The position numbers and the translations under genes were made by a program. Below the pieces are notes generated by a model. It had not been told where the DNA came from and did no database searches. It saw nothing but the letters and a program-made list of their open reading frames with translations. Positions 1 to 64,000 of a stretch of DNA of 64,000 bases are shown here, piece by piece. Position 1 is the stretch's first letter; each line of letters begins with the position of its first letter. The DNA is from Acidobacteriota bacterium (GTDB lineage Bacteria > Acidobacteriota > UBA6911 > RPQK01 > JAJDTT01). The stretch lies in assembly GCA_965209055.1 (NCBI GenBank), contig OZ242374.1, positions 352,001 to 416,000 on the forward strand. Reading direction: 5' to 3'.

Positions 1-237
1 TTCCCGAACCTGCGTGTGACACGACGCAACCGGTTTCCCTCCATCCTGTTCCACCAGGCAGGTCCGGCAGGCGCCGAACGGCTCCATGCGATCGGAGTAG
101 CAGAGCGTGGGAACGGTGCTCCCAATGGGCTTCATGGCCTCCAGGATGGTCGCTCCGCGCGGGACCATGACGGACTGCCCATCGATGGTCGCGGATACGT
201 GCCCATTCCGGGAGCCGTGCCCGTTCTGTTGGCTCAT
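1..237 (-). CDS. NAD-linked formate dehydrogenase alpha / NuoG-like subunit, N-terminal [2Fe-2S] domain (runs off window)
   Basis: Not in ORF track. Manual translation from ATG 237: MSQQNGHGSRNGHVSATIDGQSVMVPRGATILEAMKPIGSTVPTLCYSDRMEPFGACRTCLVEQDGGKPVASCHTQVRE. The PTLC..GACRxC..ASC ferredoxin motif is present, and it lies downstream of a NuoE/F-like gene. Confidence 0.85.
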   Translation of the reverse strand, partial: MSQQNGHGSRNGHVSATIDGQSVMVPRGATILEAMKPIGSTVPTLCYSDRMEPFGACRTCLVEQDGGKPVASCHTQVRE

Positions 238-290
238 AAGCGAGTTCCTATACCGTACCCACCAGTTTACTACGTTTTAACGGGAATCTT

Positions 291-332
291 CTACGCGCTC
301 CGGTACTTGTCGATTTCTTCCGGAAAGAACTC
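291..332 (-). pseudogene. Orphan diverged copy of the last codons of the NuoE/F-like gene
   Basis: Reads EFFPEEIDKYRSA* versus EFFPDEIDRYRR* at the true gene end (396-434). Confidence 0.75.
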
Positions 333-338
333 CGGGAG

Positions 339-358
339 GGGGGACATTCCTGTCCCCC
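339..358. repeat. REP-like palindrome GGGGGACAttccTGTCCCCC
   Basis: Perfect 8-bp inverted arms with a 4-nt loop, intergenic. Confidence 0.6.
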
Positions 359-395
359 TCTTCATAGCCGACCCGGAACCGGACTATTTCCTCGT

Positions 396-2156
396 TCATC
401 TGCGGTACCGATCGATCTCATCGGGAAAGAACTCCATCAAATTCTCGATGGGAATGGGGATCATTCCGCCCAGAGCGCAGAGGCTGCCGTATTTCATGGT
501 CTCGCACAATTCCGAGAGCAACTGCAGTTTGTCGTCGGTCACGCCGGAGCCGTCGGGGTCCAGAAACTGGTCGAACATTTCGGTTCCCCGCACGGCGCCG
601 ATACGGCAGGGGAAGCACTTCCCGCAGCTTTCCACGGCGCAGAAGGCCATCAGGGCGCGGCCGATCTCCACCAGGTCGTCCCCTTGGGAATAGACCACCA
701 CCCCGGCATGCCCCAGGATGCCGCCGGCTTCGGCCATGGTCTCGAACGCCAGGGGGGTGTCCAGCTTGCTCTCGGGCAGGATGCCTCCCAAGGGTCCTCC
801 CACCTGGACCGCCTTGAAGACCTCTCCGGACGCCATTCCGCCGGCCCGGCGGAAGATCAGGTCCCGCAAGGTGACCCCCAACTCGATCTCGTAGAGCCCC
901 GGACGCCGGACCCGGGTGTTGAGGCTCACCAGCTTGGTCCCCCGGGATTTCCCATGTCCGAAAGCGGCATAGGCCTCCCCGCCGTGTTCGATGATCCAGG
1001 GGAGGTTGTGCAGCGTCTCGACGTTGTTCACTGCAGTGGGGCAGCCGTAGAGCCCCTTCTCGGCCGGGAATGGGGGTTTGAAGCTGACGATGGCCGGGAC
1101 CCCTTCGATGGACCGGAGCAGCGAGGTCTCCTCGCCGCAGATATAGGCTCCCTGACCCTTGACGATCCGCACCCGGCACGAGAAATCGCTTCCCAATATG
1201 TTCGATCCCACGAGGCCGGCTCCTTCGGCCTCGGCGATCGCCTGGCGCATGACTCGAAGCAGGCAGGGGTACTCGAAGCGGATGTAGAGGATGACCTCCT
1301 GGGCGCCGCACGAGTACGCGGCCAGCAGCGCGCCTTCCAGCTGGGTGTGGGGATCGCGCTCCATCAGTTCCTTGTCGATATAGGAGCCCGCGTCCCCTTC
1401 GTCGCAATTGACCACCACGAACTTGCGGCCGTCGGCCGAAGCGGATCGTGACACCGTTTCCAACTTGATGCCCGACGGAAAACCGGCTCCCCCGCGTCCG
1501 CGAAGCTGGCTGGCCTTGATCTCGTCGATCACCTGTTGGGGACTCATGGACGCCAGAGCCTTCTCCAGGGAACCGTAAGCTCCTGCCTCGCGGGCGCCCT
1601 GGAGAGACGCGACGTCGCGGTCGAACCGCCTGAGCAGGATGCACGGTTCCCCGTCACGCGGCATGTGGATCGGGTTGTTGGGTTCGTTCAGTCCATGCGA
1701 AGCGCCGGAACGCGCGTACTCCAGCACCGATTCGAGCGCTCCTTCGCCGGCCATGCTGACCGGCTCATTGTCCAGCATGACGTTGGGTCCCAAGCCGCAA
1801 TAGCCGAGACAGGTGACGTGCTCCACCCGCACCCCGTTGGCGCCGACGCCCCCGGGAGCGTCGAGGCCGCAGGCTTCAAGAAGCTTTTCCTCGCAGGAAA
1901 CGAAGCCGGCGACGCGGCAAGCCTCGCCGTTGCAGACCTTGACGACGCGTTCGGCCGGCCGGTCGTGGGTGAGCTCCTCGTAGAACTTGGCCGTGGCGCG
2001 GATCTGCTGCGGAGGGAGATGGTGCTGCCGCGCCAGACGGTCGATGTCCCGGTCGCCGATGTAGCCCTGCCGCTCGTGAAGCTTCGAAAGCTCGTCGTAG
2101 ACGGTCTGTCCATGGCCCAGAAACTTGTTCTGGAGGGCGATCAGGTTCTCGCTCAT
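396..2156 (-). CDS. Fused NuoE+NuoF-like diaphorase subunit (likely formate dehydrogenase gamma/beta)
   Basis: CNGEAC...CLGYC [2Fe-2S] motif, LRGRGGAGFPSG, NCDEGD, GAYICGEETSLL, ESCGKCFPCRIG and SLCALG [4Fe-4S] motifs. Confidence 0.93.
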   Translation of the reverse strand: MSENLIALQNKFLGHGQTVYDELSKLHERQGYIGDRDIDRLARQHHLPPQQIRATAKFYEELTHDRPAERVVKVCNGEACRVAGFVSCEEKLLEACGLDAPGGVGANGVRVEHVTCLGYCGLGPNVMLDNEPVSMAGEGALESVLEYARSGASHGLNEPNNPIHMPRDGEPCILLRRFDRDVASLQGAREAGAYGSLEKALASMSPQQVIDEIKASQLRGRGGAGFPSGIKLETVSRSASADGRKFVVVNCDEGDAGSYIDKELMERDPHTQLEGALLAAYSCGAQEVILYIRFEYPCLLRVMRQAIAEAEGAGLVGSNILGSDFSCRVRIVKGQGAYICGEETSLLRSIEGVPAIVSFKPPFPAEKGLYGCPTAVNNVETLHNLPWIIEHGGEAYAAFGHGKSRGTKLVSLNTRVRRPGLYEIELGVTLRDLIFRRAGGMASGEVFKAVQVGGPLGGILPESKLDTPLAFETMAEAGGILGHAGVVVYSQGDDLVEIGRALMAFCAVESCGKCFPCRIGAVRGTEMFDQFLDPDGSGVTDDKLQLLSELCETMKYGSLCALGGMIPIPIENLMEFFPDEIDRYRR

Positions 2157-2175
2157 GGGGCAATCCCTCCCGGCG

Positions 2176-3789
2176 TCAGGTTAGCAGAGCCATCCCGCCG
2201 CTGCCGGTGTCGGCGCCTCCCGAGAGCTGTCCGGTCTCGGGATCGATGACGATGGCATGAACCAGTCCCATCCCGCCGTGACTCAGGGGCAGCCGCTCGA
2301 TGGGATGGTTCCGGCGAACCTGGGCGCAGACGAATTCGGGGATCCGGGCCTGGCAGCGGATCAGGTCTCCCTGGCAGTCGAAGCGGGGAGCCAGCACCGC
2401 GTCGCTGGCGCTCATTCCGAAATCCAGGATGTTGACCAGGACCTGGAGGACGGAAGTGATGATTCGAGTCGCGCCGGGTGCGCCGATCACCACCACCGGG
2501 CGATCCCCCTTGTAGACCAGGGTCGGCGTCATTCCCGTGGTTCGCCCCTTGCCCGGCGCGATGGAGTTGGGATGCCCGGCCAGGGGGTGAAAGTTGATCA
2601 TGGAGTTGTTGTACATGAAGCCCAGTCCCGGCGTGATCACTCCGGACGACATCCCCAGGGAATGGGTCAGAGAGACGCAGTTTCCCTCTGAGTCCACCAC
2701 GCTCACCTGGGTCGTGTCGGGCGGTTCCGGCGCCATGGGCTCCACGGTGATGGCGCCGCCCTCCTCGATGGTGCGGCGCCACTGGGAGGCGCGTTCCTTG
2801 GAGGTCATCCAGTCCAGGGGAACGTCCACGAAATCCGGATCGGCCAGATGCAGGCTCCGGTCGGCGAAGGCGGCCTTCATGGCCATGGCGACGCGCTCGA
2901 TATAGGCCGGGGAGTTGTGCCGCAGGCTGGCAACGTCCCAGCCTTCCAGGATGTTCAGAATGGCCGCCAGAGTCGGTCCTCCGTGGGGAGGCTGGGAGCT
3001 GACCACCCGGTATCCCCGATAGCTTCCCACCACGGGTTCCGGATCCCGGAGCCGGTAGCCCGCCAGGTCGCCGCCGGTCACGAAGCTGCCGTTGGCCGCG
3101 AGGTCGGCGGCCATGGTTTCCGCCAGTTCTCCCCGGTAGAAATCTTCGGGGCCGGCTTCGGCCAAGTGCTCGAGGGTCGAGGCATAGTCGGGGTTGGCGA
3201 CCCGATCCCCGACCTCGCGGGGGAGCCCCTCCTCGTTGAGATAGATCCGGCTCGCCTCGGCATTGCCCCGGACGTAGTCCATCAGGCAGGAAGCTTCGGG
3301 ATAGGCCGGCCTGGCTCTCCATCCGTCGGCCAGGGATTTGTCCACCAGGAACCCCTCCCGGGCGATTCTGGCCGCCGGCTCCAGGACTGCCTTCCAGGAA
3401 AGGGTTCCCCAGCGCTCCAGCATGGCGGCGAATCCCTTGACCGCTCCGGGGACGCAGACCGACTGGTAACCCAGGTCGTTGACCTTGTCCTTCAGGAAGA
3501 AACCCCAGCCGTCGGGGTTGGGTCCCAGGATCGCCTTCTCCCACATGGCGGGAGAGACCTTCGATCCGGCCAGAGCGGGAGCATCCAGGACCCGTCCGTT
3601 CCCGCCGGAATCGCCGGCGAGGTGGAGGGTCGTAATGATGTAGCCACCGATCCCGCACATGTGGGGGCTCGCGACCGACTGCACCAGGGCGCAGGTGACG
3701 GCGGCGTCCACGGCGTTGCCGCCCGCCATCAGGACCTTGGCCCCCTCTTCCACGGCTACGGGCTGGGGAGCGACGATCATTCCGGGCAT
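2176..3789 (-). CDS. ggt: Gamma-glutamyltransferase family Ntn-hydrolase
   Basis: GGNAVDAAV, GIGG, VPGAV, AFADR, DTTQVSVVD (catalytic Thr), YNNSM..F. No signal peptide. Confidence 0.92.
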   Translation of the reverse strand: MPGMIVAPQPVAVEEGAKVLMAGGNAVDAAVTCALVQSVASPHMCGIGGYIITTLHLAGDSGGNGRVLDAPALAGSKVSPAMWEKAILGPNPDGWGFFLKDKVNDLGYQSVCVPGAVKGFAAMLERWGTLSWKAVLEPAARIAREGFLVDKSLADGWRARPAYPEASCLMDYVRGNAEASRIYLNEEGLPREVGDRVANPDYASTLEHLAEAGPEDFYRGELAETMAADLAANGSFVTGGDLAGYRLRDPEPVVGSYRGYRVVSSQPPHGGPTLAAILNILEGWDVASLRHNSPAYIERVAMAMKAAFADRSLHLADPDFVDVPLDWMTSKERASQWRRTIEEGGAITVEPMAPEPPDTTQVSVVDSEGNCVSLTHSLGMSSGVITPGLGFMYNNSMINFHPLAGHPNSIAPGKGRTTGMTPTLVYKGDRPVVVIGAPGATRIITSVLQVLVNILDFGMSASDAVLAPRFDCQGDLIRCQARIPEFVCAQVRRNHPIERLPLSHGGMGLVHAIVIDPETGQLSGGADTGSGGMALLT

Positions 3790-4035
3790 GGGCGACCTTC
3801 CTGTCAGATTCTAACTCTATTCAGCACTATGGTTTGCCCGCCATCTTCCGTTTCCCGGTCTTTTTGGCGAGCCAATCGGAAAATGCCGATGAACCCCGGC
3901 CACAATGCCTGAAACGATCATGCAAGTCGAGTCGTGGCGGTCCACCGGGAGAGAATGTTTGGACGTCGAACTTGTAGTGCGACCGTTGTATCCTGAAGAG
4001 TGTCCACGTCCGCAACAACTATAGGAACCAGGTAA

Positions 4036-4290
4036 ATGACATCTATGATGACAATAAAACTTTCGATGGACACGAAACTCCTGGGACGGATTGAGAAACG
4101 CGCTCAGCAACTCGGTACAACACGATCCGCGTTTACCCGGGAGGCCTTGCGGGCCGCGTTGGACCGCTACGACGAAGCGGAATCGGAAGCGCAGCACCGA
4201 GCCGGTTATCGTCGGCTTCCGAACATCCCGGGAGAGTTTTTGGTTCCGGAAGAGGACTTCGTTTGGGGCGATCGTGCATGGAGTGATTGA
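4036..4290 (+). CDS. Ribbon-helix-helix (CopG-like) antitoxin
   Basis: TIKLSMDTKLLGRIEKRAQQLGTTRSAFTREALRAAL RHH pattern with ..HRAGYRR.P....W tail, followed by a MazF-like start. Confidence 0.8.
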   Translation: MTSMMTIKLSMDTKLLGRIEKRAQQLGTTRSAFTREALRAALDRYDEAESEAQHRAGYRRLPNIPGEFLVPEEDFVWGDRAWSD

Positions 4291-4292
4291 CT

Positions 4293-4315
4293 ATGCACCG
4301 TGGTGAGATCCGTTG
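4293..4315 (+). pseudogene. 5' stub of PemK/MazF-family toxin
   Basis: ATG 2 nt after the antitoxin stop reads MHRGEIR (MxRGEIxW signature), then homology is lost. Confidence 0.6.
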
Positions 4316-4379
4316 TTGTCGAACCGGGCAGCGTTACTGGCGAGACATCTGTCGGCTGCCGTATCATCGTTGAGCAGCC

Positions 4380-4559
4380 ATGCGGGAGATTGTCTTCGTC
4401 GTCGAGGAAGCCCCAGAGAGCGGATTCACTGCGCGTGCCTTGGGTGTTTCGATTTTTACTGAAGCCGACACGCTTCCGGAGCTTCACGCAGCGATGCGGG
4501 ATGCTGTCCGGTGTCACTTTGAAGAGCGCGATCGACCGAAAGTTATTCGGCTACATTAA
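4380..4559 (+). CDS. Small HicB-like antitoxin, possibly C-terminally shortened; no adjacent hicA
   Basis: Below ORF-track cutoff. MREIVFVVEEAPESGFTARALGVSIFTEADTLPELHAAMRDAVRCHFEERDRPKVIRLH*. Confidence 0.75.
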   Translation: MREIVFVVEEAPESGFTARALGVSIFTEADTLPELHAAMRDAVRCHFEERDRPKVIRLH

Positions 4560-4568
4560 CAAAGTCCG

Positions 4569-6074
4569 CTATTCGCTCCCCACCACATAGACGGCGTAAA
4601 GGCGAGCGTCTTCCGGGTAAATTCCTTCCCAATTCACGCGGACGCGGATTGGCCCGTCCACGCCTGCCAGTTGGTCCTTGCCGCGCCACGTCACCCGTTG
4701 CCGCAGGCCCGGTTCCTGCAGCGCAATCGAGGCGTCTCCCGAATAACCGGGCAACGGCCGGAGCCGGTGGTCCAGGACCTCGACCCGGAGCTGGCTCTTC
4801 TCCGACAGCCCGGAGGCGTTGACGTAGATCTCCGCTTGCGGGGAATCCAATTCGATCGGCGTGGAGAGGAAATGGGCGCCTTCCGTCCGGGGCGCCGCGG
4901 CGAAATATCCCAGCCGGTCCCGGCCCCAGGTGGCCAGACGGACTCCCGAGGGACTCTCGGGGTTGAACGCGACCCAGATGCTGTACCAGAAGAAGGTCCG
5001 GTCGCCGATGTTCTCGAACCCCTGACCCTGGAGCAGCCGCGGTTCGGCGCCGTCCGGTTCCTCGTAGGAGGGAAGGATCTTGAAGTCGGGGATCGGCTCC
5101 TTGAAGTGGATGGCGTCGGGGCTCACCACCAGGCCCAGGTCGCAGGTGGAGTAGCGCCGGTCGTTGGTCTGGTTGTCGTATTGGCCGTAAAAACCAATGA
5201 TCACGTTGCCCCGGTTCCAGAGGCTGGCCCCCATGTGCACCTGTGCGCCGCGATGGATCTCGAAGTTGTCGAGGGGACGCGGCGGGAGGGGATTCCTCCG
5301 GAAGCTGAGGTGGGCCGCTTCGCTCCAGTGGTCGAAGTCGTGGGAGATGTAAGTGACCATCTTTCGACCCCGGGCCTTGGGGACGGGGTGGGGGATCGGT
5401 CCCCCCTGTCCGTTCAGGTAGTAGAAGCCGTTGAACCGGATCAGGCCGCCCGTCTCCATGCCGCTGCCCTTGATGATGGGGTTGTTGGGAGAATCGGTCC
5501 AGCTCAGCCCGTCCGGGCTGTACGCCGCCATGATGGCTCGCGGGTGCTCCTCCCGGACCATCTTGAAGCGCCGGCCGGGGTCGGGGTCTTCCGGCTCATG
5601 GAGTACCAGGACGAAGACCCCCTTCATGGGGTCCTTGCCGTTTGACAGCACCAGGTTGTTCCGCCGGTTCCCGTTGTACTCGACGAGTCCCAGGTCCGGC
5701 TTGTCCCAGCGGACGCCGTCCCGGGAGACGGCATAGAGGACCTGCCGTTTCCGGTCCTTGTCCCAACCGGAGTACCACATGCGGTACTCGCCATCGATCT
5801 TCAGGACGGTGCCGTAATAGTAGACCCGCGGGTGGTCCGGGTCTCCCGGCTTGCCCGGAGGGACGACCGGTTTGCTGGGGTGCAGAGGATCGGTTCCGTG
5901 CCCCGTATTGACCGCGCTTTTCTTGCCCGGGACCAGTTCTAGTAACAAACCCTTGCTGAACGGGACGCTGTAGTCGTCAAACGGGAAAAGGACCGTTTCC
6001 TTGCCGGCGCCGGCGCCCGGCTGCAGAGACAGGCCGAAACCGATGAGAACAGCCAAAATCATGCGAAGAGTCAT
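4569..6074 (-). CDS. Secreted beta-propeller glycoside-hydrolase-like protein (GH32/43/130-like fold), function unknown
   Basis: Start moved to MTLRMILAV (GGAGGT RBS, signal peptide). YRMWY, YAVSRDGVRWDKPDLGLVEYNG and SPDGLSW Asp-box-like repeats. Confidence 0.7.
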   Translation of the reverse strand: MTLRMILAVLIGFGLSLQPGAGAGKETVLFPFDDYSVPFSKGLLLELVPGKKSAVNTGHGTDPLHPSKPVVPPGKPGDPDHPRVYYYGTVLKIDGEYRMWYSGWDKDRKRQVLYAVSRDGVRWDKPDLGLVEYNGNRRNNLVLSNGKDPMKGVFVLVLHEPEDPDPGRRFKMVREEHPRAIMAAYSPDGLSWTDSPNNPIIKGSGMETGGLIRFNGFYYLNGQGGPIPHPVPKARGRKMVTYISHDFDHWSEAAHLSFRRNPLPPRPLDNFEIHRGAQVHMGASLWNRGNVIIGFYGQYDNQTNDRRYSTCDLGLVVSPDAIHFKEPIPDFKILPSYEEPDGAEPRLLQGQGFENIGDRTFFWYSIWVAFNPESPSGVRLATWGRDRLGYFAAAPRTEGAHFLSTPIELDSPQAEIYVNASGLSEKSQLRVEVLDHRLRPLPGYSGDASIALQEPGLRQRVTWRGKDQLAGVDGPIRVRVNWEGIYPEDARLYAVYVVGSE

Positions 6075-6227
6075 GTTTGGGACCTCCCTGAACATGCGGT
6101 TCCAAGGATTCGGGTCAAGCGCCCGAAAACGAACTTTCCAGATATAATTGGAAGCATACAAGGATACGGTTCCCGTCGGCGAATTTCGCGCCCCGAGGCA
6201 TCGGGGAGTTTCGGACCCGAGTGAAAA

Positions 6228-7010
6228 ATGTCCCTACGATTCCGGGACGCCGCCATCATCGTCTTGACCGGTTTGCTCCTGGGTTGCGGCCCTTCGCGGA
6301 TCAAGAAGTTGCCGGTTCCACAGGAGAATGTGATCGAGGCCTACCGTCTCATGGGGGAGGCGGACGAGATGATGAAGGAGGGAAAGGACCATCTGGCGGT
6401 CCTGAAATACGTCGAGGCGACGACGCTGAATCCGTATCACGAGGCCATTTTCAACAAGCTGGCCATCGCCTATTGCCGGACCGGGCGGTACTGGCAGGGA
6501 AGGAAAGCCGCCGAGCGCTCCGTCCGGCTCCACCCGGGATACGCCTCCGGCCACAACACGTTGGGAATCGTCTCCCTTTCGAATCGAAAATACAAACAGG
6601 CGGCCGCCTACTTCCAGGAGGCCATCGATCTGGATGCGCGGCCGTCCTATTACGTCAACCTGGGATATGCCGAAATGATGCGGAACCGCTACGAAGCGTC
6701 CCGCGAAGCCTACCTTCAGGCCGCCCTCCTGGACCCGGAAGTCTTCAAGAAATCGAGCGTATCCCGCCTGACCTATCCGGACCCCATGGGGGTGGACTCC
6801 GAGACGAACTACAATCTGGCCCGCCTCTTCGCCGAAATGGGGGACGAGCCCCAATGCCTGAAGTACCTGGGGAAAGCGTTGTCGGCTGGATTCACGGACC
6901 AGGAGCGGCTGGCGGCGGACGAGTCCTTCGACAAACTGCGTCAAAGTCAGGACTTCATCGAACTCCTGAGTCTTTACGGACTGACGGCCGCCGGGAAGGC
7001 TTCCGGCTGA
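6228..7010 (+). CDS. TPR-repeat lipoprotein
   Basis: LLLGC lipobox, NKLAIAY / HNTLG / YVNLG TPR motifs, C-terminal YNLA..A....F..LR helix. Confidence 0.85.
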   Translation: MSLRFRDAAIIVLTGLLLGCGPSRIKKLPVPQENVIEAYRLMGEADEMMKEGKDHLAVLKYVEATTLNPYHEAIFNKLAIAYCRTGRYWQGRKAAERSVRLHPGYASGHNTLGIVSLSNRKYKQAAAYFQEAIDLDARPSYYVNLGYAEMMRNRYEASREAYLQAALLDPEVFKKSSVSRLTYPDPMGVDSETNYNLARLFAEMGDEPQCLKYLGKALSAGFTDQERLAADESFDKLRQSQDFIELLSLYGLTAAGKASG

Positions 7011-7126
7011 CGATCCGGACACCGTAACCGGAAGCTCCCACCTTCCAGCCAGGCTTTGCTCCGAAAGAATGCTGCGTCTATATTGTTGTGCTTCAGTCGG
7101 CAAAAAGATCCAGAGAAGGAGAATCG

Positions 7127-7888
7127 ATGAGCCTCAAGAGCTTCTTTGACGAGAACGGTTACGTCACTGTGGACAACGTCTTCACTCCTGCGGAAATGGA
7201 CGAACTCATGGTCCGGATCGACGGCATGGAAAGAAGGGAGGTTCCATACCCCGAAAGCGACATCAAGTGGGAGCCGGCCAATCCTTCCGCGCTCCGCAAC
7301 GCCTTCGGGTTGCTCCATCGAGACCCGGTCTTCCGGTCCGTCGCCACGCATCCCAAGCTGGCCGCGGTCGTCGAGCAGATCCTGGGTCCCGACCTGGACA
7401 TCTACGCCGACGGACTCTTTGCCAAACCGGCGCTGGACGGAGGCCTGGTCCCGCCCCATCAGGACATGTACTACTGGAGTTTCCAGCCCTTCGAGATGCT
7501 GACCGCCTGGATCGCGTTGGAGGATGCGACCCGCGAGAACGGATGCCTCACCGTGATCCCCGGGAGCCACAAGTTGGGCCTCCTGGACCACGAGCATTCC
7601 AACGTGCCCGGGAATACGTGGAAGCTGACCCACGAGGCTCTGAGCCATCTGGGGGATGAGATTCCGGTGGAGCTGAGCAAGGGAAGCGTTGGGTTCCACC
7701 ACTGCCTGACCTATCACCGAAGCGAGCCCAACCGGAGTCCGCATTCCCGGCGCGCCTACACCGTGATCTTCATGACCGGCGAATCCCGCTGGGTGGGAGA
7801 GGAGGACTACCGGTACCCCTTCCTTCACGTTCAGGGCAAGCCGTCCCCGGCCTACGAGGCCATGAAGCACGTCCGGGTGGAAGGGTAA
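7127..7888 (+). CDS. Phytanoyl-CoA dioxygenase (PhyH) family Fe(II)/2OG oxygenase
   Basis: FFDENGY, HQD, WIALEDATRENGCLTVIPGSH, HRSEPNRS..RR. AGGAG RBS before ATG 7127. Confidence 0.92.
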   Translation: MSLKSFFDENGYVTVDNVFTPAEMDELMVRIDGMERREVPYPESDIKWEPANPSALRNAFGLLHRDPVFRSVATHPKLAAVVEQILGPDLDIYADGLFAKPALDGGLVPPHQDMYYWSFQPFEMLTAWIALEDATRENGCLTVIPGSHKLGLLDHEHSNVPGNTWKLTHEALSHLGDEIPVELSKGSVGFHHCLTYHRSEPNRSPHSRRAYTVIFMTGESRWVGEEDYRYPFLHVQGKPSPAYEAMKHVRVEG

Positions 7889-7896
7889 GCCGGGAA

Positions 7897-7920
7897 CGCG
7901 TGGCGGGCCCGCCCACGCGC
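7897..7920. repeat. GC-rich imperfect palindrome after phyH (REP-like / RNA hairpin)
   Basis: CGCGTGGCGGG-CCCGCCCACGCG, no U-tract. Confidence 0.4.
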
Positions 7921-8025
7921 CCAGGAGCGGAGGCAATCCCGTTCCTGTGGAATACGTGGACAGCTTCTTTCCTCGGAGTGGATTCTATCCTTGTAATTTG
8001 TCCATTATATGGATAATTTACAGGG

Positions 8026-9195
8026 ATGATCGAGCGGCATATCAAGCTCCGCGTTCTTGAGGCGCTTGGTTACCAGGCAGCGGCGGCCATTATCGGCCCG
8101 CGCCAAGTTGGCAAGACCACGCTCGCGATGGATATCGGCGAAGAGTGCGGAGCCCTGTATCTCGACCTCGAAGACCGGACCGATCGGCAAAAGTTGAGCG
8201 ACCCGGCGCTGTTCCTGCGCCATTACGAAAACCGCCTCGTGATTCTCGATGAAATCCACAGAGTTCCCGGCCTGTTTCACGATCTTCGAGGGGTCATCGA
8301 CAGCGGACGGCGGCGAGGAATACGGACCGGACGATTTCTGATCCTCGGCTCCGCGTCCATGGATCTGTTGCGCCAGTCCAGCGAGAGTCTCGCCGGCCGG
8401 ATCGCCTATATCGACATGCAGCCGTTCCACCTCCTCGAGGTGCCGGGCGGCAGTGAAACGCCCACCCGGCTCTGGGTGCGGGGCGGCTTCCCGGACAGCT
8501 TTCTGGCCGTGGACGGAAGGCGTAGCTTTCTTCTTCGCAAGGACTTTATCCGGACTTACCTGGAGCGTGACGTCGCCCTGTTCGGGCCCCGCCTCCCCGC
8601 GGAGACGCTGGAGCGCCTTTGGATCATGCTGGCCCACAGCCAGGGAGGCCTGTTGAATGCTTCCCGGTTCGCTTCGTCATTGGGTGTCAGCGTGCAAACC
8701 GTAAATCGCTATATCGGACTCTTGACCGATCTGCTGCTGGTGCGGCGCCTGGCTCCTTTGCACGCCAATGTCGGGAAAAGGCTGGTGAAATCGCCGAAGA
8801 TCTACATACGCGACAGCGGCCTGCTGCACGCTCTGCTCGGCATTGGCGATTTCAACGCGCTGGCCGGCCATCCTGTGGCCGGCGCCAGTTGGGAAGGGTA
8901 TGTGATCGAGAACCTGCTCGCAGCCGCCCCGGAACGGACGACGGCCAGTTTCTACCGCACTTCCGCCGGCGCCGAGGTCGATCTTGTGCTTCAGTTGCCG
9001 AACGGCGAACTGTGGGCGATAGAGATCAAGCGGGGTCGCGCCCCGAGACCGGACCGCGGCTTTTACAACGCCCGCGCGGACCTGCGGCCTGACCATGCGT
9101 TCGTCGCGTATTCCGGGGACGAACGCTTCCCGATCAGCGAAGGCGTTGAGGCGATCGGCGTCTTCGAACTGGCGATGTTGCTTCAGAACGGATGA
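8026..9195 (+). CDS. AAA_14 ATPase with DUF4143 and C-terminal PD-(D/E)xK-like region
   Basis: GPRQVGKTT Walker A, LDEIH Walker B, SLAGR, RGGFP, KSPKIYIRDSGL, EVDLV..AIEIK. Confidence 0.92.
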   Translation: MIERHIKLRVLEALGYQAAAAIIGPRQVGKTTLAMDIGEECGALYLDLEDRTDRQKLSDPALFLRHYENRLVILDEIHRVPGLFHDLRGVIDSGRRRGIRTGRFLILGSASMDLLRQSSESLAGRIAYIDMQPFHLLEVPGGSETPTRLWVRGGFPDSFLAVDGRRSFLLRKDFIRTYLERDVALFGPRLPAETLERLWIMLAHSQGGLLNASRFASSLGVSVQTVNRYIGLLTDLLLVRRLAPLHANVGKRLVKSPKIYIRDSGLLHALLGIGDFNALAGHPVAGASWEGYVIENLLAAAPERTTASFYRTSAGAEVDLVLQLPNGELWAIEIKRGRAPRPDRGFYNARADLRPDHAFVAYSGDERFPISEGVEAIGVFELAMLLQNG

Positions 9196-9281
9196 AAAGC
9201 AGGGAGCGGGTGATCATGATGGAAAGCGACCGGGTAACCACCAGCAAGCAGGCGACAGTCACCATCAGTTGCGCGTCGGCG

Positions 9282-9351
9282 CGCATCGTGTTGACCAGCT
9301 TGATCATCAGCGCGGGCCGAACTACAGTGACCTGTCCCGGATCGTGACGGA
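9282..9351 (+). pseudogene. Internally deleted remnant of a C69-peptidase paralog
   Basis: 9282-9311 matches 13161-13190 (26/30) and 9312-9351 matches 13567-13606 (38/40), joined at a shared CAGC. Confidence 0.85.
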
Positions 9352-9526
9352 CTGAGCCGTTCGGTCAGGCCGTGGGATTGGCCTCGTGCCGGTTCGCCCC
9401 CAAGTGTGACACCCGGCAGATTCCACAAGTCGCTGGCGGCCTTTCGGTTGCGCCACGGCCAACGGAGCGCGAATGCCGATCCGCGCTCCCCGTCCCCACC
9501 GTCCCCGCGCCCGCCGCCCACCGCGC

Positions 9527-10720
9527 TCAAGTCGCCCTTCTCGGATAGCGGCGCCCGTTCAGCTGTTTCCCGATGAACGTCGGTCGTACGAAGTAGTGGT
9601 AGGTCACCAGGATCAGGCCGGTCGCCATGATCGCGACGAGCGCGAGCTTGACGATCCCCGGAAGCGGCACGTTCGCCAGAACAAGGGGCAGCAGCATGAC
9701 GAGCGGCACGTGCACGATGTAGATCCAGTACGAGGCGTCCGCCAGGTACCGCCAGCGCGGGCTCGGCCTGTCCATGTAGCGGAGGAACAGGCCGATCAGG
9801 CTATACGCCATGAACCACATGGAAAGCGCGAGGAAGACGACCGCCGGCAGGTGCCCATCGCCGGCTTCCGGGCACGTCCTGTCCGGCCTGGGGGGGCAAC
9901 CGATCTCGAAGAAGTGCCGGTATACGAAGAAGCACAGGATGCCGCCGGCGAGGAGAGCCCATGCGGGGCGCTTGAAGCCCTCCAGCGTCTGCCGTCTGCG
10001 AAACAGCAGCCAGCCGAATACGAAGAACAGGGCGTAGAGTGCCAGCTGGCGCGGGGCGGGAAACGGGCCGGCGTAGTAGTCGATGGCCCACGACTCCATC
10101 CGGTACAGCAGGAGGCCCGCGGCCAGAATCAGCACCGCGATGCCTCCACGGTGCACCCAGCGCTCGAAGAGGTCCATGGCACGGGCGCGCACGCCCGCGG
10201 GAATCCGGCCGGCGAGCGCGCTCAGTGCGCTCGCGGCCACGCACAGGATCATCAGGTGGTAGAGGAACCACAGATGCATGAACAGGTGGTCAAGGGCCCT
10301 GGACGAGGTCAGTTCCGGAAGACTGTAGGTAGCGTTCGGCGGGGTGGCGCTGAAGCGGGCCGCGAACGGCACGATGAAGAACATCGTGACCGTAAGGAGG
10401 GGCCATGCCACCAGGAACGGAATCCCGATCCGGCTCCATCGGTGCCGGAGGAATTCTCGAGTTCCGCGTGTCTTGAGCAGGTACGCCGCAAAGAATCCCG
10501 CAATCGCGAAGAAGACCGGCAGGTTGAATACGCGGATGAAGATCACCACCCAGTAGGCGAGCATGTCGGCCTGGGGATCCCGGTATGGCCACTCGAAGAA
10601 GACCGTGGGCACGTAGCTGACCGCCGCGTGGCGAACCAAGCCGAGCATCATCATGGACGCGCGCAGTTGGTCGAGGGAGTGATACCGGGGAAGTTTCGCC
10701 TGTGGCTGTGTGCCGGTCAC
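9527..10720 (-). CDS. Acyltransferase family 3 membrane protein (OpgC/MdoC-like)
   Basis: RYHSLDQLRA..H, F.LPVFFAIAGFF, R..RIGIPF, HLWFLYHL, LADASYWIYIVH. Multi-TM. Confidence 0.9.
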   Translation of the reverse strand: MTGTQPQAKLPRYHSLDQLRASMMMLGLVRHAAVSYVPTVFFEWPYRDPQADMLAYWVVIFIRVFNLPVFFAIAGFFAAYLLKTRGTREFLRHRWSRIGIPFLVAWPLLTVTMFFIVPFAARFSATPPNATYSLPELTSSRALDHLFMHLWFLYHLMILCVAASALSALAGRIPAGVRARAMDLFERWVHRGGIAVLILAAGLLLYRMESWAIDYYAGPFPAPRQLALYALFFVFGWLLFRRRQTLEGFKRPAWALLAGGILCFFVYRHFFEIGCPPRPDRTCPEAGDGHLPAVVFLALSMWFMAYSLIGLFLRYMDRPSPRWRYLADASYWIYIVHVPLVMLLPLVLANVPLPGIVKLALVAIMATGLILVTYHYFVRPTFIGKQLNGRRYPRRAT

Positions 10721-10727
10721 CAGGACT

Positions 10728-12725
10728 TTATGCGGTCGTCGGGACGTCGTGTGTCCGTCGGTGCAGGATGCGGATGCTGAAACGGACGGGCTGCATGGTC
10801 GGGAACGACCTCACGCGCAGCACATGGTCGGGCGCGAGCGGCTCCAGCACGAGCTCCCTCAGGATCGTAGCCATGGTGAGCGCGAGCTGAACCGGGACGA
10901 GACCGGCGCCGAGACATCGGTGGGTGCCGGCCCCGAAAGGGGCATAGGCGCCGCGCTGCCGGTGTTCGCCGCGAGTCTGCGTGAAGCGGTCGATGTCGAA
11001 GCGCTCCGGATCGGGGAAGTACTCTTCGAGCGTGTGCCCGACCGCCGTACCGATCATGACCTGCGTGCCCGCGCGAACCCTGTGACCTGCGAACTCAAAC
11101 GAGTTGGCGGTCGTCCGAAGTACGGCGGGCGAGACCGGATGGAGCCGCAGGGTCTCCATCGCTACGCGGCGCGTGACTTCGAGCCTCTTCAAGCCCACAG
11201 CGCTCACGCTGCCCTGATCGAACAGGGCGTCCGCCTCGGCGGTGATGCGCTCCATGAGCTGCGGCCGCTTGAGCACGTTGTAGATCATGAACGAGCATGT
11301 GCTCGCTGTGGTGTCCAGTCCGACCATGTAGGGTGCGAGCACCGTCAGGGGCAGGTTGGTCTCGGGAAGAAGCTGCGGATCGGCGTCGCGCAGCTCCAGC
11401 ATCAGGTCGATGAAGTCCGGCCTCGTTCTACGCGGACCCACCCTGCGCTTGTGTGCGAGGACTGCCCGGGCCAGCTCGCGGCCTCGCTCGCGTGCGTCGC
11501 GGAATCGCGGGAGCTTCATGACGTGCGGAGTCGTCGAAGCGCCCAGCAGCAGCCCGCCGAGGAGCGTGGACAGCTCGTGCGTGTAGCCCTGCGGCGAATA
11601 GTCGGCCATCATGTGACCCATCTGCTCCGCGATCACGTTCTGGAACGCCGGCAACGCCTCGAACGGCTTCCCCAACGGCCACTTGCCGATCTCGTCGCGC
11701 GTGATGTCGACGACCTCTTGTGACCGGTCCCTGATGACCCGGACTGCGTATCCCTTGGCCTGGGCCCTCCGCGTGGTGACGTGATCGATCCCGTCCATGG
11801 TCAGGATCGAGCGTGACGAGTCCATCAGGTTGTGGAGACTCGCCATGGGCTCGAGCGATCGGAACACGGTCTTTCCGTGCGAGGTGAGGAAATTGGTCGC
11901 TTCCGGCCCTGCCAAGCACACGAACCGGCGCGAGGGAGCGCGTATCCTGAAGATCGGGCCCAATTCGCGGTACTGGCGGGAAAGGAAGGCGACCAGTCCC
12001 TTCCGCATGGCCAGGCCGTTGCCCAGCAGGGGAAGCCCCGGCACCACCGGAATCTCTTTCGGTCGCCGAGGCTCCGGACGTGGTTCATCGGGCGCCTCGA
12101 GTCCTTCGATCGCCAGGCTCATCGTCCGGCCGATCAGATCGATATTCTTCAGCAGATCGATGCGATCCTGGACCTGCACCCGCTCCTCCGATGACAGAAT
12201 CGTGCGGAATACGCCGCAGGCGTTTGCGAGGGCAATGAGCGCGATGTCCGGCGGGTCGGGAATATCATTGTTGAACAAGATCCGCATGATCCGCAGCTTG
12301 GCTTCCTCGACCGGCCGCACGTCAACGGCGGGGTAGCGCCGCGACCGCGACACCGACGGGGCGAGGAACACGAGCCCGTCCGCCTCGGATCTCAGGATGC
12401 CGCGCTCAATCAGGCGAGCCAGCGCGGCGCGTCGGATCTGGTCAGCCTGCCCGGCGATCCGTCCGAGCCAATAGCCCGTGTCGCGTGGCTGGACGTCACT
12501 TGCGATCTCGGCGAGCGTGGGATCGAGGATGTCGTCGCCGAACGGCGTGGGATCCACGAGCACCAGGCGCTTGAGATCGGTGTCGATGCGGTCCTGGAGC
12601 GCGAGATCCATCAGCACGGCTCCGGCGAGCGCCAGGTCGAGTGAGCGGGGGGGCAGGCTGGCGGCCAAATCTCCCCGCTCCTCGTCCAGGACGAGAACCA
12701 GGATTTCCTCCGCGAACCTCAGCAT
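10728..12725 (-). CDS. GPP34 (GOLPH3-like) domain fused to cytochrome P450
   Basis: N-terminus MLRFAEEILVLVLDEERG..LALAGAVLMDLALQDRI..ARLIERGIL..RRYP. C-terminus has GLDTT I-helix, ETLR, DPERFD and PFGAGTHRCLG heme motif. Start placed at Met 12725. Confidence 0.88.
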   Translation of the reverse strand: MLRFAEEILVLVLDEERGDLAASLPPRSLDLALAGAVLMDLALQDRIDTDLKRLVLVDPTPFGDDILDPTLAEIASDVQPRDTGYWLGRIAGQADQIRRAALARLIERGILRSEADGLVFLAPSVSRSRRYPAVDVRPVEEAKLRIMRILFNNDIPDPPDIALIALANACGVFRTILSSEERVQVQDRIDLLKNIDLIGRTMSLAIEGLEAPDEPRPEPRRPKEIPVVPGLPLLGNGLAMRKGLVAFLSRQYRELGPIFRIRAPSRRFVCLAGPEATNFLTSHGKTVFRSLEPMASLHNLMDSSRSILTMDGIDHVTTRRAQAKGYAVRVIRDRSQEVVDITRDEIGKWPLGKPFEALPAFQNVIAEQMGHMMADYSPQGYTHELSTLLGGLLLGASTTPHVMKLPRFRDARERGRELARAVLAHKRRVGPRRTRPDFIDLMLELRDADPQLLPETNLPLTVLAPYMVGLDTTASTCSFMIYNVLKRPQLMERITAEADALFDQGSVSAVGLKRLEVTRRVAMETLRLHPVSPAVLRTTANSFEFAGHRVRAGTQVMIGTAVGHTLEEYFPDPERFDIDRFTQTRGEHRQRGAYAPFGAGTHRCLGAGLVPVQLALTMATILRELVLEPLAPDHVLRVRSFPTMQPVRFSIRILHRRTHDVPTTA

Positions 12726-13151
12726 CGTGTGCCCCCACCCGCAGGGACCCTCGATGAACCGGTCGTATGGCAGGGGCCGAAGTGCCTCAAGAAGATGGTC
12801 ATTGGCACCTCGTACGTCATGCAAGAAAAGATATCACGATACCGAAACCCATAGGCGCGGAGTTGTGAAAATATGGCGATCAGGAAGTGGGGGCTGTCCC
12901 AATCATAGTTGGAGGTTGGGTGGCTCCCGGGCATTTCATGCTACGATGCGAATTGCTCGATCCTCGCCTTGCCATCCTTTTCGCTCAGCTTCCAGGCCGC
13001 CCGCAGAACCGGCCGTGCCTGGTCGTGCAGCGTCTTCGGCAAGTGGCCAGGAACGTTGCGTATCTTGTGGATCCGGCAGCGCTGCACCCGGCGCGCCTCC
13101 CCTTTTTTTGTCAGGATTGTGCCGGCCGCCAACAAAAATGAGGACACTGCC

Positions 13152-14582
13152 ATGAGAGTACGTATCGTGCTGACCAGTTTGATTATCAGCCTTGCCAACG
13201 GCGCCAGCGCCGAGGCCAGCTATGCCATCTACGTGGGGAAGAACCTGACCCGAGACGGCAGTGTCTTCCTCGGCGGATACGGCGACGAGCCGTCCAGTCA
13301 TTGGTTGGAGATCGTGCCTCGCCGGACGCATCCCCCCGGGTCCACTCTGACGGTGGGAGCGACTCCGGAATCCCGTTATCCCGGTGAGCTCATTCAGATC
13401 CCGCAGGCGCCCATCACGTTTCGCTACCTGACCATGAACTATTCCTACTTCGCGGGTTTCCCGGCGCCCCTCACCAACGGCGGCCTGAACGAGCATGGCG
13501 TCGCCGCCCGGGACGTGTCGTCGGGCTCCCGGATCGAGCTGCGGGAGATGACGCCCAATCCACAGCGCGGGCCGAACTACAGCGACCTGTCCCGGATCGT
13601 GATGGAACGGGCCCGCAGCGCGCGCGAGGCCGTCCGGATCGTGGGCGACCTGATCGGCGAGTACGGCTTCTCCACCTACGGAGGCAACTCCCACTTGTTC
13701 GCCGACGCCGACGAGGGATGGATCCTGATCAACTTCGCGGGCGGTCAGGGACTCTGGATCGCCGAGCGATTGGGACCGGACGACATCCGGGTTTCTCGTG
13801 GGGGCTATATCCATGAGGTGCCGCTCAACTACCGGGAGCATCCCGGCTTCATGGGATCCGCGAATCTGATTTCATTCGCCGTGGAACGGGGCTGGTTCGA
13901 CCCGGGCTCGGGAGAACCCTTTCACGTGGGAAAGGTGTACGGACATTCGGCCGAAAAGGCCGCAGCGGTCCAGATGATCGAGGATCGCCTGCGGGCCCGG
14001 GCCGGCCGAATCGGACTGCCGGACATGATCGAGGTGGTCCGGACTCCGGAACTGACTCGCGATTCCGCCGGTTACGGTCAGGTGGCCCACCTGCGGAAAG
14101 GACTCCACCAGGAGTTGGAAACCTTGTGGGTGGCGCCGGCCCCTCCGGTAGCGGCGCCGTTCGTCCCCTACCGTATCGGCGTGCGGGACGTGCCGCCCGA
14201 ATTCAAGAGGCACCGCTACCTCACCGCAGGCGAGGCCACCCGCCACATCAGGGACCATCACATGGGGCCGGAATCGACGCGGTACGCGTTCCGCGCCTGC
14301 AAGCGCCTGTTCTATCTGGCCAAATCGCACGAGGAGAAATTCCTGCCGGAGGTCGTGGAAGCCTTGACCGCCTTCGAGTCCCGGCTGATTGACGAGCAGG
14401 TCGCGGTGGAGGGAATCGCGCTGGCGCTCTTGCAGGCCGGTGAACGGGATCTGGCCCAGGATGCCCTCACCTACTACAGCCGGACCGAAGCCCTGAATGG
14501 CCTCAGATTGGTGGAAGCCTTGTCCGAGGGTCTGGAGGCGCGCACCAAGGTGCTGTTCGGAATCCGCACGCCCGATCCCTGA
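13152..14582 (+). CDS. Secreted peptidase C69 (dipeptidase/secernin-like Ntn hydrolase)
   Basis: Signal peptide then SYAIYVGKNLTRDGS, GLNEHGVA, ERARSAREAV..G.LI.EYG, AD.DEGW. GAGGA RBS. Confidence 0.8.
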   Translation: MRVRIVLTSLIISLANGASAEASYAIYVGKNLTRDGSVFLGGYGDEPSSHWLEIVPRRTHPPGSTLTVGATPESRYPGELIQIPQAPITFRYLTMNYSYFAGFPAPLTNGGLNEHGVAARDVSSGSRIELREMTPNPQRGPNYSDLSRIVMERARSAREAVRIVGDLIGEYGFSTYGGNSHLFADADEGWILINFAGGQGLWIAERLGPDDIRVSRGGYIHEVPLNYREHPGFMGSANLISFAVERGWFDPGSGEPFHVGKVYGHSAEKAAAVQMIEDRLRARAGRIGLPDMIEVVRTPELTRDSAGYGQVAHLRKGLHQELETLWVAPAPPVAAPFVPYRIGVRDVPPEFKRHRYLTAGEATRHIRDHHMGPESTRYAFRACKRLFYLAKSHEEKFLPEVVEALTAFESRLIDEQVAVEGIALALLQAGERDLAQDALTYYSRTEALNGLRLVEALSEGLEARTKVLFGIRTPDP

Positions 14583-14592
14583 GGGTCCCGAC

Positions 14593-16209
14593 ATGTTCGT
14601 CGACGATCTGCGGACATCGTCTCTTTCGGCAATGCGCCCCGCCAACCCTTTCGCCGCAGCCGTCCCTTCGTTCCGATGCCGTAGACCGGAAGCCGCCTCT
14701 CGGCAGGCCGGGCCGCCGGCGGGGGGAATCCTCGACCTGTGGCGCCGCCGCGCACGCTTCGTATCGTTTGTGATCACTCTCTTCGCCCCGGCCCATGCCG
14801 GCGAGCCGGGTAGCGGCTCCGTTCTTCAATTCGGAGATCGAAAGCAGCTCCTGGTGGACGATCACGTCATTGCCGGGAAGCATCTCCTGGCGCGACGGCT
14901 CGGGCGTCCCGTCAAAGCGAATGGCGGCCGGCCGGTCATCGTCGACGACACGCCCTGGGAAGACTTCGGTGTGCCGATCGTCGGTTCCGTGCTGCGGGAG
15001 GACGGCCGGTTCCGCATCTGGTACCGGGCCGCCGGCTCCGGCCAGGATTCGGCGACCTACTGCTATGCCGAATCCCGGGACGGCGTCCGCTGGGTCAAGC
15101 CCCGGCTCGGACTCGTGGAATTCGACGGCAGCCGGGCCAACAGCATCTATCAGATCGGCCGTCCCCAGGCGTACTGTCCCTTTCGGGATCCTAACGAGAA
15201 GGACCCGCGCCACAAGTACAAGTCGGCCGTCGGAGCCGGAAGGGGATACGGCGCCACCACCGCCCTGGCCTATTCCCCCGACGGTCTTCGCTGGAGCTAC
15301 TACGACCAGGGCCGGCCCATCACCGGGCGGGCCGCCGACACCATCAACCAGGTGCTCTGGGATCCGTATGCGAGGGTCTACCGCCTCTACACCCGTACCG
15401 ACTATGGAACGGGAGGAGGGCAGGGAGAAATCCGGGGAACCCGGGACCTGGTGAACTCACAGGTGGATCTCCGCAATCGACCTGGAGACTGGACAACCGT
15501 GCGCGAGTGGTGTCTGGGGCGGGAGAACGGCAGAAGGGACTACGAGTGGACCCGCCAGATCTACAGCTTGAACGGATGGATCTACGAGGGTATCCAGTTC
15601 GGGTTGATCTGGTCGCTGGAAAGGCCGGGCGGCAGCGAGGAGATGGACTTCTATCTGGCCACCACTCGCCGGGATGACCCCTGGAACCTGGAGTGGGTGT
15701 ACCGCGACCAGCCGTTCCTGCCCCGGGGTCCCGAGGGAAGCTTCGACGCCAAGTGGATCCAGCCGGCCCCCAACGTCGTCACCTGGGAGGACCGGCACTG
15801 GTTCTACTATGTCGGCCGTCCCCTTTCCCACAGCGGCCAGGGCAATGTCCGGGCGCCCACCGGCATCGGCCTGGCCACGGTCCCGCTGGACCGGTTCGTT
15901 TCGTTGACGGCATCCCGCCGAATGGGCTGGGCCGTCACCCGGCCGTTTCGGGTCGAGGGCAGCGATTTGGGGGTCAATCTGGCAGCTCCGAACGGTGAAC
16001 TCGCAGTCGAGGTGCTGGATGCCGAAGGTGAGCCCATCCCCGGTTTTTCCCGCGGGGAGTTCCTCGTCCTGCGGCAGGTCGACGAGCTGCGGGCGAAGGT
16101 GCGCTGGAAGAGTCGGCAGGACCTCAGCCAACTGCTGGGCAGAGTCGTGAAATTGCGTTTCTGGCTCCGTCAAGGAAGTCTCTACGCGTTTCGCATTCGC
16201 GGGGATTGA
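14593..16209 (+). CDS. Beta-propeller glycoside-hydrolase-like protein, paralogous to 4569-6074 (start uncertain)
   Basis: QLLVDDH, FRIWY, YAESRDGVRWVKPRLGLVEFDG, YSPDGLRW, shared C-terminal VEVLD..P.PG.S..V.W..LYA domain. Confidence 0.7.
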   Translation: MFVDDLRTSSLSAMRPANPFAAAVPSFRCRRPEAASRQAGPPAGGILDLWRRRARFVSFVITLFAPAHAGEPGSGSVLQFGDRKQLLVDDHVIAGKHLLARRLGRPVKANGGRPVIVDDTPWEDFGVPIVGSVLREDGRFRIWYRAAGSGQDSATYCYAESRDGVRWVKPRLGLVEFDGSRANSIYQIGRPQAYCPFRDPNEKDPRHKYKSAVGAGRGYGATTALAYSPDGLRWSYYDQGRPITGRAADTINQVLWDPYARVYRLYTRTDYGTGGGQGEIRGTRDLVNSQVDLRNRPGDWTTVREWCLGRENGRRDYEWTRQIYSLNGWIYEGIQFGLIWSLERPGGSEEMDFYLATTRRDDPWNLEWVYRDQPFLPRGPEGSFDAKWIQPAPNVVTWEDRHWFYYVGRPLSHSGQGNVRAPTGIGLATVPLDRFVSLTASRRMGWAVTRPFRVEGSDLGVNLAAPNGELAVEVLDAEGEPIPGFSRGEFLVLRQVDELRAKVRWKSRQDLSQLLGRVVKLRFWLRQGSLYAFRIRGD

Positions 16210-16243
16210 ATGCTCCGAAGCCGGGGGAAGACGCCATGATGAA

Positions 16244-16282
16244 GGGGACAGTCCCGTTTTCACTCGGTCCCGTTTTCACTCG
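16244..16282. repeat. GGGGACAGTCCC palindrome overlapping a 16-bp tandem duplication
   Basis: GTCCCGTTTTCACTCG x2 at 16251-16266 and 16267-16282. Related GGGGCTGTCCC at 12890-12900. Confidence 0.65.
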
Positions 16283-16655
16283 CCGCTTCCCACAGGTCGG
16301 CCAATTGTCGATCGCATCAGCGTCCAATCGATATTTAAAGATCGTCTGATCGATTAACGTACCGCGGTGGAGCGAGCCGCAATGAGCGCGCCGACGGAGT
16401 TGAGTCCGGCCGCGGCGCCGGGTTTCGTCACGGCCTGGGGACCCCCGCCGCGATGATGTCGACGTTGATTTGGCGGTCCCACGAAAGGATCTCCTCATCG
16501 ACAAATTTGATTCTCTTTCCGGAAAAGTCTCGCCGAAGAGGGTGGCGCCTCAGGGAGCGTGGCCACTACAATCGCCGTGCCGCCGGCGGTCCGCACGATT
16601 CTGAATCGCTTACGCCAGCGGGTTTGGATCGAACCTGGGATCTGGAGGGATTGGA

Positions 16656-17888
16656 ATGCAGAGACGCAGTTTTCTTGGCTACGCGCTGCCTTCGGTGGCG
16701 GCGGCGGGAAGCTTGGGACGGGAAGCCTTGGGGGGCGGCGAACCGCTGGGGTCCAGCAGCGGTGTCCTTCCACCGAGACCCGGACCCAGCTCCATCCGGG
16801 AAGGATCGCTGGTGATGGGAGCCATCTCCGGCCACGGCCATGCGGGAGGGCACGTGCGGGTCCTGGACCAACTTCCCGAGGTGGGCAAGATCCACGTCTG
16901 CGCCGCCACCGATCTGGCCGACGTCGAAAAACTCGCCTCCGAATCCTCCAAGGTGGCCACGAAATCCGCCGATCTGGGCAAATTCCTGGCGAGAGACGAC
17001 CTGGACGCGGTGACGGTCTGCGCCCGTCCCGACCAGGCGCCCGGCATTCTGGAGCAGGTCGTCTCAGCCGGTCTGCCGGTCCTTTACGACAAACCGGCGA
17101 CCACCCATTCCTCCCACCTCCGCCGGGTTGCGGAAGTGGCGGAAGAGAAGGGTGTGACGGCCGGCGCCATGCTGCAGTGGCGCTACAATCCCATGGTCAT
17201 GGACTTCAAGCGCGCCCTGGACGACGGAGCCCTGGGCCGCGTCATGACCATCGAGGCCAAGCTCCTGAACGGTCTGGTGGAATACCGGGACACCTCCAGC
17301 TACATCTTCGATCCCAAGACCGCGGGCAGCGGAATCATGTCCTGGTTGGGGTGCCACTGCCTGGACTTGGTGCTGTACCTGATGCAGGAGCGGGTGGTCG
17401 AAGTCATGGCGCTGGTGGGCAACCTGAATCCGGAGCAGATTCCCGTCGAAGACACGGGTTTGCTATTGCTGAGCTTCGAGAGCGGCAAGATGGGAACGTT
17501 CCAGGCCGGATATCACTTGAAGGGGAGCCGGGCCGTCTACGACTTCTACGTCGGCATGCGGGGAACGGAAGGGTATTCCATTTTGCCGCTGGTGGAGCCG
17601 GTGGAGCACGGGACGACGAATGCCGCCGTTGCGGGCGGAACCTACACCCTCTACAGCGAGGCCCGGCATTGGGTCAGCGGCCGCCGTCACCGCAAGACCT
17701 ACATGATTCCCCAGACGCCGGGCTACGGCGGCATCATGGCCGAAGAACTCTTTCGCGATTTCCTGGAGGCGTCCCGAACCGGGGCCCCGGCGCCGTCGCC
17801 GATTCAGGACAACGTCCACATGCTGGAGATCATCGAAGCGGCGAAGGAGTCGTCGGCCACCCGCCGGGCCGTGCGAATTCCGGCGTGA
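16656..17888 (+). CDS. Tat-exported Gfo/Idh/MocA oxidoreductase
   Basis: MQRRSFL twin-arginine signal, DLDAVTVC, VLYDKP, G.GIMSWLGCHCLD, PVEDTG. Confidence 0.85.
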   Translation: MQRRSFLGYALPSVAAAGSLGREALGGGEPLGSSSGVLPPRPGPSSIREGSLVMGAISGHGHAGGHVRVLDQLPEVGKIHVCAATDLADVEKLASESSKVATKSADLGKFLARDDLDAVTVCARPDQAPGILEQVVSAGLPVLYDKPATTHSSHLRRVAEVAEEKGVTAGAMLQWRYNPMVMDFKRALDDGALGRVMTIEAKLLNGLVEYRDTSSYIFDPKTAGSGIMSWLGCHCLDLVLYLMQERVVEVMALVGNLNPEQIPVEDTGLLLLSFESGKMGTFQAGYHLKGSRAVYDFYVGMRGTEGYSILPLVEPVEHGTTNAAVAGGTYTLYSEARHWVSGRRHRKTYMIPQTPGYGGIMAEELFRDFLEASRTGAPAPSPIQDNVHMLEIIEAAKESSATRRAVRIPA

Positions 17889-17950
17889 CGAACAGTTGAC
17901 AGGGTTCAAGAGCCGGAGGCCGCTTTGACCGGCCTCACGGGAGGATCCTC

Positions 17951-19624
17951 GTGGCGAAGAAGCTGAGCCGGAGGGAGTTTCAACGGAACGTGGGTGCGCT
18001 GACGCTGGCGGGGACCGGTGTGGCGTCGGCGGGACCGTCCGAGGCCGGGACCCAGCGCCTGTCGCTGCCTCCGCTGTTCTACAACAACGACGGCAGCTTC
18101 CTCTTCTTCCCGGACCCGCCCAGGACGCCTGAGGACTTCGTCTACGAAGCGGTGGGCCGGTTTGCCGGAACCCAGATCGGCGCCGTGGTCTGCCACATGT
18201 TCGGGTTCGGCGACGCGGTTCCCCTGTTTCCCACCCGGGTTCGGGAGGCGGAGGGGATCGACCGGGACAGCTTTCTCCACGTCAGCGAGTGGAAACAGCA
18301 GACTTGTATCCGCGGACTGCTGGACCAGGGCATCGATCCCTGGCAGCTCTCTCTGGAACGGGCCCACGAAGCCGGCATGCAGTACTGGATCGGCATGCGT
18401 TTCAATGACCTGCATGGACCCCGCTTCCAATGGCCCAGCCGGTTCCGGGTCGCCCATCGGGAGTACGAGCTGGGGGAAAACTGCGGCACCGGGGTCCACG
18501 GTCCCGAAAGCGTCTACGGCGAGAAATGCGTCGGCCTCAATTTCGCCATTCCCGAGGTCCGGGCGCACCGGCTCGAGCTGATCGAGGACGTGTGCACCCG
18601 TTACGACGCGGAAGGTTTCGAGTGGGACCTCCTGCGCGAGCCGGGCCATTTTTTCCCCGACATTGACCGGGGAAGGACGACCCTGACCGGGTATCTGCGG
18701 GAGGCCCGGGCCCTGTTCCAACGCATCGGAAGCGACCGGGGCCGGCCCCTGGGATTCGGAGTCCGGGTCCCGGCGACGCTGGAGAAGTGCCATGAGATCG
18801 GACTGGAGCTGAAGACCTGGATCCACGAGGGGTTGGTCGACTACATCTCTCCAGGCGTCCATTGGGACACGGCCACCGGCATGCCCTACGACGAGTTCGT
18901 GGCTCTGGCGAAGGGGACTTCCTGCAAGGTCTACGCTTGTACCTCCGAACAGGTGGGCCCGGGCTACCATCGGCGGCCGCCTGCCGCGACGCTCCGGGCC
19001 GGCGCCGCCAACGCCTGGCGCCAGGGAGTCGACGGGATCTACATGTTCAACTTCCACCACCACATCGGCCACAACCTGAAGGAAGCCGAAGTGGTGTTCC
19101 AGGAGCTGGGTGATCCCAAGACGCTGGAGCACAAGGACAAGCTCTACACCGAGGTCGGATGTTACGACTGCCTGAAGAAGTACCCTCGCAGCAGCGACGT
19201 CTTCCAGGCCTTCGTTCACCAGTTGCCCGAGGCGCTGGCCGAGGGGAAGACCAAGACGGTGGATGTCCTGGTGGCCGACGATCTGGACATGGCGCGGCGA
19301 AGGGGCATGCTCCAGGAGATCAGGTTGAGCCTGACCGTGGTGGGCCTGACCTGGGAGGATGTCCTGGAGTTGAACTGGAACGGGAGTCCGTTGCCCGAAA
19401 ACCCTCGGCTGGAGATCCCCATGAACCGGGTCGGTCCGGGGCCCATCGAGTACCAGGGCAACTACATCATGTCCTACGACCTGACGCACGGAGACTGGAT
19501 CCGGCAGGGGGTCAACCGGCTGGAGGCCACCCTCCAGAAGCGCAACCCCCAGGTCCGCGTCGAAATGATCCTCCACAGCCTGGAGTTGACCATCGAGTAC
19601 CGGACGCTGCCCACCCGGGTATGA
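17951..19624 (+). CDS. Tat-exported TIM-barrel glycosyl hydrolase-like (GHL10/DUF187-like) protein
   Basis: SRREF signal, YNNDG, MRFNDLH, LNFAIPEVR, YDAEGFEWD, WIHEGLVDYI, GVDGIYMFNF. Confidence 0.75.
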   Translation: MAKKLSRREFQRNVGALTLAGTGVASAGPSEAGTQRLSLPPLFYNNDGSFLFFPDPPRTPEDFVYEAVGRFAGTQIGAVVCHMFGFGDAVPLFPTRVREAEGIDRDSFLHVSEWKQQTCIRGLLDQGIDPWQLSLERAHEAGMQYWIGMRFNDLHGPRFQWPSRFRVAHREYELGENCGTGVHGPESVYGEKCVGLNFAIPEVRAHRLELIEDVCTRYDAEGFEWDLLREPGHFFPDIDRGRTTLTGYLREARALFQRIGSDRGRPLGFGVRVPATLEKCHEIGLELKTWIHEGLVDYISPGVHWDTATGMPYDEFVALAKGTSCKVYACTSEQVGPGYHRRPPAATLRAGAANAWRQGVDGIYMFNFHHHIGHNLKEAEVVFQELGDPKTLEHKDKLYTEVGCYDCLKKYPRSSDVFQAFVHQLPEALAEGKTKTVDVLVADDLDMARRRGMLQEIRLSLTVVGLTWEDVLELNWNGSPLPENPRLEIPMNRVGPGPIEYQGNYIMSYDLTHGDWIRQGVNRLEATLQKRNPQVRVEMILHSLELTIEYRTLPTRV

Positions 19625-19632
19625 GCCGGAAG

Positions 19633-19651
19633 CGGCGGTTGCCAACCGCCG
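19633..19651. repeat. REP-like palindrome CGGCGGTTgccAACCGCCG
   Basis: 8-bp arms, same core as the 39260-39315 repeats. Confidence 0.6.
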
Positions 19652-19671
19652 ACGAAAGGAGACAACAGCGC

Positions 19672-20799
19672 ATGAACGGTGACACCGACGGTGGAGCGCG
19701 ATCCATCAAATACGGCATGTTCATCATGCCCTACCATCCTTCCGGCAAGCCGCTGGCCCAGTGCTTCGACGAGGACGTCGAACTGGTCATCCGGGCGGAG
19801 GAGCTCGGTTTCGACGAGTTCTGGATCGGCGAGCACCACACCATGAGGTTCGAGCCCATCGTGGTCCCGGAGGTGTTCATCGGACGGGTCCTCGGAGTGA
19901 CGGAGCGGATTCGACTGGGAGCCGCGCCCGTATGCCTCAATCTGCACCATCCGGCGTACGTGGCCACGCGGCTCGGGTTTCTGGATCATCTGTCCAAAGG
20001 AAGGCTCAATCTCTGCTTCGCGCCCAACAGCGTCAGCACCGACATGGAGCTCTACGGCTACCATCCGAAAGATGGCGGCGCCATGACGAGGGAAGCGCTG
20101 GACGTCATCCTCGACTTGTGGGCGTCGGACCCGCCGTACCATCACGAAGGCAAATTCTGGCAGTTCTCGCTGGAAGAGAACGTCGACGAGGCGACGGGGA
20201 TCGGATTCATTTTCAAGCCTCTGCAGCAGCCGCATCCACCCATCGCCATGCCGGGCCTCAGCCGCAACTCGGGCACCCTCACCCTGGCCGGCCAGCGCGG
20301 GTACGCTCCCTTCTCGGCCGCCCTGGCTACCGGAAACGTCCTGGCGGACAACTGGGCCACCTACGCCCGGGCCGCCGCCGAAGCGGGCCGCGAACCCGAT
20401 CCCGGGGCCTGGAAGGTCTGCCGCGCCATCTTCCTGGCCGACACGACCGAGGAGGCGGTGAAGCTCGCCCGCAACAACTCGGTGGGGGGAAACTACGAGT
20501 ACATCGCGTCCCTGATGGACAACTCACTGGGGCACCGGGACATCCTGAAGCGCGACCTCGACATGCCGGACGCCGAGTGCAACATGGATTTCTGGCTCAA
20601 GGAGCAGATCATCGCCGGCGACGTCGACGAAGTGCTCCGGCGGTTGCTGGAGCTCATGGAAGAGAGCGGACCTTTCGGCACCCTGGTCCTGATGGGCTTC
20701 GACTGGGACGACAAGCCGAGTTGGATCCGCAACCTGGAACTGTTCGCCAAGGAGCTGATGCCCGCCTTGAACAAGGCCGTTTCCGGCGTTACGGCGTGA
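19672..20799 (+). CDS. Luciferase-like (LLM class) flavin-dependent monooxygenase
   Basis: YGMFIMPYHP, AEELGFDEFWIGEHH, IRLG, LDHLSKGRL, KPLQQPHPPI, LELFAKELMP. AAGGAG RBS. Confidence 0.92.
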   Translation: MNGDTDGGARSIKYGMFIMPYHPSGKPLAQCFDEDVELVIRAEELGFDEFWIGEHHTMRFEPIVVPEVFIGRVLGVTERIRLGAAPVCLNLHHPAYVATRLGFLDHLSKGRLNLCFAPNSVSTDMELYGYHPKDGGAMTREALDVILDLWASDPPYHHEGKFWQFSLEENVDEATGIGFIFKPLQQPHPPIAMPGLSRNSGTLTLAGQRGYAPFSAALATGNVLADNWATYARAAAEAGREPDPGAWKVCRAIFLADTTEEAVKLARNNSVGGNYEYIASLMDNSLGHRDILKRDLDMPDAECNMDFWLKEQIIAGDVDEVLRRLLELMEESGPFGTLVLMGFDWDDKPSWIRNLELFAKELMPALNKAVSGVTA

Positions 20800-20959
20800 A
20801 CGCCTCCGGTGTGCTGAGCTGCCTGTAGAGGGGATGGAATCTGACTTATTGCAGGCAGGTTCGGCCAGATTCCTGTGGCAGCATGATGGTAGTTGGCGCC
20901 TCTTGGATCCAAGTTTTTCGGAAAGCGGACGGAAGGCGCTTAGCCGAGGAGGAGACCGG

Positions 20960-21655
20960 ATGTTCGATCGAGCAGCAGGGGACCTCCGCGAGCTTCCCTC
21001 CTACACAGTTTCCGAGGTTGCGCACTACCTTACCGTGCCGCCGTCGACCATCCGGTTTTGGTCCGTTGGCCGGGGTCCTTATGAGCCACTCATTGAACTC
21101 CCCGACTGTTCCCCAAACAACCCAACGCTGCTCTCGTTCCTTAACCTCGTTGAACTCCACGTTCTCGCTGCCGTCAGGCGCAAGCATGTTGTAGCAATGC
21201 CGAAGGTCCGAAAGGCCATCAAGTACTTGATGGAGACCGCTCCATCCGTAACCGACCAGCGGCATCCGTTGATCAGTTACGAAATGGAGACAGATGGCCT
21301 GGATCTGTTCATCGAACGCTATGGACGGCTGATCAATATCAGTCAGTCGGGTCAGTTGGCGATGCGGGAGCTTCTCCAAACTGCCTTACATCGGATCGTT
21401 CGCGACTCCCGCAAGGTGCCCATCAGGCTGTATCCATTCACCCGAACCGAAATGCGAGATGCACCCGAGATGGTGGTCATAGACCCAAGGCTGTCTGCTG
21501 GCCGACCCGTGATCGCCGGAACCGGGCTCACAACCCAGATCATTGCCGAGCGCTACAAGGCGGGTGAGTCAGTCACCCAGCTAGCAAGAGACTACGGGCG
21601 TGAAGAATCGGAAATCGAAGAAGCGCTCCGGTGTGAGATCAAGCTCGCCGCGTGA
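20960..21655 (+). CDS. HTH + DUF433 antitoxin (VapB45-like)
   Basis: PSYTVSEVAHYL.VP.STIR.W, LSFLNLVELHV, VVIDPR..AGRPVIAGT, ERYKAGES...LARDY. GGAGGAG RBS. Confidence 0.88.
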   Translation: MFDRAAGDLRELPSYTVSEVAHYLTVPPSTIRFWSVGRGPYEPLIELPDCSPNNPTLLSFLNLVELHVLAAVRRKHVVAMPKVRKAIKYLMETAPSVTDQRHPLISYEMETDGLDLFIERYGRLINISQSGQLAMRELLQTALHRIVRDSRKVPIRLYPFTRTEMRDAPEMVVIDPRLSAGRPVIAGTGLTTQIIAERYKAGESVTQLARDYGREESEIEEALRCEIKLAA

Positions 21656-21690
21656 GGAACCCGCCCTCTTCCTGGATCGCAATCTCGGAC
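21633..21690 (+). pseudogene. 5' stub of VapC45-like PIN toxin
   Basis: Overlaps the antitoxin stop and reads VRSSSPREEPALFLDRNLG (FFxDRxLG PIN-like start), then runs into the convergent SDR gene. Confidence 0.65.
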
Positions 21691-21706
21691 TGGTGAGAGG
21701 TTCAGG

Positions 21707-22465
21707 TCAGGCCAGGGCCGCTCCGTCGACGTTCATCACTTGGCCGGCGACGAATGAGGCTTTGTCGGAACACAACCAAACGATGGCCTCGGCGATTTCC
21801 TCGGGCCGTCCCATGCGGCCGATTCTAAGAGAGTCTCGGTATTCCTTGACCTTGTCCGGATAGTCCACTTCCTGCTGGTCGACCATTTCAGTCTGGACGA
21901 ACCCGGGATTGATGGCGTTCACACGGATGTTCCTGGCGACCAGATCGACCGCGGCCGCCCGTGTCAGCATGGTGACAGCCACCTTGGACGCTCCATAAAC
22001 CGCCAGGTCGGGGGTTCCCGCCCCACCGGCGACAGAGGCGATGTTCACGATCACTCCGGACCCCTGCCGAAGCATCTGGATGATTTCATATTTCATGCAC
22101 AGCCAGATGCCCTTGGTGTTGGTCGCCATCACACGATCGTAGTTTTCCTCGGTGCACTCATGGATCTTGCCCATTTCTCCCAGAATGCCGGCGACGTTGA
22201 TCCCGCAATCCAGCCGGCCATGGCGGCTCACGCAGGCCTGGACCAGCGCCTCGACTTCGGCGGCGTTCGACACATCGCAGCCAACGGCCATCGCCTCCCC
22301 ACCGGCCGCTTGGACCAACCGGACGGTCTGGCTCGCTTGGTCCTGTTGCACATCAGCCACGACCACTTTGGCGCCTTCCCGGGCAAGCAGTAGACAGGTG
22401 GCTCGGCCAATTCCTGAGGCCCCGCCCGTTACCAAAGCAATTCGGTTGTTGAGACTGGCTGCCAT
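21707..22465 (-). CDS. Short-chain dehydrogenase/reductase
   Basis: TGGASGIG, NVAG, YGASK, IRVNAINPG. Confidence 0.95.
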   Translation of the reverse strand: MAASLNNRIALVTGGASGIGRATCLLLAREGAKVVVADVQQDQASQTVRLVQAAGGEAMAVGCDVSNAAEVEALVQACVSRHGRLDCGINVAGILGEMGKIHECTEENYDRVMATNTKGIWLCMKYEIIQMLRQGSGVIVNIASVAGGAGTPDLAVYGASKVAVTMLTRAAAVDLVARNIRVNAINPGFVQTEMVDQQEVDYPDKVKEYRDSLRIGRMGRPEEIAEAIVWLCSDKASFVAGQVMNVDGAALA

Positions 22466-22605
22466 GAGAACCTCCTTCGAGCGTCAATGGTTTTTTCGGA
22501 TCTCCGGACGAGAATTCCTATTGTCACTAATCGTTTCTCTCTGTTTCCAGATCTATTGAAAGATGACCGGGAGCTCCAACGCCGCTCTTGGGGAAACCTG
22601 GTCCA

Positions 22606-24363
22606 CTACGGCTTCCACGGTATTCCGGAGCCTTCCTGGAGGGTGACGAGGCGATCCGCTTCCACCCCTTCCCAGATCTCGCTGCCACCCCCGGGCCAGT
22701 GGACGATGACGGCCTCGACCTCTTTGTCCCGGCCCAAGCCGAAGTGCACCCGATGGTCGTTGGCGTTCAGATAGCTGCCGTCGGTATGTGCGCGGCGCCA
22801 TAACGTCCTCTGACCCTGGCGCTGCACTCCCACCCTCGCTCCGACCCCGTCGCGGTTGCTTTGCACCCCCTGCAGTCGAACCTGCAGCCAGTGGTGCCGC
22901 GACCCGGTCCCGTTCAACAGCAACCGCACCGGTCCGTTGTTGTTGGTGATCAGAATGTCCACGTCACCGTCGTTGTCCATGTCGCCGAAGGCCGCTCCCC
23001 GGCTCACTTCCGACAGTTGCAGGGCCGGTCCCGCCTCGGCAGTCGTTTCCCGATAGTTGCCCTTCCCGTCGTTGTGGAACAGTTGGTTGATTTGATCGTA
23101 GGCATAGTCGGCCGGTTCGGCCAGCCGCATCATTCGCACCGCGCCATTGGCCATGAACAGATCCAGGTGCCCGTCATTGTCGTAGTCGAACCACCGGGTG
23201 CCGAAACCGGTGAAATTGTGAACCCGGGTCAATCCGAAACGGCTGGTCTGGTCGGAAAAGCCGCCGGCGCCATCGTTCAGGTAGAGGGTGTGGGTCTCTT
23301 CCGTCAGATGGGTCATGAAGAGGTCTTCGCTGCCGTCGTTGTTGAAATCGGCGGCCGTGACCCCCATGCTGGCTTCCGCCTGGCCGTCGACGTTGAACGC
23401 CGTCCCTGAGAACAACCCCGCCTCTTCGAAGCTTCCGTTTCCCCGGTTGAGCCAGAGTTGATTGGGAGTCTTGTCATTGGCGACGTAGATATCCGTCCAA
23501 CCGTCAACATTGAAGTCCGCGCAAACGACGCCCAATCCATTGCCGAACGCGGCCGCCAGGCCCGCCTGCTCCGTCACGTCGACAAATCGGCGCCCACCGT
23601 CGTTGCGAAAGAACCGGTCCGGCAAAGGGGAATAGACTGTGGGGAAACAGTAATCCCTGGCGCCCGCGGTTCTGCAAACCTGGTTTCCCGCGACCGTGAA
23701 CCCAACGTAGTTTGTCAGGAACAAATCTAGGTCGCCGTCGCGATCGTAGTCCAGGAAGGCGGCGCTGGTGGTCCAGCGGGAATCCTCGGCTCCCACTCCC
23801 TTCATTGGGGTGAAGGTCCCGTCTCCGTTGTTGCGATACAGGAGATTGGGTCCGTAGTTGGTCAGGTAGAGGTCGAGGTCTCCGTCGTTGTCGTAGTCCC
23901 CAACCGCGGCCCCCATCCCGTAGCTGACCGAGTCGACTCCGGCTTGGGCGGTGACCTCCCTGAACTTGAGACTTCCGCCGGGGATCAGATCGTTTCGATA
24001 CAACCGGTGCCCCGGTTTCCACCCGGGATCTGGAGGAAACCAGGACTGGGAGGGAGTCTTGGCCGGTTCCAGCATCGCGCCTTGCACCAGGTAGACATCC
24101 AGGTCGCCGTCGCCGTCGTAGTCCAACAGGGCGGCTCCGGAGCCCACGATTTCAGGCAGGTAAAACTTGCCGCCGGCCCCGTTGAAGTGCTGGAAATCCA
24201 GCCCCACCCGGGAAGCCGCTTCCGAGAAAAGGGGAGTTGGAAGCGATGGGTCTTGCGCCACAAGAGCCGGCCAGGCCGAGGCTCCCCAGAGGAGTCCGGC
24301 CAGCAGCCGGCCGGCGGGCCGTCGGCAGGACCGCCGGGCCGGAGAGGCAGCCACCTTTCTCAT
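22606..24363 (-). CDS. CRTAC1-family FG-GAP/VCBS propeller with ASPIC/UnbV domain (copy A)
   Basis: Repeated D.DGDGDLD Ca-binding motifs, SNRDGVGARV, GSYL..VHFGLG..V.WP.G, signal peptide. Confidence 0.92.
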   Translation of the reverse strand: MRKVAASPARRSCRRPAGRLLAGLLWGASAWPALVAQDPSLPTPLFSEAASRVGLDFQHFNGAGGKFYLPEIVGSGAALLDYDGDGDLDVYLVQGAMLEPAKTPSQSWFPPDPGWKPGHRLYRNDLIPGGSLKFREVTAQAGVDSVSYGMGAAVGDYDNDGDLDLYLTNYGPNLLYRNNGDGTFTPMKGVGAEDSRWTTSAAFLDYDRDGDLDLFLTNYVGFTVAGNQVCRTAGARDYCFPTVYSPLPDRFFRNDGGRRFVDVTEQAGLAAAFGNGLGVVCADFNVDGWTDIYVANDKTPNQLWLNRGNGSFEEAGLFSGTAFNVDGQAEASMGVTAADFNNDGSEDLFMTHLTEETHTLYLNDGAGGFSDQTSRFGLTRVHNFTGFGTRWFDYDNDGHLDLFMANGAVRMMRLAEPADYAYDQINQLFHNDGKGNYRETTAEAGPALQLSEVSRGAAFGDMDNDGDVDILITNNNGPVRLLLNGTGSRHHWLQVRLQGVQSNRDGVGARVGVQRQGQRTLWRRAHTDGSYLNANDHRVHFGLGRDKEVEAVIVHWPGGGSEIWEGVEADRLVTLQEGSGIPWKP

Positions 24364-25769
24364 GGCCGCTTGCCCGCCTGCCGCAACCTTTGCAGGAACT
24401 TCCCGACATCGGCCGCCAGTTCACGCTTCCCCATGGAAAAGGCCTTTGCCTGGGCCTTTACGGCAGAGTCGACGGCTTTATCAATCTTGCCCAGACGGGC
24501 GTAGCTGTGAGCCAGTACGTAATGGCGCACCGGGGTTCCCTCATCCTCTACCGTCAGGGTCTTCAGGAAGTGACCGATCGCCTCCGCATTCCTCCCTTGT
24601 TTCTGAAGCAGCAGCCCCAACTGAAAATGGGCATCCATGAATTGCGACCGATTCTCGATCGCCAGGCGAAAGCGTTCTTCCGCCTCTCTCACCTGACCGC
24701 CGTTTGCCAGATTGGCGCCCAATAGGTAATGCGACTCGGCCCGGTAAGGATCGAGCTCCAGAGCTTTCCGGAACGCTGCTTCAGCGTCCCGATCACGCTT
24801 CTGTAGCGTGCGTAGAATACCCAGATTGTGGTGGATTTCGTGAAGCCGGGGATCGAGTTTGTGCGCCGCCCGGTAATGTTCTTCCGCTTTGACCAGGTCT
24901 CCCAGGGTGAGAAAGCTGAAGAACAGGTTGGCGTGCGCCCCGGCATGCCGGGGGTCTTCTTTCAGGGCCCGCTCAAACTCGCCAAGTGCTTCAGAGATTC
25001 GTGCTTTCCGCTGAAATCCCAGTCCTCGCAGGTAGTGGTATTCCGCCTTTGATTGAAGCCGGCGGAGCGAATCCAACAGAGGGTCCACCAGGGGAGGCGG
25101 ATCCCCCTGAACCCGTTGAAAAAGGAGTAGATGCCGGCGAGCCTTCTCTTTTTCTCCCAGGTTGCGGTACACGGTGCCGAGCCCATAGTGGGCGGCGCCA
25201 AAATCGGGCGCCAACCGGGAAGCGGTCCGGTAGCTCTTCAAGGCTGCCCGAGTCTCGCCTCGAGCAAACTGGACCCGGCCGAGTCCGTAATGGGCACGGG
25301 CAGAATCGGGATGTTGCCGAACCACCTGGCGATAAATCTTTCCGCTCTCATCCCAGTCGCCCACCGTCCGAAGCAGTTTGCCGAGTCTCAGTTGCGCCGG
25401 AAGATAGTCCGGGGCCAATTCGACGGCTCTCCGAAAGGCGGGAATCGCTTCTGCCTCCCGGCCGGTCGCGGTCATGGCGACGCCCAGATAGTACGGCCAG
25501 CGAAAGTCGGATGGTTCGATGGACCCGACCCGCCGGTAAAACGTGGAGGCGAGTTCATATTGTCCGAAACCGTGCAGGAGCATTGCCAGCCGGCCATTGA
25601 GTTCGCTATCCGCCGGGTTTGCCAGAGCTTCCCGGTAGGTTTCAAGCAGCCGTTGACGGTCACGGGGCTCGAAAGCGGCCAGCAACCGTTCGGCCAATTG
25701 GGGCGGTGGAGGCGATTCCGGGGTCGCGGCAGCGATGAAAACCAAACTCAAGGTCCAAAGCGGCAGCAT
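24360..25769 (-). CDS. Secreted TPR protein (family A, copy 1), coupled to CRTAC1-A
   Basis: FRWPYYLG, AHYGLG, AHANL and AHFQLG TPRs. ATGA overlap with the downstream gene. Confidence 0.9.
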   Translation of the reverse strand: MLPLWTLSLVFIAAATPESPPPPQLAERLLAAFEPRDRQRLLETYREALANPADSELNGRLAMLLHGFGQYELASTFYRRVGSIEPSDFRWPYYLGVAMTATGREAEAIPAFRRAVELAPDYLPAQLRLGKLLRTVGDWDESGKIYRQVVRQHPDSARAHYGLGRVQFARGETRAALKSYRTASRLAPDFGAAHYGLGTVYRNLGEKEKARRHLLLFQRVQGDPPPLVDPLLDSLRRLQSKAEYHYLRGLGFQRKARISEALGEFERALKEDPRHAGAHANLFFSFLTLGDLVKAEEHYRAAHKLDPRLHEIHHNLGILRTLQKRDRDAEAAFRKALELDPYRAESHYLLGANLANGGQVREAEERFRLAIENRSQFMDAHFQLGLLLQKQGRNAEAIGHFLKTLTVEDEGTPVRHYVLAHSYARLGKIDKAVDSAVKAQAKAFSMGKRELAADVGKFLQRLRQAGKRP

Positions 25770-25952
25770 GGTCCTGATGATACCTGTTTGCCAAAAATGG
25801 GCTCAAGATGAGGGGCGCACCGGCGAACACCGGAATTGCTGACAAGAAAAGCGTTTTCTGACCGGGCCGTCCGTGTTTGTTGTACCGAACGGAGCGGAGG
25901 GTATAATGGGACCAATTCACCGTCGGTCGGGGTCAGGTTCTCCGAGGTGCCA

Positions 25953-27581
25953 ATGTCAAGAACCTTCGCAGGTTCTCCCGTGAGTGGCAGGTTCCTTCTG
26001 CTTGCCTTGTTTCTGGTTCTGCTCCCGGTCCAGGCCAAAGAGAAGAAGCGGGACGACCGGGCCGTTCTCCAGGAAGAGCAGGAGGACTACTTCAAGAAGT
26101 GGCTCAAGGAGGACGTCGTCTACATCATCACCGATGAGGAGCGGGGCGTGTTCAACGGCCTGGGCACCATGGACGAGAAGGAACAGTTCATCGAGCAGTT
26201 CTGGCGCCGGCGCGACCCGGATGCGAGAACGGCCGTCAACGAATACAAGGAAGAACATTACCGTCGTATTGCCTACGCCAACGACCATTTCTTCAGCGCC
26301 AAGGCCGGGTGGAGAACAGATCGCGGCAGGACCTACATCCTCTGGGGCCCGCCCGACGACCGCGAAATGCGTCCCTCGGGCGGCCGCTATGAAAGGCTGA
26401 TCTACGAGGGCGGGGGAACGACGACGACCTATCCCTTCGAGCGCTGGATCTATCGCCACATTCCAGGGATCGGGTCCGGTGTCGAGTTGGAATTCGTCGA
26501 CCAGTCAGGTACCGGTGAATACCGTCTGGCGCTGGGTATGGAGGAGAAAGATGCGCTCCTCCACAGCGAAGGCGGATTGACCATGGCAGAACAACTCGGG
26601 ATGATGGACAAGTCCGAACGCCCTTATTTTACTCCATCCAATGCCCATAACCCCTTTATTCAGGGGATCACCGGCATGCGCGCAAAAGATCGTCCTTTCG
26701 CTCGCATGGCGCGCTACTTCGATGTTCAGAAGGCTCCCGATATTCGGTACAAAGACCTCCAGAAGCTGGTCGACAGCAGAGTCTTGTATCACAGCCTGCC
26801 GTTCGACCTCAGCAGCAACGCGATCAAACTGGACGATGCCAGGGCGCTGGTTGCCATTACCGTGGAGGTGCGCAACCAGGATCTGACATTTCAGGAGAAA
26901 TCCGGCATCCGCCAGGCCCACCTTCGACTCTATGGACGCGTGCTGAATGTGAGCGGCCGAATGCTGACCGAGTTTGAGCAGGAACTGGCCATTGACTACG
27001 CAGCCGAAGAATTCGAAACCAGCTTGACGGAACGGTCCGTTTATCAGAATCAGATCGCAGTCCCGGCTGGCCTCTACAAGCTGACTCTGATCCTTGAAGA
27101 CTTGCACGGTGAAAGGATGGGTTCAACGGAGACTCGTATACCGGCTCCCAGATATGACGAAAAACAACTTGCTGCCTCTCTGATTCTGGCCCAGTCGATT
27201 CAGCAGCTTGGTGCGGTGCCGGATACGATCCGGATGTTCGTGCTCGGCGACCTGAAAGTGATCCCCAGTGTCAGCCGTACGTTTGTCTCTGACGCTTCAC
27301 TGCCGGTCTATCTTCAGGTGTACAACCTGCAGGTGGATCAGGCCCTGGACAGACCGGATCCTGAAATCGTCTACGAAATCAGCAGGAAGGGGAAAGTCGT
27401 CAAGACCGTCTCCGGCATTGGCGGCCGGAACCTTGCCTATTTCTCACCGGAACGCGCGGTTTTCGTTCGACATCTTGACTTGGAGGGACTCCCGCTTGGG
27501 GACTATTCGTTGCGAGTGGCCGTACGTGACGGCATTTCCGGAGAATCGTCCGTAACCCGCGATCGATTCAAGATTCAATGA
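25953..27581 (+). CDS. GWxTD domain protein
   Basis: KKWLKEDVVYIITDEER, EQFIEQFW.RRDP, EEHYRRIAYAN, GWRTDRGRTYI.WGPPD. GAGGT RBS before ATG 25953. Confidence 0.93.
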   Translation: MSRTFAGSPVSGRFLLLALFLVLLPVQAKEKKRDDRAVLQEEQEDYFKKWLKEDVVYIITDEERGVFNGLGTMDEKEQFIEQFWRRRDPDARTAVNEYKEEHYRRIAYANDHFFSAKAGWRTDRGRTYILWGPPDDREMRPSGGRYERLIYEGGGTTTTYPFERWIYRHIPGIGSGVELEFVDQSGTGEYRLALGMEEKDALLHSEGGLTMAEQLGMMDKSERPYFTPSNAHNPFIQGITGMRAKDRPFARMARYFDVQKAPDIRYKDLQKLVDSRVLYHSLPFDLSSNAIKLDDARALVAITVEVRNQDLTFQEKSGIRQAHLRLYGRVLNVSGRMLTEFEQELAIDYAAEEFETSLTERSVYQNQIAVPAGLYKLTLILEDLHGERMGSTETRIPAPRYDEKQLAASLILAQSIQQLGAVPDTIRMFVLGDLKVIPSVSRTFVSDASLPVYLQVYNLQVDQALDRPDPEIVYEISRKGKVVKTVSGIGGRNLAYFSPERAVFVRHLDLEGLPLGDYSLRVAVRDGISGESSVTRDRFKIQ

Positions 27582-27588
27582 CAAACCG

Positions 27589-29934
27589 GTGTCTGGCAAA
27601 GTACTGATCGGAACCGGCGTCGCCGGGTGGGCCATTCTGGTATTTGCGGCGGCGCTTCCGGCGCTCATTCCGCACGGTTCGACCGCGCAGACGACACCTC
27701 TCTCCACAGCCGAGCCTCGTCACGCCGAAGGCTATGCCGGGCAAGAGACGTGCGCGAGCTGCCACAGGGAAATCACCGACTCCTACCAAAGGGTTGCGAT
27801 GTCACGGTCGTTCTCTCGACCCACGCCTGCGAACACGATTGAGGACTACGAAAAAAACAACAGTTTTTTCCACGAAAAGTCGGAATTTTATTACACCATG
27901 CTCAAGCGCGGCGGGCGCTATTTTCAGCGCCGCAGCCTCAAGAACAAGCAGGGGGAGCCCGTTCACGTTCATGAAGAGGAGATCACCTACATCCTGGGTT
28001 CGGGTGATCATGCCCGCTCCTATTTTCATCATCATCCCAATGGCGTGATCACCAAGTTGCCCGTCACCTGGTACACACAGGAACAACGCTGGGGAATGTC
28101 TCCCGGCTACGACGTCCCGGATCATCTCGACTTCACCCGCCCCATACCGCAGGGGTGTTTTTTTTGCCACACGTCCTACCCTCGGCTCATCCCGCAAAGG
28201 TCCGAGGACGAGGTCTACTTCCCCAACTCTCTTCCGGCCGGCATCGGTTGCGAGCGTTGCCACGGACCGGGCAGCGAACATGTCCGCCTGGTCTTGGAGA
28301 AAGCTCCCGCGGAAGAGTTCAAGAAGGCGATCTACCACCCCGGGCTGGATTCGAAACAGGCTCAGAGAGATCTCTGTTACCAATGCCACGTGGAGACCAA
28401 CGTCTACAGCGTGGCAACCAGAGTCATCGTGCCGGGCCGGGAAACCTTCTCCTACCGGCCGGGAGAAACTTTTTCCGATTACGCAGTCCGCTTCAAGCTT
28501 CGGGGCGTGGACGACAAGAGCAAACAATTCGACATGGTGAAGCAGCATGGCGATCTGATGGAAGAATCGAAATGCTTTCAAGCCAGCAGCGGCGCCATGA
28601 CCTGTACCACCTGCCATGATCCCCACGTGAAGGTCTCTCATGAAGAGAGCGCCGATTTCTACCGCGCCCGCTGCCTTTCCTGCCATGTCTCGAGTGAGCT
28701 CAACAGCACCCACAAACCTGTCGAAGTCGAGGGGAACTGCGCCGCTTGCCACATGCCCTCGGGAGACCCGACCGGCGACAGCCCCGATATTTCTTTCGAG
28801 GAGCTTCGGCGGGGAAATCAACGCACCCGTCACATCGTTTTTACCAACCATAGAATCGGTATCCACTCCAGAGGAGAAGTGCCCGCCGATCTGGGTCAGA
28901 ACACCCTCTACGAACTGGAACCTTCAACCGAATCGCTGTCCGAGACCGAGAATCTATTTTTTATGGGAGCGGCATTCCTGGATGCGACTCCGGCGGAACT
29001 GAGCGAACGCCCCAAACAGTTGGAAACCGGAATGGGGTTGTTGGAGCAGTACACAGAGAGGGCCGGCGGCCGCTACCGGACCGAGGCCTTCGCCCTGTTG
29101 GGGAAAGGCTATGAAGTTTCGGGGGAAATCGATCGGGCGGTGGCAGCTTACGAGCGCTCGCTGGAAGGGCGGCCGGGCCAGTTGCTGCCTATGAGCAATC
29201 TGGCTTTGATCTACGCCAATCGGGGAGACCACGACCGCGGCAAGTCTTACTTCTCCCGAGTGCTGGAGCGATTCCCGGAAAATGTTCCGGCACTTCACGG
29301 GCTGGGCGTCCTGGCTGCCGGGGCCGGAAAAAAACAGGAGGCGATCGGGTACTTCGAAAGAGCGACCCAGTTGTTTCCGCTTGCCGTCTTTTCCCACTAT
29401 CACCTGGCCCAAATGTACTTGCGCGACCAGGAGTGGGACAAAGCCTTTGCGGCGATCATGCGCACCCTGGCTGTTTCTCCAAGATTCGCTCCGGCATACC
29501 TGGACCTGGGAAATCTTCACGCCCTCCAGAACCGGTTGTCCCCGGCCGGAGAAGCCTTCGAGCGGTTACTGACGTTGGATCCGAACAACGAAACCGCCTA
29601 CAACGCGGTTTCCATCGTCGCGGCGCGGCAGGGCGCTTTCGAGCGGGCTATTGAAGTGCTGGAAAAGGCCGTCGAAAAAGGTGTTGCCGCGGAGGCAACC
29701 TTCCTGAATCTCGGTCGTTTCCGGGCTCAATCCGGTCATCTGGAGAGATCCGTCGAGTCGCTGCAACAGGCGTTGTCCCTGAACCCTCAAAGCGAAGAAG
29801 TTCTCTTGACCTTGGCGATGGTGCACTCGTTGAAGGACGAGCGTGCATTGGCGAGACAATTTCTCCAGCGGCTGCTCAAGCTGAATCCGGATCACGAGCA
29901 GGCGCGCCTCCTATTGCAGAGGCTTGGACATTAG
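27589..29934 (+). CDS. Multiheme c-type cytochrome (7 CxxCH) fused to C-terminal TPR array
   Basis: CASCH, CFFCH, CERCH, CYQCH, CTTCH, CLSCH, CAACH, then TPRs. Signal peptide. Confidence 0.9.
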   Translation: MSGKVLIGTGVAGWAILVFAAALPALIPHGSTAQTTPLSTAEPRHAEGYAGQETCASCHREITDSYQRVAMSRSFSRPTPANTIEDYEKNNSFFHEKSEFYYTMLKRGGRYFQRRSLKNKQGEPVHVHEEEITYILGSGDHARSYFHHHPNGVITKLPVTWYTQEQRWGMSPGYDVPDHLDFTRPIPQGCFFCHTSYPRLIPQRSEDEVYFPNSLPAGIGCERCHGPGSEHVRLVLEKAPAEEFKKAIYHPGLDSKQAQRDLCYQCHVETNVYSVATRVIVPGRETFSYRPGETFSDYAVRFKLRGVDDKSKQFDMVKQHGDLMEESKCFQASSGAMTCTTCHDPHVKVSHEESADFYRARCLSCHVSSELNSTHKPVEVEGNCAACHMPSGDPTGDSPDISFEELRRGNQRTRHIVFTNHRIGIHSRGEVPADLGQNTLYELEPSTESLSETENLFFMGAAFLDATPAELSERPKQLETGMGLLEQYTERAGGRYRTEAFALLGKGYEVSGEIDRAVAAYERSLEGRPGQLLPMSNLALIYANRGDHDRGKSYFSRVLERFPENVPALHGLGVLAAGAGKKQEAIGYFERATQLFPLAVFSHYHLAQMYLRDQEWDKAFAAIMRTLAVSPRFAPAYLDLGNLHALQNRLSPAGEAFERLLTLDPNNETAYNAVSIVAARQGAFERAIEVLEKAVEKGVAAEATFLNLGRFRAQSGHLERSVESLQQALSLNPQSEEVLLTLAMVHSLKDERALARQFLQRLLKLNPDHEQARLLLQRLGH

Positions 29935-29966
29935 TTGAGCTCGGTATTGGCTCTATCCCGTTACCT

Positions 29967-30743
29967 TTAACTGCCATGCCCTCTCAGGCGGGCGGCCGAG
30001 GTGTCGATGGCACGCGCCAAGTGCGCCCAATCCACCCCCATGAGCACCCATTGGATCCCCTTTTCCGTCCACTCCATAAGCGCTTCCGGATCGTCGGCCA
30101 GACCGATTCCGGGAAAGACGCCGGCTTGATGTGCCGTGGTCACGACCGTTTCAACGGCTCTCTGCACCTCCGGATGCTGAGGATTTCCCATATGCCCCAT
30201 GGAACCGGCCAAGTCGTTGACTCCGATCATGATCGCGGTGAGTCCCGGCACGCGAACCATTTCGTCGATCACGTTGACGGCGTCGATGTGCTCGATCTGC
30301 ACGATGCAGACGATTTCCCGGTTGGCTCGCCGGCAGTACTCTGCGTCCCCGATGCGACCGTATCGAATCGGCCGTCGTGGACCGAATCCCCGCTCTCCCT
30401 CCGGCGGATACAAGCAGGCCGAGACGGCTAGCTGAACGTCTTCGACCGTGCGGACGAGCGGGACCACAATTCCGTCTGCCCCGATGTCCAACACCGGCTT
30501 GATCAAGACGGCATCATTCCAGGCAACACGCACCAACGCCGCGGCGTCGCTACCCTTGGTCGCCATGATGTGACCCTGAACCGTTTCCAGGGAATGACCA
30601 TTGTGCTCCATGTCGATGAAGGCAAAATCGAGCGTGTGAGAGATCAGCTCGGTCACGGTGGGATCCGAAAAGCTCACTCCGCAACCAAGCGGGATCTGTC
30701 CGCTTTCCAGCTTGGCCCTGAACGTGTTGGCGTTCTCCATCAA
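29967..30743 (-). CDS. HpcH/HpaI class II aldolase
   Basis: DFAFIDMEH, LVRV, LDIGADGIVVP, YPPEGERG, QIE, IGVNDL. Confidence 0.93.
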   Translation of the reverse strand: MMENANTFRAKLESGQIPLGCGVSFSDPTVTELISHTLDFAFIDMEHNGHSLETVQGHIMATKGSDAAALVRVAWNDAVLIKPVLDIGADGIVVPLVRTVEDVQLAVSACLYPPEGERGFGPRRPIRYGRIGDAEYCRRANREIVCIVQIEHIDAVNVIDEMVRVPGLTAIMIGVNDLAGSMGHMGNPQHPEVQRAVETVVTTAHQAGVFPGIGLADDPEALMEWTEKGIQWVLMGVDWAHLARAIDTSAARLRGHGS

Positions 30744-30856
30744 AACCCCCTTCTTGGATCGCTTGAAAGCTGTTGCGTCGATTGAAAACTAATGGTTGAT
30801 CTGTCGCTTGGCCGTTTCGGAAACAGGGGTTGGGGTGGTCAAAATGAATTCAACCA

Positions 30857-31744
30857 CTATCCGATTCCTATCGATCTCAAGTACTCCCGGTTTCGCTTGG
30901 CGATGGGCAATGGTTTGTCGAACGCCACGGGATACATGTCTTGTTCAACAATGGCCCAGCCGTCATATTCGATTTCCTGCAGCAAATCTCGCAAGGCAAT
31001 GTAATCCACCACTCCTTTTGAGAGTTCACAGAACATGCCCATGGCGACGGCATGAATAAACGGTATTTCCTCAGCCACCACTTGCCGGCGAAGTTCAGGG
31101 TCCACGCTCTTGAGATGAAGGTAAGGGATCCTCTCGTGGTGCTTGCGCACGAAGGCGACCGGGTCCACCCCGCGGTAGGCCAGATGACCAACGTCCTGGC
31201 CCAGGGAGATCACCTCGGGGTCGGTATCTTCCAGTAGCTTCTCAATCTGGTCTTCAAAGGCGACGTGGGAATCGGGGCTGGAATGATAAACCAACTGGAT
31301 CTCGAATTTTTCCCGCGCCAGGATTGCCGCCCGGTGGGTGGTGTCGATCAGGCGCTTCCACGCGTCCTCATCCAATCGTTCCGGCTTGATTCGTTCGCCG
31401 GTAAACCAATCCGTGTGCAGGTCGTCGATCAAGACCAGAAATCGCGCGTCCAGTCCCGCCAGCAACTCTCCGACTTCCAATAGCTGCGACTCCAACCCCG
31501 GCCAGGCTTCCGGGTCTTCGAGATGAGCCATGAGAAAAGTGCCCGTGACCTTCAAATTCCGCCGGCTCAATTGCCGGCGCAAGACGTTGAGATCTTGCGG
31601 GAAATAACCATAGGGGCCCAGTTCGATCCACTCATAGCCGGCCTCCGCCACCTCGTCGAGAAACCTCCGCCAGGGGATCTGTTTCGGATCTTCCCCAAAC
31701 CACACGCCCCAGGAATCCGGACAGCTACCTACCTTGACGTTCAT
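30857..31744 (-). CDS. IolE-like (inosose dehydratase / AP-endonuclease-2 TIM barrel) enzyme
   Basis: GSCPDSWGVWF, ELGPYGY.P, DVGH, HLK, FCEL.KGVVD, WAIVEQD. Confidence 0.85.
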   Translation of the reverse strand: MNVKVGSCPDSWGVWFGEDPKQIPWRRFLDEVAEAGYEWIELGPYGYFPQDLNVLRRQLSRRNLKVTGTFLMAHLEDPEAWPGLESQLLEVGELLAGLDARFLVLIDDLHTDWFTGERIKPERLDEDAWKRLIDTTHRAAILAREKFEIQLVYHSSPDSHVAFEDQIEKLLEDTDPEVISLGQDVGHLAYRGVDPVAFVRKHHERIPYLHLKSVDPELRRQVVAEEIPFIHAVAMGMFCELSKGVVDYIALRDLLQEIEYDGWAIVEQDMYPVAFDKPLPIAKRNREYLRSIGIG

Positions 31745-31763
31745 TGTTGGAATCTCCTATTGG

Positions 31764-32747
31764 TTATTGATCCGGACGCAAAACTGCGCCTTCCTGCGCC
31801 GCATTGTCGATCTCTTCCGCCAGACGAGCCAGTTCCTGCCCCTTTTCAGCCTGTTCCGCCGCCAGGCGTATTCTTGCCTCTTCGAGGATGGCATCAATGC
31901 TCTTCCCGGCCCATTCGTAATCGCGGGCCTGTTGCATGATCGAATGAATTCGCTCCAAATGAGTCTTGGAGCGCTCGGCAGCCGGAGAATCCAGAATGGA
32001 GGCTCGGGCATAGGCAGCCACTGCAGCCTTCGGATTGCGAGAGCTTCCCTGCGCAAAGCCCAGTCGGAAGGCAGCGTAAGCATGCTCAGGGTCCATTTCC
32101 AGTGTCTTGCTGAAGTGCTCAACCGCCTGTCGAAGTTCCTTGGGTGAACCGGCCGATTGCTGCCAAAGCTCCAAATGGGCGCGACCCAAGGCATAGTGGG
32201 CGTCGGCCTGCAATCCCTGCCGTTGATTGACCCATTCGGAGGATGCCATTTTGCCGGGTTTTTCCAAATTCTCCAACAACAGCAGGGCCCGATTGGCGTA
32301 CTCGCTGGCCTTGGCCGTTTGGCGTCTTTCGGAATAGAGGTAAGCCAATGGGGCCAGCAACTGAGGCACTTCGGGCAACTCAAGCAGGGCTTGTTCAGCA
32401 TGCAGGATAAAGTTGTCGACATCATTCACCTGATAAGCCGCGTCCGCCAAGACATGGTGGGCAAAGGCCGTCAGGCCGCTGTTGGGAAAGCTCTCCAGAA
32501 ACCTCATGGCCAATTCGGCCTTTTCCGAAAGTCTGCCGGCTCGTTCCACCGCTTGCCAAGCATCGAACTCCGCTTTCTCTCTGGGCTCACCGACGACGCG
32601 GGCAGGCTGTTCGGGTTCTTGCTGGTCTTGAGATGGCTGCTGAGATGTTTGTTGGCGTTCCGGTGCCCTCTCCTGTGCTGTCAAATGGTTGGAGAACGGA
32701 CTCAGCACCAGCACCGACAAAACCACGCGAGAATACTTCAGCGCCAT
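31764..32747 (-). CDS. Secreted TPR protein
   Basis: Signal peptide, Gln-rich linker, FLESFPNS, AHYALG, AAFRLG. Confidence 0.8.
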   Translation of the reverse strand: MALKYSRVVLSVLVLSPFSNHLTAQERAPERQQTSQQPSQDQQEPEQPARVVGEPREKAEFDAWQAVERAGRLSEKAELAMRFLESFPNSGLTAFAHHVLADAAYQVNDVDNFILHAEQALLELPEVPQLLAPLAYLYSERRQTAKASEYANRALLLLENLEKPGKMASSEWVNQRQGLQADAHYALGRAHLELWQQSAGSPKELRQAVEHFSKTLEMDPEHAYAAFRLGFAQGSSRNPKAAVAAYARASILDSPAAERSKTHLERIHSIMQQARDYEWAGKSIDAILEEARIRLAAEQAEKGQELARLAEEIDNAAQEGAVLRPDQ

Positions 32748-32751
32748 CTTC

Positions 32752-34134
32752 TCACCTGGCGGGCGTGTAGAGCTGGGCCGCCCCTCTCTTGAGCTTGCGA
32801 TAAAGGAATCGGTCGGTTCCCAGCTTGCGCTCCTCCCGATTGAGGCGTCGTACCTGTTGGAGTGCCGCGAGAGCTTTTTCCTTTTCCCCGGCTTTTCGAT
32901 AGGCGATCGACAACTGGTAATAGGCCGTAGTTGCCTGGGGGTCGAGCCGGATCGATGTCTCCAGTTCCCGAATGGCCGAGTCCAGGTCGTTTCTTTTCAA
33001 ATAGAGCTTGCCCAGGCTGATGCGGGCAAGAACGAAGTCGGGCTTCAAGGCGGTCGCTTGCTGCAGATGTCTCAGACTTTCGGCTTCTGCCGGTGTGCCT
33101 GGACGAGACCCTTGAGTCATCCCGATGTCTCCCAGCAGGTAGTGGGCATAGAAATTTGCCGGGTCTTCCCGCAGTGCGTGCTCCAGAAGAACGGTCGCCT
33201 CGTCATGTTGCTGGGCTTCCACCAGCACGAAAGCCAGTCCCAGTCTGGCCACCGCCGAATTCGGCTGTAGCCGGATTGCCTTTTCGTAGTCGGATGCCGC
33301 TTCGCGGTAGCGGCCCTGGGAGAGCTTCAAGTAGCCACGTTGGATGTGCAAGGCGTGGGAATTCGGTAGATGGACCAGTCCCCGATCCAGGAAATCCAGG
33401 GCTACCGAGGGTGACATGGCCGCCTCCGTCGCCATCCGGGCGATCGCCACGTAATTGCGTTCGTCGCCGGGATAGTCCCGAGTCGCCTGCTGCAGGATCC
33501 GCCAGGCTTTTTGGAATTCTTCGAGTTCCAGATAGGCGAGCGCCAGCAGGTTGAATACATCACCGGTCTTGTATCGTTGCGGCATGTTCTCCAGGGTGTT
33601 GGCACAGTCGGTGTGTTTACCCAGAAGATATTGTATGAACGCCAAGTTATAGGCCGCCGCGGATCTGTCGGGATAGCCCGCCAGGGCAAGCTCGAAGTGG
33701 TGTTCGCCCGCGGCATACTCACCGAAACGCGACAGCAGGAGACCGGTCTCGAACTGGGCAACTGCGTTGTCCACCGCTACGCTCTCGAGGACACGTTTGG
33801 CTGCCCCGGCCTGCTTGGTTTCGAGCAACGCCTCGGCATAGTTGACCAGCCACAAAGGGTTTGCCCGCAGCACCGAGGGAGCTTTGGAGTAGCGCCGGGC
33901 TGCTTCCCGGAAATCTCTCTGGGTGAAGGCGATTTGTCCCAGAAGAGCCTGGGCCTCTTCGTTCCCGGCCTTCCGGCCCAACGTTTCCAGCAGCAGCGTG
34001 CGTGCTTCCTGCACCCGGCCCCGGTCAAGCAGTTCAAGTGCACGCTGTCTCCAGACCGGCTGGGCCAGGGCGAGAGAGAGCAGAATCAACCAACAGGAGG
34101 CGCCGGTTAATAGCGAGAAGGGAACTCGCCTCAT
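32752..34134 (-). CDS. Secreted TPR protein (family B, copy 1)
   Basis: Start moved to MRRVPFSLL (signal peptide). LGQIAF, AQFETG, YNLA, HYLLG, SLGKLY, YYQLSIAYRK. Confidence 0.85.
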   Translation of the reverse strand: MRRVPFSLLTGASCWLILLSLALAQPVWRQRALELLDRGRVQEARTLLLETLGRKAGNEEAQALLGQIAFTQRDFREAARRYSKAPSVLRANPLWLVNYAEALLETKQAGAAKRVLESVAVDNAVAQFETGLLLSRFGEYAAGEHHFELALAGYPDRSAAAYNLAFIQYLLGKHTDCANTLENMPQRYKTGDVFNLLALAYLELEEFQKAWRILQQATRDYPGDERNYVAIARMATEAAMSPSVALDFLDRGLVHLPNSHALHIQRGYLKLSQGRYREAASDYEKAIRLQPNSAVARLGLAFVLVEAQQHDEATVLLEHALREDPANFYAHYLLGDIGMTQGSRPGTPAEAESLRHLQQATALKPDFVLARISLGKLYLKRNDLDSAIRELETSIRLDPQATTAYYQLSIAYRKAGEKEKALAALQQVRRLNREERKLGTDRFLYRKLKRGAAQLYTPAR

Positions 34135-34393
34135 TGACCCAGTATAGGGAACTCTTGACGATGTTGAATCGCCCGTGGTAGAAATGACCCCATTGCGCGG
34201 GCCCGTATCCCAGGGGGCTCGATTTCCATTTCTCCTGGCCGAAATCAACCAGGAACGAGTTTGGTAAGGACAGTTCCAAGCAGGCGATGGTCGGCCGCCG
34301 GAGACTCCAGGCGGGGATTTGGCTCCTACTACCACCGAGTGCGTTCCCAGGCGCTCCACTTCCATCCGTTTTCTTCTGAAACAAGGAGAAGTC

Positions 34394-37300
34394 ATGAAGT
34401 CCAAGACGGTTATTGTTTTTCTGCTCTCTCTCCCGCTGATTTTTTCGGTTGCCTCGGCACAGCGTTTCGCTGAAGTCTCAGGGACGGTCACGGATGCCAC
34501 GGGCGCCGTTCTGCCCGGCGTCACCGTCGACGTCACCAGCACCGAGTCCGGCGTTGGCAAGACGGCCATCACCACCGACACGGGGCTGTACCGCGTCTTC
34601 GAGCTGATTCCGGGGGGCTATCGAATCAGTGCCCAGTTGGACGGCTTCAAGACCACGGTCGTGGAAGCGACCCTGGAAACCATGAAGATCACCACCGTGG
34701 ACATGGCCCTGGAAATTGGTGAAATCGCCGACCAGGTCACGGTGGAGGCGGCGGGTATGACCCTGGAAAGGGAATCAGTAAAGGTCAGCACTTTTTTCGA
34801 AGAGAAAATGATCGAGGATCTGCCCCAAGTATTAAAACGGCCTCTCGACATGATCAAGTATGCAGCGGCTGTTTCCTATCGTGGAACCTGGAGTCTGATC
34901 CCCGGCCAGTCGACTTACTACAGCATGAACGGAGTTCCCTACCAGGCTGGGGAAGTCTATGTCGACGGAGCCTACGGCATGAGCGGCCGCGCCTACGACA
35001 GCAACCCGGACACCAGTCCCCGAACGGCCACGGTCAAGGAAATGCGGATCGTGCAAACCAGCTTCAAGGCCGAGTACAACGGAGGGGGTGGCGGCCTGGT
35101 AATCATGTCCACCAAGTCGGGAACCAACAGTTTCCACGGTTCCGTGTGGGAGTTTCACCGTCAGAAAGCGTTGGACGCTCGTAATTTCTTCGCTGCCAAA
35201 CGAGATCCTTTCCGGGAACATCTTTACGGGTTCGAAGTGGACGGACCGATCATCAAAGACAAACTTCACTTCATGGTCAGTGGTTCGGGAAAGCGCTCCT
35301 TTACTCCAACCGGCTCACGGTTTCGCACCTTCCCCACGGAGGCCCAGAGGCGGGGGGATTTTTCGGGCAAGTTCAACGCTGACGGAAGTCTGCGAACCAT
35401 TTACGATCCGCTCACCACAGTTGAAAACCCGGACGGAACCATCAGCCGAACTGCTTTTCCGAACAACATCATCCCGGCCGACCGCATCAGCCGCCAGGCA
35501 CAGGCGATTCTTTCCTATCTTCCGTTGCCGAACCGGGCCCCTGACGACCCTTCCGGAAGCAACAACTTCGTGGGGCTGACAGCCAACCCGTTGTCCTTGT
35601 GGGGATGGACCGCGCGTGTCGACTGGCAAGCAGACGACAACGACAAGATCTTTGTTCGCGTTATTTCCGATCCATCCGTCAGTGAATCGATTGGACCCTG
35701 GACGCCACCGTCCGGCTTCGACACGAGCCGGCTTCCCGACGACGCCATCTCCAAGCGCGCCGAACGGAATCCGGCCGACCCGGATGACTGGGTCATGAGA
35801 TTCGACCAGCTCAACCAGGCGGCCGGTTGGACGCATACCTTCAGTCCCTCGGTGATCTCTGACTTTCGCCAGTCCTACAACGAGTTGTCGCAATGGGCAA
35901 GGCCTATTTCCCAGGGTCTGGGTTTCCCGCAAGAGATCGGAATCACGGTTCCTTCTGAAGTCCCGGCCACGACGACCTACGGCGGCAACAACCACTTTCC
36001 CCATATTGGCATAGCCGGCTACACGGGGCCCGGCGCCGGCTGGGGCGGTGGATCGGCGATCAATCCACGACGCGGGCTGCACTTTGGCGAGACCCTTACC
36101 TGGCTGGAAGGCGCTCATTCTTTCAAGGTGGGCATCGAGACGAGACGCTCCGGTCACGCCTATTTCCAAGCCAGCAATTCCTCCGGACGGTACAACTTCT
36201 CTGCCAATGCCACGGCCGCCAATCCTTTCGACGCCGCCAGCGGGGATTCCGTAGCCTCTCTGCTGCTGGATTGGGTGGACGCGGCCAGCATTTCCAATGT
36301 TGCCCAACGAAATTTCAGCACTTGGTACTGGGGGATGTTCATCCAGGACGACTGGCGGGTCACTCCCAACGTGATCGTGAACCTGGGGCTGCGCTACGAT
36401 TTCGACACGCCGTTAAAGGAGCGAGACAACCTCATAAGCTCTTTCGACCTCAATGCCATCAACCCCGTTTGCAACTGCCCGGGCGCCTTCTTTTACCCCG
36501 ACAAGTACTATGAGACGCAAAAATCCAACTTTGCCCCACGGCTGGGAGTCGCCTGGAACCCAGGGGGCGGCAAGACAGTGGTGCGGGCCGGGGCCGGCAT
36601 TTACTACATGCAACCCATGATCGGCATGAACCCCTGGCAAACTCCCAGGACGGGGCGCGGCGATGTGACCGTCAGCAAGGACTTGGGAAGCCCCGACTTT
36701 GGAGTCACTCCGGCGATTTCCGGTCTTTCGGCCGGTGTGGGAGCGATACCGGTGTTCGAGCTGCAACCCGGATTTGGAGCGGTCGAGATTGGGCAGCCGG
36801 CCATTCTGGGCGCCGAATACCTGTGCTGTCCCGAATTGCGTCAGAACCCTTACAGCATCTCTATGAGTGCCACCCTCCAGCACGAACTCAACGACATCGT
36901 GCTCGAAGCCGGCTACATCGGCAACCTGACCCGGCACCTGGGTGAGTGGAGCTACAATTTGAACCAGCTTCGGCCGTCATTGATGGGGCCGAATGCCACA
37001 CAGGCCGACCGTCCCTATCCGCAATACAGCGCCGTAAGACAGATCTCGGTACCCGACAAGACCATGACTTATCATGCCATGGTGCTCAAGGCGGAAAAGA
37101 GATTCGGAGGCGGCTTGGCGTTTCTCACCAACTTCACCTGGTCGAAACACCTGGGCAATCGTGAAGGCCGGCACAACGTCTACGATCGAGCTTCCGCCCG
37201 GGGGCCTGCCTGGCTTTCGAGACGGCTGCGTTTCGTGGTGGCGGGGACTTACGAGTTGCCCTTCGGAGTCAATCGTACGTTTCTCAATGATGGACTCGTA

Positions 37301-37756
37301 TCCAAAATACTCGGGGGTTGGAACACCTCATTCGCCTTTATCGGCCAATCGGGGGTTCCACTGAACTTCTACGCATCCCCCAACCTGACGGGCTCATTCG
37401 GGGGAAATTCACGCGCCAACCGGCTACGTAACGGCAAGGGTCCACAGACGATCGATGCCTGGTGGGACATCAATGCATTCGTTCACCCCGGGCCCTTCGT
37501 GTTTGGCAATGCCGGCGTCGGAATCGTGGAAGGTCCCGGATCGCAGACCGTTGATTTCTCCCTGATGAAAGACTTCGTCATCCTGGAGGGTAAGCGGCTT
37601 CGTTTCACGGCCGATTTCTTCAATTTTCTGAACCGGGCCAACTTCAACGATCCGAGCACCAGCATCTGTCCGGCCGATGCTCCCTGCACGACCAATCGCA
37701 TCACAAGCGCTCAATTTGCACGCCAGACCCAGTTGGGACTGCAATTCTTTTTCTGA
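34394..37756 (+). CDS. Oar-type TonB-dependent outer-membrane receptor with carboxypeptidase-regulatory-like N-domain
   Basis: AAGGAG RBS, signal peptide, GTVTDATGAVLPG, TKSGTNSFHGS, GPIIKDK, FIQDDWRVTP..NLGLRY, NFAPRLG.AW, terminal QLGLQFFF. Confidence 0.95.
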   Translation: MKSKTVIVFLLSLPLIFSVASAQRFAEVSGTVTDATGAVLPGVTVDVTSTESGVGKTAITTDTGLYRVFELIPGGYRISAQLDGFKTTVVEATLETMKITTVDMALEIGEIADQVTVEAAGMTLERESVKVSTFFEEKMIEDLPQVLKRPLDMIKYAAAVSYRGTWSLIPGQSTYYSMNGVPYQAGEVYVDGAYGMSGRAYDSNPDTSPRTATVKEMRIVQTSFKAEYNGGGGGLVIMSTKSGTNSFHGSVWEFHRQKALDARNFFAAKRDPFREHLYGFEVDGPIIKDKLHFMVSGSGKRSFTPTGSRFRTFPTEAQRRGDFSGKFNADGSLRTIYDPLTTVENPDGTISRTAFPNNIIPADRISRQAQAILSYLPLPNRAPDDPSGSNNFVGLTANPLSLWGWTARVDWQADDNDKIFVRVISDPSVSESIGPWTPPSGFDTSRLPDDAISKRAERNPADPDDWVMRFDQLNQAAGWTHTFSPSVISDFRQSYNELSQWARPISQGLGFPQEIGITVPSEVPATTTYGGNNHFPHIGIAGYTGPGAGWGGGSAINPRRGLHFGETLTWLEGAHSFKVGIETRRSGHAYFQASNSSGRYNFSANATAANPFDAASGDSVASLLLDWVDAASISNVAQRNFSTWYWGMFIQDDWRVTPNVIVNLGLRYDFDTPLKERDNLISSFDLNAINPVCNCPGAFFYPDKYYETQKSNFAPRLGVAWNPGGGKTVVRAGAGIYYMQPMIGMNPWQTPRTGRGDVTVSKDLGSPDFGVTPAISGLSAGVGAIPVFELQPGFGAVEIGQPAILGAEYLCCPELRQNPYSISMSATLQHELNDIVLEAGYIGNLTRHLGEWSYNLNQLRPSLMGPNATQADRPYPQYSAVRQISVPDKTMTYHAMVLKAEKRFGGGLAFLTNFTWSKHLGNREGRHNVYDRASARGPAWLSRRLRFVVAGTYELPFGVNRTFLNDGLVSKILGGWNTSFAFIGQSGVPLNFYASPNLTGSFGGNSRANRLRNGKGPQTIDAWWDINAFVHPGPFVFGNAGVGIVEGPGSQTVDFSLMKDFVILEGKRLRFTADFFNFLNRANFNDPSTSICPADAPCTTNRITSAQFARQTQLGLQFFF

Positions 37757-37770
37757 CGAACAACCATCTG

Positions 37771-37811
37771 CTCAGTCCCGCCGCTTGTTGAAACGAGCCG
37801 GCGGGACTGAG
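37771..37811 (+). terminator. Strong hairpin after the TBDR (terminator or mRNA-stabilising stem)
   Basis: CTCAGTCCCGCCG ... CGGCGGGACTGAG 13-bp perfect arms, no clear U-tract. Confidence 0.6.
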
Positions 37812-37851
37812 CTGGTCCCTCTCGAATTGACCGACCCAGGCCCGACTTGAA

Positions 37852-39216
37852 TTGTTGTACCCGTTCGCGGCCGGATCCTCCGGCAGGCGCACTTTGGTGA
37901 CTTCAAACCAGCGCCGTGGGAAACCAGGTCATCTTTCCCGTTTTGATAGAGTTGGGGACAAGGTGGGTTGTCCGCATGCAGGCTCATTGATCCGGATTCC
38001 GGTTCTTTTCCTCTTCGTTCAACCGGTTGCCGCCCCACTGCCGCTTCCGCCGGAACAACCGGCATCTTCCGTGCCGGCGCCTTCCGGCAACAATCGCTCT
38101 CCTTACGTGGGCGCCTCGACCTGTGGGAAATGCCATCAATCTATCCATGAAAGCTTTCGCCAAACCACCCACTACCTCACCTCCCAGCTTCCTCGGGCGA
38201 ATTCCATACTCGGCAGTTTTGAGCCCGCTCAGGCTTTGCTTCGCACCGGCAATCCCGATCTCTGGTACGAGATGCGCGCTTCGGAAGACGGTTTCTTTCA
38301 GACCGCGTGGTCCCGGGAACAAGGTCGAATTGTCCCGCGGACCGAGCGCATGGACATCGTCGTCGGATCGGGGAAAATGGGCCAGACTTATCTCTACTGG
38401 CGAGGCAGCAAACTCTTTCAGTTGCCGGTTTCCTATTTCACCGAGGCGCAACGTTGGATCAACAGCCCCGGCTATCCGGACGGGCAGGCGTACTTCGACC
38501 GCCCGGTTAATCCGCGTTGCCTGGAATGCCATGCCACCTTCTTTGAGGTCGTCAGCGAAGAAGACCCGATGCGGCCCTATCTGAGCAATGTCTACAGCCG
38601 GAACAATCACTTGCTGGGAGTCACCTGTGAAAGATGTCATGGCCCGGGAGGTTCTCATTCGAAAAACCCGTTGGAAAGGTCCAGCTCCGGCGCAACCGCC
38701 GATATCGTCCATCCCGGAAAACTCGAGCGGGAACTCCAGATGACACTCTGCGCCCAGTGTCACTCGGGTCACCTGGTCCCGCGCGACGGTCCCTTTTCCT
38801 TCAGGCCTGGCCAGGGGCCTGAGGCGTTCATTGCCGTGGAGAGCCTTCGGGCCAGGAACAGCGGAGGCGTGCACACCACCAATCAACCCGATCGTCTTCG
38901 CCGCTCCCGGTGTTTTCAGGAGAGTGGGTCGCTGACCTGCAATAGTTGCCATGATCCGCACCACCTGGAGCGGGCAAACCTGCAACTGTTTTCCCGGCGT
39001 TGCATGACCTGCCACGAGCCGCAGGTCTGTGGGATGGCGGCAACCTTGGGGGATGCCATCGAAGGCAACTGTATCGACTGTCATATGCCGGTACAGCGGG
39101 ACCTGGGAACGCCAATGGCGACGGCCAGCGGGTTTGAGGCTCCGCGGATGCGGGATCACAAGATCGCCGTCTATTCGGCTGTCGCTAAACGTCTTTTGAA
39201 GCAGTTCCAGCAATAA
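37852..39216 (+). CDS. Multiheme c-type cytochrome (7 CxxCH), paralog of the heme domain of 27589-29934; true start probably downstream (~37963)
   Basis: CGKCH, CLECH, CERCH, CAQCH, CNSCH, CMTCH, CIDCH. Shared GSG...QTYL..LP.SY...W..SPGY and SRCF motifs. Confidence 0.9.
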   Translation: MLYPFAAGSSGRRTLVTSNQRRGKPGHLSRFDRVGDKVGCPHAGSLIRIPVLFLFVQPVAAPLPLPPEQPASSVPAPSGNNRSPYVGASTCGKCHQSIHESFRQTTHYLTSQLPRANSILGSFEPAQALLRTGNPDLWYEMRASEDGFFQTAWSREQGRIVPRTERMDIVVGSGKMGQTYLYWRGSKLFQLPVSYFTEAQRWINSPGYPDGQAYFDRPVNPRCLECHATFFEVVSEEDPMRPYLSNVYSRNNHLLGVTCERCHGPGGSHSKNPLERSSSGATADIVHPGKLERELQMTLCAQCHSGHLVPRDGPFSFRPGQGPEAFIAVESLRARNSGGVHTTNQPDRLRRSRCFQESGSLTCNSCHDPHHLERANLQLFSRRCMTCHEPQVCGMAATLGDAIEGNCIDCHMPVQRDLGTPMATASGFEAPRMRDHKIAVYSAVAKRLLKQFQQ

Positions 39217-39259
39217 GACAGTTCAAGGAGGAGACGATTTCCAATCGCCCATGTGGCAA

Positions 39260-39315
39260 GAATCGGCGGTTAGGAAACCGCCGCCCCGAATCGGCGGTTA
39301 GGAAACCGCCGCCCC
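39260..39315. repeat. Two exact tandem 28-bp REP-like units, preceded by a degenerate opposite-orientation unit (~39230-39250)
   Basis: GAATCGGCGGTTAGGAAACCGCCGCCCC x2, each with a GGCGGTT/AACCGCC stem, between convergent genes. Confidence 0.8.
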
Positions 39316-39364
39316 CGCCCCCCGTCCGCCGGACCGGGCCGGTGGGGGAGCTACTGAAATAGTT

Positions 39365-40801
39365 CTAACCAGGGGGACCACCAAGTCCCAGGCGGGTTTT
39401 CTGAACTGCTCGCTTCGACAATTTCCTGGCGCCCAGTTCGCGCCTTTGTTGATTGAGGCGACGGACCTGGGCCAATGTCTGGCGTTCTTTTTCCTTGTTC
39501 CCCAACTTTCGATAAGCAATCGAGAGTTGATAGAAGGCCGGAGTCGCTTCCGGGTCCAGTTGAACCGCTTTTTCCAACTCTCGAACGGCCGAGGCGGGGT
39601 CGCTTCTTTTCAAATACAGCTTGCCCAGGCTGGTGTGCGCAAGGGCCACGGGAGATGATCCTTCCCAAAAAAAGAAATCCGGTTGCAACGCAGTGGCCTG
39701 TTTCAGGTGCTCCACGGCTTTCGACTCAACCTGACTTCCGGGCGCAACCCCGCTCAAGACAGCCAGCTCTCCCAGAAGATAATGTCCATAAAAGCTGAGA
39801 GGGGTTCGTCGCAGCACCTCTTGCAAGACAGTGGAAGCCTCGTCAAGTTGCCGGGTTTCCATCAGCACCAGAGCCAGACCCACTCGCGGCATGTCAAGGT
39901 CCGGCCGTAGCTCGGCAGCCTTTCGGTACTCCGCTTCGGCCATCCCGTACTGAGCCAGGAAATATCGCAAATGAGCATGTTTAAAACGCAAACTGTAAGA
40001 ATGCGGGAGTTGTTCCAGACCCCGCTCCACCAACTCAACAGCGGGAAGCAGCTTGTTTTCCTCGGCCAGGCGCTCGGCAGCGGCCAGGTAGTTGATTTCA
40101 TCTCCAGGGTCGCGGCCGATCGCTTGCCGCAGCATGTCGACTGGCGCCTCTTGTTTCGCCAGCAACAATAGATCGAGCATTCGTTCCTGTTTCTGAGCCG
40201 AGGGAGGATCTGAGACATTTGAAATGGTCCAGCCGCGTCGCGATTCCTCGAGCGTCGCCGCGCACTCTTCGAACTTTCTGAGACGGTATTGCGACAAGGC
40301 CAGGTTGTAGGCCACGGACAGCGGGTCCGGATGCCCTGCCCGGGCCAGCTTGAAATGCCTTTCGGCAGCCGGGAATTCACCGAAGCGAGCCAGAATCAAA
40401 CCCGCCTCGAACTGCGCCATGAAGTGGTCTTCGGGCAATCGTTCCACGGCTTCAAGGGCAGCCTGGTTGTCCTTGGTTTGCAGGAGCGACTCAGTGTAGT
40501 TGAGAAGCAGAATCGGGTTCTTGGAGAGCTTTGAAGCACTTTCCCGGAAGCGTTTTGCAGCCTCCCCGTACTCTTTCAAACTGAAGGCGATTTGCCCAAG
40601 AACCGCCTGCAAATCTTCGTTGTCCGGATCCTTTCGAGCCAGCTCCAACAGTATTTTACGGGCCTCCGGCAACCGTCCTGTTTGGAGAAGCTCCGAAACG
40701 GTTTTCTGCCCTGACGATTGTGACCATCCGAAGCAGAAGAAAATAAAAAGAACAGGAATTCGTGTCAGGTGTGACAAGCGTGGCCGGGTAGGCAACACCA
40801 T
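39365..40801 (-). CDS. Secreted TPR protein (family B, copy 2)
   Basis: Collinear with 32752-34134: LGQIAF, NY.E.LL.TK, AQFEAG, YNLA, HYLLG, SLGKLYLKR, YQLSIAYRK. Confidence 0.88.
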   Translation of the reverse strand: MVLPTRPRLSHLTRIPVLFIFFCFGWSQSSGQKTVSELLQTGRLPEARKILLELARKDPDNEDLQAVLGQIAFSLKEYGEAAKRFRESASKLSKNPILLLNYTESLLQTKDNQAALEAVERLPEDHFMAQFEAGLILARFGEFPAAERHFKLARAGHPDPLSVAYNLALSQYRLRKFEECAATLEESRRGWTISNVSDPPSAQKQERMLDLLLLAKQEAPVDMLRQAIGRDPGDEINYLAAAERLAEENKLLPAVELVERGLEQLPHSYSLRFKHAHLRYFLAQYGMAEAEYRKAAELRPDLDMPRVGLALVLMETRQLDEASTVLQEVLRRTPLSFYGHYLLGELAVLSGVAPGSQVESKAVEHLKQATALQPDFFFWEGSSPVALAHTSLGKLYLKRSDPASAVRELEKAVQLDPEATPAFYQLSIAYRKLGNKEKERQTLAQVRRLNQQRRELGARKLSKRAVQKTRLGLGGPPG

Positions 40802-40950
40802 CCACCAATGCTAGCAGAGGTGTGAAGAGGGCGGATAGACGAACCAAAGAATCCCGCCAGTCTTATTCCTGTTGCTCGGGGGCCACACCTTCCCTGGCCG
40901 GTTCCTGGCCTCTCTTGATCGAGTGTTCAACGCGGAATACAATTCGGACA

Positions 40951-42360
40951 ATGGGCCGTTGGGCCGCGCCTGCCGTGTTTTTTCTCCTGGTTTCCTCAGA
41001 CCTTCAGGCCCAGGATCTGCCAGCCATTCCTCAACTCCTGCCCCGGCAATGGGAGATTCTCGACCCGAAATTGCAGCAGGCCTACGCCAAGGTGTTGGAG
41101 TTTCCAGACGATGCGGAAGCCAACGGCCGCTTGGCAATGACCTTCCATGCCTTCGACCAATTTGAGCTGGCAGCCGTTTTTTATCAAAGAAGCGATTTGC
41201 TGCAATCGGGAACTTTTCGTTGGCCGTACTACCTGGGCGTCGTGCGTGGAGCCCAGGGGAAGACCAGCGAGGCTATCAGCATGCTGCGCAGGGCGAGGGC
41301 GGTTGACCCGGACTATCTCCCCGCCCGCGTCCGATTGGCCGAACTTCTGCTTGCGACCCACAATCAGGAGGAAGCAAAAAACATCTACGAGCAAGTGCTG
41401 AAGCAAGATCCCGACTGTTCGCAAGCGCACTACGGATTGGGCCGGATTCAGTCCTCCACGGGCCAATGGCAAGCCGCAATTCAAAGCTATCGCCGAGCCT
41501 TGTCATTGTCCCAGGGTTTCGGGGCGGCCCACTACGCTTTGGCAACAGCCTATCGACAACTGGGAATGCCGGATGGATTTCAAGAGAACATACGGCTCTT
41601 TCAACAGAATCGGGGGAGAAGTCCGCAGTTGGATGATCCTCTGCTCAAGACGGTGGCCGCCCTGCGGTCCCACGCAGAATATTACTTCAAGGAGGGTCTT
41701 CGGCTTCAAGAGGAAGGCCGGGTCGAACCGGCCATCGTTGAATATCAACGGGCCCTGAAGGAAGATCCGGAGTACGCCCGGGCTCACGCCAATCTGTGCC
41801 TGGCCCAACTGCTTTTGAAACGGTTGGACCAAGCCGAGCGCCACTGTCAATTGGCTCTTGAGCTTGATCCGGATATTCACGAGATTCGCCACAACCTGGG
41901 ACTGCTCCGCCGGCTTCAGGGTAGAAACCGGGAGGCTGAGCAGGCCTTTCGAGAAGCATTGGAAATTGATCCTTTTTACGCCGAGTCCCACTATCTTCTG
42001 GCGGCGGTTTTGGCCCAGGAGGGGCGTCTAAAGGGTGCGGAGCACCATTTTCGGCAGGCGATCGAGAACCAGCCGGACTACCGCACGGCCCATTTTCAGT
42101 TGGGTCTCCTGCTTCAGAAGCAGGGGAGGGATGCGGAAGCCGTCCCCCATTTCCTGAAGACCCTGACCGAAGAGGATGAGAGAACTCCCGTTTACCTGTA
42201 CCTGTTGGCCCACAGCTATGGCCGCCTGGGCGACCTGGATAAAGCCGTTGAATCTGCCGAGCAGGCCCGGGAAAAGGCGCTAGCCGTGGGGAAGGGCGAA
42301 TTGGCGGCTGACCTGGCGAGGTTCCTGCAGCAGTTGCGGCAAGCGGGCAAACGGCCATGA
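40951..42360 (+). CDS. Secreted TPR protein (family A, copy 2), coupled to CRTAC1-B
   Basis: Collinear with 24360-25769 and ends LRQAGKRP as it does. ATGA overlap with the next gene. Confidence 0.9.
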   Translation: MGRWAAPAVFFLLVSSDLQAQDLPAIPQLLPRQWEILDPKLQQAYAKVLEFPDDAEANGRLAMTFHAFDQFELAAVFYQRSDLLQSGTFRWPYYLGVVRGAQGKTSEAISMLRRARAVDPDYLPARVRLAELLLATHNQEEAKNIYEQVLKQDPDCSQAHYGLGRIQSSTGQWQAAIQSYRRALSLSQGFGAAHYALATAYRQLGMPDGFQENIRLFQQNRGRSPQLDDPLLKTVAALRSHAEYYFKEGLRLQEEGRVEPAIVEYQRALKEDPEYARAHANLCLAQLLLKRLDQAERHCQLALELDPDIHEIRHNLGLLRRLQGRNREAEQAFREALEIDPFYAESHYLLAAVLAQEGRLKGAEHHFRQAIENQPDYRTAHFQLGLLLQKQGRDAEAVPHFLKTLTEEDERTPVYLYLLAHSYGRLGDLDKAVESAEQAREKALAVGKGELAADLARFLQQLRQAGKRP

Positions 42361-44117
42361 AAGAGGTGGCGGGCCTTCCGTTCCGGGGCGCTTGTCCACG
42401 GCCCGCGGGCAGGCTGCTGGCCATCCTGCTTTGTGGAGCCCTTGCCGGGCCTTCTCTCGGGGCTCAAGACCCGTCGACGCCAACTCCCCTTTTCTCGGAA
42501 GTGGCCTCCCAGGTGGGGCTGGATTTCAAGCACTTCAATGGAGCCGGCGGAAACTTTTACATCCCTGAAATCGTGGGCTCGGGAGCCGCCCTGTTGGACT
42601 ACGACGGCGACGGCGACCTGGACGTCTACCTGGTGCAAGGTGCGATGCTGGAACCGGGCAAGACTCCCTCCGAGTCCTGGTTTCCTCCAGGTCCCGGGTG
42701 GAGGCCGGGGCACCGGTTGTATCGAAACGAGCTGATCCCCGGGGGAAGTCTCAAGTTCAGGGAGGTGACCGCCCAAGCCGGGGTCGACTCGGTCAGCTAC
42801 GGGATGGGAGTGGCGGTCGGAGATTACGACAACGATGGAGACCTTGACCTTTACCTGACCAACTACGGACCCAATCTCTTGTATCGCAACAACGGAGACG
42901 CGACCTTCACCCCAATGAAGGGAATGGGAGCCGAGGATTCCCGCTGGACCACCAGCGCCGCCTTTCTGGACTACGACCGCGACGGCGACCTCGACTTGTT
43001 CGTGACGAATTATGGAAATTTCACCGTCAAGGGAAACAATCCCTGCCACAACAAGATGGGCCTCCGGGATTATTGCGGTCCCAGTGGCTATCGGCCCATC
43101 CCGGATCGTCTCTTCCGGAACGAGAGGGGCCGGCAATTTGTTGACGTGACAGAGGATGCCGGGTTGGGGGCCGCCTTTGGAACCGGGTTGGGAGTCATTT
43201 GCGCCGATTTCAACGCTGACGGGTGGACGGATATCTACGTCGCCAATGACAGAACTCCCAATCAGCTCTGGCTCAATCGGGGTAACGGAAGCTTTGAAGA
43301 GGCGGGGTTGTTCTCAGGGACGGCGTTCAACGTCGACGGCCATGCCGAAGCCAGCATGGGGGTCACGGCCGCCGATTTCAACAACGACGGCAGCGAAGAC
43401 CTCTTCATGACCCATCTGACGGAAGAGACCCATACCCTCTATCTGAACGATGGCGCCGGCGGTTTTTCCGACCAGACCAGCCGTTTCGGATTGACCCGGG
43501 TTGAAAATTACACCGGTTTCGGCACCCAGTGGTTCGACTACGACAATGACGGGCACCTGGATCTGTTCATGGCCAACGGTGCGGTGCGAATGACGCGGCT
43601 GGCCGAACCGGCCGATTATGCCTACGATCAGATCAACCAACTGTTCCATAACGAGGGAGACGGGAACTATCGGGAAACGACCGCCGAGGCGGGAGCGGCG
43701 CTGCAACTGTCGGAAGTGAGCCGCGGCGCGGCCTTCGGCGACATGGACAACGACGGTGACGTGGACATTCTGGTCACCAACAACAACGGGCCGGTGCGGT
43801 TGCTGTTGAACGGGACCGGGTCGCGGCATCACTGGCTGCAGGTTCGACTGCAGGGGGTGCAAAGCAACCGCTACGGGGTCGGAGCGAGGGTGGGAGTGCA
43901 GCGCCAGGGTCAGAGGACGTTATGGCGCCGCGCACATACCGACGGCAGCTATCTGAACGCCAACGACCATCGGGTGCACTTCGGCTTGGGCCGGAACCAG
44001 GAGGTCGAGGCCGTCATCGTCCACTGGCCCGGCGGCGGCAGCGAGAGTTGGGAAGGGGTGGAAGCGGACCGGTTGGTCACCCTCCAGGAAGGCTCCGGAA
44101 GGCCGTGGAAGCCGTAG
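42357..44117 (+). CDS. CRTAC1/ASPIC-UnbV protein (copy B)
   Basis: Near-identical to 22606-24363, in inverted orientation. Confidence 0.92.
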   Translation: MKEVAGLPFRGACPRPAGRLLAILLCGALAGPSLGAQDPSTPTPLFSEVASQVGLDFKHFNGAGGNFYIPEIVGSGAALLDYDGDGDLDVYLVQGAMLEPGKTPSESWFPPGPGWRPGHRLYRNELIPGGSLKFREVTAQAGVDSVSYGMGVAVGDYDNDGDLDLYLTNYGPNLLYRNNGDATFTPMKGMGAEDSRWTTSAAFLDYDRDGDLDLFVTNYGNFTVKGNNPCHNKMGLRDYCGPSGYRPIPDRLFRNERGRQFVDVTEDAGLGAAFGTGLGVICADFNADGWTDIYVANDRTPNQLWLNRGNGSFEEAGLFSGTAFNVDGHAEASMGVTAADFNNDGSEDLFMTHLTEETHTLYLNDGAGGFSDQTSRFGLTRVENYTGFGTQWFDYDNDGHLDLFMANGAVRMTRLAEPADYAYDQINQLFHNEGDGNYRETTAEAGAALQLSEVSRGAAFGDMDNDGDVDILVTNNNGPVRLLLNGTGSRHHWLQVRLQGVQSNRYGVGARVGVQRQGQRTLWRRAHTDGSYLNANDHRVHFGLGRNQEVEAVIVHWPGGGSESWEGVEADRLVTLQEGSGRPWKP

Positions 44118-44168
44118 ACAGCAAATCAGACGCTATCGCGATTTCTTGGGGCGCTTCACTGTGGATCG

Positions 44169-45854
44169 TCATCGGATCCCGGTTCCTTCACGGACGGAGA
44201 TGACTCGGCCTGCCTGGACGTCTTCAAACCTCTGCCGGCTGCCGCTGGGCCACTGGATCTCGATCCACTCGGCCCGCCTCTCCTTGCCGAGGCCGAAATG
44301 CACACGCAGTCCATTACTCGAGTAGTAACTGGAGGCGCTCCGCACCTCATCGGTTTGGATTCGTCCTCCGGCTGCCACTTGAATCCGCGCGCCAATGGCA
44401 CTGCGGTTGCTTCCTTCACCTTCCAGTTCCAGGATGAGCCAGTTGTTCTCTGAAGCGCTTTCGTTGACCAGCAAAGAAGGGGTGTCATTCAGGTTGACTG
44501 CGACGATATCCAGATCCCCGTCACCATCCAGATCCTCGAATGCGACGCCTCGCCCGGCCGATTTCGCGGCAATGGCGTCTCCGGCTTGATTGGAGGCGTT
44601 TCCAAAGCTGCCGTCACCTTGATTCCGGTAGACCAATCGCTGCTGCCGATAGGTGATTTCAGAAGGGTGGCGGTCCACTTCGGGATAAACGTGCCCGCTG
44701 GCGATAAACAGGTCTTTCCAACCGTCGTTGTCAAAATCGACCAATCCCGTGCCCCAACTCAAGTATTGGGTGTCTTTGCCCAGCTTGGCCAGATAAGTCG
44801 TGTCGGTGAATGTGGAGTTTCCGTCGTTGCGGTATAGGGTGGACGTGTCGTCGGAGAAATTGGTCACCAACAGATCCAGGTGTCCGTCCAGATCGTAATC
44901 CGCAGCCGCGACTCCCATGCCGGCCTGCTCTCTTCCGTTGTCGCTGAGGGCCACGCCCGAGATCATTCCCACATCCTCAAACGTGCCATCGCGGTTGTTC
45001 CGGTAAAGGATGTTGGGGGTGGTGTCGCAGGCGACATAAAGGTCCGTCCAGCCGTCCTCGTCAAAATCGAGCGTGATCGGCATGAGACAATAAAACCCTT
45101 CGGCACGGGTGATGCCGCTGGCCGCGGTGACGTCGCTGAAAGTGCCGTCTCCATTGTTGCGAAACATGATATTGGCCGATGGCTTGAGCCCCAGCGGACC
45201 ACACATGACGGCGATGCCCCTCCACATGCAGTTGGCGCCGGAGCCGGGCTCGTACCGGGTGGCGTCGGCATAGTCCACATAATTGGCTACGAAAAGGTCC
45301 AGGTCGGCGTCGCGGTCATAATCCAGGAAGGTGCAGCCGGCGTTCCAACGCCGCTGGCCGCCGATCCGAGAGCTCTGCGAGATGTCTTCGAAGCTTCCGT
45401 TTCCCCGATTGCGGTAGAGCACGATCTCCCCGTAGTAGGTCACGGCAAGATCGGTCCATCCATCGTTGTCGATATCTCCGACGCAGACCGCCTGTCCCCA
45501 GCCCGAGCGCTTGAGGCCGGAAGGCGCCGTCACGTCTGAAAAACGGCCGTTTCCGAGATTTCGGTACAACACGTTGGAGGGAGGATCGCCGGAGGCGCCG
45601 TCCAGTCTGGAGCCGTTGACCAGGAAGATGTCGATCCGTCCGTCCCGGTCGTAATCGAAGGTGGCGGCTCCCGTCCCGGTCGTTTCCAGAATGTAGCGTT
45701 GCGACGCCACGCCTCCATAGACGACCGGAATATTCAGCCCGGACTCCCGGCTTCGATCGACGAACTGGATTGGGGCCTGGGCTGGAAGGAGGGTGTTGCC
45801 GGCCACGAGTCCAAGGAGCAACGTCGCGACGATTCGAAGCGTAGTCGTCATCAT
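44169..45854 (-). CDS. CRTAC1/ASPIC-UnbV protein (divergent copy C)
   Basis: YILETTGTG..FDYDRDG, GMGVAAADYD.DG, SNRSAIGARI, VHFGLG..I.WPSG. Confidence 0.92.
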   Translation of the reverse strand: MMTTTLRIVATLLLGLVAGNTLLPAQAPIQFVDRSRESGLNIPVVYGGVASQRYILETTGTGAATFDYDRDGRIDIFLVNGSRLDGASGDPPSNVLYRNLGNGRFSDVTAPSGLKRSGWGQAVCVGDIDNDGWTDLAVTYYGEIVLYRNRGNGSFEDISQSSRIGGQRRWNAGCTFLDYDRDADLDLFVANYVDYADATRYEPGSGANCMWRGIAVMCGPLGLKPSANIMFRNNGDGTFSDVTAASGITRAEGFYCLMPITLDFDEDGWTDLYVACDTTPNILYRNNRDGTFEDVGMISGVALSDNGREQAGMGVAAADYDLDGHLDLLVTNFSDDTSTLYRNDGNSTFTDTTYLAKLGKDTQYLSWGTGLVDFDNDGWKDLFIASGHVYPEVDRHPSEITYRQQRLVYRNQGDGSFGNASNQAGDAIAAKSAGRGVAFEDLDGDGDLDIVAVNLNDTPSLLVNESASENNWLILELEGEGSNRSAIGARIQVAAGGRIQTDEVRSASSYYSSNGLRVHFGLGKERRAEWIEIQWPSGSRQRFEDVQAGRVISVREGTGIR

Positions 45855-45881
45855 TCTGAACTCGTCGACGCTGCGGCTGGC

Positions 45882-46046
45882 CTATTCGATTCCCCTGAAG
45901 ATCTCTTCCGACTCGAATGTGGTGACCCCATTCTGGCGGGTGAATTGTGGGTGACGCTTCAGCCATCCCACGCTCTTCGTCGTCTTGCGACCGAAGTGGG
46001 GACAGGTCAGTGGTAGGTCGAATTCGTCGAATCGGGAATCTGGCAT
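45882..46046 (-). pseudogene. Small degenerate zinc-ribbon-like ORF
   Basis: GGAGGAG RBS, MPDSRFDEFDLPLTCPHFGRKTTKSVGWLK with a broken CxxC. The TAG may be premature. Confidence 0.4.
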
Positions 46047-46171
46047 CGGCTCCTCCGCTCTTCTAGGCACTGCCGGTTGACGGAGACGAGAGTAGCATGT
46101 ATAGCATGAGCGGCATGTCAACGCTGTTGACACGCCACCTGGGAGGAAGGATGAGGATGCAAGGCCCGCCC

Positions 46172-46321
46172 ATGCCCCGCAAACGTCGTGCGATTGGTCA
46201 CGACCAGCCAGTCAGGGTTGATCCCTCTCCCGAGCACGCGGCCAAGATCCTCGTTGACGCGAAGCCAGAATCCCGTGACCAATGGCGCTACTTTCGGGAT
46301 CCAGGTCAGCCGGAGTCTTGA
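46172..46321 (+). CDS. Small hypothetical protein resembling ORFs that accompany IS1595-family elements
   Basis: MPRKRRAIGHDQPVRVDPSPEHAAKILVDAKPESRDQWRYF. Resemblance is from memory only. Confidence 0.35.
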   Translation: MPRKRRAIGHDQPVRVDPSPEHAAKILVDAKPESRDQWRYFRDPGQPES

Positions 46322-46364
46322 TTCGAGTAGACTGGATCGGAGGACACTAGGAGGACCGACAAAG

Positions 46365-46775
46365 ATGAGGATTGCCCCGTCCGATCTTCCATTGCCCGTT
46401 CTCATCTATCCAAATGAGGAGGACGGTGGATGGACTGCGCTTTCCTTGGAGATGGATATTCGTGCATACGGAGACACTCCAGAGGAAGCGCTAGACGAAT
46501 TGAGTGATTTGGTTCATGTCCAAATCAGCTTCGCTGTTTTTAAGGACGACCCCTCATTAATCTGGAAACGTGCTGACCAAATCTGGTTTGATCGATTTGC
46601 CGAAGCGTTTGCCCGCCAGCAGTGGGAAAGACTTGTTATGAGTCAGGAGGTCGTTGCTGAGCCTGGTGAGGTCACTTTGTCTATGGTTCCTGGTTATACG
46701 GCGTCTGGAATGCCCATGCCAGCTCCGCACGTTATTGCGGAAATCAAGCGCCAATTCCAGGTTGCCCATGCCTAG
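46365..46775 (+). CDS. hicB: HicB-like antitoxin
   Basis: VLIYPNEEDGGWTALSLEMDIRAYGDTPEEALDEL. AGGAGG RBS. Overlaps hicA. Confidence 0.8.
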   Translation: MRIAPSDLPLPVLIYPNEEDGGWTALSLEMDIRAYGDTPEEALDELSDLVHVQISFAVFKDDPSLIWKRADQIWFDRFAEAFARQQWERLVMSQEVVAEPGEVTLSMVPGYTASGMPMPAPHVIAEIKRQFQVAHA

Positions 46776-47001
46776 TCCTCGGAAATATCGGGAAATCGTA
46801 AAGCGTCTAAGAAAATTCGATCCGAGATTTGAGTTTTGGGATGAAAGGGGCAAAGGCAGCCACCGCGTGATCTACCACCCAAATATCAATGGAGCATCGA
46901 GGTCCTATCCGGTCAAGTGTCATGGCATGAATACCGAAATTTCTGGCCCGGTAATCGCCGATATATCCAGGCGGTTCAATTTACCAAGGGGTGTTCTCTA
47001 G
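46768..47001 (+). CDS. hicA: HicA-family mRNA interferase toxin
   Basis: 77 aa, basic, KYREIVKRLRK..RGKGSHRVIYHP with catalytic GSH, PVKCHG. Confidence 0.85.
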   Translation: MPSPRKYREIVKRLRKFDPRFEFWDERGKGSHRVIYHPNINGASRSYPVKCHGMNTEISGPVIADISRRFNLPRGVL

Positions 47002-47141
47002 TCTGCCAGATCCTCTTACGGTAGCCGCTTCAAATCCTTCTAACGCACCACCGTTCCCCTCTGACCCAGCGTGTCCAGCTCTCCGACTTTTTGACGACCG
47101 GAAAACTCATTGACATAGCGTCGCAGGCGCGTGTCGCTCAC
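46998..47141 (-). mobile_element. Decayed 3' end of an IS1595-family transposase
   Basis: Reads SDTRLRRYVNEFSGRQKVGELDTLGQRGTVVR*KDLKRLP*EDLAD*, matching the IS1595 tail S.KHL.RY..EF..R.N...DT.....GKRL.Y.DL, with two in-frame stops. Confidence 0.75.
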
Positions 47142-48823
47142 GTCTTGATGTGCTGGGCTTGACTGGACGTCAAGACCTGCAGATTGCGCCAACGAGCCGT
47201 GACACCTTGTCCGAAGAGGGAGTGCCGGTATTGGGAATCGAGTCCCGGGACAACGCCTCCCCTCCCGTCGGGACGATCGTCCAGCAAGGTGAAGATGGCC
47301 ATGAGGACCCGGAACCGGGCGGGCAGAACGATGGGAGCCGAGGGCTCGTCGATAGTGGCGACCCATTGGACTTCGCGAACGATCCGGCCGTCCACCAGCC
47401 ATTGGGCGTGGTCGGGAGCCGCTTCCAACCAGCCGTCCTCTCCCGGCTGATAACGAATTTCGTAGCGGTGCCACGAACCGGGCTCAATCGTCAGATCGGT
47501 CAGCAGCGGATCGATCATGGGCAGAGTCGAGTCTTCGCCCGTGGGTGATTTCACCTGGAAATGTTCGCGCAACGCCATGATGCGGTGATTTGATACCCCG
47601 AAATTCAAAATCACTCCGGTGGTGTTGTCGATCAGGGCGATGGCCCCGTTTCCCAACCTGGGATCATCCGGATCCGCTCCGAAAGGATTGGCTTCGGTCC
47701 CGTTCACCTCAACGCAGAGGTCTACGGAAACGGAAAGGCCCTCGCCCGTGGGATAGCGCCGATCGCTCACGAACATGGCTTTCACGTGGTCGAGAGGATT
47801 GTCGAACCCAAGCGTAAAGGTGGGGATCTCGATCTTCAGCTCGGGCGTTTCCGAGGTCGGCAGGGTCACGGTGGCTGTCGGATCGAGCATCTGGTGGCCG
47901 TTCACTTGGGGAATGCTCCAGCCTCGGCCGATCAGAGGCGAGCCCGTCGACCAATCCGTAAAATCACGGCCTTCCCCTTCCATCATGTAGGGAGGCTGCG
48001 GGAGTGCCCGCCAGACATCGACCGTTTTGGGTTCGTTGGTCCAATTCAGGGGCCGGTAGGTTTCGTCATCCCAGATCTGGTCCACCTCCAAGGTCAGTTC
48101 GATCACGTTTCCGGCGGGGTCGGGGATGTAAATGAAGATGTTGTGCCCGGGACCGTGACGGCCGGGGCCGTAGATGATGGGAACGTCATTCTTCCAAAGA
48201 TGATCACAGAACTTTTTCAGTTCGCTCCAGTCGGCCAGGTCATAGGCATAGTGGTTCACCTTGGTCCGGCCGGTTTGGAGGAAGGCGACGCCGTGGTGCT
48301 GCTGGTTGCACCGCATCCAGATGGCTGAGTTGTCCACGGTGTCCGAAACGCGGAATCCGAGGACATCCGTATAAAAGGCGGCGCAACGCGGAAGGTCGGC
48401 GGTCATGAACGTGATGTGGCCGAACCCGACCGGCCGGACTTCACGCGGCTCCAACGGTTGATCCAGGGTTTGCATTCCTGCATAAAGCTCCACCCTGTTT
48501 CCGTCGGGATCGCGAAAACAAAGGCCGGATCCATGACCCGGTTCGGGGTAGTCCCGGGGCTCGGGCCGGAAACCTTGTGCCGCCAGCTCGTGCCCGGCTT
48601 GCTCCAAAGCCTGCTCATCCAACACTTCCAATCCGAGGTGATGCAGAGCCCGTTCGCCCGGGTAAATGGACAGGCAGTGGTGGTTGCGGTTACAGCGCAG
48701 GAACGCGGCGCCGTTGTCGCGGCCGCTCGTCTCGAGCCCGACGATTTTCTCGTAGAATTCGACGGTCTCCTCCACGTTGGGGACGCTGATGCCAACGTGA
48801 GTGAAGTTTCGCACCCGAATCAT
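47138..48823 (-). CDS. Two-domain VOC extradiol (catechol 2,3-type) dioxygenase fused to a DUF6081-like C-terminal domain
   Basis: FGHITF, HHGVAF, NHYAY, GPGRHGPGHNIFIY..DP.GNVIE. Tail has DHVK, NPFG.DPDD.RL, FTLLD, LFGQG. Confidence 0.82.
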   Translation of the reverse strand: MIRVRNFTHVGISVPNVEETVEFYEKIVGLETSGRDNGAAFLRCNRNHHCLSIYPGERALHHLGLEVLDEQALEQAGHELAAQGFRPEPRDYPEPGHGSGLCFRDPDGNRVELYAGMQTLDQPLEPREVRPVGFGHITFMTADLPRCAAFYTDVLGFRVSDTVDNSAIWMRCNQQHHGVAFLQTGRTKVNHYAYDLADWSELKKFCDHLWKNDVPIIYGPGRHGPGHNIFIYIPDPAGNVIELTLEVDQIWDDETYRPLNWTNEPKTVDVWRALPQPPYMMEGEGRDFTDWSTGSPLIGRGWSIPQVNGHQMLDPTATVTLPTSETPELKIEIPTFTLGFDNPLDHVKAMFVSDRRYPTGEGLSVSVDLCVEVNGTEANPFGADPDDPRLGNGAIALIDNTTGVILNFGVSNHRIMALREHFQVKSPTGEDSTLPMIDPLLTDLTIEPGSWHRYEIRYQPGEDGWLEAAPDHAQWLVDGRIVREVQWVATIDEPSAPIVLPARFRVLMAIFTLLDDRPDGRGGVVPGLDSQYRHSLFGQGVTARWRNLQVLTSSQAQHIKT

Positions 48824-49713
48824 GACGCGTTCCTCACCTGCTCGATGACCGCTGCCAGATTCTGCTTCGATCTTCGTGTGCCTTCGGCAAGGTTTTCCAG
48901 CGTACTGGCTTCTTTTCGCTCGTACTCGATGGCCCAGATTCCGTCGAAGGAGTCCAAGAGCGTGCCGATGATGGGAGACCAGTCGATCTCACCCTCTCCG
49001 AAGGCCCGGTATTCAACGCCCCTGGGTTTGTCAGGCGCTTGGGCGACGTCTTTCCAGTGCGTGTAGACGACTCGATCCTGCACCGCCAACAACGCTTGGT
49101 AAGGATCTTCTCCCCCAAAGGCGTAGTTGGCGGGGTCAAAGGTCACTCCGATTTCCCGGTGAGGGACCATGTCCAGGAGCTTCTTGAGGCCGGCGCCGGT
49201 GGCCGAGGTGCCGCCATGGTTTTCGATTCCCACGCGGATTCCCTTGCCCTTCAAATAATCGCCCAATTTGTTGAAGGCAACGGCCAGCGTCTCGTAGAGC
49301 GCGTCGGTCACCCGGTCCGGTGTCAGGACGTAGTGCTTGGAGTGGGTGAAATCGTGTTCCGTGAAGACCCGAATCACTTGAGCGCCCAGGACCTCTGCAA
49401 TGTCGACCGCCTTCATGATCTCGGCGGAGCGATCCTCGGCGACCTCACCTGCGAGGCCGACCACGGCCCCGCTTCCGATGGCAGTCACTTGAACGCCGGC
49501 CGCCGTTGCCAGTTCCTTCACCCGGTCGAGTTCCCGGTCGGTGGCGTCCAGCGAAACCCGATTCTTGGCTTCGCCCTCCTCGAACCATCCGGCGTCGATT
49601 TCGACCGCCGGCGTGCCGATCCTGTGACAAGCCTCGAAAAATTCCGGAAAGCCGTACTCCCGGAAGCCGTAGGCTGCGTTCCCGAATCGAATCGGAGGTG
49701 TTGCATCTGTCAT
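48820..49713 (-). CDS. Sugar-phosphate isomerase/epimerase (AP-endonuclease-2 TIM barrel)
   Basis: IRVF, IENHG, FDPANY, HWKD, GEGEIDW, IEYE. Confidence 0.88.
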   Translation of the reverse strand: MTDATPPIRFGNAAYGFREYGFPEFFEACHRIGTPAVEIDAGWFEEGEAKNRVSLDATDRELDRVKELATAAGVQVTAIGSGAVVGLAGEVAEDRSAEIMKAVDIAEVLGAQVIRVFTEHDFTHSKHYVLTPDRVTDALYETLAVAFNKLGDYLKGKGIRVGIENHGGTSATGAGLKKLLDMVPHREIGVTFDPANYAFGGEDPYQALLAVQDRVVYTHWKDVAQAPDKPRGVEYRAFGEGEIDWSPIIGTLLDSFDGIWAIEYERKEASTLENLAEGTRRSKQNLAAVIEQVRNAS

Positions 49714-49821
49714 CGGCGAATCTCCTGGAAATGAGAATCTATTTCACTTGAGGATACAACAGTTTAGAGGCCACGCCAGCGCAGTCCTTCGTCAGCGCGG
49801 CGAACCGGCCAGATCCAGACT

Positions 49822-51801
49822 CTAAACCTGATGAACATAACGGGAAATCCTCTTCATCGGGGCTTTGTCACCTTTGTAGAACTCCCTCAAATAGAGCGGA
49901 TACCCTCTCCTGACGGGAATCTTGGCGCCATCGTCCGAGGCCATCAGTTTCCAGGCGAATTTGTCCGGCCGCGGCGAAATGTCAACCAAGGTATTTCCTT
50001 TGAATTGGCAGGTGTATTGAATCTCGTAGGTGGGCGCGGTGTGGTATTCCGTGGTCGCCACCATGGGAAACGTCAGGGTCACTTCATCACCAGGGCGCAA
50101 TCGATCCACCAGGACATTGTTGCCCGACCATGCCGGCGAGATGCTTTTCTGATTGACCTTGCACTGTACCGCTCTCGTGTCCGCCCAGGCGGGAATGCGC
50201 ACACTCAGCTTTGTTGCCGTCTTGATCTTGAATCCCACCTTGCCCTCGTAGGGCAGGTAGCTGTCGATATCGACCCAGGGCGACGCCCGGTTCAAGAGCA
50301 GGTTCACCTGGGCCAGCCCCTGATTGTATTGGACGATGGAATTCCAGGCTTCGTAAAGCCCCACCGGGGCGTTGGCATTGCAGCACATCGTCCACCAGGC
50401 ATGCAGCATGGTGGGATCGGAGACGGAAGCAAACCCGCCCAGTCCTCTCTCGATGACTTGCTCGTCCGACTCAATTTCACGGTTGAGGGGATGCTCGACG
50501 GCGGTCTCAATGATTTTTTCGATCAGGTCGCGACGCAACATCTGACTCTCGATCAGGTGATTTCGCACGTATTGGTCGACATCGTCCCAGTAATCGCCGA
50601 TCCCGGCCTGGCTGAGCCGGCAGGCGATATAGACCATGTCTCCGATCGAGCAGGTCTCGCACACTTGAGCCGACCCCCCGTAGGCCCGCCGGTTGGCCTG
50701 TTGGATCTTCTCCAGGGGGCCTAGAACCGCGGGGAAAAACCCGATGCGGCCGATCCCGGTATTCCGGGTGTATTCATAGAAATGGCGTACGAATTGCTTG
50801 GCCGCGTAATCGTTGGCAATGATGGCGTAGTCCACCATTCCCATCACACCGGTGGTCCGAGTGTGGAAGTGGCCTTCCCAGTGGGCGTGCTCCGGCCCCG
50901 CAATCATGGTCGGTCCGTCGGAAGATCCCCACATGGTGGGCTTGAGCATGAAGCGCGCCGTTTTCCGGGCCAGCTCGAGCGCCTCCTCGTCTCCGCTCCG
51001 ATCGGCCCAGAGGGAAAGCGCGCGCAGCGGATTGCCGATGACCTGAAAATTGATCTTGTCCGGCTCCTCGACCGCCGGACCGGAGCCGCCTTTCCCGGTC
51101 GGCTTTTTCCCTTCACCCATGGCAGCCAGGTCTTCGAATTCCTCCGCCATCGCCGCTCGAACCAGGAAGGTCGGCTTGTTGTTGGTGAACCAGGCGCGTT
51201 GGCCGTTCTGCCGCGCCACCTTCTTCAGCCCCCCGGCCAAATGCTTCACGGCCTTGAGCCACTTCGGGTCGTTGTCAAACTCGTGCCACGCCATCAAGGC
51301 GACCATGAGCCGGGCGTGGGGGAAGGGCCAGTAAACATCTTCTCCGTAATTGGGGAAACCCTCCCGCGAGGGCCTTCCGGCGTAACGGAGCCACCAGAGG
51401 CCGTTCTCGTCGATATCCGTCAGCAAGGCATCGACCATCCGGCTGTCATAATCGGCGTGGAGCGTACTGCCGCTCATCTTGCGCATCAGCGGCAGGACAT
51501 GGATCGCCTTGGGCAGACACGGACCTCCGGTGTTGTGGGTGAAATGAGGCGGGTTGGTGTCAAAGTGCAGACACTGGAAGGTCTCGCAGTTCTGCTGGAG
51601 GTCGACGGCTCCGGTCAAGGAGTTGACCGAGAGCCTGGCCCGGTCGGCCAGGTCCAGCGTGTCGGGCACTTCGGCCTCATAGGTGGAGGCTGTTGGCGGC
51701 GCGCTTTCCTTCGCTCCCCTGGAACAGCTCACCAATGCGCCGGCGCCGGCGGCAGTGGCCGCACCCAGTTTGACAAAGTCCCGCCGGTCGAGTTCAGCCA
51801 T
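49822..51801 (-). CDS. Tat-exported GH127/GH146-like (beta-L-arabinofuranosidase-like) protein
   Basis: DRRDFVKL signal with SC lipobox-like motif, GHFH, CETC, RNHLIESQ, CCNAN, LPYEGKV, VRIPAW. Confidence 0.65.
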   Translation of the reverse strand: MAELDRRDFVKLGAATAAGAGALVSCSRGAKESAPPTASTYEAEVPDTLDLADRARLSVNSLTGAVDLQQNCETFQCLHFDTNPPHFTHNTGGPCLPKAIHVLPLMRKMSGSTLHADYDSRMVDALLTDIDENGLWWLRYAGRPSREGFPNYGEDVYWPFPHARLMVALMAWHEFDNDPKWLKAVKHLAGGLKKVARQNGQRAWFTNNKPTFLVRAAMAEEFEDLAAMGEGKKPTGKGGSGPAVEEPDKINFQVIGNPLRALSLWADRSGDEEALELARKTARFMLKPTMWGSSDGPTMIAGPEHAHWEGHFHTRTTGVMGMVDYAIIANDYAAKQFVRHFYEYTRNTGIGRIGFFPAVLGPLEKIQQANRRAYGGSAQVCETCSIGDMVYIACRLSQAGIGDYWDDVDQYVRNHLIESQMLRRDLIEKIIETAVEHPLNREIESDEQVIERGLGGFASVSDPTMLHAWWTMCCNANAPVGLYEAWNSIVQYNQGLAQVNLLLNRASPWVDIDSYLPYEGKVGFKIKTATKLSVRIPAWADTRAVQCKVNQKSISPAWSGNNVLVDRLRPGDEVTLTFPMVATTEYHTAPTYEIQYTCQFKGNTLVDISPRPDKFAWKLMASDDGAKIPVRRGYPLYLREFYKGDKAPMKRISRYVHQV

Positions 51802-51866
51802 GTTGTCTCCCTTCGTGTCCGGCCTTTGCTTTTTCGAAGGTCCAGGGAACGACGTGTCGGTTCAGC

Positions 51867-52970
51867 TCACATCAGCACCACGGTTCGGGCCACTTCGCCC
51901 CGCTCCAGTGCGGCGTAAGCCTCGTTGATCTGATCGAAAGAGTAGGTGCGGGTCACCAGTTCGTCGAGTTTGAGTTTCCCGGCCCGGTAAAGATTCATCA
52001 ACTTGGGGATGTCGATTCGAGGCCGGCTCGAGCCATAGACCGATCCCTTGAGGACTTTCTCCTCAAAGATGAGGGGCATGATCGGTATCGAAACCTCGGT
52101 TTCCAGAGGGGTGACCCCGAGGACTACGGCCTCGCCGCGCTTGGCCAAGCTGTCAAAGGCCTGCCGCACTGTCTTGGGCAGCCCGATGACCTCGAAGGCA
52201 TAGTCCACCCCTCGCTGTTCGGTCAACGACCGGACCTGTTCCACCGGATCGTCCGATGACGCATTGACCGTGTGCGTGGCTCCGAATTGCCGTGCCATTT
52301 CGAGCTTGTTGTCCAAGAGGTCGACCGCGATGATCTTTTCGGCGCCTGCCAAGGCGGCTCCCTGGATCACGTTCAAGCCGACGCCTCCACTGCCGAAAAC
52401 CGCGACCTGACTGCCCGGCGTCACTCGGGCGGCATTCATCACCGCTCCGATTCCGGTAATCACTGCACAGCCCAGTAACGCCGCCTGCTGGAGAGGGATG
52501 TCTTTGGGAACCTTCACCAGCGCTTTTTCCAGAATCACGGTGTATTCGGAGAAGGTCGAAACTCCCAGAAAGTGCTTGATCTCGGACCCGTCGAGGGAAA
52601 AACGGCTGCTGCCGTCCAAAAGCCGTCCCGTGGACCGGATCTTCATTCCCACCGCGCAGAGCGCCGGCCGGGCCAACGTGCAGTATTCGCATTCGCCGCA
52701 ACTGAGTCGCCAAAGGGGGATGACGTTGTCCCCAGGCCGGACGGAGGTCACTCCCGAACCTGTTTCGACCACGGTCCCGGCGCCCTCATGACCCAGGATC
52801 GACGGGGTCGGGGCGTTCAAGTGTCCCGTCATCACATGGAGATCACTGTGGCAAATGCCGCCGACCGCCATTCGCACCAGAACTTCGCCGGCCCGGGGTT
52901 TGGCCACGTCAACTTCTCGAATATCGAGCCGTTGGCCCACATCAAAGAGGATTGCCGCCTTCGCTTTCAT
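51867..52970 (-). CDS. Zinc-dependent alcohol dehydrogenase (class III-like)
   Basis: GICHSD, GHEGAG, CGECEYC..C, LLGCAV.TG, G.GGVG. Confidence 0.95.
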   Translation of the reverse strand: MKAKAAILFDVGQRLDIREVDVAKPRAGEVLVRMAVGGICHSDLHVMTGHLNAPTPSILGHEGAGTVVETGSGVTSVRPGDNVIPLWRLSCGECEYCTLARPALCAVGMKIRSTGRLLDGSSRFSLDGSEIKHFLGVSTFSEYTVILEKALVKVPKDIPLQQAALLGCAVITGIGAVMNAARVTPGSQVAVFGSGGVGLNVIQGAALAGAEKIIAVDLLDNKLEMARQFGATHTVNASSDDPVEQVRSLTEQRGVDYAFEVIGLPKTVRQAFDSLAKRGEAVVLGVTPLETEVSIPIMPLIFEEKVLKGSVYGSSRPRIDIPKLMNLYRAGKLKLDELVTRTYSFDQINEAYAALERGEVARTVVLM

Positions 52971-52994
52971 AATTGGGAAAACTCCTTACGGCAC

Positions 52995-53741
52995 CTACAC
53001 GAGCGTGGCGCCGCCATTGACCACCAGCGTGTGGCCCGTGATGAAATCGTTGACCACCAGACCCAAAATGGCTTCGGCGATGTCGTTTGGGCGGGCGAGC
53101 CGTCGGAGAGGATTTTTCCTCCGGGCAGCGTCCGCAAGTGGCCTGATCTTATCGATCCAGCGAGTTTCGACGACTCCGGGCGCCACGGCGTTCACGCGAA
53201 TCTCCGGAGCCTGGCTGATGGCCAACGCCAGAGTCATATTGATGATTGCCGCTTTGGAAGCAGTATACGCAATCGAACTTCCTCTCCCGGTAAAGGCCGA
53301 GTCGGAGGACACGTTGACGATGTGCCCGCCGTCATGACTTCTCATGGCAGCGATCGCTGCTCGTGAACAGAAAAAAGTGCCCTTGACGTTCACGTCGAGG
53401 ATCTTGTCCCAGAGCTCTTCGGTCATTCCTTCGAGATCTCTTGGGAGGACAAAAGTTGTCGTCGCCGCGTTGTTGACGAGGATATCCAACCTCCCCAGCG
53501 TCGTCACGACTTTCCCCACCATCGATCTTACGGCGTCGTCGTTCGAGATATCGGCACAGACAGCGATTGCTTGCGAGCCGAGTTGCCGTATTTCGGACAC
53601 CGTTTCCTCGGCATCGGATCTGGAACGGGAGAAGTTCACGGCAACATCCGCTCCCTCCCCGGCAAACAGGAGAGAGGTTGCCTTTCCGATCCCAGTGCCT
53701 CCTCCGGTGACTAAAGCAACTTTTCCCTTCAGCTTACCCAT
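52995..53741 (-). CDS. Short-chain dehydrogenase/reductase
   Basis: TGGGTGIG, NNAA, YTASK, IRVNAVAPG. Confidence 0.95.
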   Translation of the reverse strand: MGKLKGKVALVTGGGTGIGKATSLLFAGEGADVAVNFSRSRSDAEETVSEIRQLGSQAIAVCADISNDDAVRSMVGKVVTTLGRLDILVNNAATTTFVLPRDLEGMTEELWDKILDVNVKGTFFCSRAAIAAMRSHDGGHIVNVSSDSAFTGRGSSIAYTASKAAIINMTLALAISQAPEIRVNAVAPGVVETRWIDKIRPLADAARRKNPLRRLARPNDIAEAILGLVVNDFITGHTLVVNGGATLV

Positions 53742-53843
53742 CGCCTTGGCCCCTCCTCTTGAACCGATGCCGCCGAAACCTCCCGATCCGATAGCTACTG
53801 TTGCCGTCAGCTCTTACCCGCTTGGTGCCTGACTGAAGCCTCA

Positions 53844-54623
53844 TCAGGATTTGAGTCTTGACCACAACCACTCCGGCATCTCGATGATGGAACTCAAACC
53901 GCCGTCCACCACCAGGTACGTGCCCGTCATGTACGCTGACATGTCGGACGCCAGAAACAGAGCGGTTTGAGCAATATCTTCCGGCCGGCCGTTCCGGCGC
54001 AGGGGACACATTTCTTTAATCTTCAAACGATCCGCCGGGGAGAGACCCTTCCACAATCCGGTCTCCACCGCGCCCGGCAATATTGCATTCACCCGGACCG
54101 AGGGCGCATAGTCCGCGGCCAAGGACCGGGTGAGAGCCAGCAGGCCCCCCTTGGAGGCTTGGTAGGCGGCATGGAGGGAGTAGCCCCGGATGGAATGGAC
54201 CGAACCCGTAATGATGAAAGTGCCGCCACCCTGGGCCACCATGGGCGGCAGGGCACAGCGGGCGATCATCCAGGTGGCTTTCAAACACACATCGAGGGTG
54301 CGGTCCCAATCCGCCTCGCTCGTCTCTGAAGCCGTCCCCAGCACGTAGGCGGCGGCGTTGCTGTGTACGATGTCCAGGCGGCCATAACGATCCAGAGCCG
54401 ACCCGACCATCGCCTCCACCGAGTCCATGTTTCCCACGTCTGCCTGGATAGAGAAGGCCTCGCCGGATTCTCTTCTCAGGTTCCGGACCGTCTCTTCGGC
54501 TCCGGCGCCGTCGATGTCGGCGACGACCACTTTGGCGCCCTGGCTCGAGAACAATCCGGCAGTTGCCCGTCCGATTCCCGAGGCCGCGCCGGTGATCAGA
54601 GCGACTTTGTCCTGCAACAACAT
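53844..54623 (-). CDS. Short-chain dehydrogenase/reductase
   Basis: TGAASGIG, YQASK, VRVNAILPG. AGGAGAAGG before Met 54623. Confidence 0.95.
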   Translation of the reverse strand: MLLQDKVALITGAASGIGRATAGLFSSQGAKVVVADIDGAGAEETVRNLRRESGEAFSIQADVGNMDSVEAMVGSALDRYGRLDIVHSNAAAYVLGTASETSEADWDRTLDVCLKATWMIARCALPPMVAQGGGTFIITGSVHSIRGYSLHAAYQASKGGLLALTRSLAADYAPSVRVNAILPGAVETGLWKGLSPADRLKIKEMCPLRRNGRPEDIAQTALFLASDMSAYMTGTYLVVDGGLSSIIEMPEWLWSRLKS

Positions 54624-54814
54624 GGGCGTCCTTCTCCTAAATCCCAAAGCGTCAATTCCTGACGGAAGGCGAAGTCCGGAGGCCGGTTTGCCTTACCTGA
54701 ATCCAGGGGCTCTACTGGCGCAGCAATGGTTTTCTTTTCATGTTCCGACTTGCTTTCAGGCTGGTCCGATCCTGCTCGGAATTGTACTGTCGTTAATCAT
54801 GGAGGCGCAAAAGA

Positions 54815-55861
54815 ATGAGAAGGAACGCTGAGGAACTCGAGCAACTGGCGAAGGAAATGCTGGTGGCGGTCAAGGCCGATGAGGACAACGCCGCCGTGGT
54901 GGCCAAACACCTGGTGTCGGCCAACCTGAGTGGCGTCGACACGCATGGGGTCTGGCAACTTCCGGGTTACATTGCCGCCATACAGGCTGGAGAGTTGGTT
55001 CCGGCAGCCCGGCCTGAGATCGTGAGGGAAACGAGCACCAGCGCTCTGGTCAGGGGCCATTGGACCTTTGGACAGGTGGTGGCGAAATTCGCCATGGAGA
55101 AAGCCATCGCCAAAGCGGCAAAGCGCGACGTGTCCGTAGTCGGTCTAGTGGAAAGCCACCATATCGGCCGTCTGGGGGAGTACGCGGAAGCGGCAGCCGC
55201 TGAAGGAATGATTGCGATGGTTTGGGGGGGCGGGTTCGGCGAAAAAAGGCCCAGAGTGGTGCCTCACGGAGGCCGTGGCGCCGTACTGGGAACCAACCCT
55301 TTGGCCATGGGTCTTCCCTCCGGGAGGGAGCCCCGAATGCTGTTCGATTTCGCCACCGCCGCCTCGTCGGGAGTCAAAATCGTCAACGCCCAGCGGACCG
55401 GGCAGGAAGTCCCCGACGGTTGGATCGTCGATAAAGAGGGGAATCCCACCAACAACGTGGATGATCTGTTGGAAGGAGGGGGGCAAATACCCTTTGGGGA
55501 GCACAAGGGATACGCGCTGGCGGTGACGGCTGAATGGCTGGGCCGGGTCTTCACCGGATCCGCCCAATTTGCCCAGGCCAATCGCGGGGGGCTCTATTTC
55601 AGTCATTCCGGCGCGGCCATGATGGTCTTCAGAGCCGACCTGTTTCAGCCGTTTGCCGACTATGCGAAAAGGGCCGACCGGCTCCGCAAACGGATCCAAG
55701 CTGTCCCTCCGGCCGCGGGTGTCGAGGAAGTTCTGATCCCCGGCGATCCCGAACTCCAGGCCAGGGTCCTTCGGCAGCAAGAGGGAATTCCGATCCCGGA
55801 TACGCTCTGGAGCGAGTTGGTCGACCTGGCAGCCTCGCTGGGTGTTTCGGTCCCCGAGTAG
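54815..55861 (+). CDS. Ldh_2 family (malate/L-lactate/ureidoglycolate-type) dehydrogenase
   Basis: ANLSGVDTHG, FGQV, SHHIGRLG, GTNPLA, DFAT, HKGYAL, IPGDPE. Confidence 0.93.
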   Translation: MRRNAEELEQLAKEMLVAVKADEDNAAVVAKHLVSANLSGVDTHGVWQLPGYIAAIQAGELVPAARPEIVRETSTSALVRGHWTFGQVVAKFAMEKAIAKAAKRDVSVVGLVESHHIGRLGEYAEAAAAEGMIAMVWGGGFGEKRPRVVPHGGRGAVLGTNPLAMGLPSGREPRMLFDFATAASSGVKIVNAQRTGQEVPDGWIVDKEGNPTNNVDDLLEGGGQIPFGEHKGYALAVTAEWLGRVFTGSAQFAQANRGGLYFSHSGAAMMVFRADLFQPFADYAKRADRLRKRIQAVPPAAGVEEVLIPGDPELQARVLRQQEGIPIPDTLWSELVDLAASLGVSVPE

Positions 55862-55864
55862 GGG

Positions 55865-56146
55865 TCAGATGGGCCTGTCCTTCCAGACAAGCTCGCGGAA
55901 CAGTGTGCGTCCCTCCCCGGCATCCTCGTGGGCATCGGCCAAGCGAGCGTGGATCGCCTTGATCGCGTCGAGTGGATTGCGGTCGATTCCGGTGTTTCGC
56001 CGGACATCGATGTCGTGTGCGTGCTCCTTGTCGTGGCTTTCGGCCTTCTCGAGAAGGAAGGCTGGGTGCCGGCTTTCGGCTTGGGCCTTGCGCAGGGCGA
56101 AGCGGCGCTCTTCGACCGAGAGATGCTGAAACCGTACCTCACCCAT
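55865..56146 (-). pseudogene. 5' stub of AbiEii nucleotidyltransferase toxin fused to unrelated sequence
   Basis: F..LS.EERR.AL..A...S..PA.LLEK, but the expected D.WV and GGT motifs are absent after ~56045. Confidence 0.7.
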
Positions 56147-56753
56147 GCGCGAGACGTGTACTCAGCGGCTCCGCCATCCACCGGGGCATGATGGCTCGCG
56201 CGGCTGCAAGCTCGTCGAGATCTTCCTGAGTGAGCTTGGGGAGAACAACGTCGAGGCCATCTTCGACGTCATGGGGGCCAAGCCATGCCAACGCGCGGAT
56301 GACGACTCCCGCCATCCGACGCGGGGCCGCCAGTTGCCAGCGCGGCGCGTGCCGGAGCTCCACGGGGTGCTTGCCGAAGAGCAATTGCCGACTGCGGCCG
56401 GAAGTGAGATAGACCGAGCGGACGGAATTCTGGGTCGTCAGGCCAAGCCAGTTGGCCGCGCCGCCTCCATTTGGAACGATGGTCTCGCCCCAGAGTTCCG
56501 AAAGCGACTGGAGCGCCTTTTCGACGCTCGGTGCACAGCGCCCGAACCGGGTATCGATCGGGAGCATGTAGACGCCTTGGCAGATCCGCAAGAGGTGCCC
56601 CGAGCGAGCCAAGCGCGACAGAGCCTGATTCACCGCCCCGCGCCTGCCGAGATGAAGCAGGGCGCCTGGACAGATCGGTGTGGCCTCGGGCGAGGCCTCG
56701 GCGTACTCAATGATCCGCTCGGCCACACTCTTCATAGCGACTCTCTCCGCCAC
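56139..56753 (-). CDS. DUF6088 / AbiEi-like type IV antitoxin
   Basis: LLHLG.R.AVNQALSRL..G.L.RI.QGVY, AANWLGLTTQ, YLTSGRSR, P.WM. Confidence 0.88.
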   Translation of the reverse strand: MAERVAMKSVAERIIEYAEASPEATPICPGALLHLGRRGAVNQALSRLARSGHLLRICQGVYMLPIDTRFGRCAPSVEKALQSLSELWGETIVPNGGGAANWLGLTTQNSVRSVYLTSGRSRQLLFGKHPVELRHAPRWQLAAPRRMAGVVIRALAWLGPHDVEDGLDVVLPKLTQEDLDELAAARAIMPRWMAEPLSTRLAHG

Positions 56754-56855
56754 AAATCCACCTGCTCAATTTAACAGAGCGCCGTGGTGCTCGGAGCAAT
56801 CGGAATCAAGGTAGCCAAGGCGGCGGTGTGCCGCCCCACCGGAGTCCGCGCAACG

Positions 56856-56876
56856 GGGGATGAGGACGCCATCCCC
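56856..56876. repeat. Intergenic palindrome GGGGATG-N7-CATCCCC (REP-like)
   Basis: 7-bp arms, with a second GGCGG/CCGCC stem at ~56819-56836. Confidence 0.4.
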
Positions 56877-56993
56877 GCGTGCCCTACAGCATTCTGGAGA
56901 TCCAGACAGGTCGGCCGGCGACGCGGATGTTCTCCACTACAACTGCCGGATGCCGGGACGGTCGAATGCCGTGACGACTCTTGCCAAGGGCTG

Positions 56994-58331
56994 TCAACGA
57001 TGCCCGGAATGCCGCCAATCCCGGGCGATTTTCTCCAGGCTCTTGCCCTTGGTCTCGGGCACGAATTTCCAGCCGAAGACAAAAGCCAGGACGCAAGTCA
57101 ACGTGAAGATCCAGAACACTGCCGCTGGAGAGCCGAAGCGCTCCTCCGACAACTCCAGGAGAACCGGAAAGGCGAGAACACCCGAATAATTGGCGATCCA
57201 TAGACACATGGTCGCAATGCTGACTGCCCGGGCCCGCACTCGGGTGGGCAGGACCTCCGACATCATGACCCAGGCCAACGGGCCGAGACCGATGACGTGA
57301 GGCCAGGCGCACATCAGCACCGCCCCAACCACGACAAACCCGGTGAGGTTGAAGTGAAAGATCGCGCCGAGCAGCGTGACGCCGAAGACCATCCCCAACG
57401 ATGTCACGAGCCAGATCGGCCGGCGGCCGACGCGATCCACAAGCGACATGGAGACGAGAGTCAACCCGATGTTGATTCCGTTGACCATGGCGTATTGGAA
57501 GATGGCGTCGCTGGCATCTGCAAATCCGGATTTCAGAAGCAGGATCGGAAGGTAGGAGGCGACGACACTCCAACCGGTCCATTGACTGAAGACGGCCAGC
57601 AGCACGGCTACGGCAAAGGCGGTCCGGATTCCGGGCTTCAGCAATTCGGAAAAGGCGCCCGTCTCCTCGGCCAGCGATTCCCGAATCTCCTGGAGCAGTC
57701 CCTCCGCTTTTTCCCGCCCGTTGATTCGAGCCAGGACTCTTCGAGCTTCCCGGTAGCGGTTTTTCTGGGCCAGCCATCTCGGCGTCCGTGGTATCAGGGT
57801 CAACAGGACTCCGAAGACCAGGATGGGAACCAGCTCGGAAGCGAACATCCAGCGCCAGGCCTCGAAAAAGGCAAGGTAGTAGGCCACCAGAGTGGCGGAA
57901 AAGGCCCCGACGACAATGGCCAGTTGGTACATCATCACCAGGCGGCCCCGGAGGCGCGCGGGAGCGATCTCAGCCAGGTACATGGGCGAGGCGACGCTGA
58001 CGAGACCGCACCCGATTCCGCCGATGACGCGAAAAAAATTGAATTGATCGATGGTCTCAGGCAACGCTGTGCCTATCGCGCTGATCCCGAACAGGAGATT
58101 CGCGGCGATCAGTGTCCGCTTGCGGCCCAGCAGGTCACAGAGCCGCATTCCCGCTATCGGTCCGGCAATACAACCAATGACGGCGCTGGCCGTGGTGAAT
58201 CCCAATCCCGCAGCGCTGAGGCCGAATTCCTCTTTGAGGAATATGACCGCCCCCGAGATCATCACCAGGTCATAGCCGAACAGGAAGCCGCCCAGGGCCG
58301 CCACAAACGAAACGAATACGACGTAGAGAAT
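56994..58331 (-). CDS. Sugar-porter family MFS transporter (start uncertain)
   Basis: AALGGFLFGYD, LGRKR, PMYLAEIAP..RGRL, PRTPRWL, DRVGRRP, PETKGKSLE. Confidence 0.93.
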   Translation of the reverse strand: MLYVVFVSFVAALGGFLFGYDLVMISGAVIFLKEEFGLSAAGLGFTTASAVIGCIAGPIAGMRLCDLLGRKRTLIAANLLFGISAIGTALPETIDQFNFFRVIGGIGCGLVSVASPMYLAEIAPARLRGRLVMMYQLAIVVGAFSATLVAYYLAFFEAWRWMFASELVPILVFGVLLTLIPRTPRWLAQKNRYREARRVLARINGREKAEGLLQEIRESLAEETGAFSELLKPGIRTAFAVAVLLAVFSQWTGWSVVASYLPILLLKSGFADASDAIFQYAMVNGINIGLTLVSMSLVDRVGRRPIWLVTSLGMVFGVTLLGAIFHFNLTGFVVVGAVLMCAWPHVIGLGPLAWVMMSEVLPTRVRARAVSIATMCLWIANYSGVLAFPVLLELSEERFGSPAAVFWIFTLTCVLAFVFGWKFVPETKGKSLEKIARDWRHSGHR

Positions 58332-58343
58332 TCTCTTTTCCTC

Positions 58344-59615
58344 TCACAACCCGAGGATGCGGGCGGCCGTCCCGCCCATGATTTGGGACAGGTCCCCAGG
58401 ACCCAGGAACCGGCAGTATTTCTCGATCCAGTCCCGGGACTGACGGTAGGTGCAGAAGCGGTTCTGGAAGGGCATGTCGGTGCCCCAGAGCAACTGGCCG
58501 GAACCGACGTGTTCCACCATCGCCTCCAGGGTGGGCCACACTTCCCGGTAGGGGTAGTCGAAGAGATCGCCGAGCCGCACCGGAAAGCTCACCTCCAGAT
58601 TGCATTTCGGGTTCCGGAAGGGTTGCCAGATGTCCTGCGGCAGGCGGACCCCGTCCCCGTCCAGAAACACGCGCCAAGGAAAGCCGTGGGTGAGACTGCA
58701 CACCGTGTCCGGGTAGCGTTCCATCCAGCGCATCAGGATCCCCAATTCCTTGAGATACCCGCGGCGTTGGTCCTCCAGGGATACGGCGCCCGGTCCCGTT
58801 CCCAGGGTGAAGAAGACCGGAACCCTCCAGGAGGCAGCCGCCTCCCAGAAGGGCCGGTAGGGGCCGTCGTCCCAGGGAGCGCTGCTGCCCAGGTAACCCA
58901 GAGGGGGAATGAACTTGATGGCGTGAAGGCCGAGCTTGTTGATGGCCGTGTCCAGTTCCCGGATGACGGCGTCGGTCTCCGATGGAATCCGCCATTCGTC
59001 CACCGGGGCCATGGAGCGCAGGCGGTCCGGATACCGGCGCACGCTGTCCGCCAGGTAGCGGCTGTCGCGGATCAACATGGGGTCGGTGTGCAGGAGCGTC
59101 ACGTCCACGCCGGCGTAGTCCATCTCGGCGATGAGGCTGTGGGGAGTGAACTCCAGGTTTCTCAGGTTGGGCGGGTAAAACTGCTTGGTGTAGTCCTCTC
59201 CGTCGACGGTCCAGACCACCCGGCCGCGCTCGCGGTCCACTCGAAAGTTCACGTCGGGCAGATCGGACAGATTCTTGAATCCCCCCGGCGCCAGAGGCTT
59301 GGACGAGGCCGGGGCCCGGTCCCGTACCCGCCAGGCCGGCTGATGATGTCCCGCGTGGGCCGCCTGGATCCAGGCCAGATGTTCTTCGGGACTGGCGTGC
59401 CCTGCCGGCTCGTCTCCTGGCGGAAACACGTAGGCGTGTGAGTCGACGATCATGGTCCTTCTCTTTCTCACCGGGTTGCCGCCACCGGAGGGGCCGGATC
59501 CGGGTTGTTGGATCGACGTGTCAGAGGAGTCACTGAAGCAGGACCCGGCCAGCAGACCTGCCGCCAACCCGGCCGCCCCCTTGATGAAATTCCGTCTCCT
59601 GGCCGTTGTCTTCAT
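58344..59615 (-). CDS. Tat-signal amidohydrolase_2 family protein
   Basis: AAGGAG RBS, RRRNFIKG signal with GSC, IVDSHAY, LLWGTDMP, IMGGTAARI. Confidence 0.82.
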   Translation of the reverse strand: MKTTARRRNFIKGAAGLAAGLLAGSCFSDSSDTSIQQPGSGPSGGGNPVRKRRTMIVDSHAYVFPPGDEPAGHASPEEHLAWIQAAHAGHHQPAWRVRDRAPASSKPLAPGGFKNLSDLPDVNFRVDRERGRVVWTVDGEDYTKQFYPPNLRNLEFTPHSLIAEMDYAGVDVTLLHTDPMLIRDSRYLADSVRRYPDRLRSMAPVDEWRIPSETDAVIRELDTAINKLGLHAIKFIPPLGYLGSSAPWDDGPYRPFWEAAASWRVPVFFTLGTGPGAVSLEDQRRGYLKELGILMRWMERYPDTVCSLTHGFPWRVFLDGDGVRLPQDIWQPFRNPKCNLEVSFPVRLGDLFDYPYREVWPTLEAMVEHVGSGQLLWGTDMPFQNRFCTYRQSRDWIEKYCRFLGPGDLSQIMGGTAARILGL

Positions 59616-59828
59616 CTCCTTGCCGAACTCTGGATCATATCCAACTTTAGGGCAATTGCGGCATAGGGACGTCTTGCCGATCAAGAACGACGCCGATCCT
59701 TGTCCCCAGGCCGCTGTCCGTGACGGCCATCCGCCGACTCCGGCACTGGATCGCGATCCGGGCAAGTGTCACAATTTGCCCAAGGTGGCCAGCCCTACGA
59801 CCGCCGGACCGTGCGGGCCGATGTGAAG

Positions 59829-61778
59829 ATGGTGACCAGATCTCCCCTCCCGTTCATCCTGGCTGCAGTTTTCGCGGCCGCGCAGCCGGCGCCGGCGGCC
59901 GGACATCCGCTCGACCCGCTGAGCTATCGAGAATTCTGGCGGGTCCTGGAACTCCTGCGGGATGCCGGGCACATGGACAGGAAGACTCGATTCTCCCAGT
60001 TGACGCTGCAGGAGCCGCCGAAGCGCGAGGTGCTGGCCTGGCGTCCCGGCGCCGGGATGCCTCGCAAGGCCTACGCCGTGGTGCGGCACGGCGATAAGGC
60101 ATTCGAGGCGGTCGTCGATCTGACTGCGGACCGGGTCGCGTCCTGGTCGCCTCTGAAGGAGGTCCACCCGAACTGGATTGAGGATGACTTCAAGGCCATG
60201 GTCGACAAAGTGCTGGAACATCCGGGCTTCGTCTCCGGCCTCAAGGCTCGCGGAATCACCGACACCACCTTCCTCGATTGCTCCACGGTACCGCCCGGCT
60301 ACTTCGGAACCGAGGAAGAGCGGGGACGGCGCATCGGCCATGTCCGGTGCTCCGAGCCCCGAGGAGTGCGAAACGCCTGGACCCGCCAGGTCGAGGGCCT
60401 GACGGCCGTGGTTGATCTCGAATCGGAGGAGGTTCTGCGGGTCGTGGACGACGGTCCCGTGCCTCTCACCGGAACCGACGCCGACTACGACCGCACTACG
60501 CTGGGGCGCCCCCGGGAGGTTCCGGGCCCCCTCGACACGCGTCAGCCGCTCGGCCCCGGATTCAAGATCGACGGGCACCAGGTGCGCTGGCAGAACTGGC
60601 GCTTCCACCTGCGGCCGGACCAGCGCGTCGGCGCCGTCGTTTCCTTGGTGCGCTACCAGGAGGACCCCGGCGAACCGGCCCGATCGGTGATGTACCAGGG
60701 ACACCTGTCCGAGGTATTCGTTCCCTACATGGATCCGTCTTTCGGATGGTATCGGCGCAACTTCATCGACGTCGGCGAATTCATGGCCGGCGGGTTGGCG
60801 CAGCCGCTCCTACGCGGCCGTGACTGCCCCGGCTACGCCGCGTACGTCGGCACCGTCATCAGCAATAAAAAGGGCCGCCCGCACACCGTACCCGACACGA
60901 TTTGTGTGTTCGAAAGGGAAACAGGCGATCCCGCTTGGCGCCATTGGTCTTCCGAGCTGCCTGAAAGCCGGCGCAGCCGCGACCTGGTGGTGCGTGTCGG
61001 GGCCGTGGTCGGCAATTACGACTACCTGCTCGACTGGATCTTCCGTCAGGATGGGGCGATCGAGGTGAGGGTGGGTACGACCGGCATCGTCGAAGTCAAG
61101 GCCAGCAAGTCGGAGAATGCCCTGCAGGGGGAACCGGAGGCCGACGCCTACGGCCGATTCGTGGATAGCAACATCGTGGCGGTGAATCACGACCACTACT
61201 TCAGCTATCGACTCGACCTGGACATCGACGGCGCTACGAACCGCTTCGTCGCTGACCGCCTGGTGACGCGGCGGCTGCCCGAAGGCCACCCCCGCCGGAG
61301 CTTGTGGGTCCGGGAGGAGCACGTTCCGGACAGCGAGCACGACGCGAAACTGGACATCAACCTCGAACGGCCCGCTCTTTGGCGCGTTCTGAGCAACGGC
61401 CGGCGGAACTCCTCCGGGTACCCGACCAGCTTCCAGGTGGTTCCCGGCAGGAACTCCAACACTCTTCTGTCGGAAGACGACTACCCGCGGCGGCGCGCCG
61501 GCTTCATCGACCACCACCTCTGGATCACGCCGCAAAGGGACGAGGAGCGTCATGCCGCCGGCGATCACCCCACCCTGAGCGAGCCCGGCCAGGGGTTGCC
61601 GGCGTGGACGGCAGCCGACCGGCCCATCCGCGACACCGACATCGTCGTCTGGCACACCATCGGCATGCATCATCTGCCGCGCTCCGAGGACTGGCCGGTC
61701 ATGCCTACGGTGTGGTACGGCTTCGAACTTCGGCCGTTCGACTTCTTTGACCGCAACCCTGCGCTCGATCTCCCCTGA
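59829..61778 (+). CDS. tynA: Copper-containing primary amine oxidase (TPQ)
   Basis: Signal peptide, HPLDPLS, SEVFVPYMDP, IDVGE (catalytic Asp), GNYDY (TPQ Tyr), HDH plus HLPRSEDWPVMP Cu ligands. Confidence 0.95.
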   Translation: MVTRSPLPFILAAVFAAAQPAPAAGHPLDPLSYREFWRVLELLRDAGHMDRKTRFSQLTLQEPPKREVLAWRPGAGMPRKAYAVVRHGDKAFEAVVDLTADRVASWSPLKEVHPNWIEDDFKAMVDKVLEHPGFVSGLKARGITDTTFLDCSTVPPGYFGTEEERGRRIGHVRCSEPRGVRNAWTRQVEGLTAVVDLESEEVLRVVDDGPVPLTGTDADYDRTTLGRPREVPGPLDTRQPLGPGFKIDGHQVRWQNWRFHLRPDQRVGAVVSLVRYQEDPGEPARSVMYQGHLSEVFVPYMDPSFGWYRRNFIDVGEFMAGGLAQPLLRGRDCPGYAAYVGTVISNKKGRPHTVPDTICVFERETGDPAWRHWSSELPESRRSRDLVVRVGAVVGNYDYLLDWIFRQDGAIEVRVGTTGIVEVKASKSENALQGEPEADAYGRFVDSNIVAVNHDHYFSYRLDLDIDGATNRFVADRLVTRRLPEGHPRRSLWVREEHVPDSEHDAKLDINLERPALWRVLSNGRRNSSGYPTSFQVVPGRNSNTLLSEDDYPRRRAGFIDHHLWITPQRDEERHAAGDHPTLSEPGQGLPAWTAADRPIRDTDIVVWHTIGMHHLPRSEDWPVMPTVWYGFELRPFDFFDRNPALDLP

Positions 61779-61962
61779 CTTCACAGGCTCCGGTTCGAAT
61801 CGACAATGCAAGCAAAGGAGCCCCCGCGCGAACCGCAGGTCTATTCTTGGCGGTATTCTCGATTCCTTCTGGACGAGTGCGTTGTGCTCCTCCACAATGA
61901 ATTATTCTCCAATTCTCTTTGGTTCCGAATGCCTCGCGGCATGATCCGGCGGAGTATCTGCC

Positions 61963-63849
61963 ATGCATATCAAGAAGCGGTTTCTTCCGCTCCTGATGTT
62001 GATTCCGATTGCGGCCTGCTCGGATACGGGCGATGACGGTCCGGCCCTCGACACTGCCGCTGAACCAGCAGGAACCGGTTCTTCGGAGGCCATCTATCTG
62101 AGCGACCTGGACCGGTCGGAGCCCCGATCCTCCGTTTCCCGGGAGTGGAAACATGGGACTTGGCGCCTGATCGATTACACCGCCGAACGGGATGCCGAAG
62201 AGATTGACATCAAGTCGATACACGACGCGTTTCGGCAGAAGCCCGATCCCGGCCGGACCTTCTCCGGCACGCTGCTGCTGGCCATGCACGACAGTCGAGC
62301 TCCGGAGATCACCTATTCGCTGGACCGCACCGGCTGGCATCGAATCTACATCGGCATCTATCAGAAACCGTTCGAAGGGACCAAAGCGATCGACGTCCGA
62401 CTCTCTCGAGACGCGTCCTTTGCGACCCTGGAGGGATACGAGGGGGGAAAGGACCATCAGGAGAACCGGCTTCGCGAGGTCTATTGGAAGACGGCCGACC
62501 TGACGGGGCAGGCCATGCATTTCCGCCAGATCACATTTCCGCAGATTCGCGAAGCGTGGGTGGCGTTCGTCAAGCTGGTGCCTTTGTCGGAGGAGCAGGT
62601 TCGGGAGTTCGAAGCGGATCGCCGCAACCCGGAACACAAGAGGCTGTTCGTTCACATCGATCCCGGGATCTCCAACGAATCGGGCTCCGAGGAGACTCTC
62701 CTGTCTCTTCTGGACCCGCTCCGCCATGGGGACGTCGCCCGCCTCTACTGGGAAACGGGCATGGGGGACCGTGTCTTCTATTCCTCCAGTATCGGCAGGC
62801 GTCCGACGGAGACTCGTGACCACGGAGACGATCCGGACAACCCCTTTTACGGCCGCGCGTATGACGGGGTCGAATCCAAGACCTGGCGGGCCTACCGAAA
62901 GACCGGGGTCGAACCCTTGGAAGTGGCGGTGGAATTCGCGCACCAGCATGGCATCGAGCTCCACGCCGCCTACCGGGTGGCAGGCTTTCACTTCCCGGTT
63001 CCTCATTATTCGGAAACCAAGGGCAGCTTCTTCGAGCAGCATCCGGAACTGGTATGCGTCGATCGCGAGGGGAACCCGCTGCCCCGGATCTCCTACGCCT
63101 TTCCCGAAACTCGAAAGTACGTTCTGTCCCTGCTCCGGGAGACGGCGTCCAACTACGCCATCGACGGCGTGGCCCTCCTCTATAATCGCCGTCCGCCGCT
63201 ATTGGCCTATGAAGCTCCCATCGTGGAAGGATTCCAGGCCGAATACGGGGAGGACCCGCGCAAGCTGGATTCTCTGGACGAACGCTGGCTCCGGTACCGG
63301 TCCACCTTTCTGACCCGGTTCATGCGGGAGTTGCGGGCGATGCTGGACGAAGTGGCGCGTGAACAGGGGCGCAGCCGGCTGGCGGTGACCGCAGTCGTGT
63401 GCCGGCCGGGTGAGAATATCCTTCATGGCATGGACCTGAAGACCTGGGTCCGGGAGGGCTTGGTGGACACGCTGATCCCCTATTCCTCCTCGGTCCGGCT
63501 GAACAGCTTCGTGCCCGCCTGGGACGATCCACGGGATGTCGAGCACTTCGTCTCCCTGGTCGAGGGGACCGATTGCACGCTGGCGCTCAACATGATGCCC
63601 CGATCGATGACTTCGCGTGAGTACTACGACATGGCCTACCGCCTGTATCGGTCCGGCGTTGAGCGCTTCTTCTTCTGGGACGGCCTGGGGCGGACCGGCG
63701 GAGTGGGCCGGTGGCGCCGGGCGGCTCGCATCGGGCACCGCTCGGAGGTGGAGAAATGGTTCAAAAAGGGAAAGCCCAGCCTCCTCCCGGCCGCTTCACG
63801 CCTGTGGATTCTGGACGGATGGGATCTCAGATTGGAAACTCCCGGATAG
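61963..63849 (+). CDS. GHL10/DUF187-like lipoprotein
   Basis: IAAC lipobox, AHQHGIELHA.YR, FFEQHPE, ISYAFPETR, YAIDGV, WVREGLVD. Confidence 0.75.
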   Translation: MHIKKRFLPLLMLIPIAACSDTGDDGPALDTAAEPAGTGSSEAIYLSDLDRSEPRSSVSREWKHGTWRLIDYTAERDAEEIDIKSIHDAFRQKPDPGRTFSGTLLLAMHDSRAPEITYSLDRTGWHRIYIGIYQKPFEGTKAIDVRLSRDASFATLEGYEGGKDHQENRLREVYWKTADLTGQAMHFRQITFPQIREAWVAFVKLVPLSEEQVREFEADRRNPEHKRLFVHIDPGISNESGSEETLLSLLDPLRHGDVARLYWETGMGDRVFYSSSIGRRPTETRDHGDDPDNPFYGRAYDGVESKTWRAYRKTGVEPLEVAVEFAHQHGIELHAAYRVAGFHFPVPHYSETKGSFFEQHPELVCVDREGNPLPRISYAFPETRKYVLSLLRETASNYAIDGVALLYNRRPPLLAYEAPIVEGFQAEYGEDPRKLDSLDERWLRYRSTFLTRFMRELRAMLDEVAREQGRSRLAVTAVVCRPGENILHGMDLKTWVREGLVDTLIPYSSSVRLNSFVPAWDDPRDVEHFVSLVEGTDCTLALNMMPRSMTSREYYDMAYRLYRSGVERFFFWDGLGRTGGVGRWRRAARIGHRSEVEKWFKKGKPSLLPAASRLWILDGWDLRLETPG

Positions 63850-63861
63850 AGGACAAGACTC

Positions 63862-64000
63862 ATGATCGCGCGCAGACAGTTCCTCGCATTCATGGCCGCC
63901 GCCCCGGCGATGGGCAAGATCCCGGTGCGCGACGCCGGACGGGTGGAGACGGTCTTCAAGACCCCCGGTCCCCACCCCAACGGTCTGCAGGCCACGCGGG
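63862..64000 (+). CDS. Tat-signal protein, probable beta-propeller (runs off window)
   Basis: GAGGA RBS, MIARRQFLAFMAAAPAMGKIPVRDAGRVETVFKTPGPHPNGLQATR. Confidence 0.65.
   Translation, partial: MIARRQFLAFMAAAPAMGKIPVRDAGRVETVFKTPGPHPNGLQATR

Follow-up and report, generated by a model that had tools for sequence, protein, structure and literature searches.

A heptaheme cytochrome family genetically linked to CRTAC1-like propellers, TPR proteins and TonB-dependent receptors in several bacterial phyla

A family of heptaheme c-type cytochromes was found to be genetically linked, well above background and in several phyla, to CRTAC1-like propellers, TPR proteins and TonB-dependent receptors. The starting point was a region (22606-45854) of the window, that is, of the whole 64,000-nucleotide stretch of Acidobacteriota DNA that was analysed. 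We give a probability of roughly one half to the reading that this region represents, in duplicated and rearranged form, a conserved four-part envelope redox module with a role in the acquisition of carbohydrate-type substrates. No description of a cytochrome-CRTAC-TPR-receptor module was found in the literature searched.

Gene content and layout of the region

Fourteen genes make up the region (Table 1; start codons were corrected before the final coordinates were set), 12 of them with signal-peptide-like N-termini, as judged by eye, and two encoding cytoplasmic enzymes of sugar-acid type. An earlier note on this DNA had also counted 12 exported proteins among 14. Pfam and NCBIfam scans, together with motif counts, gave one Oar-type TonB-dependent receptor, two heptaheme cytochromes and three FG-GAP/UnbV_ASPIC (CRTAC1-like) propellers; the remainder, from the same scans, consisted of four clear TPR proteins, a weak one and a GWxTD protein.

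The receptor, cytochromes and propellers had all been named in the earlier note, and these assignments stand. The propellers g1, g13 and g14 all match FG-GAP_3 (E 2e-48 to 5e-54) and UnbV_ASPIC (E 2e-15 to 3e-19) above cut-offs, and g4 and g10 carry seven CxxCH motifs each, g4 being in addition a TPR fusion that the note had not mentioned. The receptor g9 combines CarboxypepD_reg (E 1.2e-15) with OMP_b-brl_4 (PF25183, E 4.5e-197, profile positions 1-838 of 838). It has no Plug (PF07715) match at E<=0.01, its residues 133-263 have no Pfam assignment, and no solved relative was found by sequence. Five TPR proteins had been claimed: g2, g8, g11 and g12 are strong cases, whereas g7 matches only below Pfam cut-offs. 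Against the TPR_Slam profile, g2, g8, g11 and g12 score 51, 46.8, 47.8 and 72.3 bits (gathering cut-off 35.2); this profile describes the TPR of surface-lipoprotein translocators. The GWxTD protein g3 reaches 113.2 bits with TIGR04514 (cut-off 28) and 55.8 bits with PF20094 (cut-off 26.9). The reported absence of SusD, respiratory oxidoreductase and MtrAB genes was upheld, as Pfam and NCBIfam scans of the 14 proteins detected no SusD, MtrB-like or respiratory oxidoreductase domain (SusD_RagB or SusD-like Pfam matches, 0/14). Nor did the Pfam scan detect GH, PL or CE domains within 22606-45854. Elsewhere in the window, weak GH-like matches lie at 61963-63849 (GHL10) and 49822-51801 (GH127 middle domain).

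The region is not a single operon: its genes form six transcription units of alternating orientation. The tight coupling described earlier was confirmed by direct reading of the sequence, with ATGA overlaps at g2/g1 and g12/g13 and a gap of 7 nt between g3 and g4. The cytochrome gene g10 lies 206 nt downstream of the receptor gene, and neither g4 nor g10 adjoins a CRTAC gene. The TPR-CRTAC pair g2-g1 is repeated as g12-g13 in an inverted segmental duplication, so that the count of family members in the window is inflated.

Table 1. Genes and repeated segments of the region (window coordinates).
Feature	Position	Strand	Description
g1	22606..24363	-	CRTAC1-like propeller, FG-GAP_3 x7 + UnbV_ASPIC, 585 aa; 88% identical to g13
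g2	24360..25769	-	Exported TPR protein, 469 aa; ATGA overlap with g1; 54% identical to g12
g3	25953..27581	+	GWxTD-domain protein, 542 aa from ATG 25953; neighbour of g4
g4	27589..29934	+	Heptaheme cytochrome, 7 CxxCH at aa 55-388; C-terminal TPR domain, aa ~500-780
g5	29967..30743	-	HpcH/HpaI-family aldolase, no signal peptide; last gene of the g8-g7-g6-g5 unit
g6	30857..31744	-	Xylose-isomerase-like TIM barrel, IolE-like E 1.8e-44 (below NCBIfam cut-off), no signal peptide
g7	31764..32747	-	Exported, 327 aa; sub-threshold TPR matches, best 23.7 bits (Pfam cut-off 27.8)
g8	32752..34134	-	Exported TPR protein, 460 aa from ATG 34134; 44% identical to g11; divergent from g9
g9	34394..37756	+	Oar-type TonB-dependent receptor, CarboxypepD_reg + OMP_b-brl_4; ATG 34394 behind AGGAGA
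g10	37963..39216	+	Heptaheme cytochrome, 7 CxxCH, ~417 aa from GTG 37963; OcwA/MccA-like predicted fold
g11	39365..40801	-	Exported TPR protein, 478 aa
g12	40951..42360	+	Exported TPR protein, 469 aa from ATG 40951; ATGA overlap with g13
g13	42357..44117	+	CRTAC1-like propeller, 586 aa; PDB sequence match human CRTAC1 9etn, E 1.7e-21
g14	44169..45854	-	CRTAC1-like propeller, 561 aa; 38% identical to g1 and g13
Inverted segmental duplication, left arm	22606..24857		Partner arm 41863-44117, 80-91% complementary
Inverted segmental duplication, right arm	41863..44117		Partner arm 22606-24857

Linkage across phyla and natural fusions

Gene neighbourhoods were surveyed at 79 loci around cytochrome homologues in GTDB species representatives, 77 of them anchored on a called cytochrome ORF. 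Labels were coarse (our own ORF calls, families assigned by phmmer with the window proteins, phyla taken from record titles), and the loci are not independent, because many acidobacterial ones are closely related. The survey, of the kind that the earlier note had proposed, showed a conserved linkage, found in several phyla, between the heptaheme cytochrome and genes of the CRTAC-like, TPR and TonB-dependent receptor families. A CRTAC-like gene was adjacent to the cytochrome in 19/77 loci and within three genes in 26/77, covering six phyla: Acidobacteriota (8/30), Planctomycetota (6/21), Bacteroidota (7/16), Gemmatimonadota (3/3), Latescibacterota (1/2) and Verrucomicrobiota (1/1), with 0/4 for the others. 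As an internal control, genes at most three positions from the cytochrome were compared with genes at least six positions away, in loci that are partly close relatives. CRTAC-like genes made up 28/420 of the near and 6/377 of the far genes (Fisher p 3e-4), TPR genes 28/420 and 7/377 (p 8e-4), and receptors, SusC-like ones included, 20/420 and 7/377 (p 0.03).

Gene order is also repeated. In five acidobacterial species (loci L010, L018, L019, L020 and L036) the genes form a co-directional cassette, receptor>TPR>CRTAC>cytochrome, in which neighbours are 2-167 nt apart; in the window the four families are found together within 23 kb, without this co-directional order. Adjacent cytochrome/CRTAC pairs are co-directional in 15 of 19 cases, and 11 of 17 Oar-type receptor ORFs have an adjacent TPR gene on the same strand. 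All four families came together in only 5/77 anchored loci, all from Acidobacteriota. The partnership is facultative, since 36/77 anchored loci have no CRTAC, TPR or receptor gene near the cytochrome, and on the cytochrome tree the linkage to these genes requires at least 15 gains or losses. The GWxTD protein, counted as a member of the system in the earlier note, does not belong to the conserved core: its gene was within three genes of the cytochrome in 0/77 anchored loci and at position -4 in 1/77, and g3 is a local passenger.

Natural fusions of the cytochrome, with the propeller or with TPR repeats, occur as well. Among the 120 long homologues listed, out of 254 with E<=1e-10 among 4563 candidates, there were at least 18 propeller fusions (16 cytochrome-CRTAC and 2 CRTAC-cytochrome) and at least 101 TPR fusions (95 cytochrome-TPR, as in g4, and 6 TPR-cytochrome). 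Only one of the 120 was a cytochrome alone.

Relatives of the cytochrome and of the propellers

All seven CxxCH motifs are invariant across 94 aligned cytochrome sequences, as are five other histidines; five non-motif histidines for seven hemes is compatible with non-His or open heme coordination. The AF2 model of g10 (pLDDT 85, pTM 0.83) has OcwA (6i5b) as its top solved fold match (E 3.8e-8, TM-score 0.49), followed by 6qvm and MccA (4rkm), and OcwA is also the best sequence match of the cytochrome (E 1.2e-7). A beta-sheet segment at about residues 85-160 of the model recalls the beta-sheet domain that OcwA and MccA have in common, and OcwA has two five-coordinate hemes, according to the OcwA paper (PMC6703420). 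The heptaheme cytochrome appears from its model to resemble the OcwA/MccA-type multiheme reductases, the fold match being significant but moderate. It shares CxxCH-bound hemes with the OcwA/MccA/NrfA-c554 group and differs from it in having seven hemes rather than 9, 8 or 5, with 15-17% identity. The phyla in which the heptaheme family is found are diderm, and its members have signal peptides or lipoprotein-like N-termini.

The adjacency of g9 and g10, an outer-membrane beta-barrel gene next to a multiheme cytochrome gene, is reminiscent of the porin-cytochrome conduits (MtrAB/PCC). However, the barrel is here a TonB-dependent receptor (OMP_b-brl_4) and not an MtrB-like porin, and the cytochrome is heptaheme and only weakly matches chain 6r2q_A (E 2.4e-4). 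Scores with DmsE and GSU2203-type decaheme models were far below cut-offs in the NCBIfam scan, and an MtrB-like porin beside an MtrA-like decaheme gene was absent among the 14 proteins (Pfam and NCBIfam).

The propellers belong to the CRTAC1/ASPIC/UnbV (enediyne E4) family, with an FG-GAP propeller followed by a C-terminal UnbV_ASPIC domain, and g13 matches human CRTAC1. The name UnbV originates in an enediyne cassette, and homologues are publicly named 'CRTAC1 family protein' or 'enediyne biosynthesis protein E4'; no assigned function for any bacterial member was found in the literature searched. What sets the present members apart is the tie to a heptaheme cytochrome, single-chain fusions included. 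No His is invariant in the CRTAC-like alignment, nor is any other redox-metal site obvious there, and some acidobacterial members have an RRxFLR Tat-like motif. In PQQ sugar dehydrogenases and in fungal AA12-AA8 proteins, a Ca- and carbohydrate-binding beta-propeller is coupled to an electron-carrying cytochrome module. The likeness is an analogy only, and the FG-GAP/UnbV_ASPIC propellers are not known to bind PQQ or another redox cofactor. A CRTAC1-family gene among multiheme-protein genes has been reported independently: in PMC12758564, an FG-GAP gene of this family lies between multiheme HZS-like genes in non-anammox clades I-III, some of the multiheme proteins having c554-type domains. The partners there are HZS alpha-like and beta-gamma-like proteins rather than the heptaheme family, and the neighbours are ABC substrate-binding proteins rather than TonB-dependent receptors.

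Carbohydrate setting, proposed role and alternatives

In Bacteroidota, the gene order is ECF sigma, FecR, SusC, SusD, Laminin_G_3, cytochrome, CRTAC-like (~1094 aa), PF10091, GH30 and GH3, where the PF10091 (GH144-like) protein matches the endo-beta-1,2-glucanase 5gzh (E 4.7e-131). In six loci (L054, L056, L065, L049, L058 and L066) the cytochrome-CRTAC pair is co-directional inside SusC/SusD loci with GH144-like, GH30 and GH3 genes. Acidobacterial cassettes sit after glucokinase and GntR/UTRA genes. A GH-family gene was present in 17/79 loci, counted among annotated neighbours without a control. The carrier of the module here is a soil-type bacterium, and elsewhere the module is often beside sugar-degrading genes.

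The earlier note had proposed a PUL-analogous machine in which CRTAC1 propellers replace SusD or act as enzymes. The PUL-like setting stands. The replacement does not: in Bacteroidota, the loci that contain the cytochrome-CRTAC pair are genuine SusC/SusD loci, so CRTAC is not a SusD substitute, and outside Bacteroidota it is a TPR protein that holds the SusD position (the TPR and SusD profiles show no similarity, hhalign probability 3.7%). As in Bacteroidota PULs, a TonB-dependent receptor stands at the centre, with exported accessory proteins and sugar-catabolic genes beside it; in contrast to them, the region has six transcription units, an Oar-type instead of a SusC-type receptor, and neither SusD nor glycoside hydrolase. 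No paper linking multiheme cytochromes to PULs in this way was found in the literature searched.

In the proposed module, a TonB-dependent receptor in the outer membrane would be accompanied by an exported TPR protein, a CRTAC1-like beta-propeller of Ca type and a heptaheme c-type cytochrome resembling OcwA and MccA. Cytochrome and propeller would work together as a single unit, located in the periplasm or at the outer membrane, and the TPR proteins, in the gene position held by SusD in Bacteroidota, may tether this unit to the receptor. The redox step that the unit performs would either act on the receptor's carbohydrate-type substrate or be linked to it, and in the window the products could be passed to cytoplasmic enzymes such as the TIM barrel g6 and the aldolase g5. 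It is a doubtful further step that cytochrome and propeller together are an envelope redox enzyme of a new class, acting with the receptor and a TPR/SusD partner in oxidative or reductive chemistry on glycans, or on glycan-bound substrates, at the outer membrane.

The cytochromes might instead reduce extracellular acceptors, such as Fe(III) in mineral, chelated or humic-bound form, with the receptor importing the released metal or chelate and the propellers and TPR proteins forming a scaffold. TonB-dependent receptors classically import iron chelates, and ECF sigma/FecR regulators occur in the Bacteroidota loci, although ECF/FecR with SusC is also common in glycan loci. In its authors' description (PMC6703420), the nearest solved fold, OcwA, is a cell-surface terminal reductase; the matches to 6r2q_A and the decaheme models point the same way, all below cut-offs. 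However, the genes annotated nearby encode glycoside hydrolases, SusD, sugar kinases and regulators of GntR/LacI type, and those examined included none for siderophores, Fur or an iron ABC transporter. An MtrB-like porin is missing as well, and a receptor barrel closed by a plug does not serve as an electron conduit. Such a role in iron reduction or extracellular electron transfer appears unlikely.

Still less likely is a secretion device made of Oar-type receptor and TPR protein, with the propellers and cytochromes as surface-displayed cargo. Oar of M. xanthus, the namesake of the receptor type to which g9 is assigned by its domains, is reported to be needed for secretion of the protease PopC (PMC6434023). 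The receptor-TPR adjacency and the surface location of the nearest solved cytochrome fold fit export, as do the TPR_Slam scores above the gathering cut-off, which are nevertheless weak because TPR families cross-match freely. Against export, the cytochrome-CRTAC pair accompanies SusC/SusD, which are importers, in Bacteroidota, and the Tat-like motif of some acidobacterial CRTAC-like proteins shows export to the periplasm only.

A chance pile-up of very large paralogous exported-protein families, enlarged by the local inverted duplication, is already disfavoured and very improbable: the families are indeed large (4562 cytochrome clusters at E<=1e-5 among 8000 candidates scored, all 8000 scored CRTAC candidates at E<=1e-10, and ASPIC/UnbV and TonB-receptor genes among the paralogue families analysed in the Solibacter genome paper, PMC3174227), and the six transcription units, partnerless loci and unlinked GWxTD gene would suit it, but the enrichment of three families near the cytochrome, the order repeated in five species, the linkage in six phyla and the fusions speak against it.

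Many CRTAC1-like, TPR and Oar-type receptor genes of Acidobacteriota, Planctomycetota, Gemmatimonadota and Bacteroidota are without an assigned role. The tie of the CRTAC1-like proteins, fusions included, to an OcwA/MccA-like multiheme cytochrome offers a concrete, testable way into their function, and it occurs inside SusC/SusD loci for beta-glucan-type substrates. If cytochrome and propeller do carry out redox chemistry while glycans are acquired, this would explain why non-respiratory multiheme cytochromes abound in aerobic heterotrophs, and it would add to soil and water carbon turnover a cytochrome-driven step distinct from LPMO-type and purely hydrolytic routes. Should the two form the new enzyme class considered above, the bacterial ASPIC/UnbV family would gain its first function, and multiheme cytochromes would have a working role in polysaccharide utilisation in six or more phyla.

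Gene content and layout of the cluster

The cluster of 14 consecutive genes (g1 to g14, table below) was inventoried from mechanical ORF lists, Pfam and NCBIfam scans and motif counts, which bore out the composition described in the earlier note. Of the tetratricopeptide (TPR) proteins, of which five had been counted, four are clear (g2, g8, g11 and g12), and g7 is recognized only under the Pfam cut-offs. Signal-peptide-like N-termini were found in 12 of the 14 proteins by eye, after trimming of obvious start-codon over-extensions, in line with the proposed export of 12 of them. Both ATGA overlaps are present as claimed, as is the 7-nt spacing of g3 and g4. SusD, MtrB-like porins and respiratory oxidoreductases were not found among the 14 proteins, again in agreement with the first description.

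Genes of the cluster (window positions)
Gene	Position	Strand	Product
g1	22606-24363	-	CRTAC1-like: FG-GAP_3 repeats and C-terminal UnbV_ASPIC
g2	24360-25769	-	clear TPR protein
g3	25953-27581	+	GWxTD protein
g4	27589-29934	+	exactly seven CxxCH and a C-terminal TPR domain of ~280 residues
g5			HpcH/HpaI aldolase, without signal peptide
g6			xylose-isomerase-like TIM barrel, IolE-like, without signal peptide
g7	31764-32747	-	TPR matches, all under Pfam cut-offs
g8	32752-34134	-	clear TPR protein
g9	34394-37756	+	Oar-type TonB-dependent receptor: CarboxypepD_reg and OMP_b-brl_4, E 4.5e-197
g10	37963-39216	+	exactly seven CxxCH
g11	39365-40801	-	clear TPR protein
g12	40951-42360	+	clear TPR protein
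g13	42357-44117	+	CRTAC1-like: FG-GAP_3 repeats and C-terminal UnbV_ASPIC
g14	44169-45854	-	CRTAC1-like: FG-GAP_3 repeats and C-terminal UnbV_ASPIC

The genes form six transcription units on alternating strands: g2>g1; g3>g4; g8>g7>g6>g5; g9>g10; g11 alone; and g12>g13 with g14 alone. The third unit brings together two exported TPR-type proteins, a TIM-barrel enzyme and an aldolase of the 2-keto-3-deoxy-acid type. The segments g2-g1 and g12-g13 are inverted duplicates of each other, the arm at 22606-24857 being 80-91% complementary to that at 41863-44117. At the protein level, g1 and g13 are 88% identical, g2 and g12 54%, and the paralogues g8 and g11 44%. Part of the family density in the cluster is due to this local duplication event.

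A PDB sequence search with the receptor g9 gave no match, and Rfam gave 0 matches at gathering score over the whole window, hence no riboswitch or RNA hint of the receptor substrate. A promoter and terminator scan of 29000-46500 was uninformative, since its 4 and 20 sites are close to the 3.8 and 18.8 expected from shuffles. G+C content is 0.57-0.59 over most of 26000-42000, versus 0.60-0.66 in 1-26 kb and 54-64 kb, which may reflect either horizontal acquisition or the composition of exported repeat proteins.

Several other genes of the window were noted. A 561-aa protein (47138-48823, minus strand) resembles catechol 2,3-dioxygenase (E 6e-43, under cut-off) in its pair of Glyoxalase/extradiol-dioxygenase domains, to which a C-terminal DUF6081 is joined. 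Its gene shares 4 nt with that of a xylose-isomerase-like TIM barrel (48820-49713, minus). Downstream come a gene with weak likeness to GH127, a Zn-ADH gene and two SDR genes; together these genes look like a separate catabolic island. At 396-2156 (minus), a single 586-aa ORF joins a NuoE-like N-terminus (aa 19-146) to a NuoF-like body (aa 181-582); no score reaches an equivalog cut-off. In the ORF at 10728-12824 (minus), aa ~250-690 form a cytochrome P450 domain whose likeness to pentalenene oxygenase is far under cut-off. A ~240-aa N-terminal extension without family assignment precedes this domain, and the ORF start may be over-extended. Finally, two opposite-strand ORFs of more than 550 aa occupy the same DNA (17906-19645, minus, and 17951-19624, plus), and the gene call is ambiguous, as the only match is on the plus strand and weak (GHL10, E 1.7e-6).

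Linkage and fusion of the cytochrome with its partners

The heptaheme cytochrome g10 was used as anchor because it belongs to the rarest of the families, although this one is still large (4562 clusters at E<=1e-5 among 8000 scored candidates). A single scan with this single anchor, based on an alignment of 20 members (A1) and covering one genome per GTDB species, gave 608 pattern matches and 476 confirmed relatives, the best 80 of which provided 79 loci, each extending at most 10 kb to either side. The 1141 ORFs of these loci were called mechanically and labelled by phmmer against the window's own proteins, and the rest were clustered. L043 and L067, in which the cytochrome ORF had not been called, were excluded, and 77 anchored loci were left. 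Gene calls and family labels are thus mechanical, phylum labels come from record titles, and the acidobacterial loci are related to each other.

A CRTAC-like gene, encoding an FG-GAP/UnbV_ASPIC beta-propeller protein, was directly next to the cytochrome in 19 of the 77 loci and at most three genes off in 26. For TPR, 27 loci had either a nearby gene or a domain fused to the anchor, and a TonB-dependent receptor (Oar-type or SusC-like) lay within four genes in 19. All three partner families were present together in 5 loci and none in 36. By phylum, CRTAC-like genes within three genes were found in 8/30 loci of Acidobacteriota, 6/21 of Planctomycetota, 7/16 of Bacteroidota, 3/3 of Gemmatimonadota, 1/2 of Latescibacterota, 1/1 of Verrucomicrobiota and 0/4 of unclear origin. 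As an internal control, genes at most three positions from the cytochrome were compared with those at least six positions away in the same loci. The linkage that the earlier note had proposed was recovered for CRTAC (28/420 near versus 6/377 far, p 3e-4), TPR (28/420 versus 7/377, p 8e-4) and receptor genes (20/420 versus 7/377, p 0.03). GWxTD, put forward as a member of the system, did not follow: it occurred once in the 77 loci, four genes from the cytochrome, in a scan aimed at g10-type cytochromes rather than at g4-type orthologues or g3-g4 pairs.

Recurrent gene orders were observed. A co-directional receptor>TPR>CRTAC>cytochrome cassette recurs in five acidobacterial species (L010, L018, L019, L020 and L036), where its genes are 2-167 nt apart and follow those of a glucokinase and a GntR/UTRA regulator; in Planctomycetes (L050-L053) the order is TPR>cytochrome>CRTAC. 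Neighbouring cytochrome/CRTAC pairs are co-directional in 15 of 19 cases, with gaps mostly of -4 to 41 nt. A same-strand TPR gene adjoins 11 of 17 Oar-type receptor ORFs. Among CRTAC ORFs that reach 500 aa, 11 of 36 directly follow a TPR gene, which is also the arrangement in the window.

In a FastTree phylogeny of 81 cytochromes, the family mostly tracks phylum, and no fewer than 15 changes are required to account for the linked state; the partnership is therefore old, and often gained or lost. The g10 protein is nearest to two Latescibacterota sequences (50% identity, support 84), and g14 to acidobacterial CRTAC-like proteins (45-46% identity). The cytochrome of L078, a contig titled Citrobacter freundii MAG, nests inside Chitinophaga sequences, and the contig titled Ca. 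Kuenenia stuttgartiensis (L050) groups with Planctomycetales L051-L053; these two contigs, and also L079, are probably mis-binned.

Long homologues of g10 (719-2050 aa) numbered 254 at E<=1e-10 among 4563 candidates, and the best 120 of these were domain-mapped. The cytochrome-TPR architecture of g4 accounted for 95 of the 120 and the reverse order for 6; 16 were cytochrome-CRTAC, 2 CRTAC-cytochrome, and one was cytochrome alone. The CRTAC fusions (821-959 aa) contain seven CxxCH in 15 of 18 cases, eight in one and six in two; several represent many member sequences and come from long contigs. The clusters P0459 and P0474 are examples of the cytochrome-CRTAC type, with about 840 aa. In this analysis, the occurrence of both fusion orders is the strongest evidence for joint action of the cytochrome with the propeller, and also with TPR repeats, inside a single compartment. 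A further propeller-plus-cytochrome combination was seen in a planctomycete locus (L039:11964-13826): a 620-aa protein, encoded two ORFs downstream from the heptaheme cytochrome, has a 7-bladed lactonase/YncE-type propeller and a di-heme CCP_MauG domain.

Properties of the cytochrome, propeller and GWxTD proteins

Alignment of 94 cytochromes showed that all seven CxxCH are invariant, together with five further His. Seven hemes against five conserved distal His candidates would leave room for non-His or open coordination. The AF2 model (pLDDT 85.1, pTM 0.83) had just 5 fold matches at E<=0.001. The closest, comparing a predicted structure with a solved one, was OcwA (6i5b, E 3.8e-8, TM 0.49); 6qvm, an undecaheme S-layer cytochrome, and 4rkm, the sulfite reductase MccA, ranked next. 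The hemes of OcwA are described as packed in an NrfA/c554/MccA-like manner, with two of them five-coordinate, and the protein shares a beta-sheet domain with MccA (PMC6703420).

The CRTAC-like proteins match human CRTAC1 (9etn). In their alignment, most positions that never vary carry Asp, Gly or Asn of Ca-type loops; one Cys pair is also invariant, and no His is. Those of Terriglobales (L010:8157-9869 and L036:8127-9839, alignment A3) have an N-terminal SRRxFLR consensus whose RRxFLR is Tat-like, which suggests export in a folded state; the motif is absent from g1, g13 and g14. Complex prediction for the adjacent CRTAC-like protein and cytochrome of L010 (A3 and A4, signal peptides cut) gave no answer: the score of 0.00 against a mark of 0.32, from a run without controls, speaks neither for nor against binding. 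A CRTAC1-family gene located between multiheme HZS-like genes in non-anammox bacteria, reported in 2025 (PMC12758564), is a second, independent tie of this family to c-type cytochromes.

With 9293 representative clusters at E<=1e-3 and 813 at E<=1e-30, GWxTD proteins form a large family; no open-access paper or preprint containing the term was found. In the confident AF2 model of g3 (pLDDT 90.7, pTM 0.67), the N-terminus forms a long helix, the GWxTD domain is of alpha/beta type, and there are also two beta-sandwich domains. There was no PDB sequence match, and no function follows from the Foldseek matches (RbmA, C-terminal barrels of transglutaminases), as they cover the beta-sandwiches alone at TM 0.16-0.18.

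Carbohydrate context and possible role of the module

In Bacteroidota loci L054, L056 and L065 (partly in L049, L058 and L066, the last from Flavivirga amylovorans KACC 14157), the genes run in the sequence ECF sigma factor, FecR, SusC, SusD, Laminin_G_3 protein, cytochrome, CRTAC-like protein of ~1094 aa, PF10091 protein, GH30 and GH3. Here both the cytochrome and its CRTAC-like neighbour have lipoprotein-like N-termini. The PF10091 protein matches a solved endo-beta-1,2-glucanase (5gzh, E 4.7e-131), and the GH30 protein matches 5ngk (E 9e-84). The proposal that CRTAC propellers replace SusD does not stand, since the two are found together in these loci. Outside Bacteroidota, it is a TPR gene that occupies the SusD position. 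Homology between the two was considered and rejected: when 10 TPR proteins encoded next to receptors (A5) were compared with 7 SusD proteins (A6) by hhalign, the probability was 3.7%, which leaves an analogy of gene position alone.

In other loci the cytochrome has GH20, GH123, GH127, GH43, GH5, GH18, GH16, alpha-amylase-family or apiosidase-like neighbours, as well as LacI/GntR/IclR regulators, sugar kinases and many unrelated genes. A GH-family gene was present in 17 of 79 loci, a count of annotated neighbours only and without a null. GFO/IDH/MocA oxidoreductases adjoining the cytochrome (L015, L016 and L030) were considered as periplasmic redox partners, an idea dropped because their N-termini lack a signal or Tat peptide. 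Not all contexts are carbohydrate-related: in two Acidoferrales species, Tricorn-like proteases (PD40, PDZ_Tricorn and Peptidase_S41, ~1200 aa) lie directly upstream of the cytochrome (L008:6353-9961) or two ORFs upstream (L012:6132-9671).

An iron or extracellular-electron-transfer role of the module remains an alternative on the strength of the likeness to OcwA, but the neighbouring genes do not favour it. Also remaining is an export function for the Oar-type receptor together with a TPR protein, for which PopC offers a precedent (PMC6434023) and TPR_Slam scores exceed the cut-off. A pure chance pile-up is disfavoured by both the near-versus-far enrichment and the fusion proteins.

No description of the module was found in open-access papers and preprints, a search in which subscription-journal work was possibly missed. 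It returned nothing joining CRTAC1, TonB and cytochrome, nothing relevant on FG-GAP, SusD and cytochrome c or on acidobacterial multiheme, TonB-dependent or FG-GAP proteins, and nothing on multiheme cytochromes in polysaccharide utilization. PMC9250108 does not mention heptaheme, TPR or Acidobacteria, and in the Solibacter genome paper ASPIC/UnbV figures only among the paralogue families analysed (PMC3174227).

Given the observed linkage, fusions and genomic context, the best-supported reading is that the window holds a duplicated, rearranged copy of a conserved, facultative envelope module, made of a TonB-dependent receptor, TPR protein, CRTAC-like propeller and heptaheme cytochrome, and used in acquiring carbohydrate-type substrates. 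In such a module, propeller and cytochrome would form one redox unit, the TPR proteins would tether it to the receptor, and a redox step would act on the imported or captured substrate.
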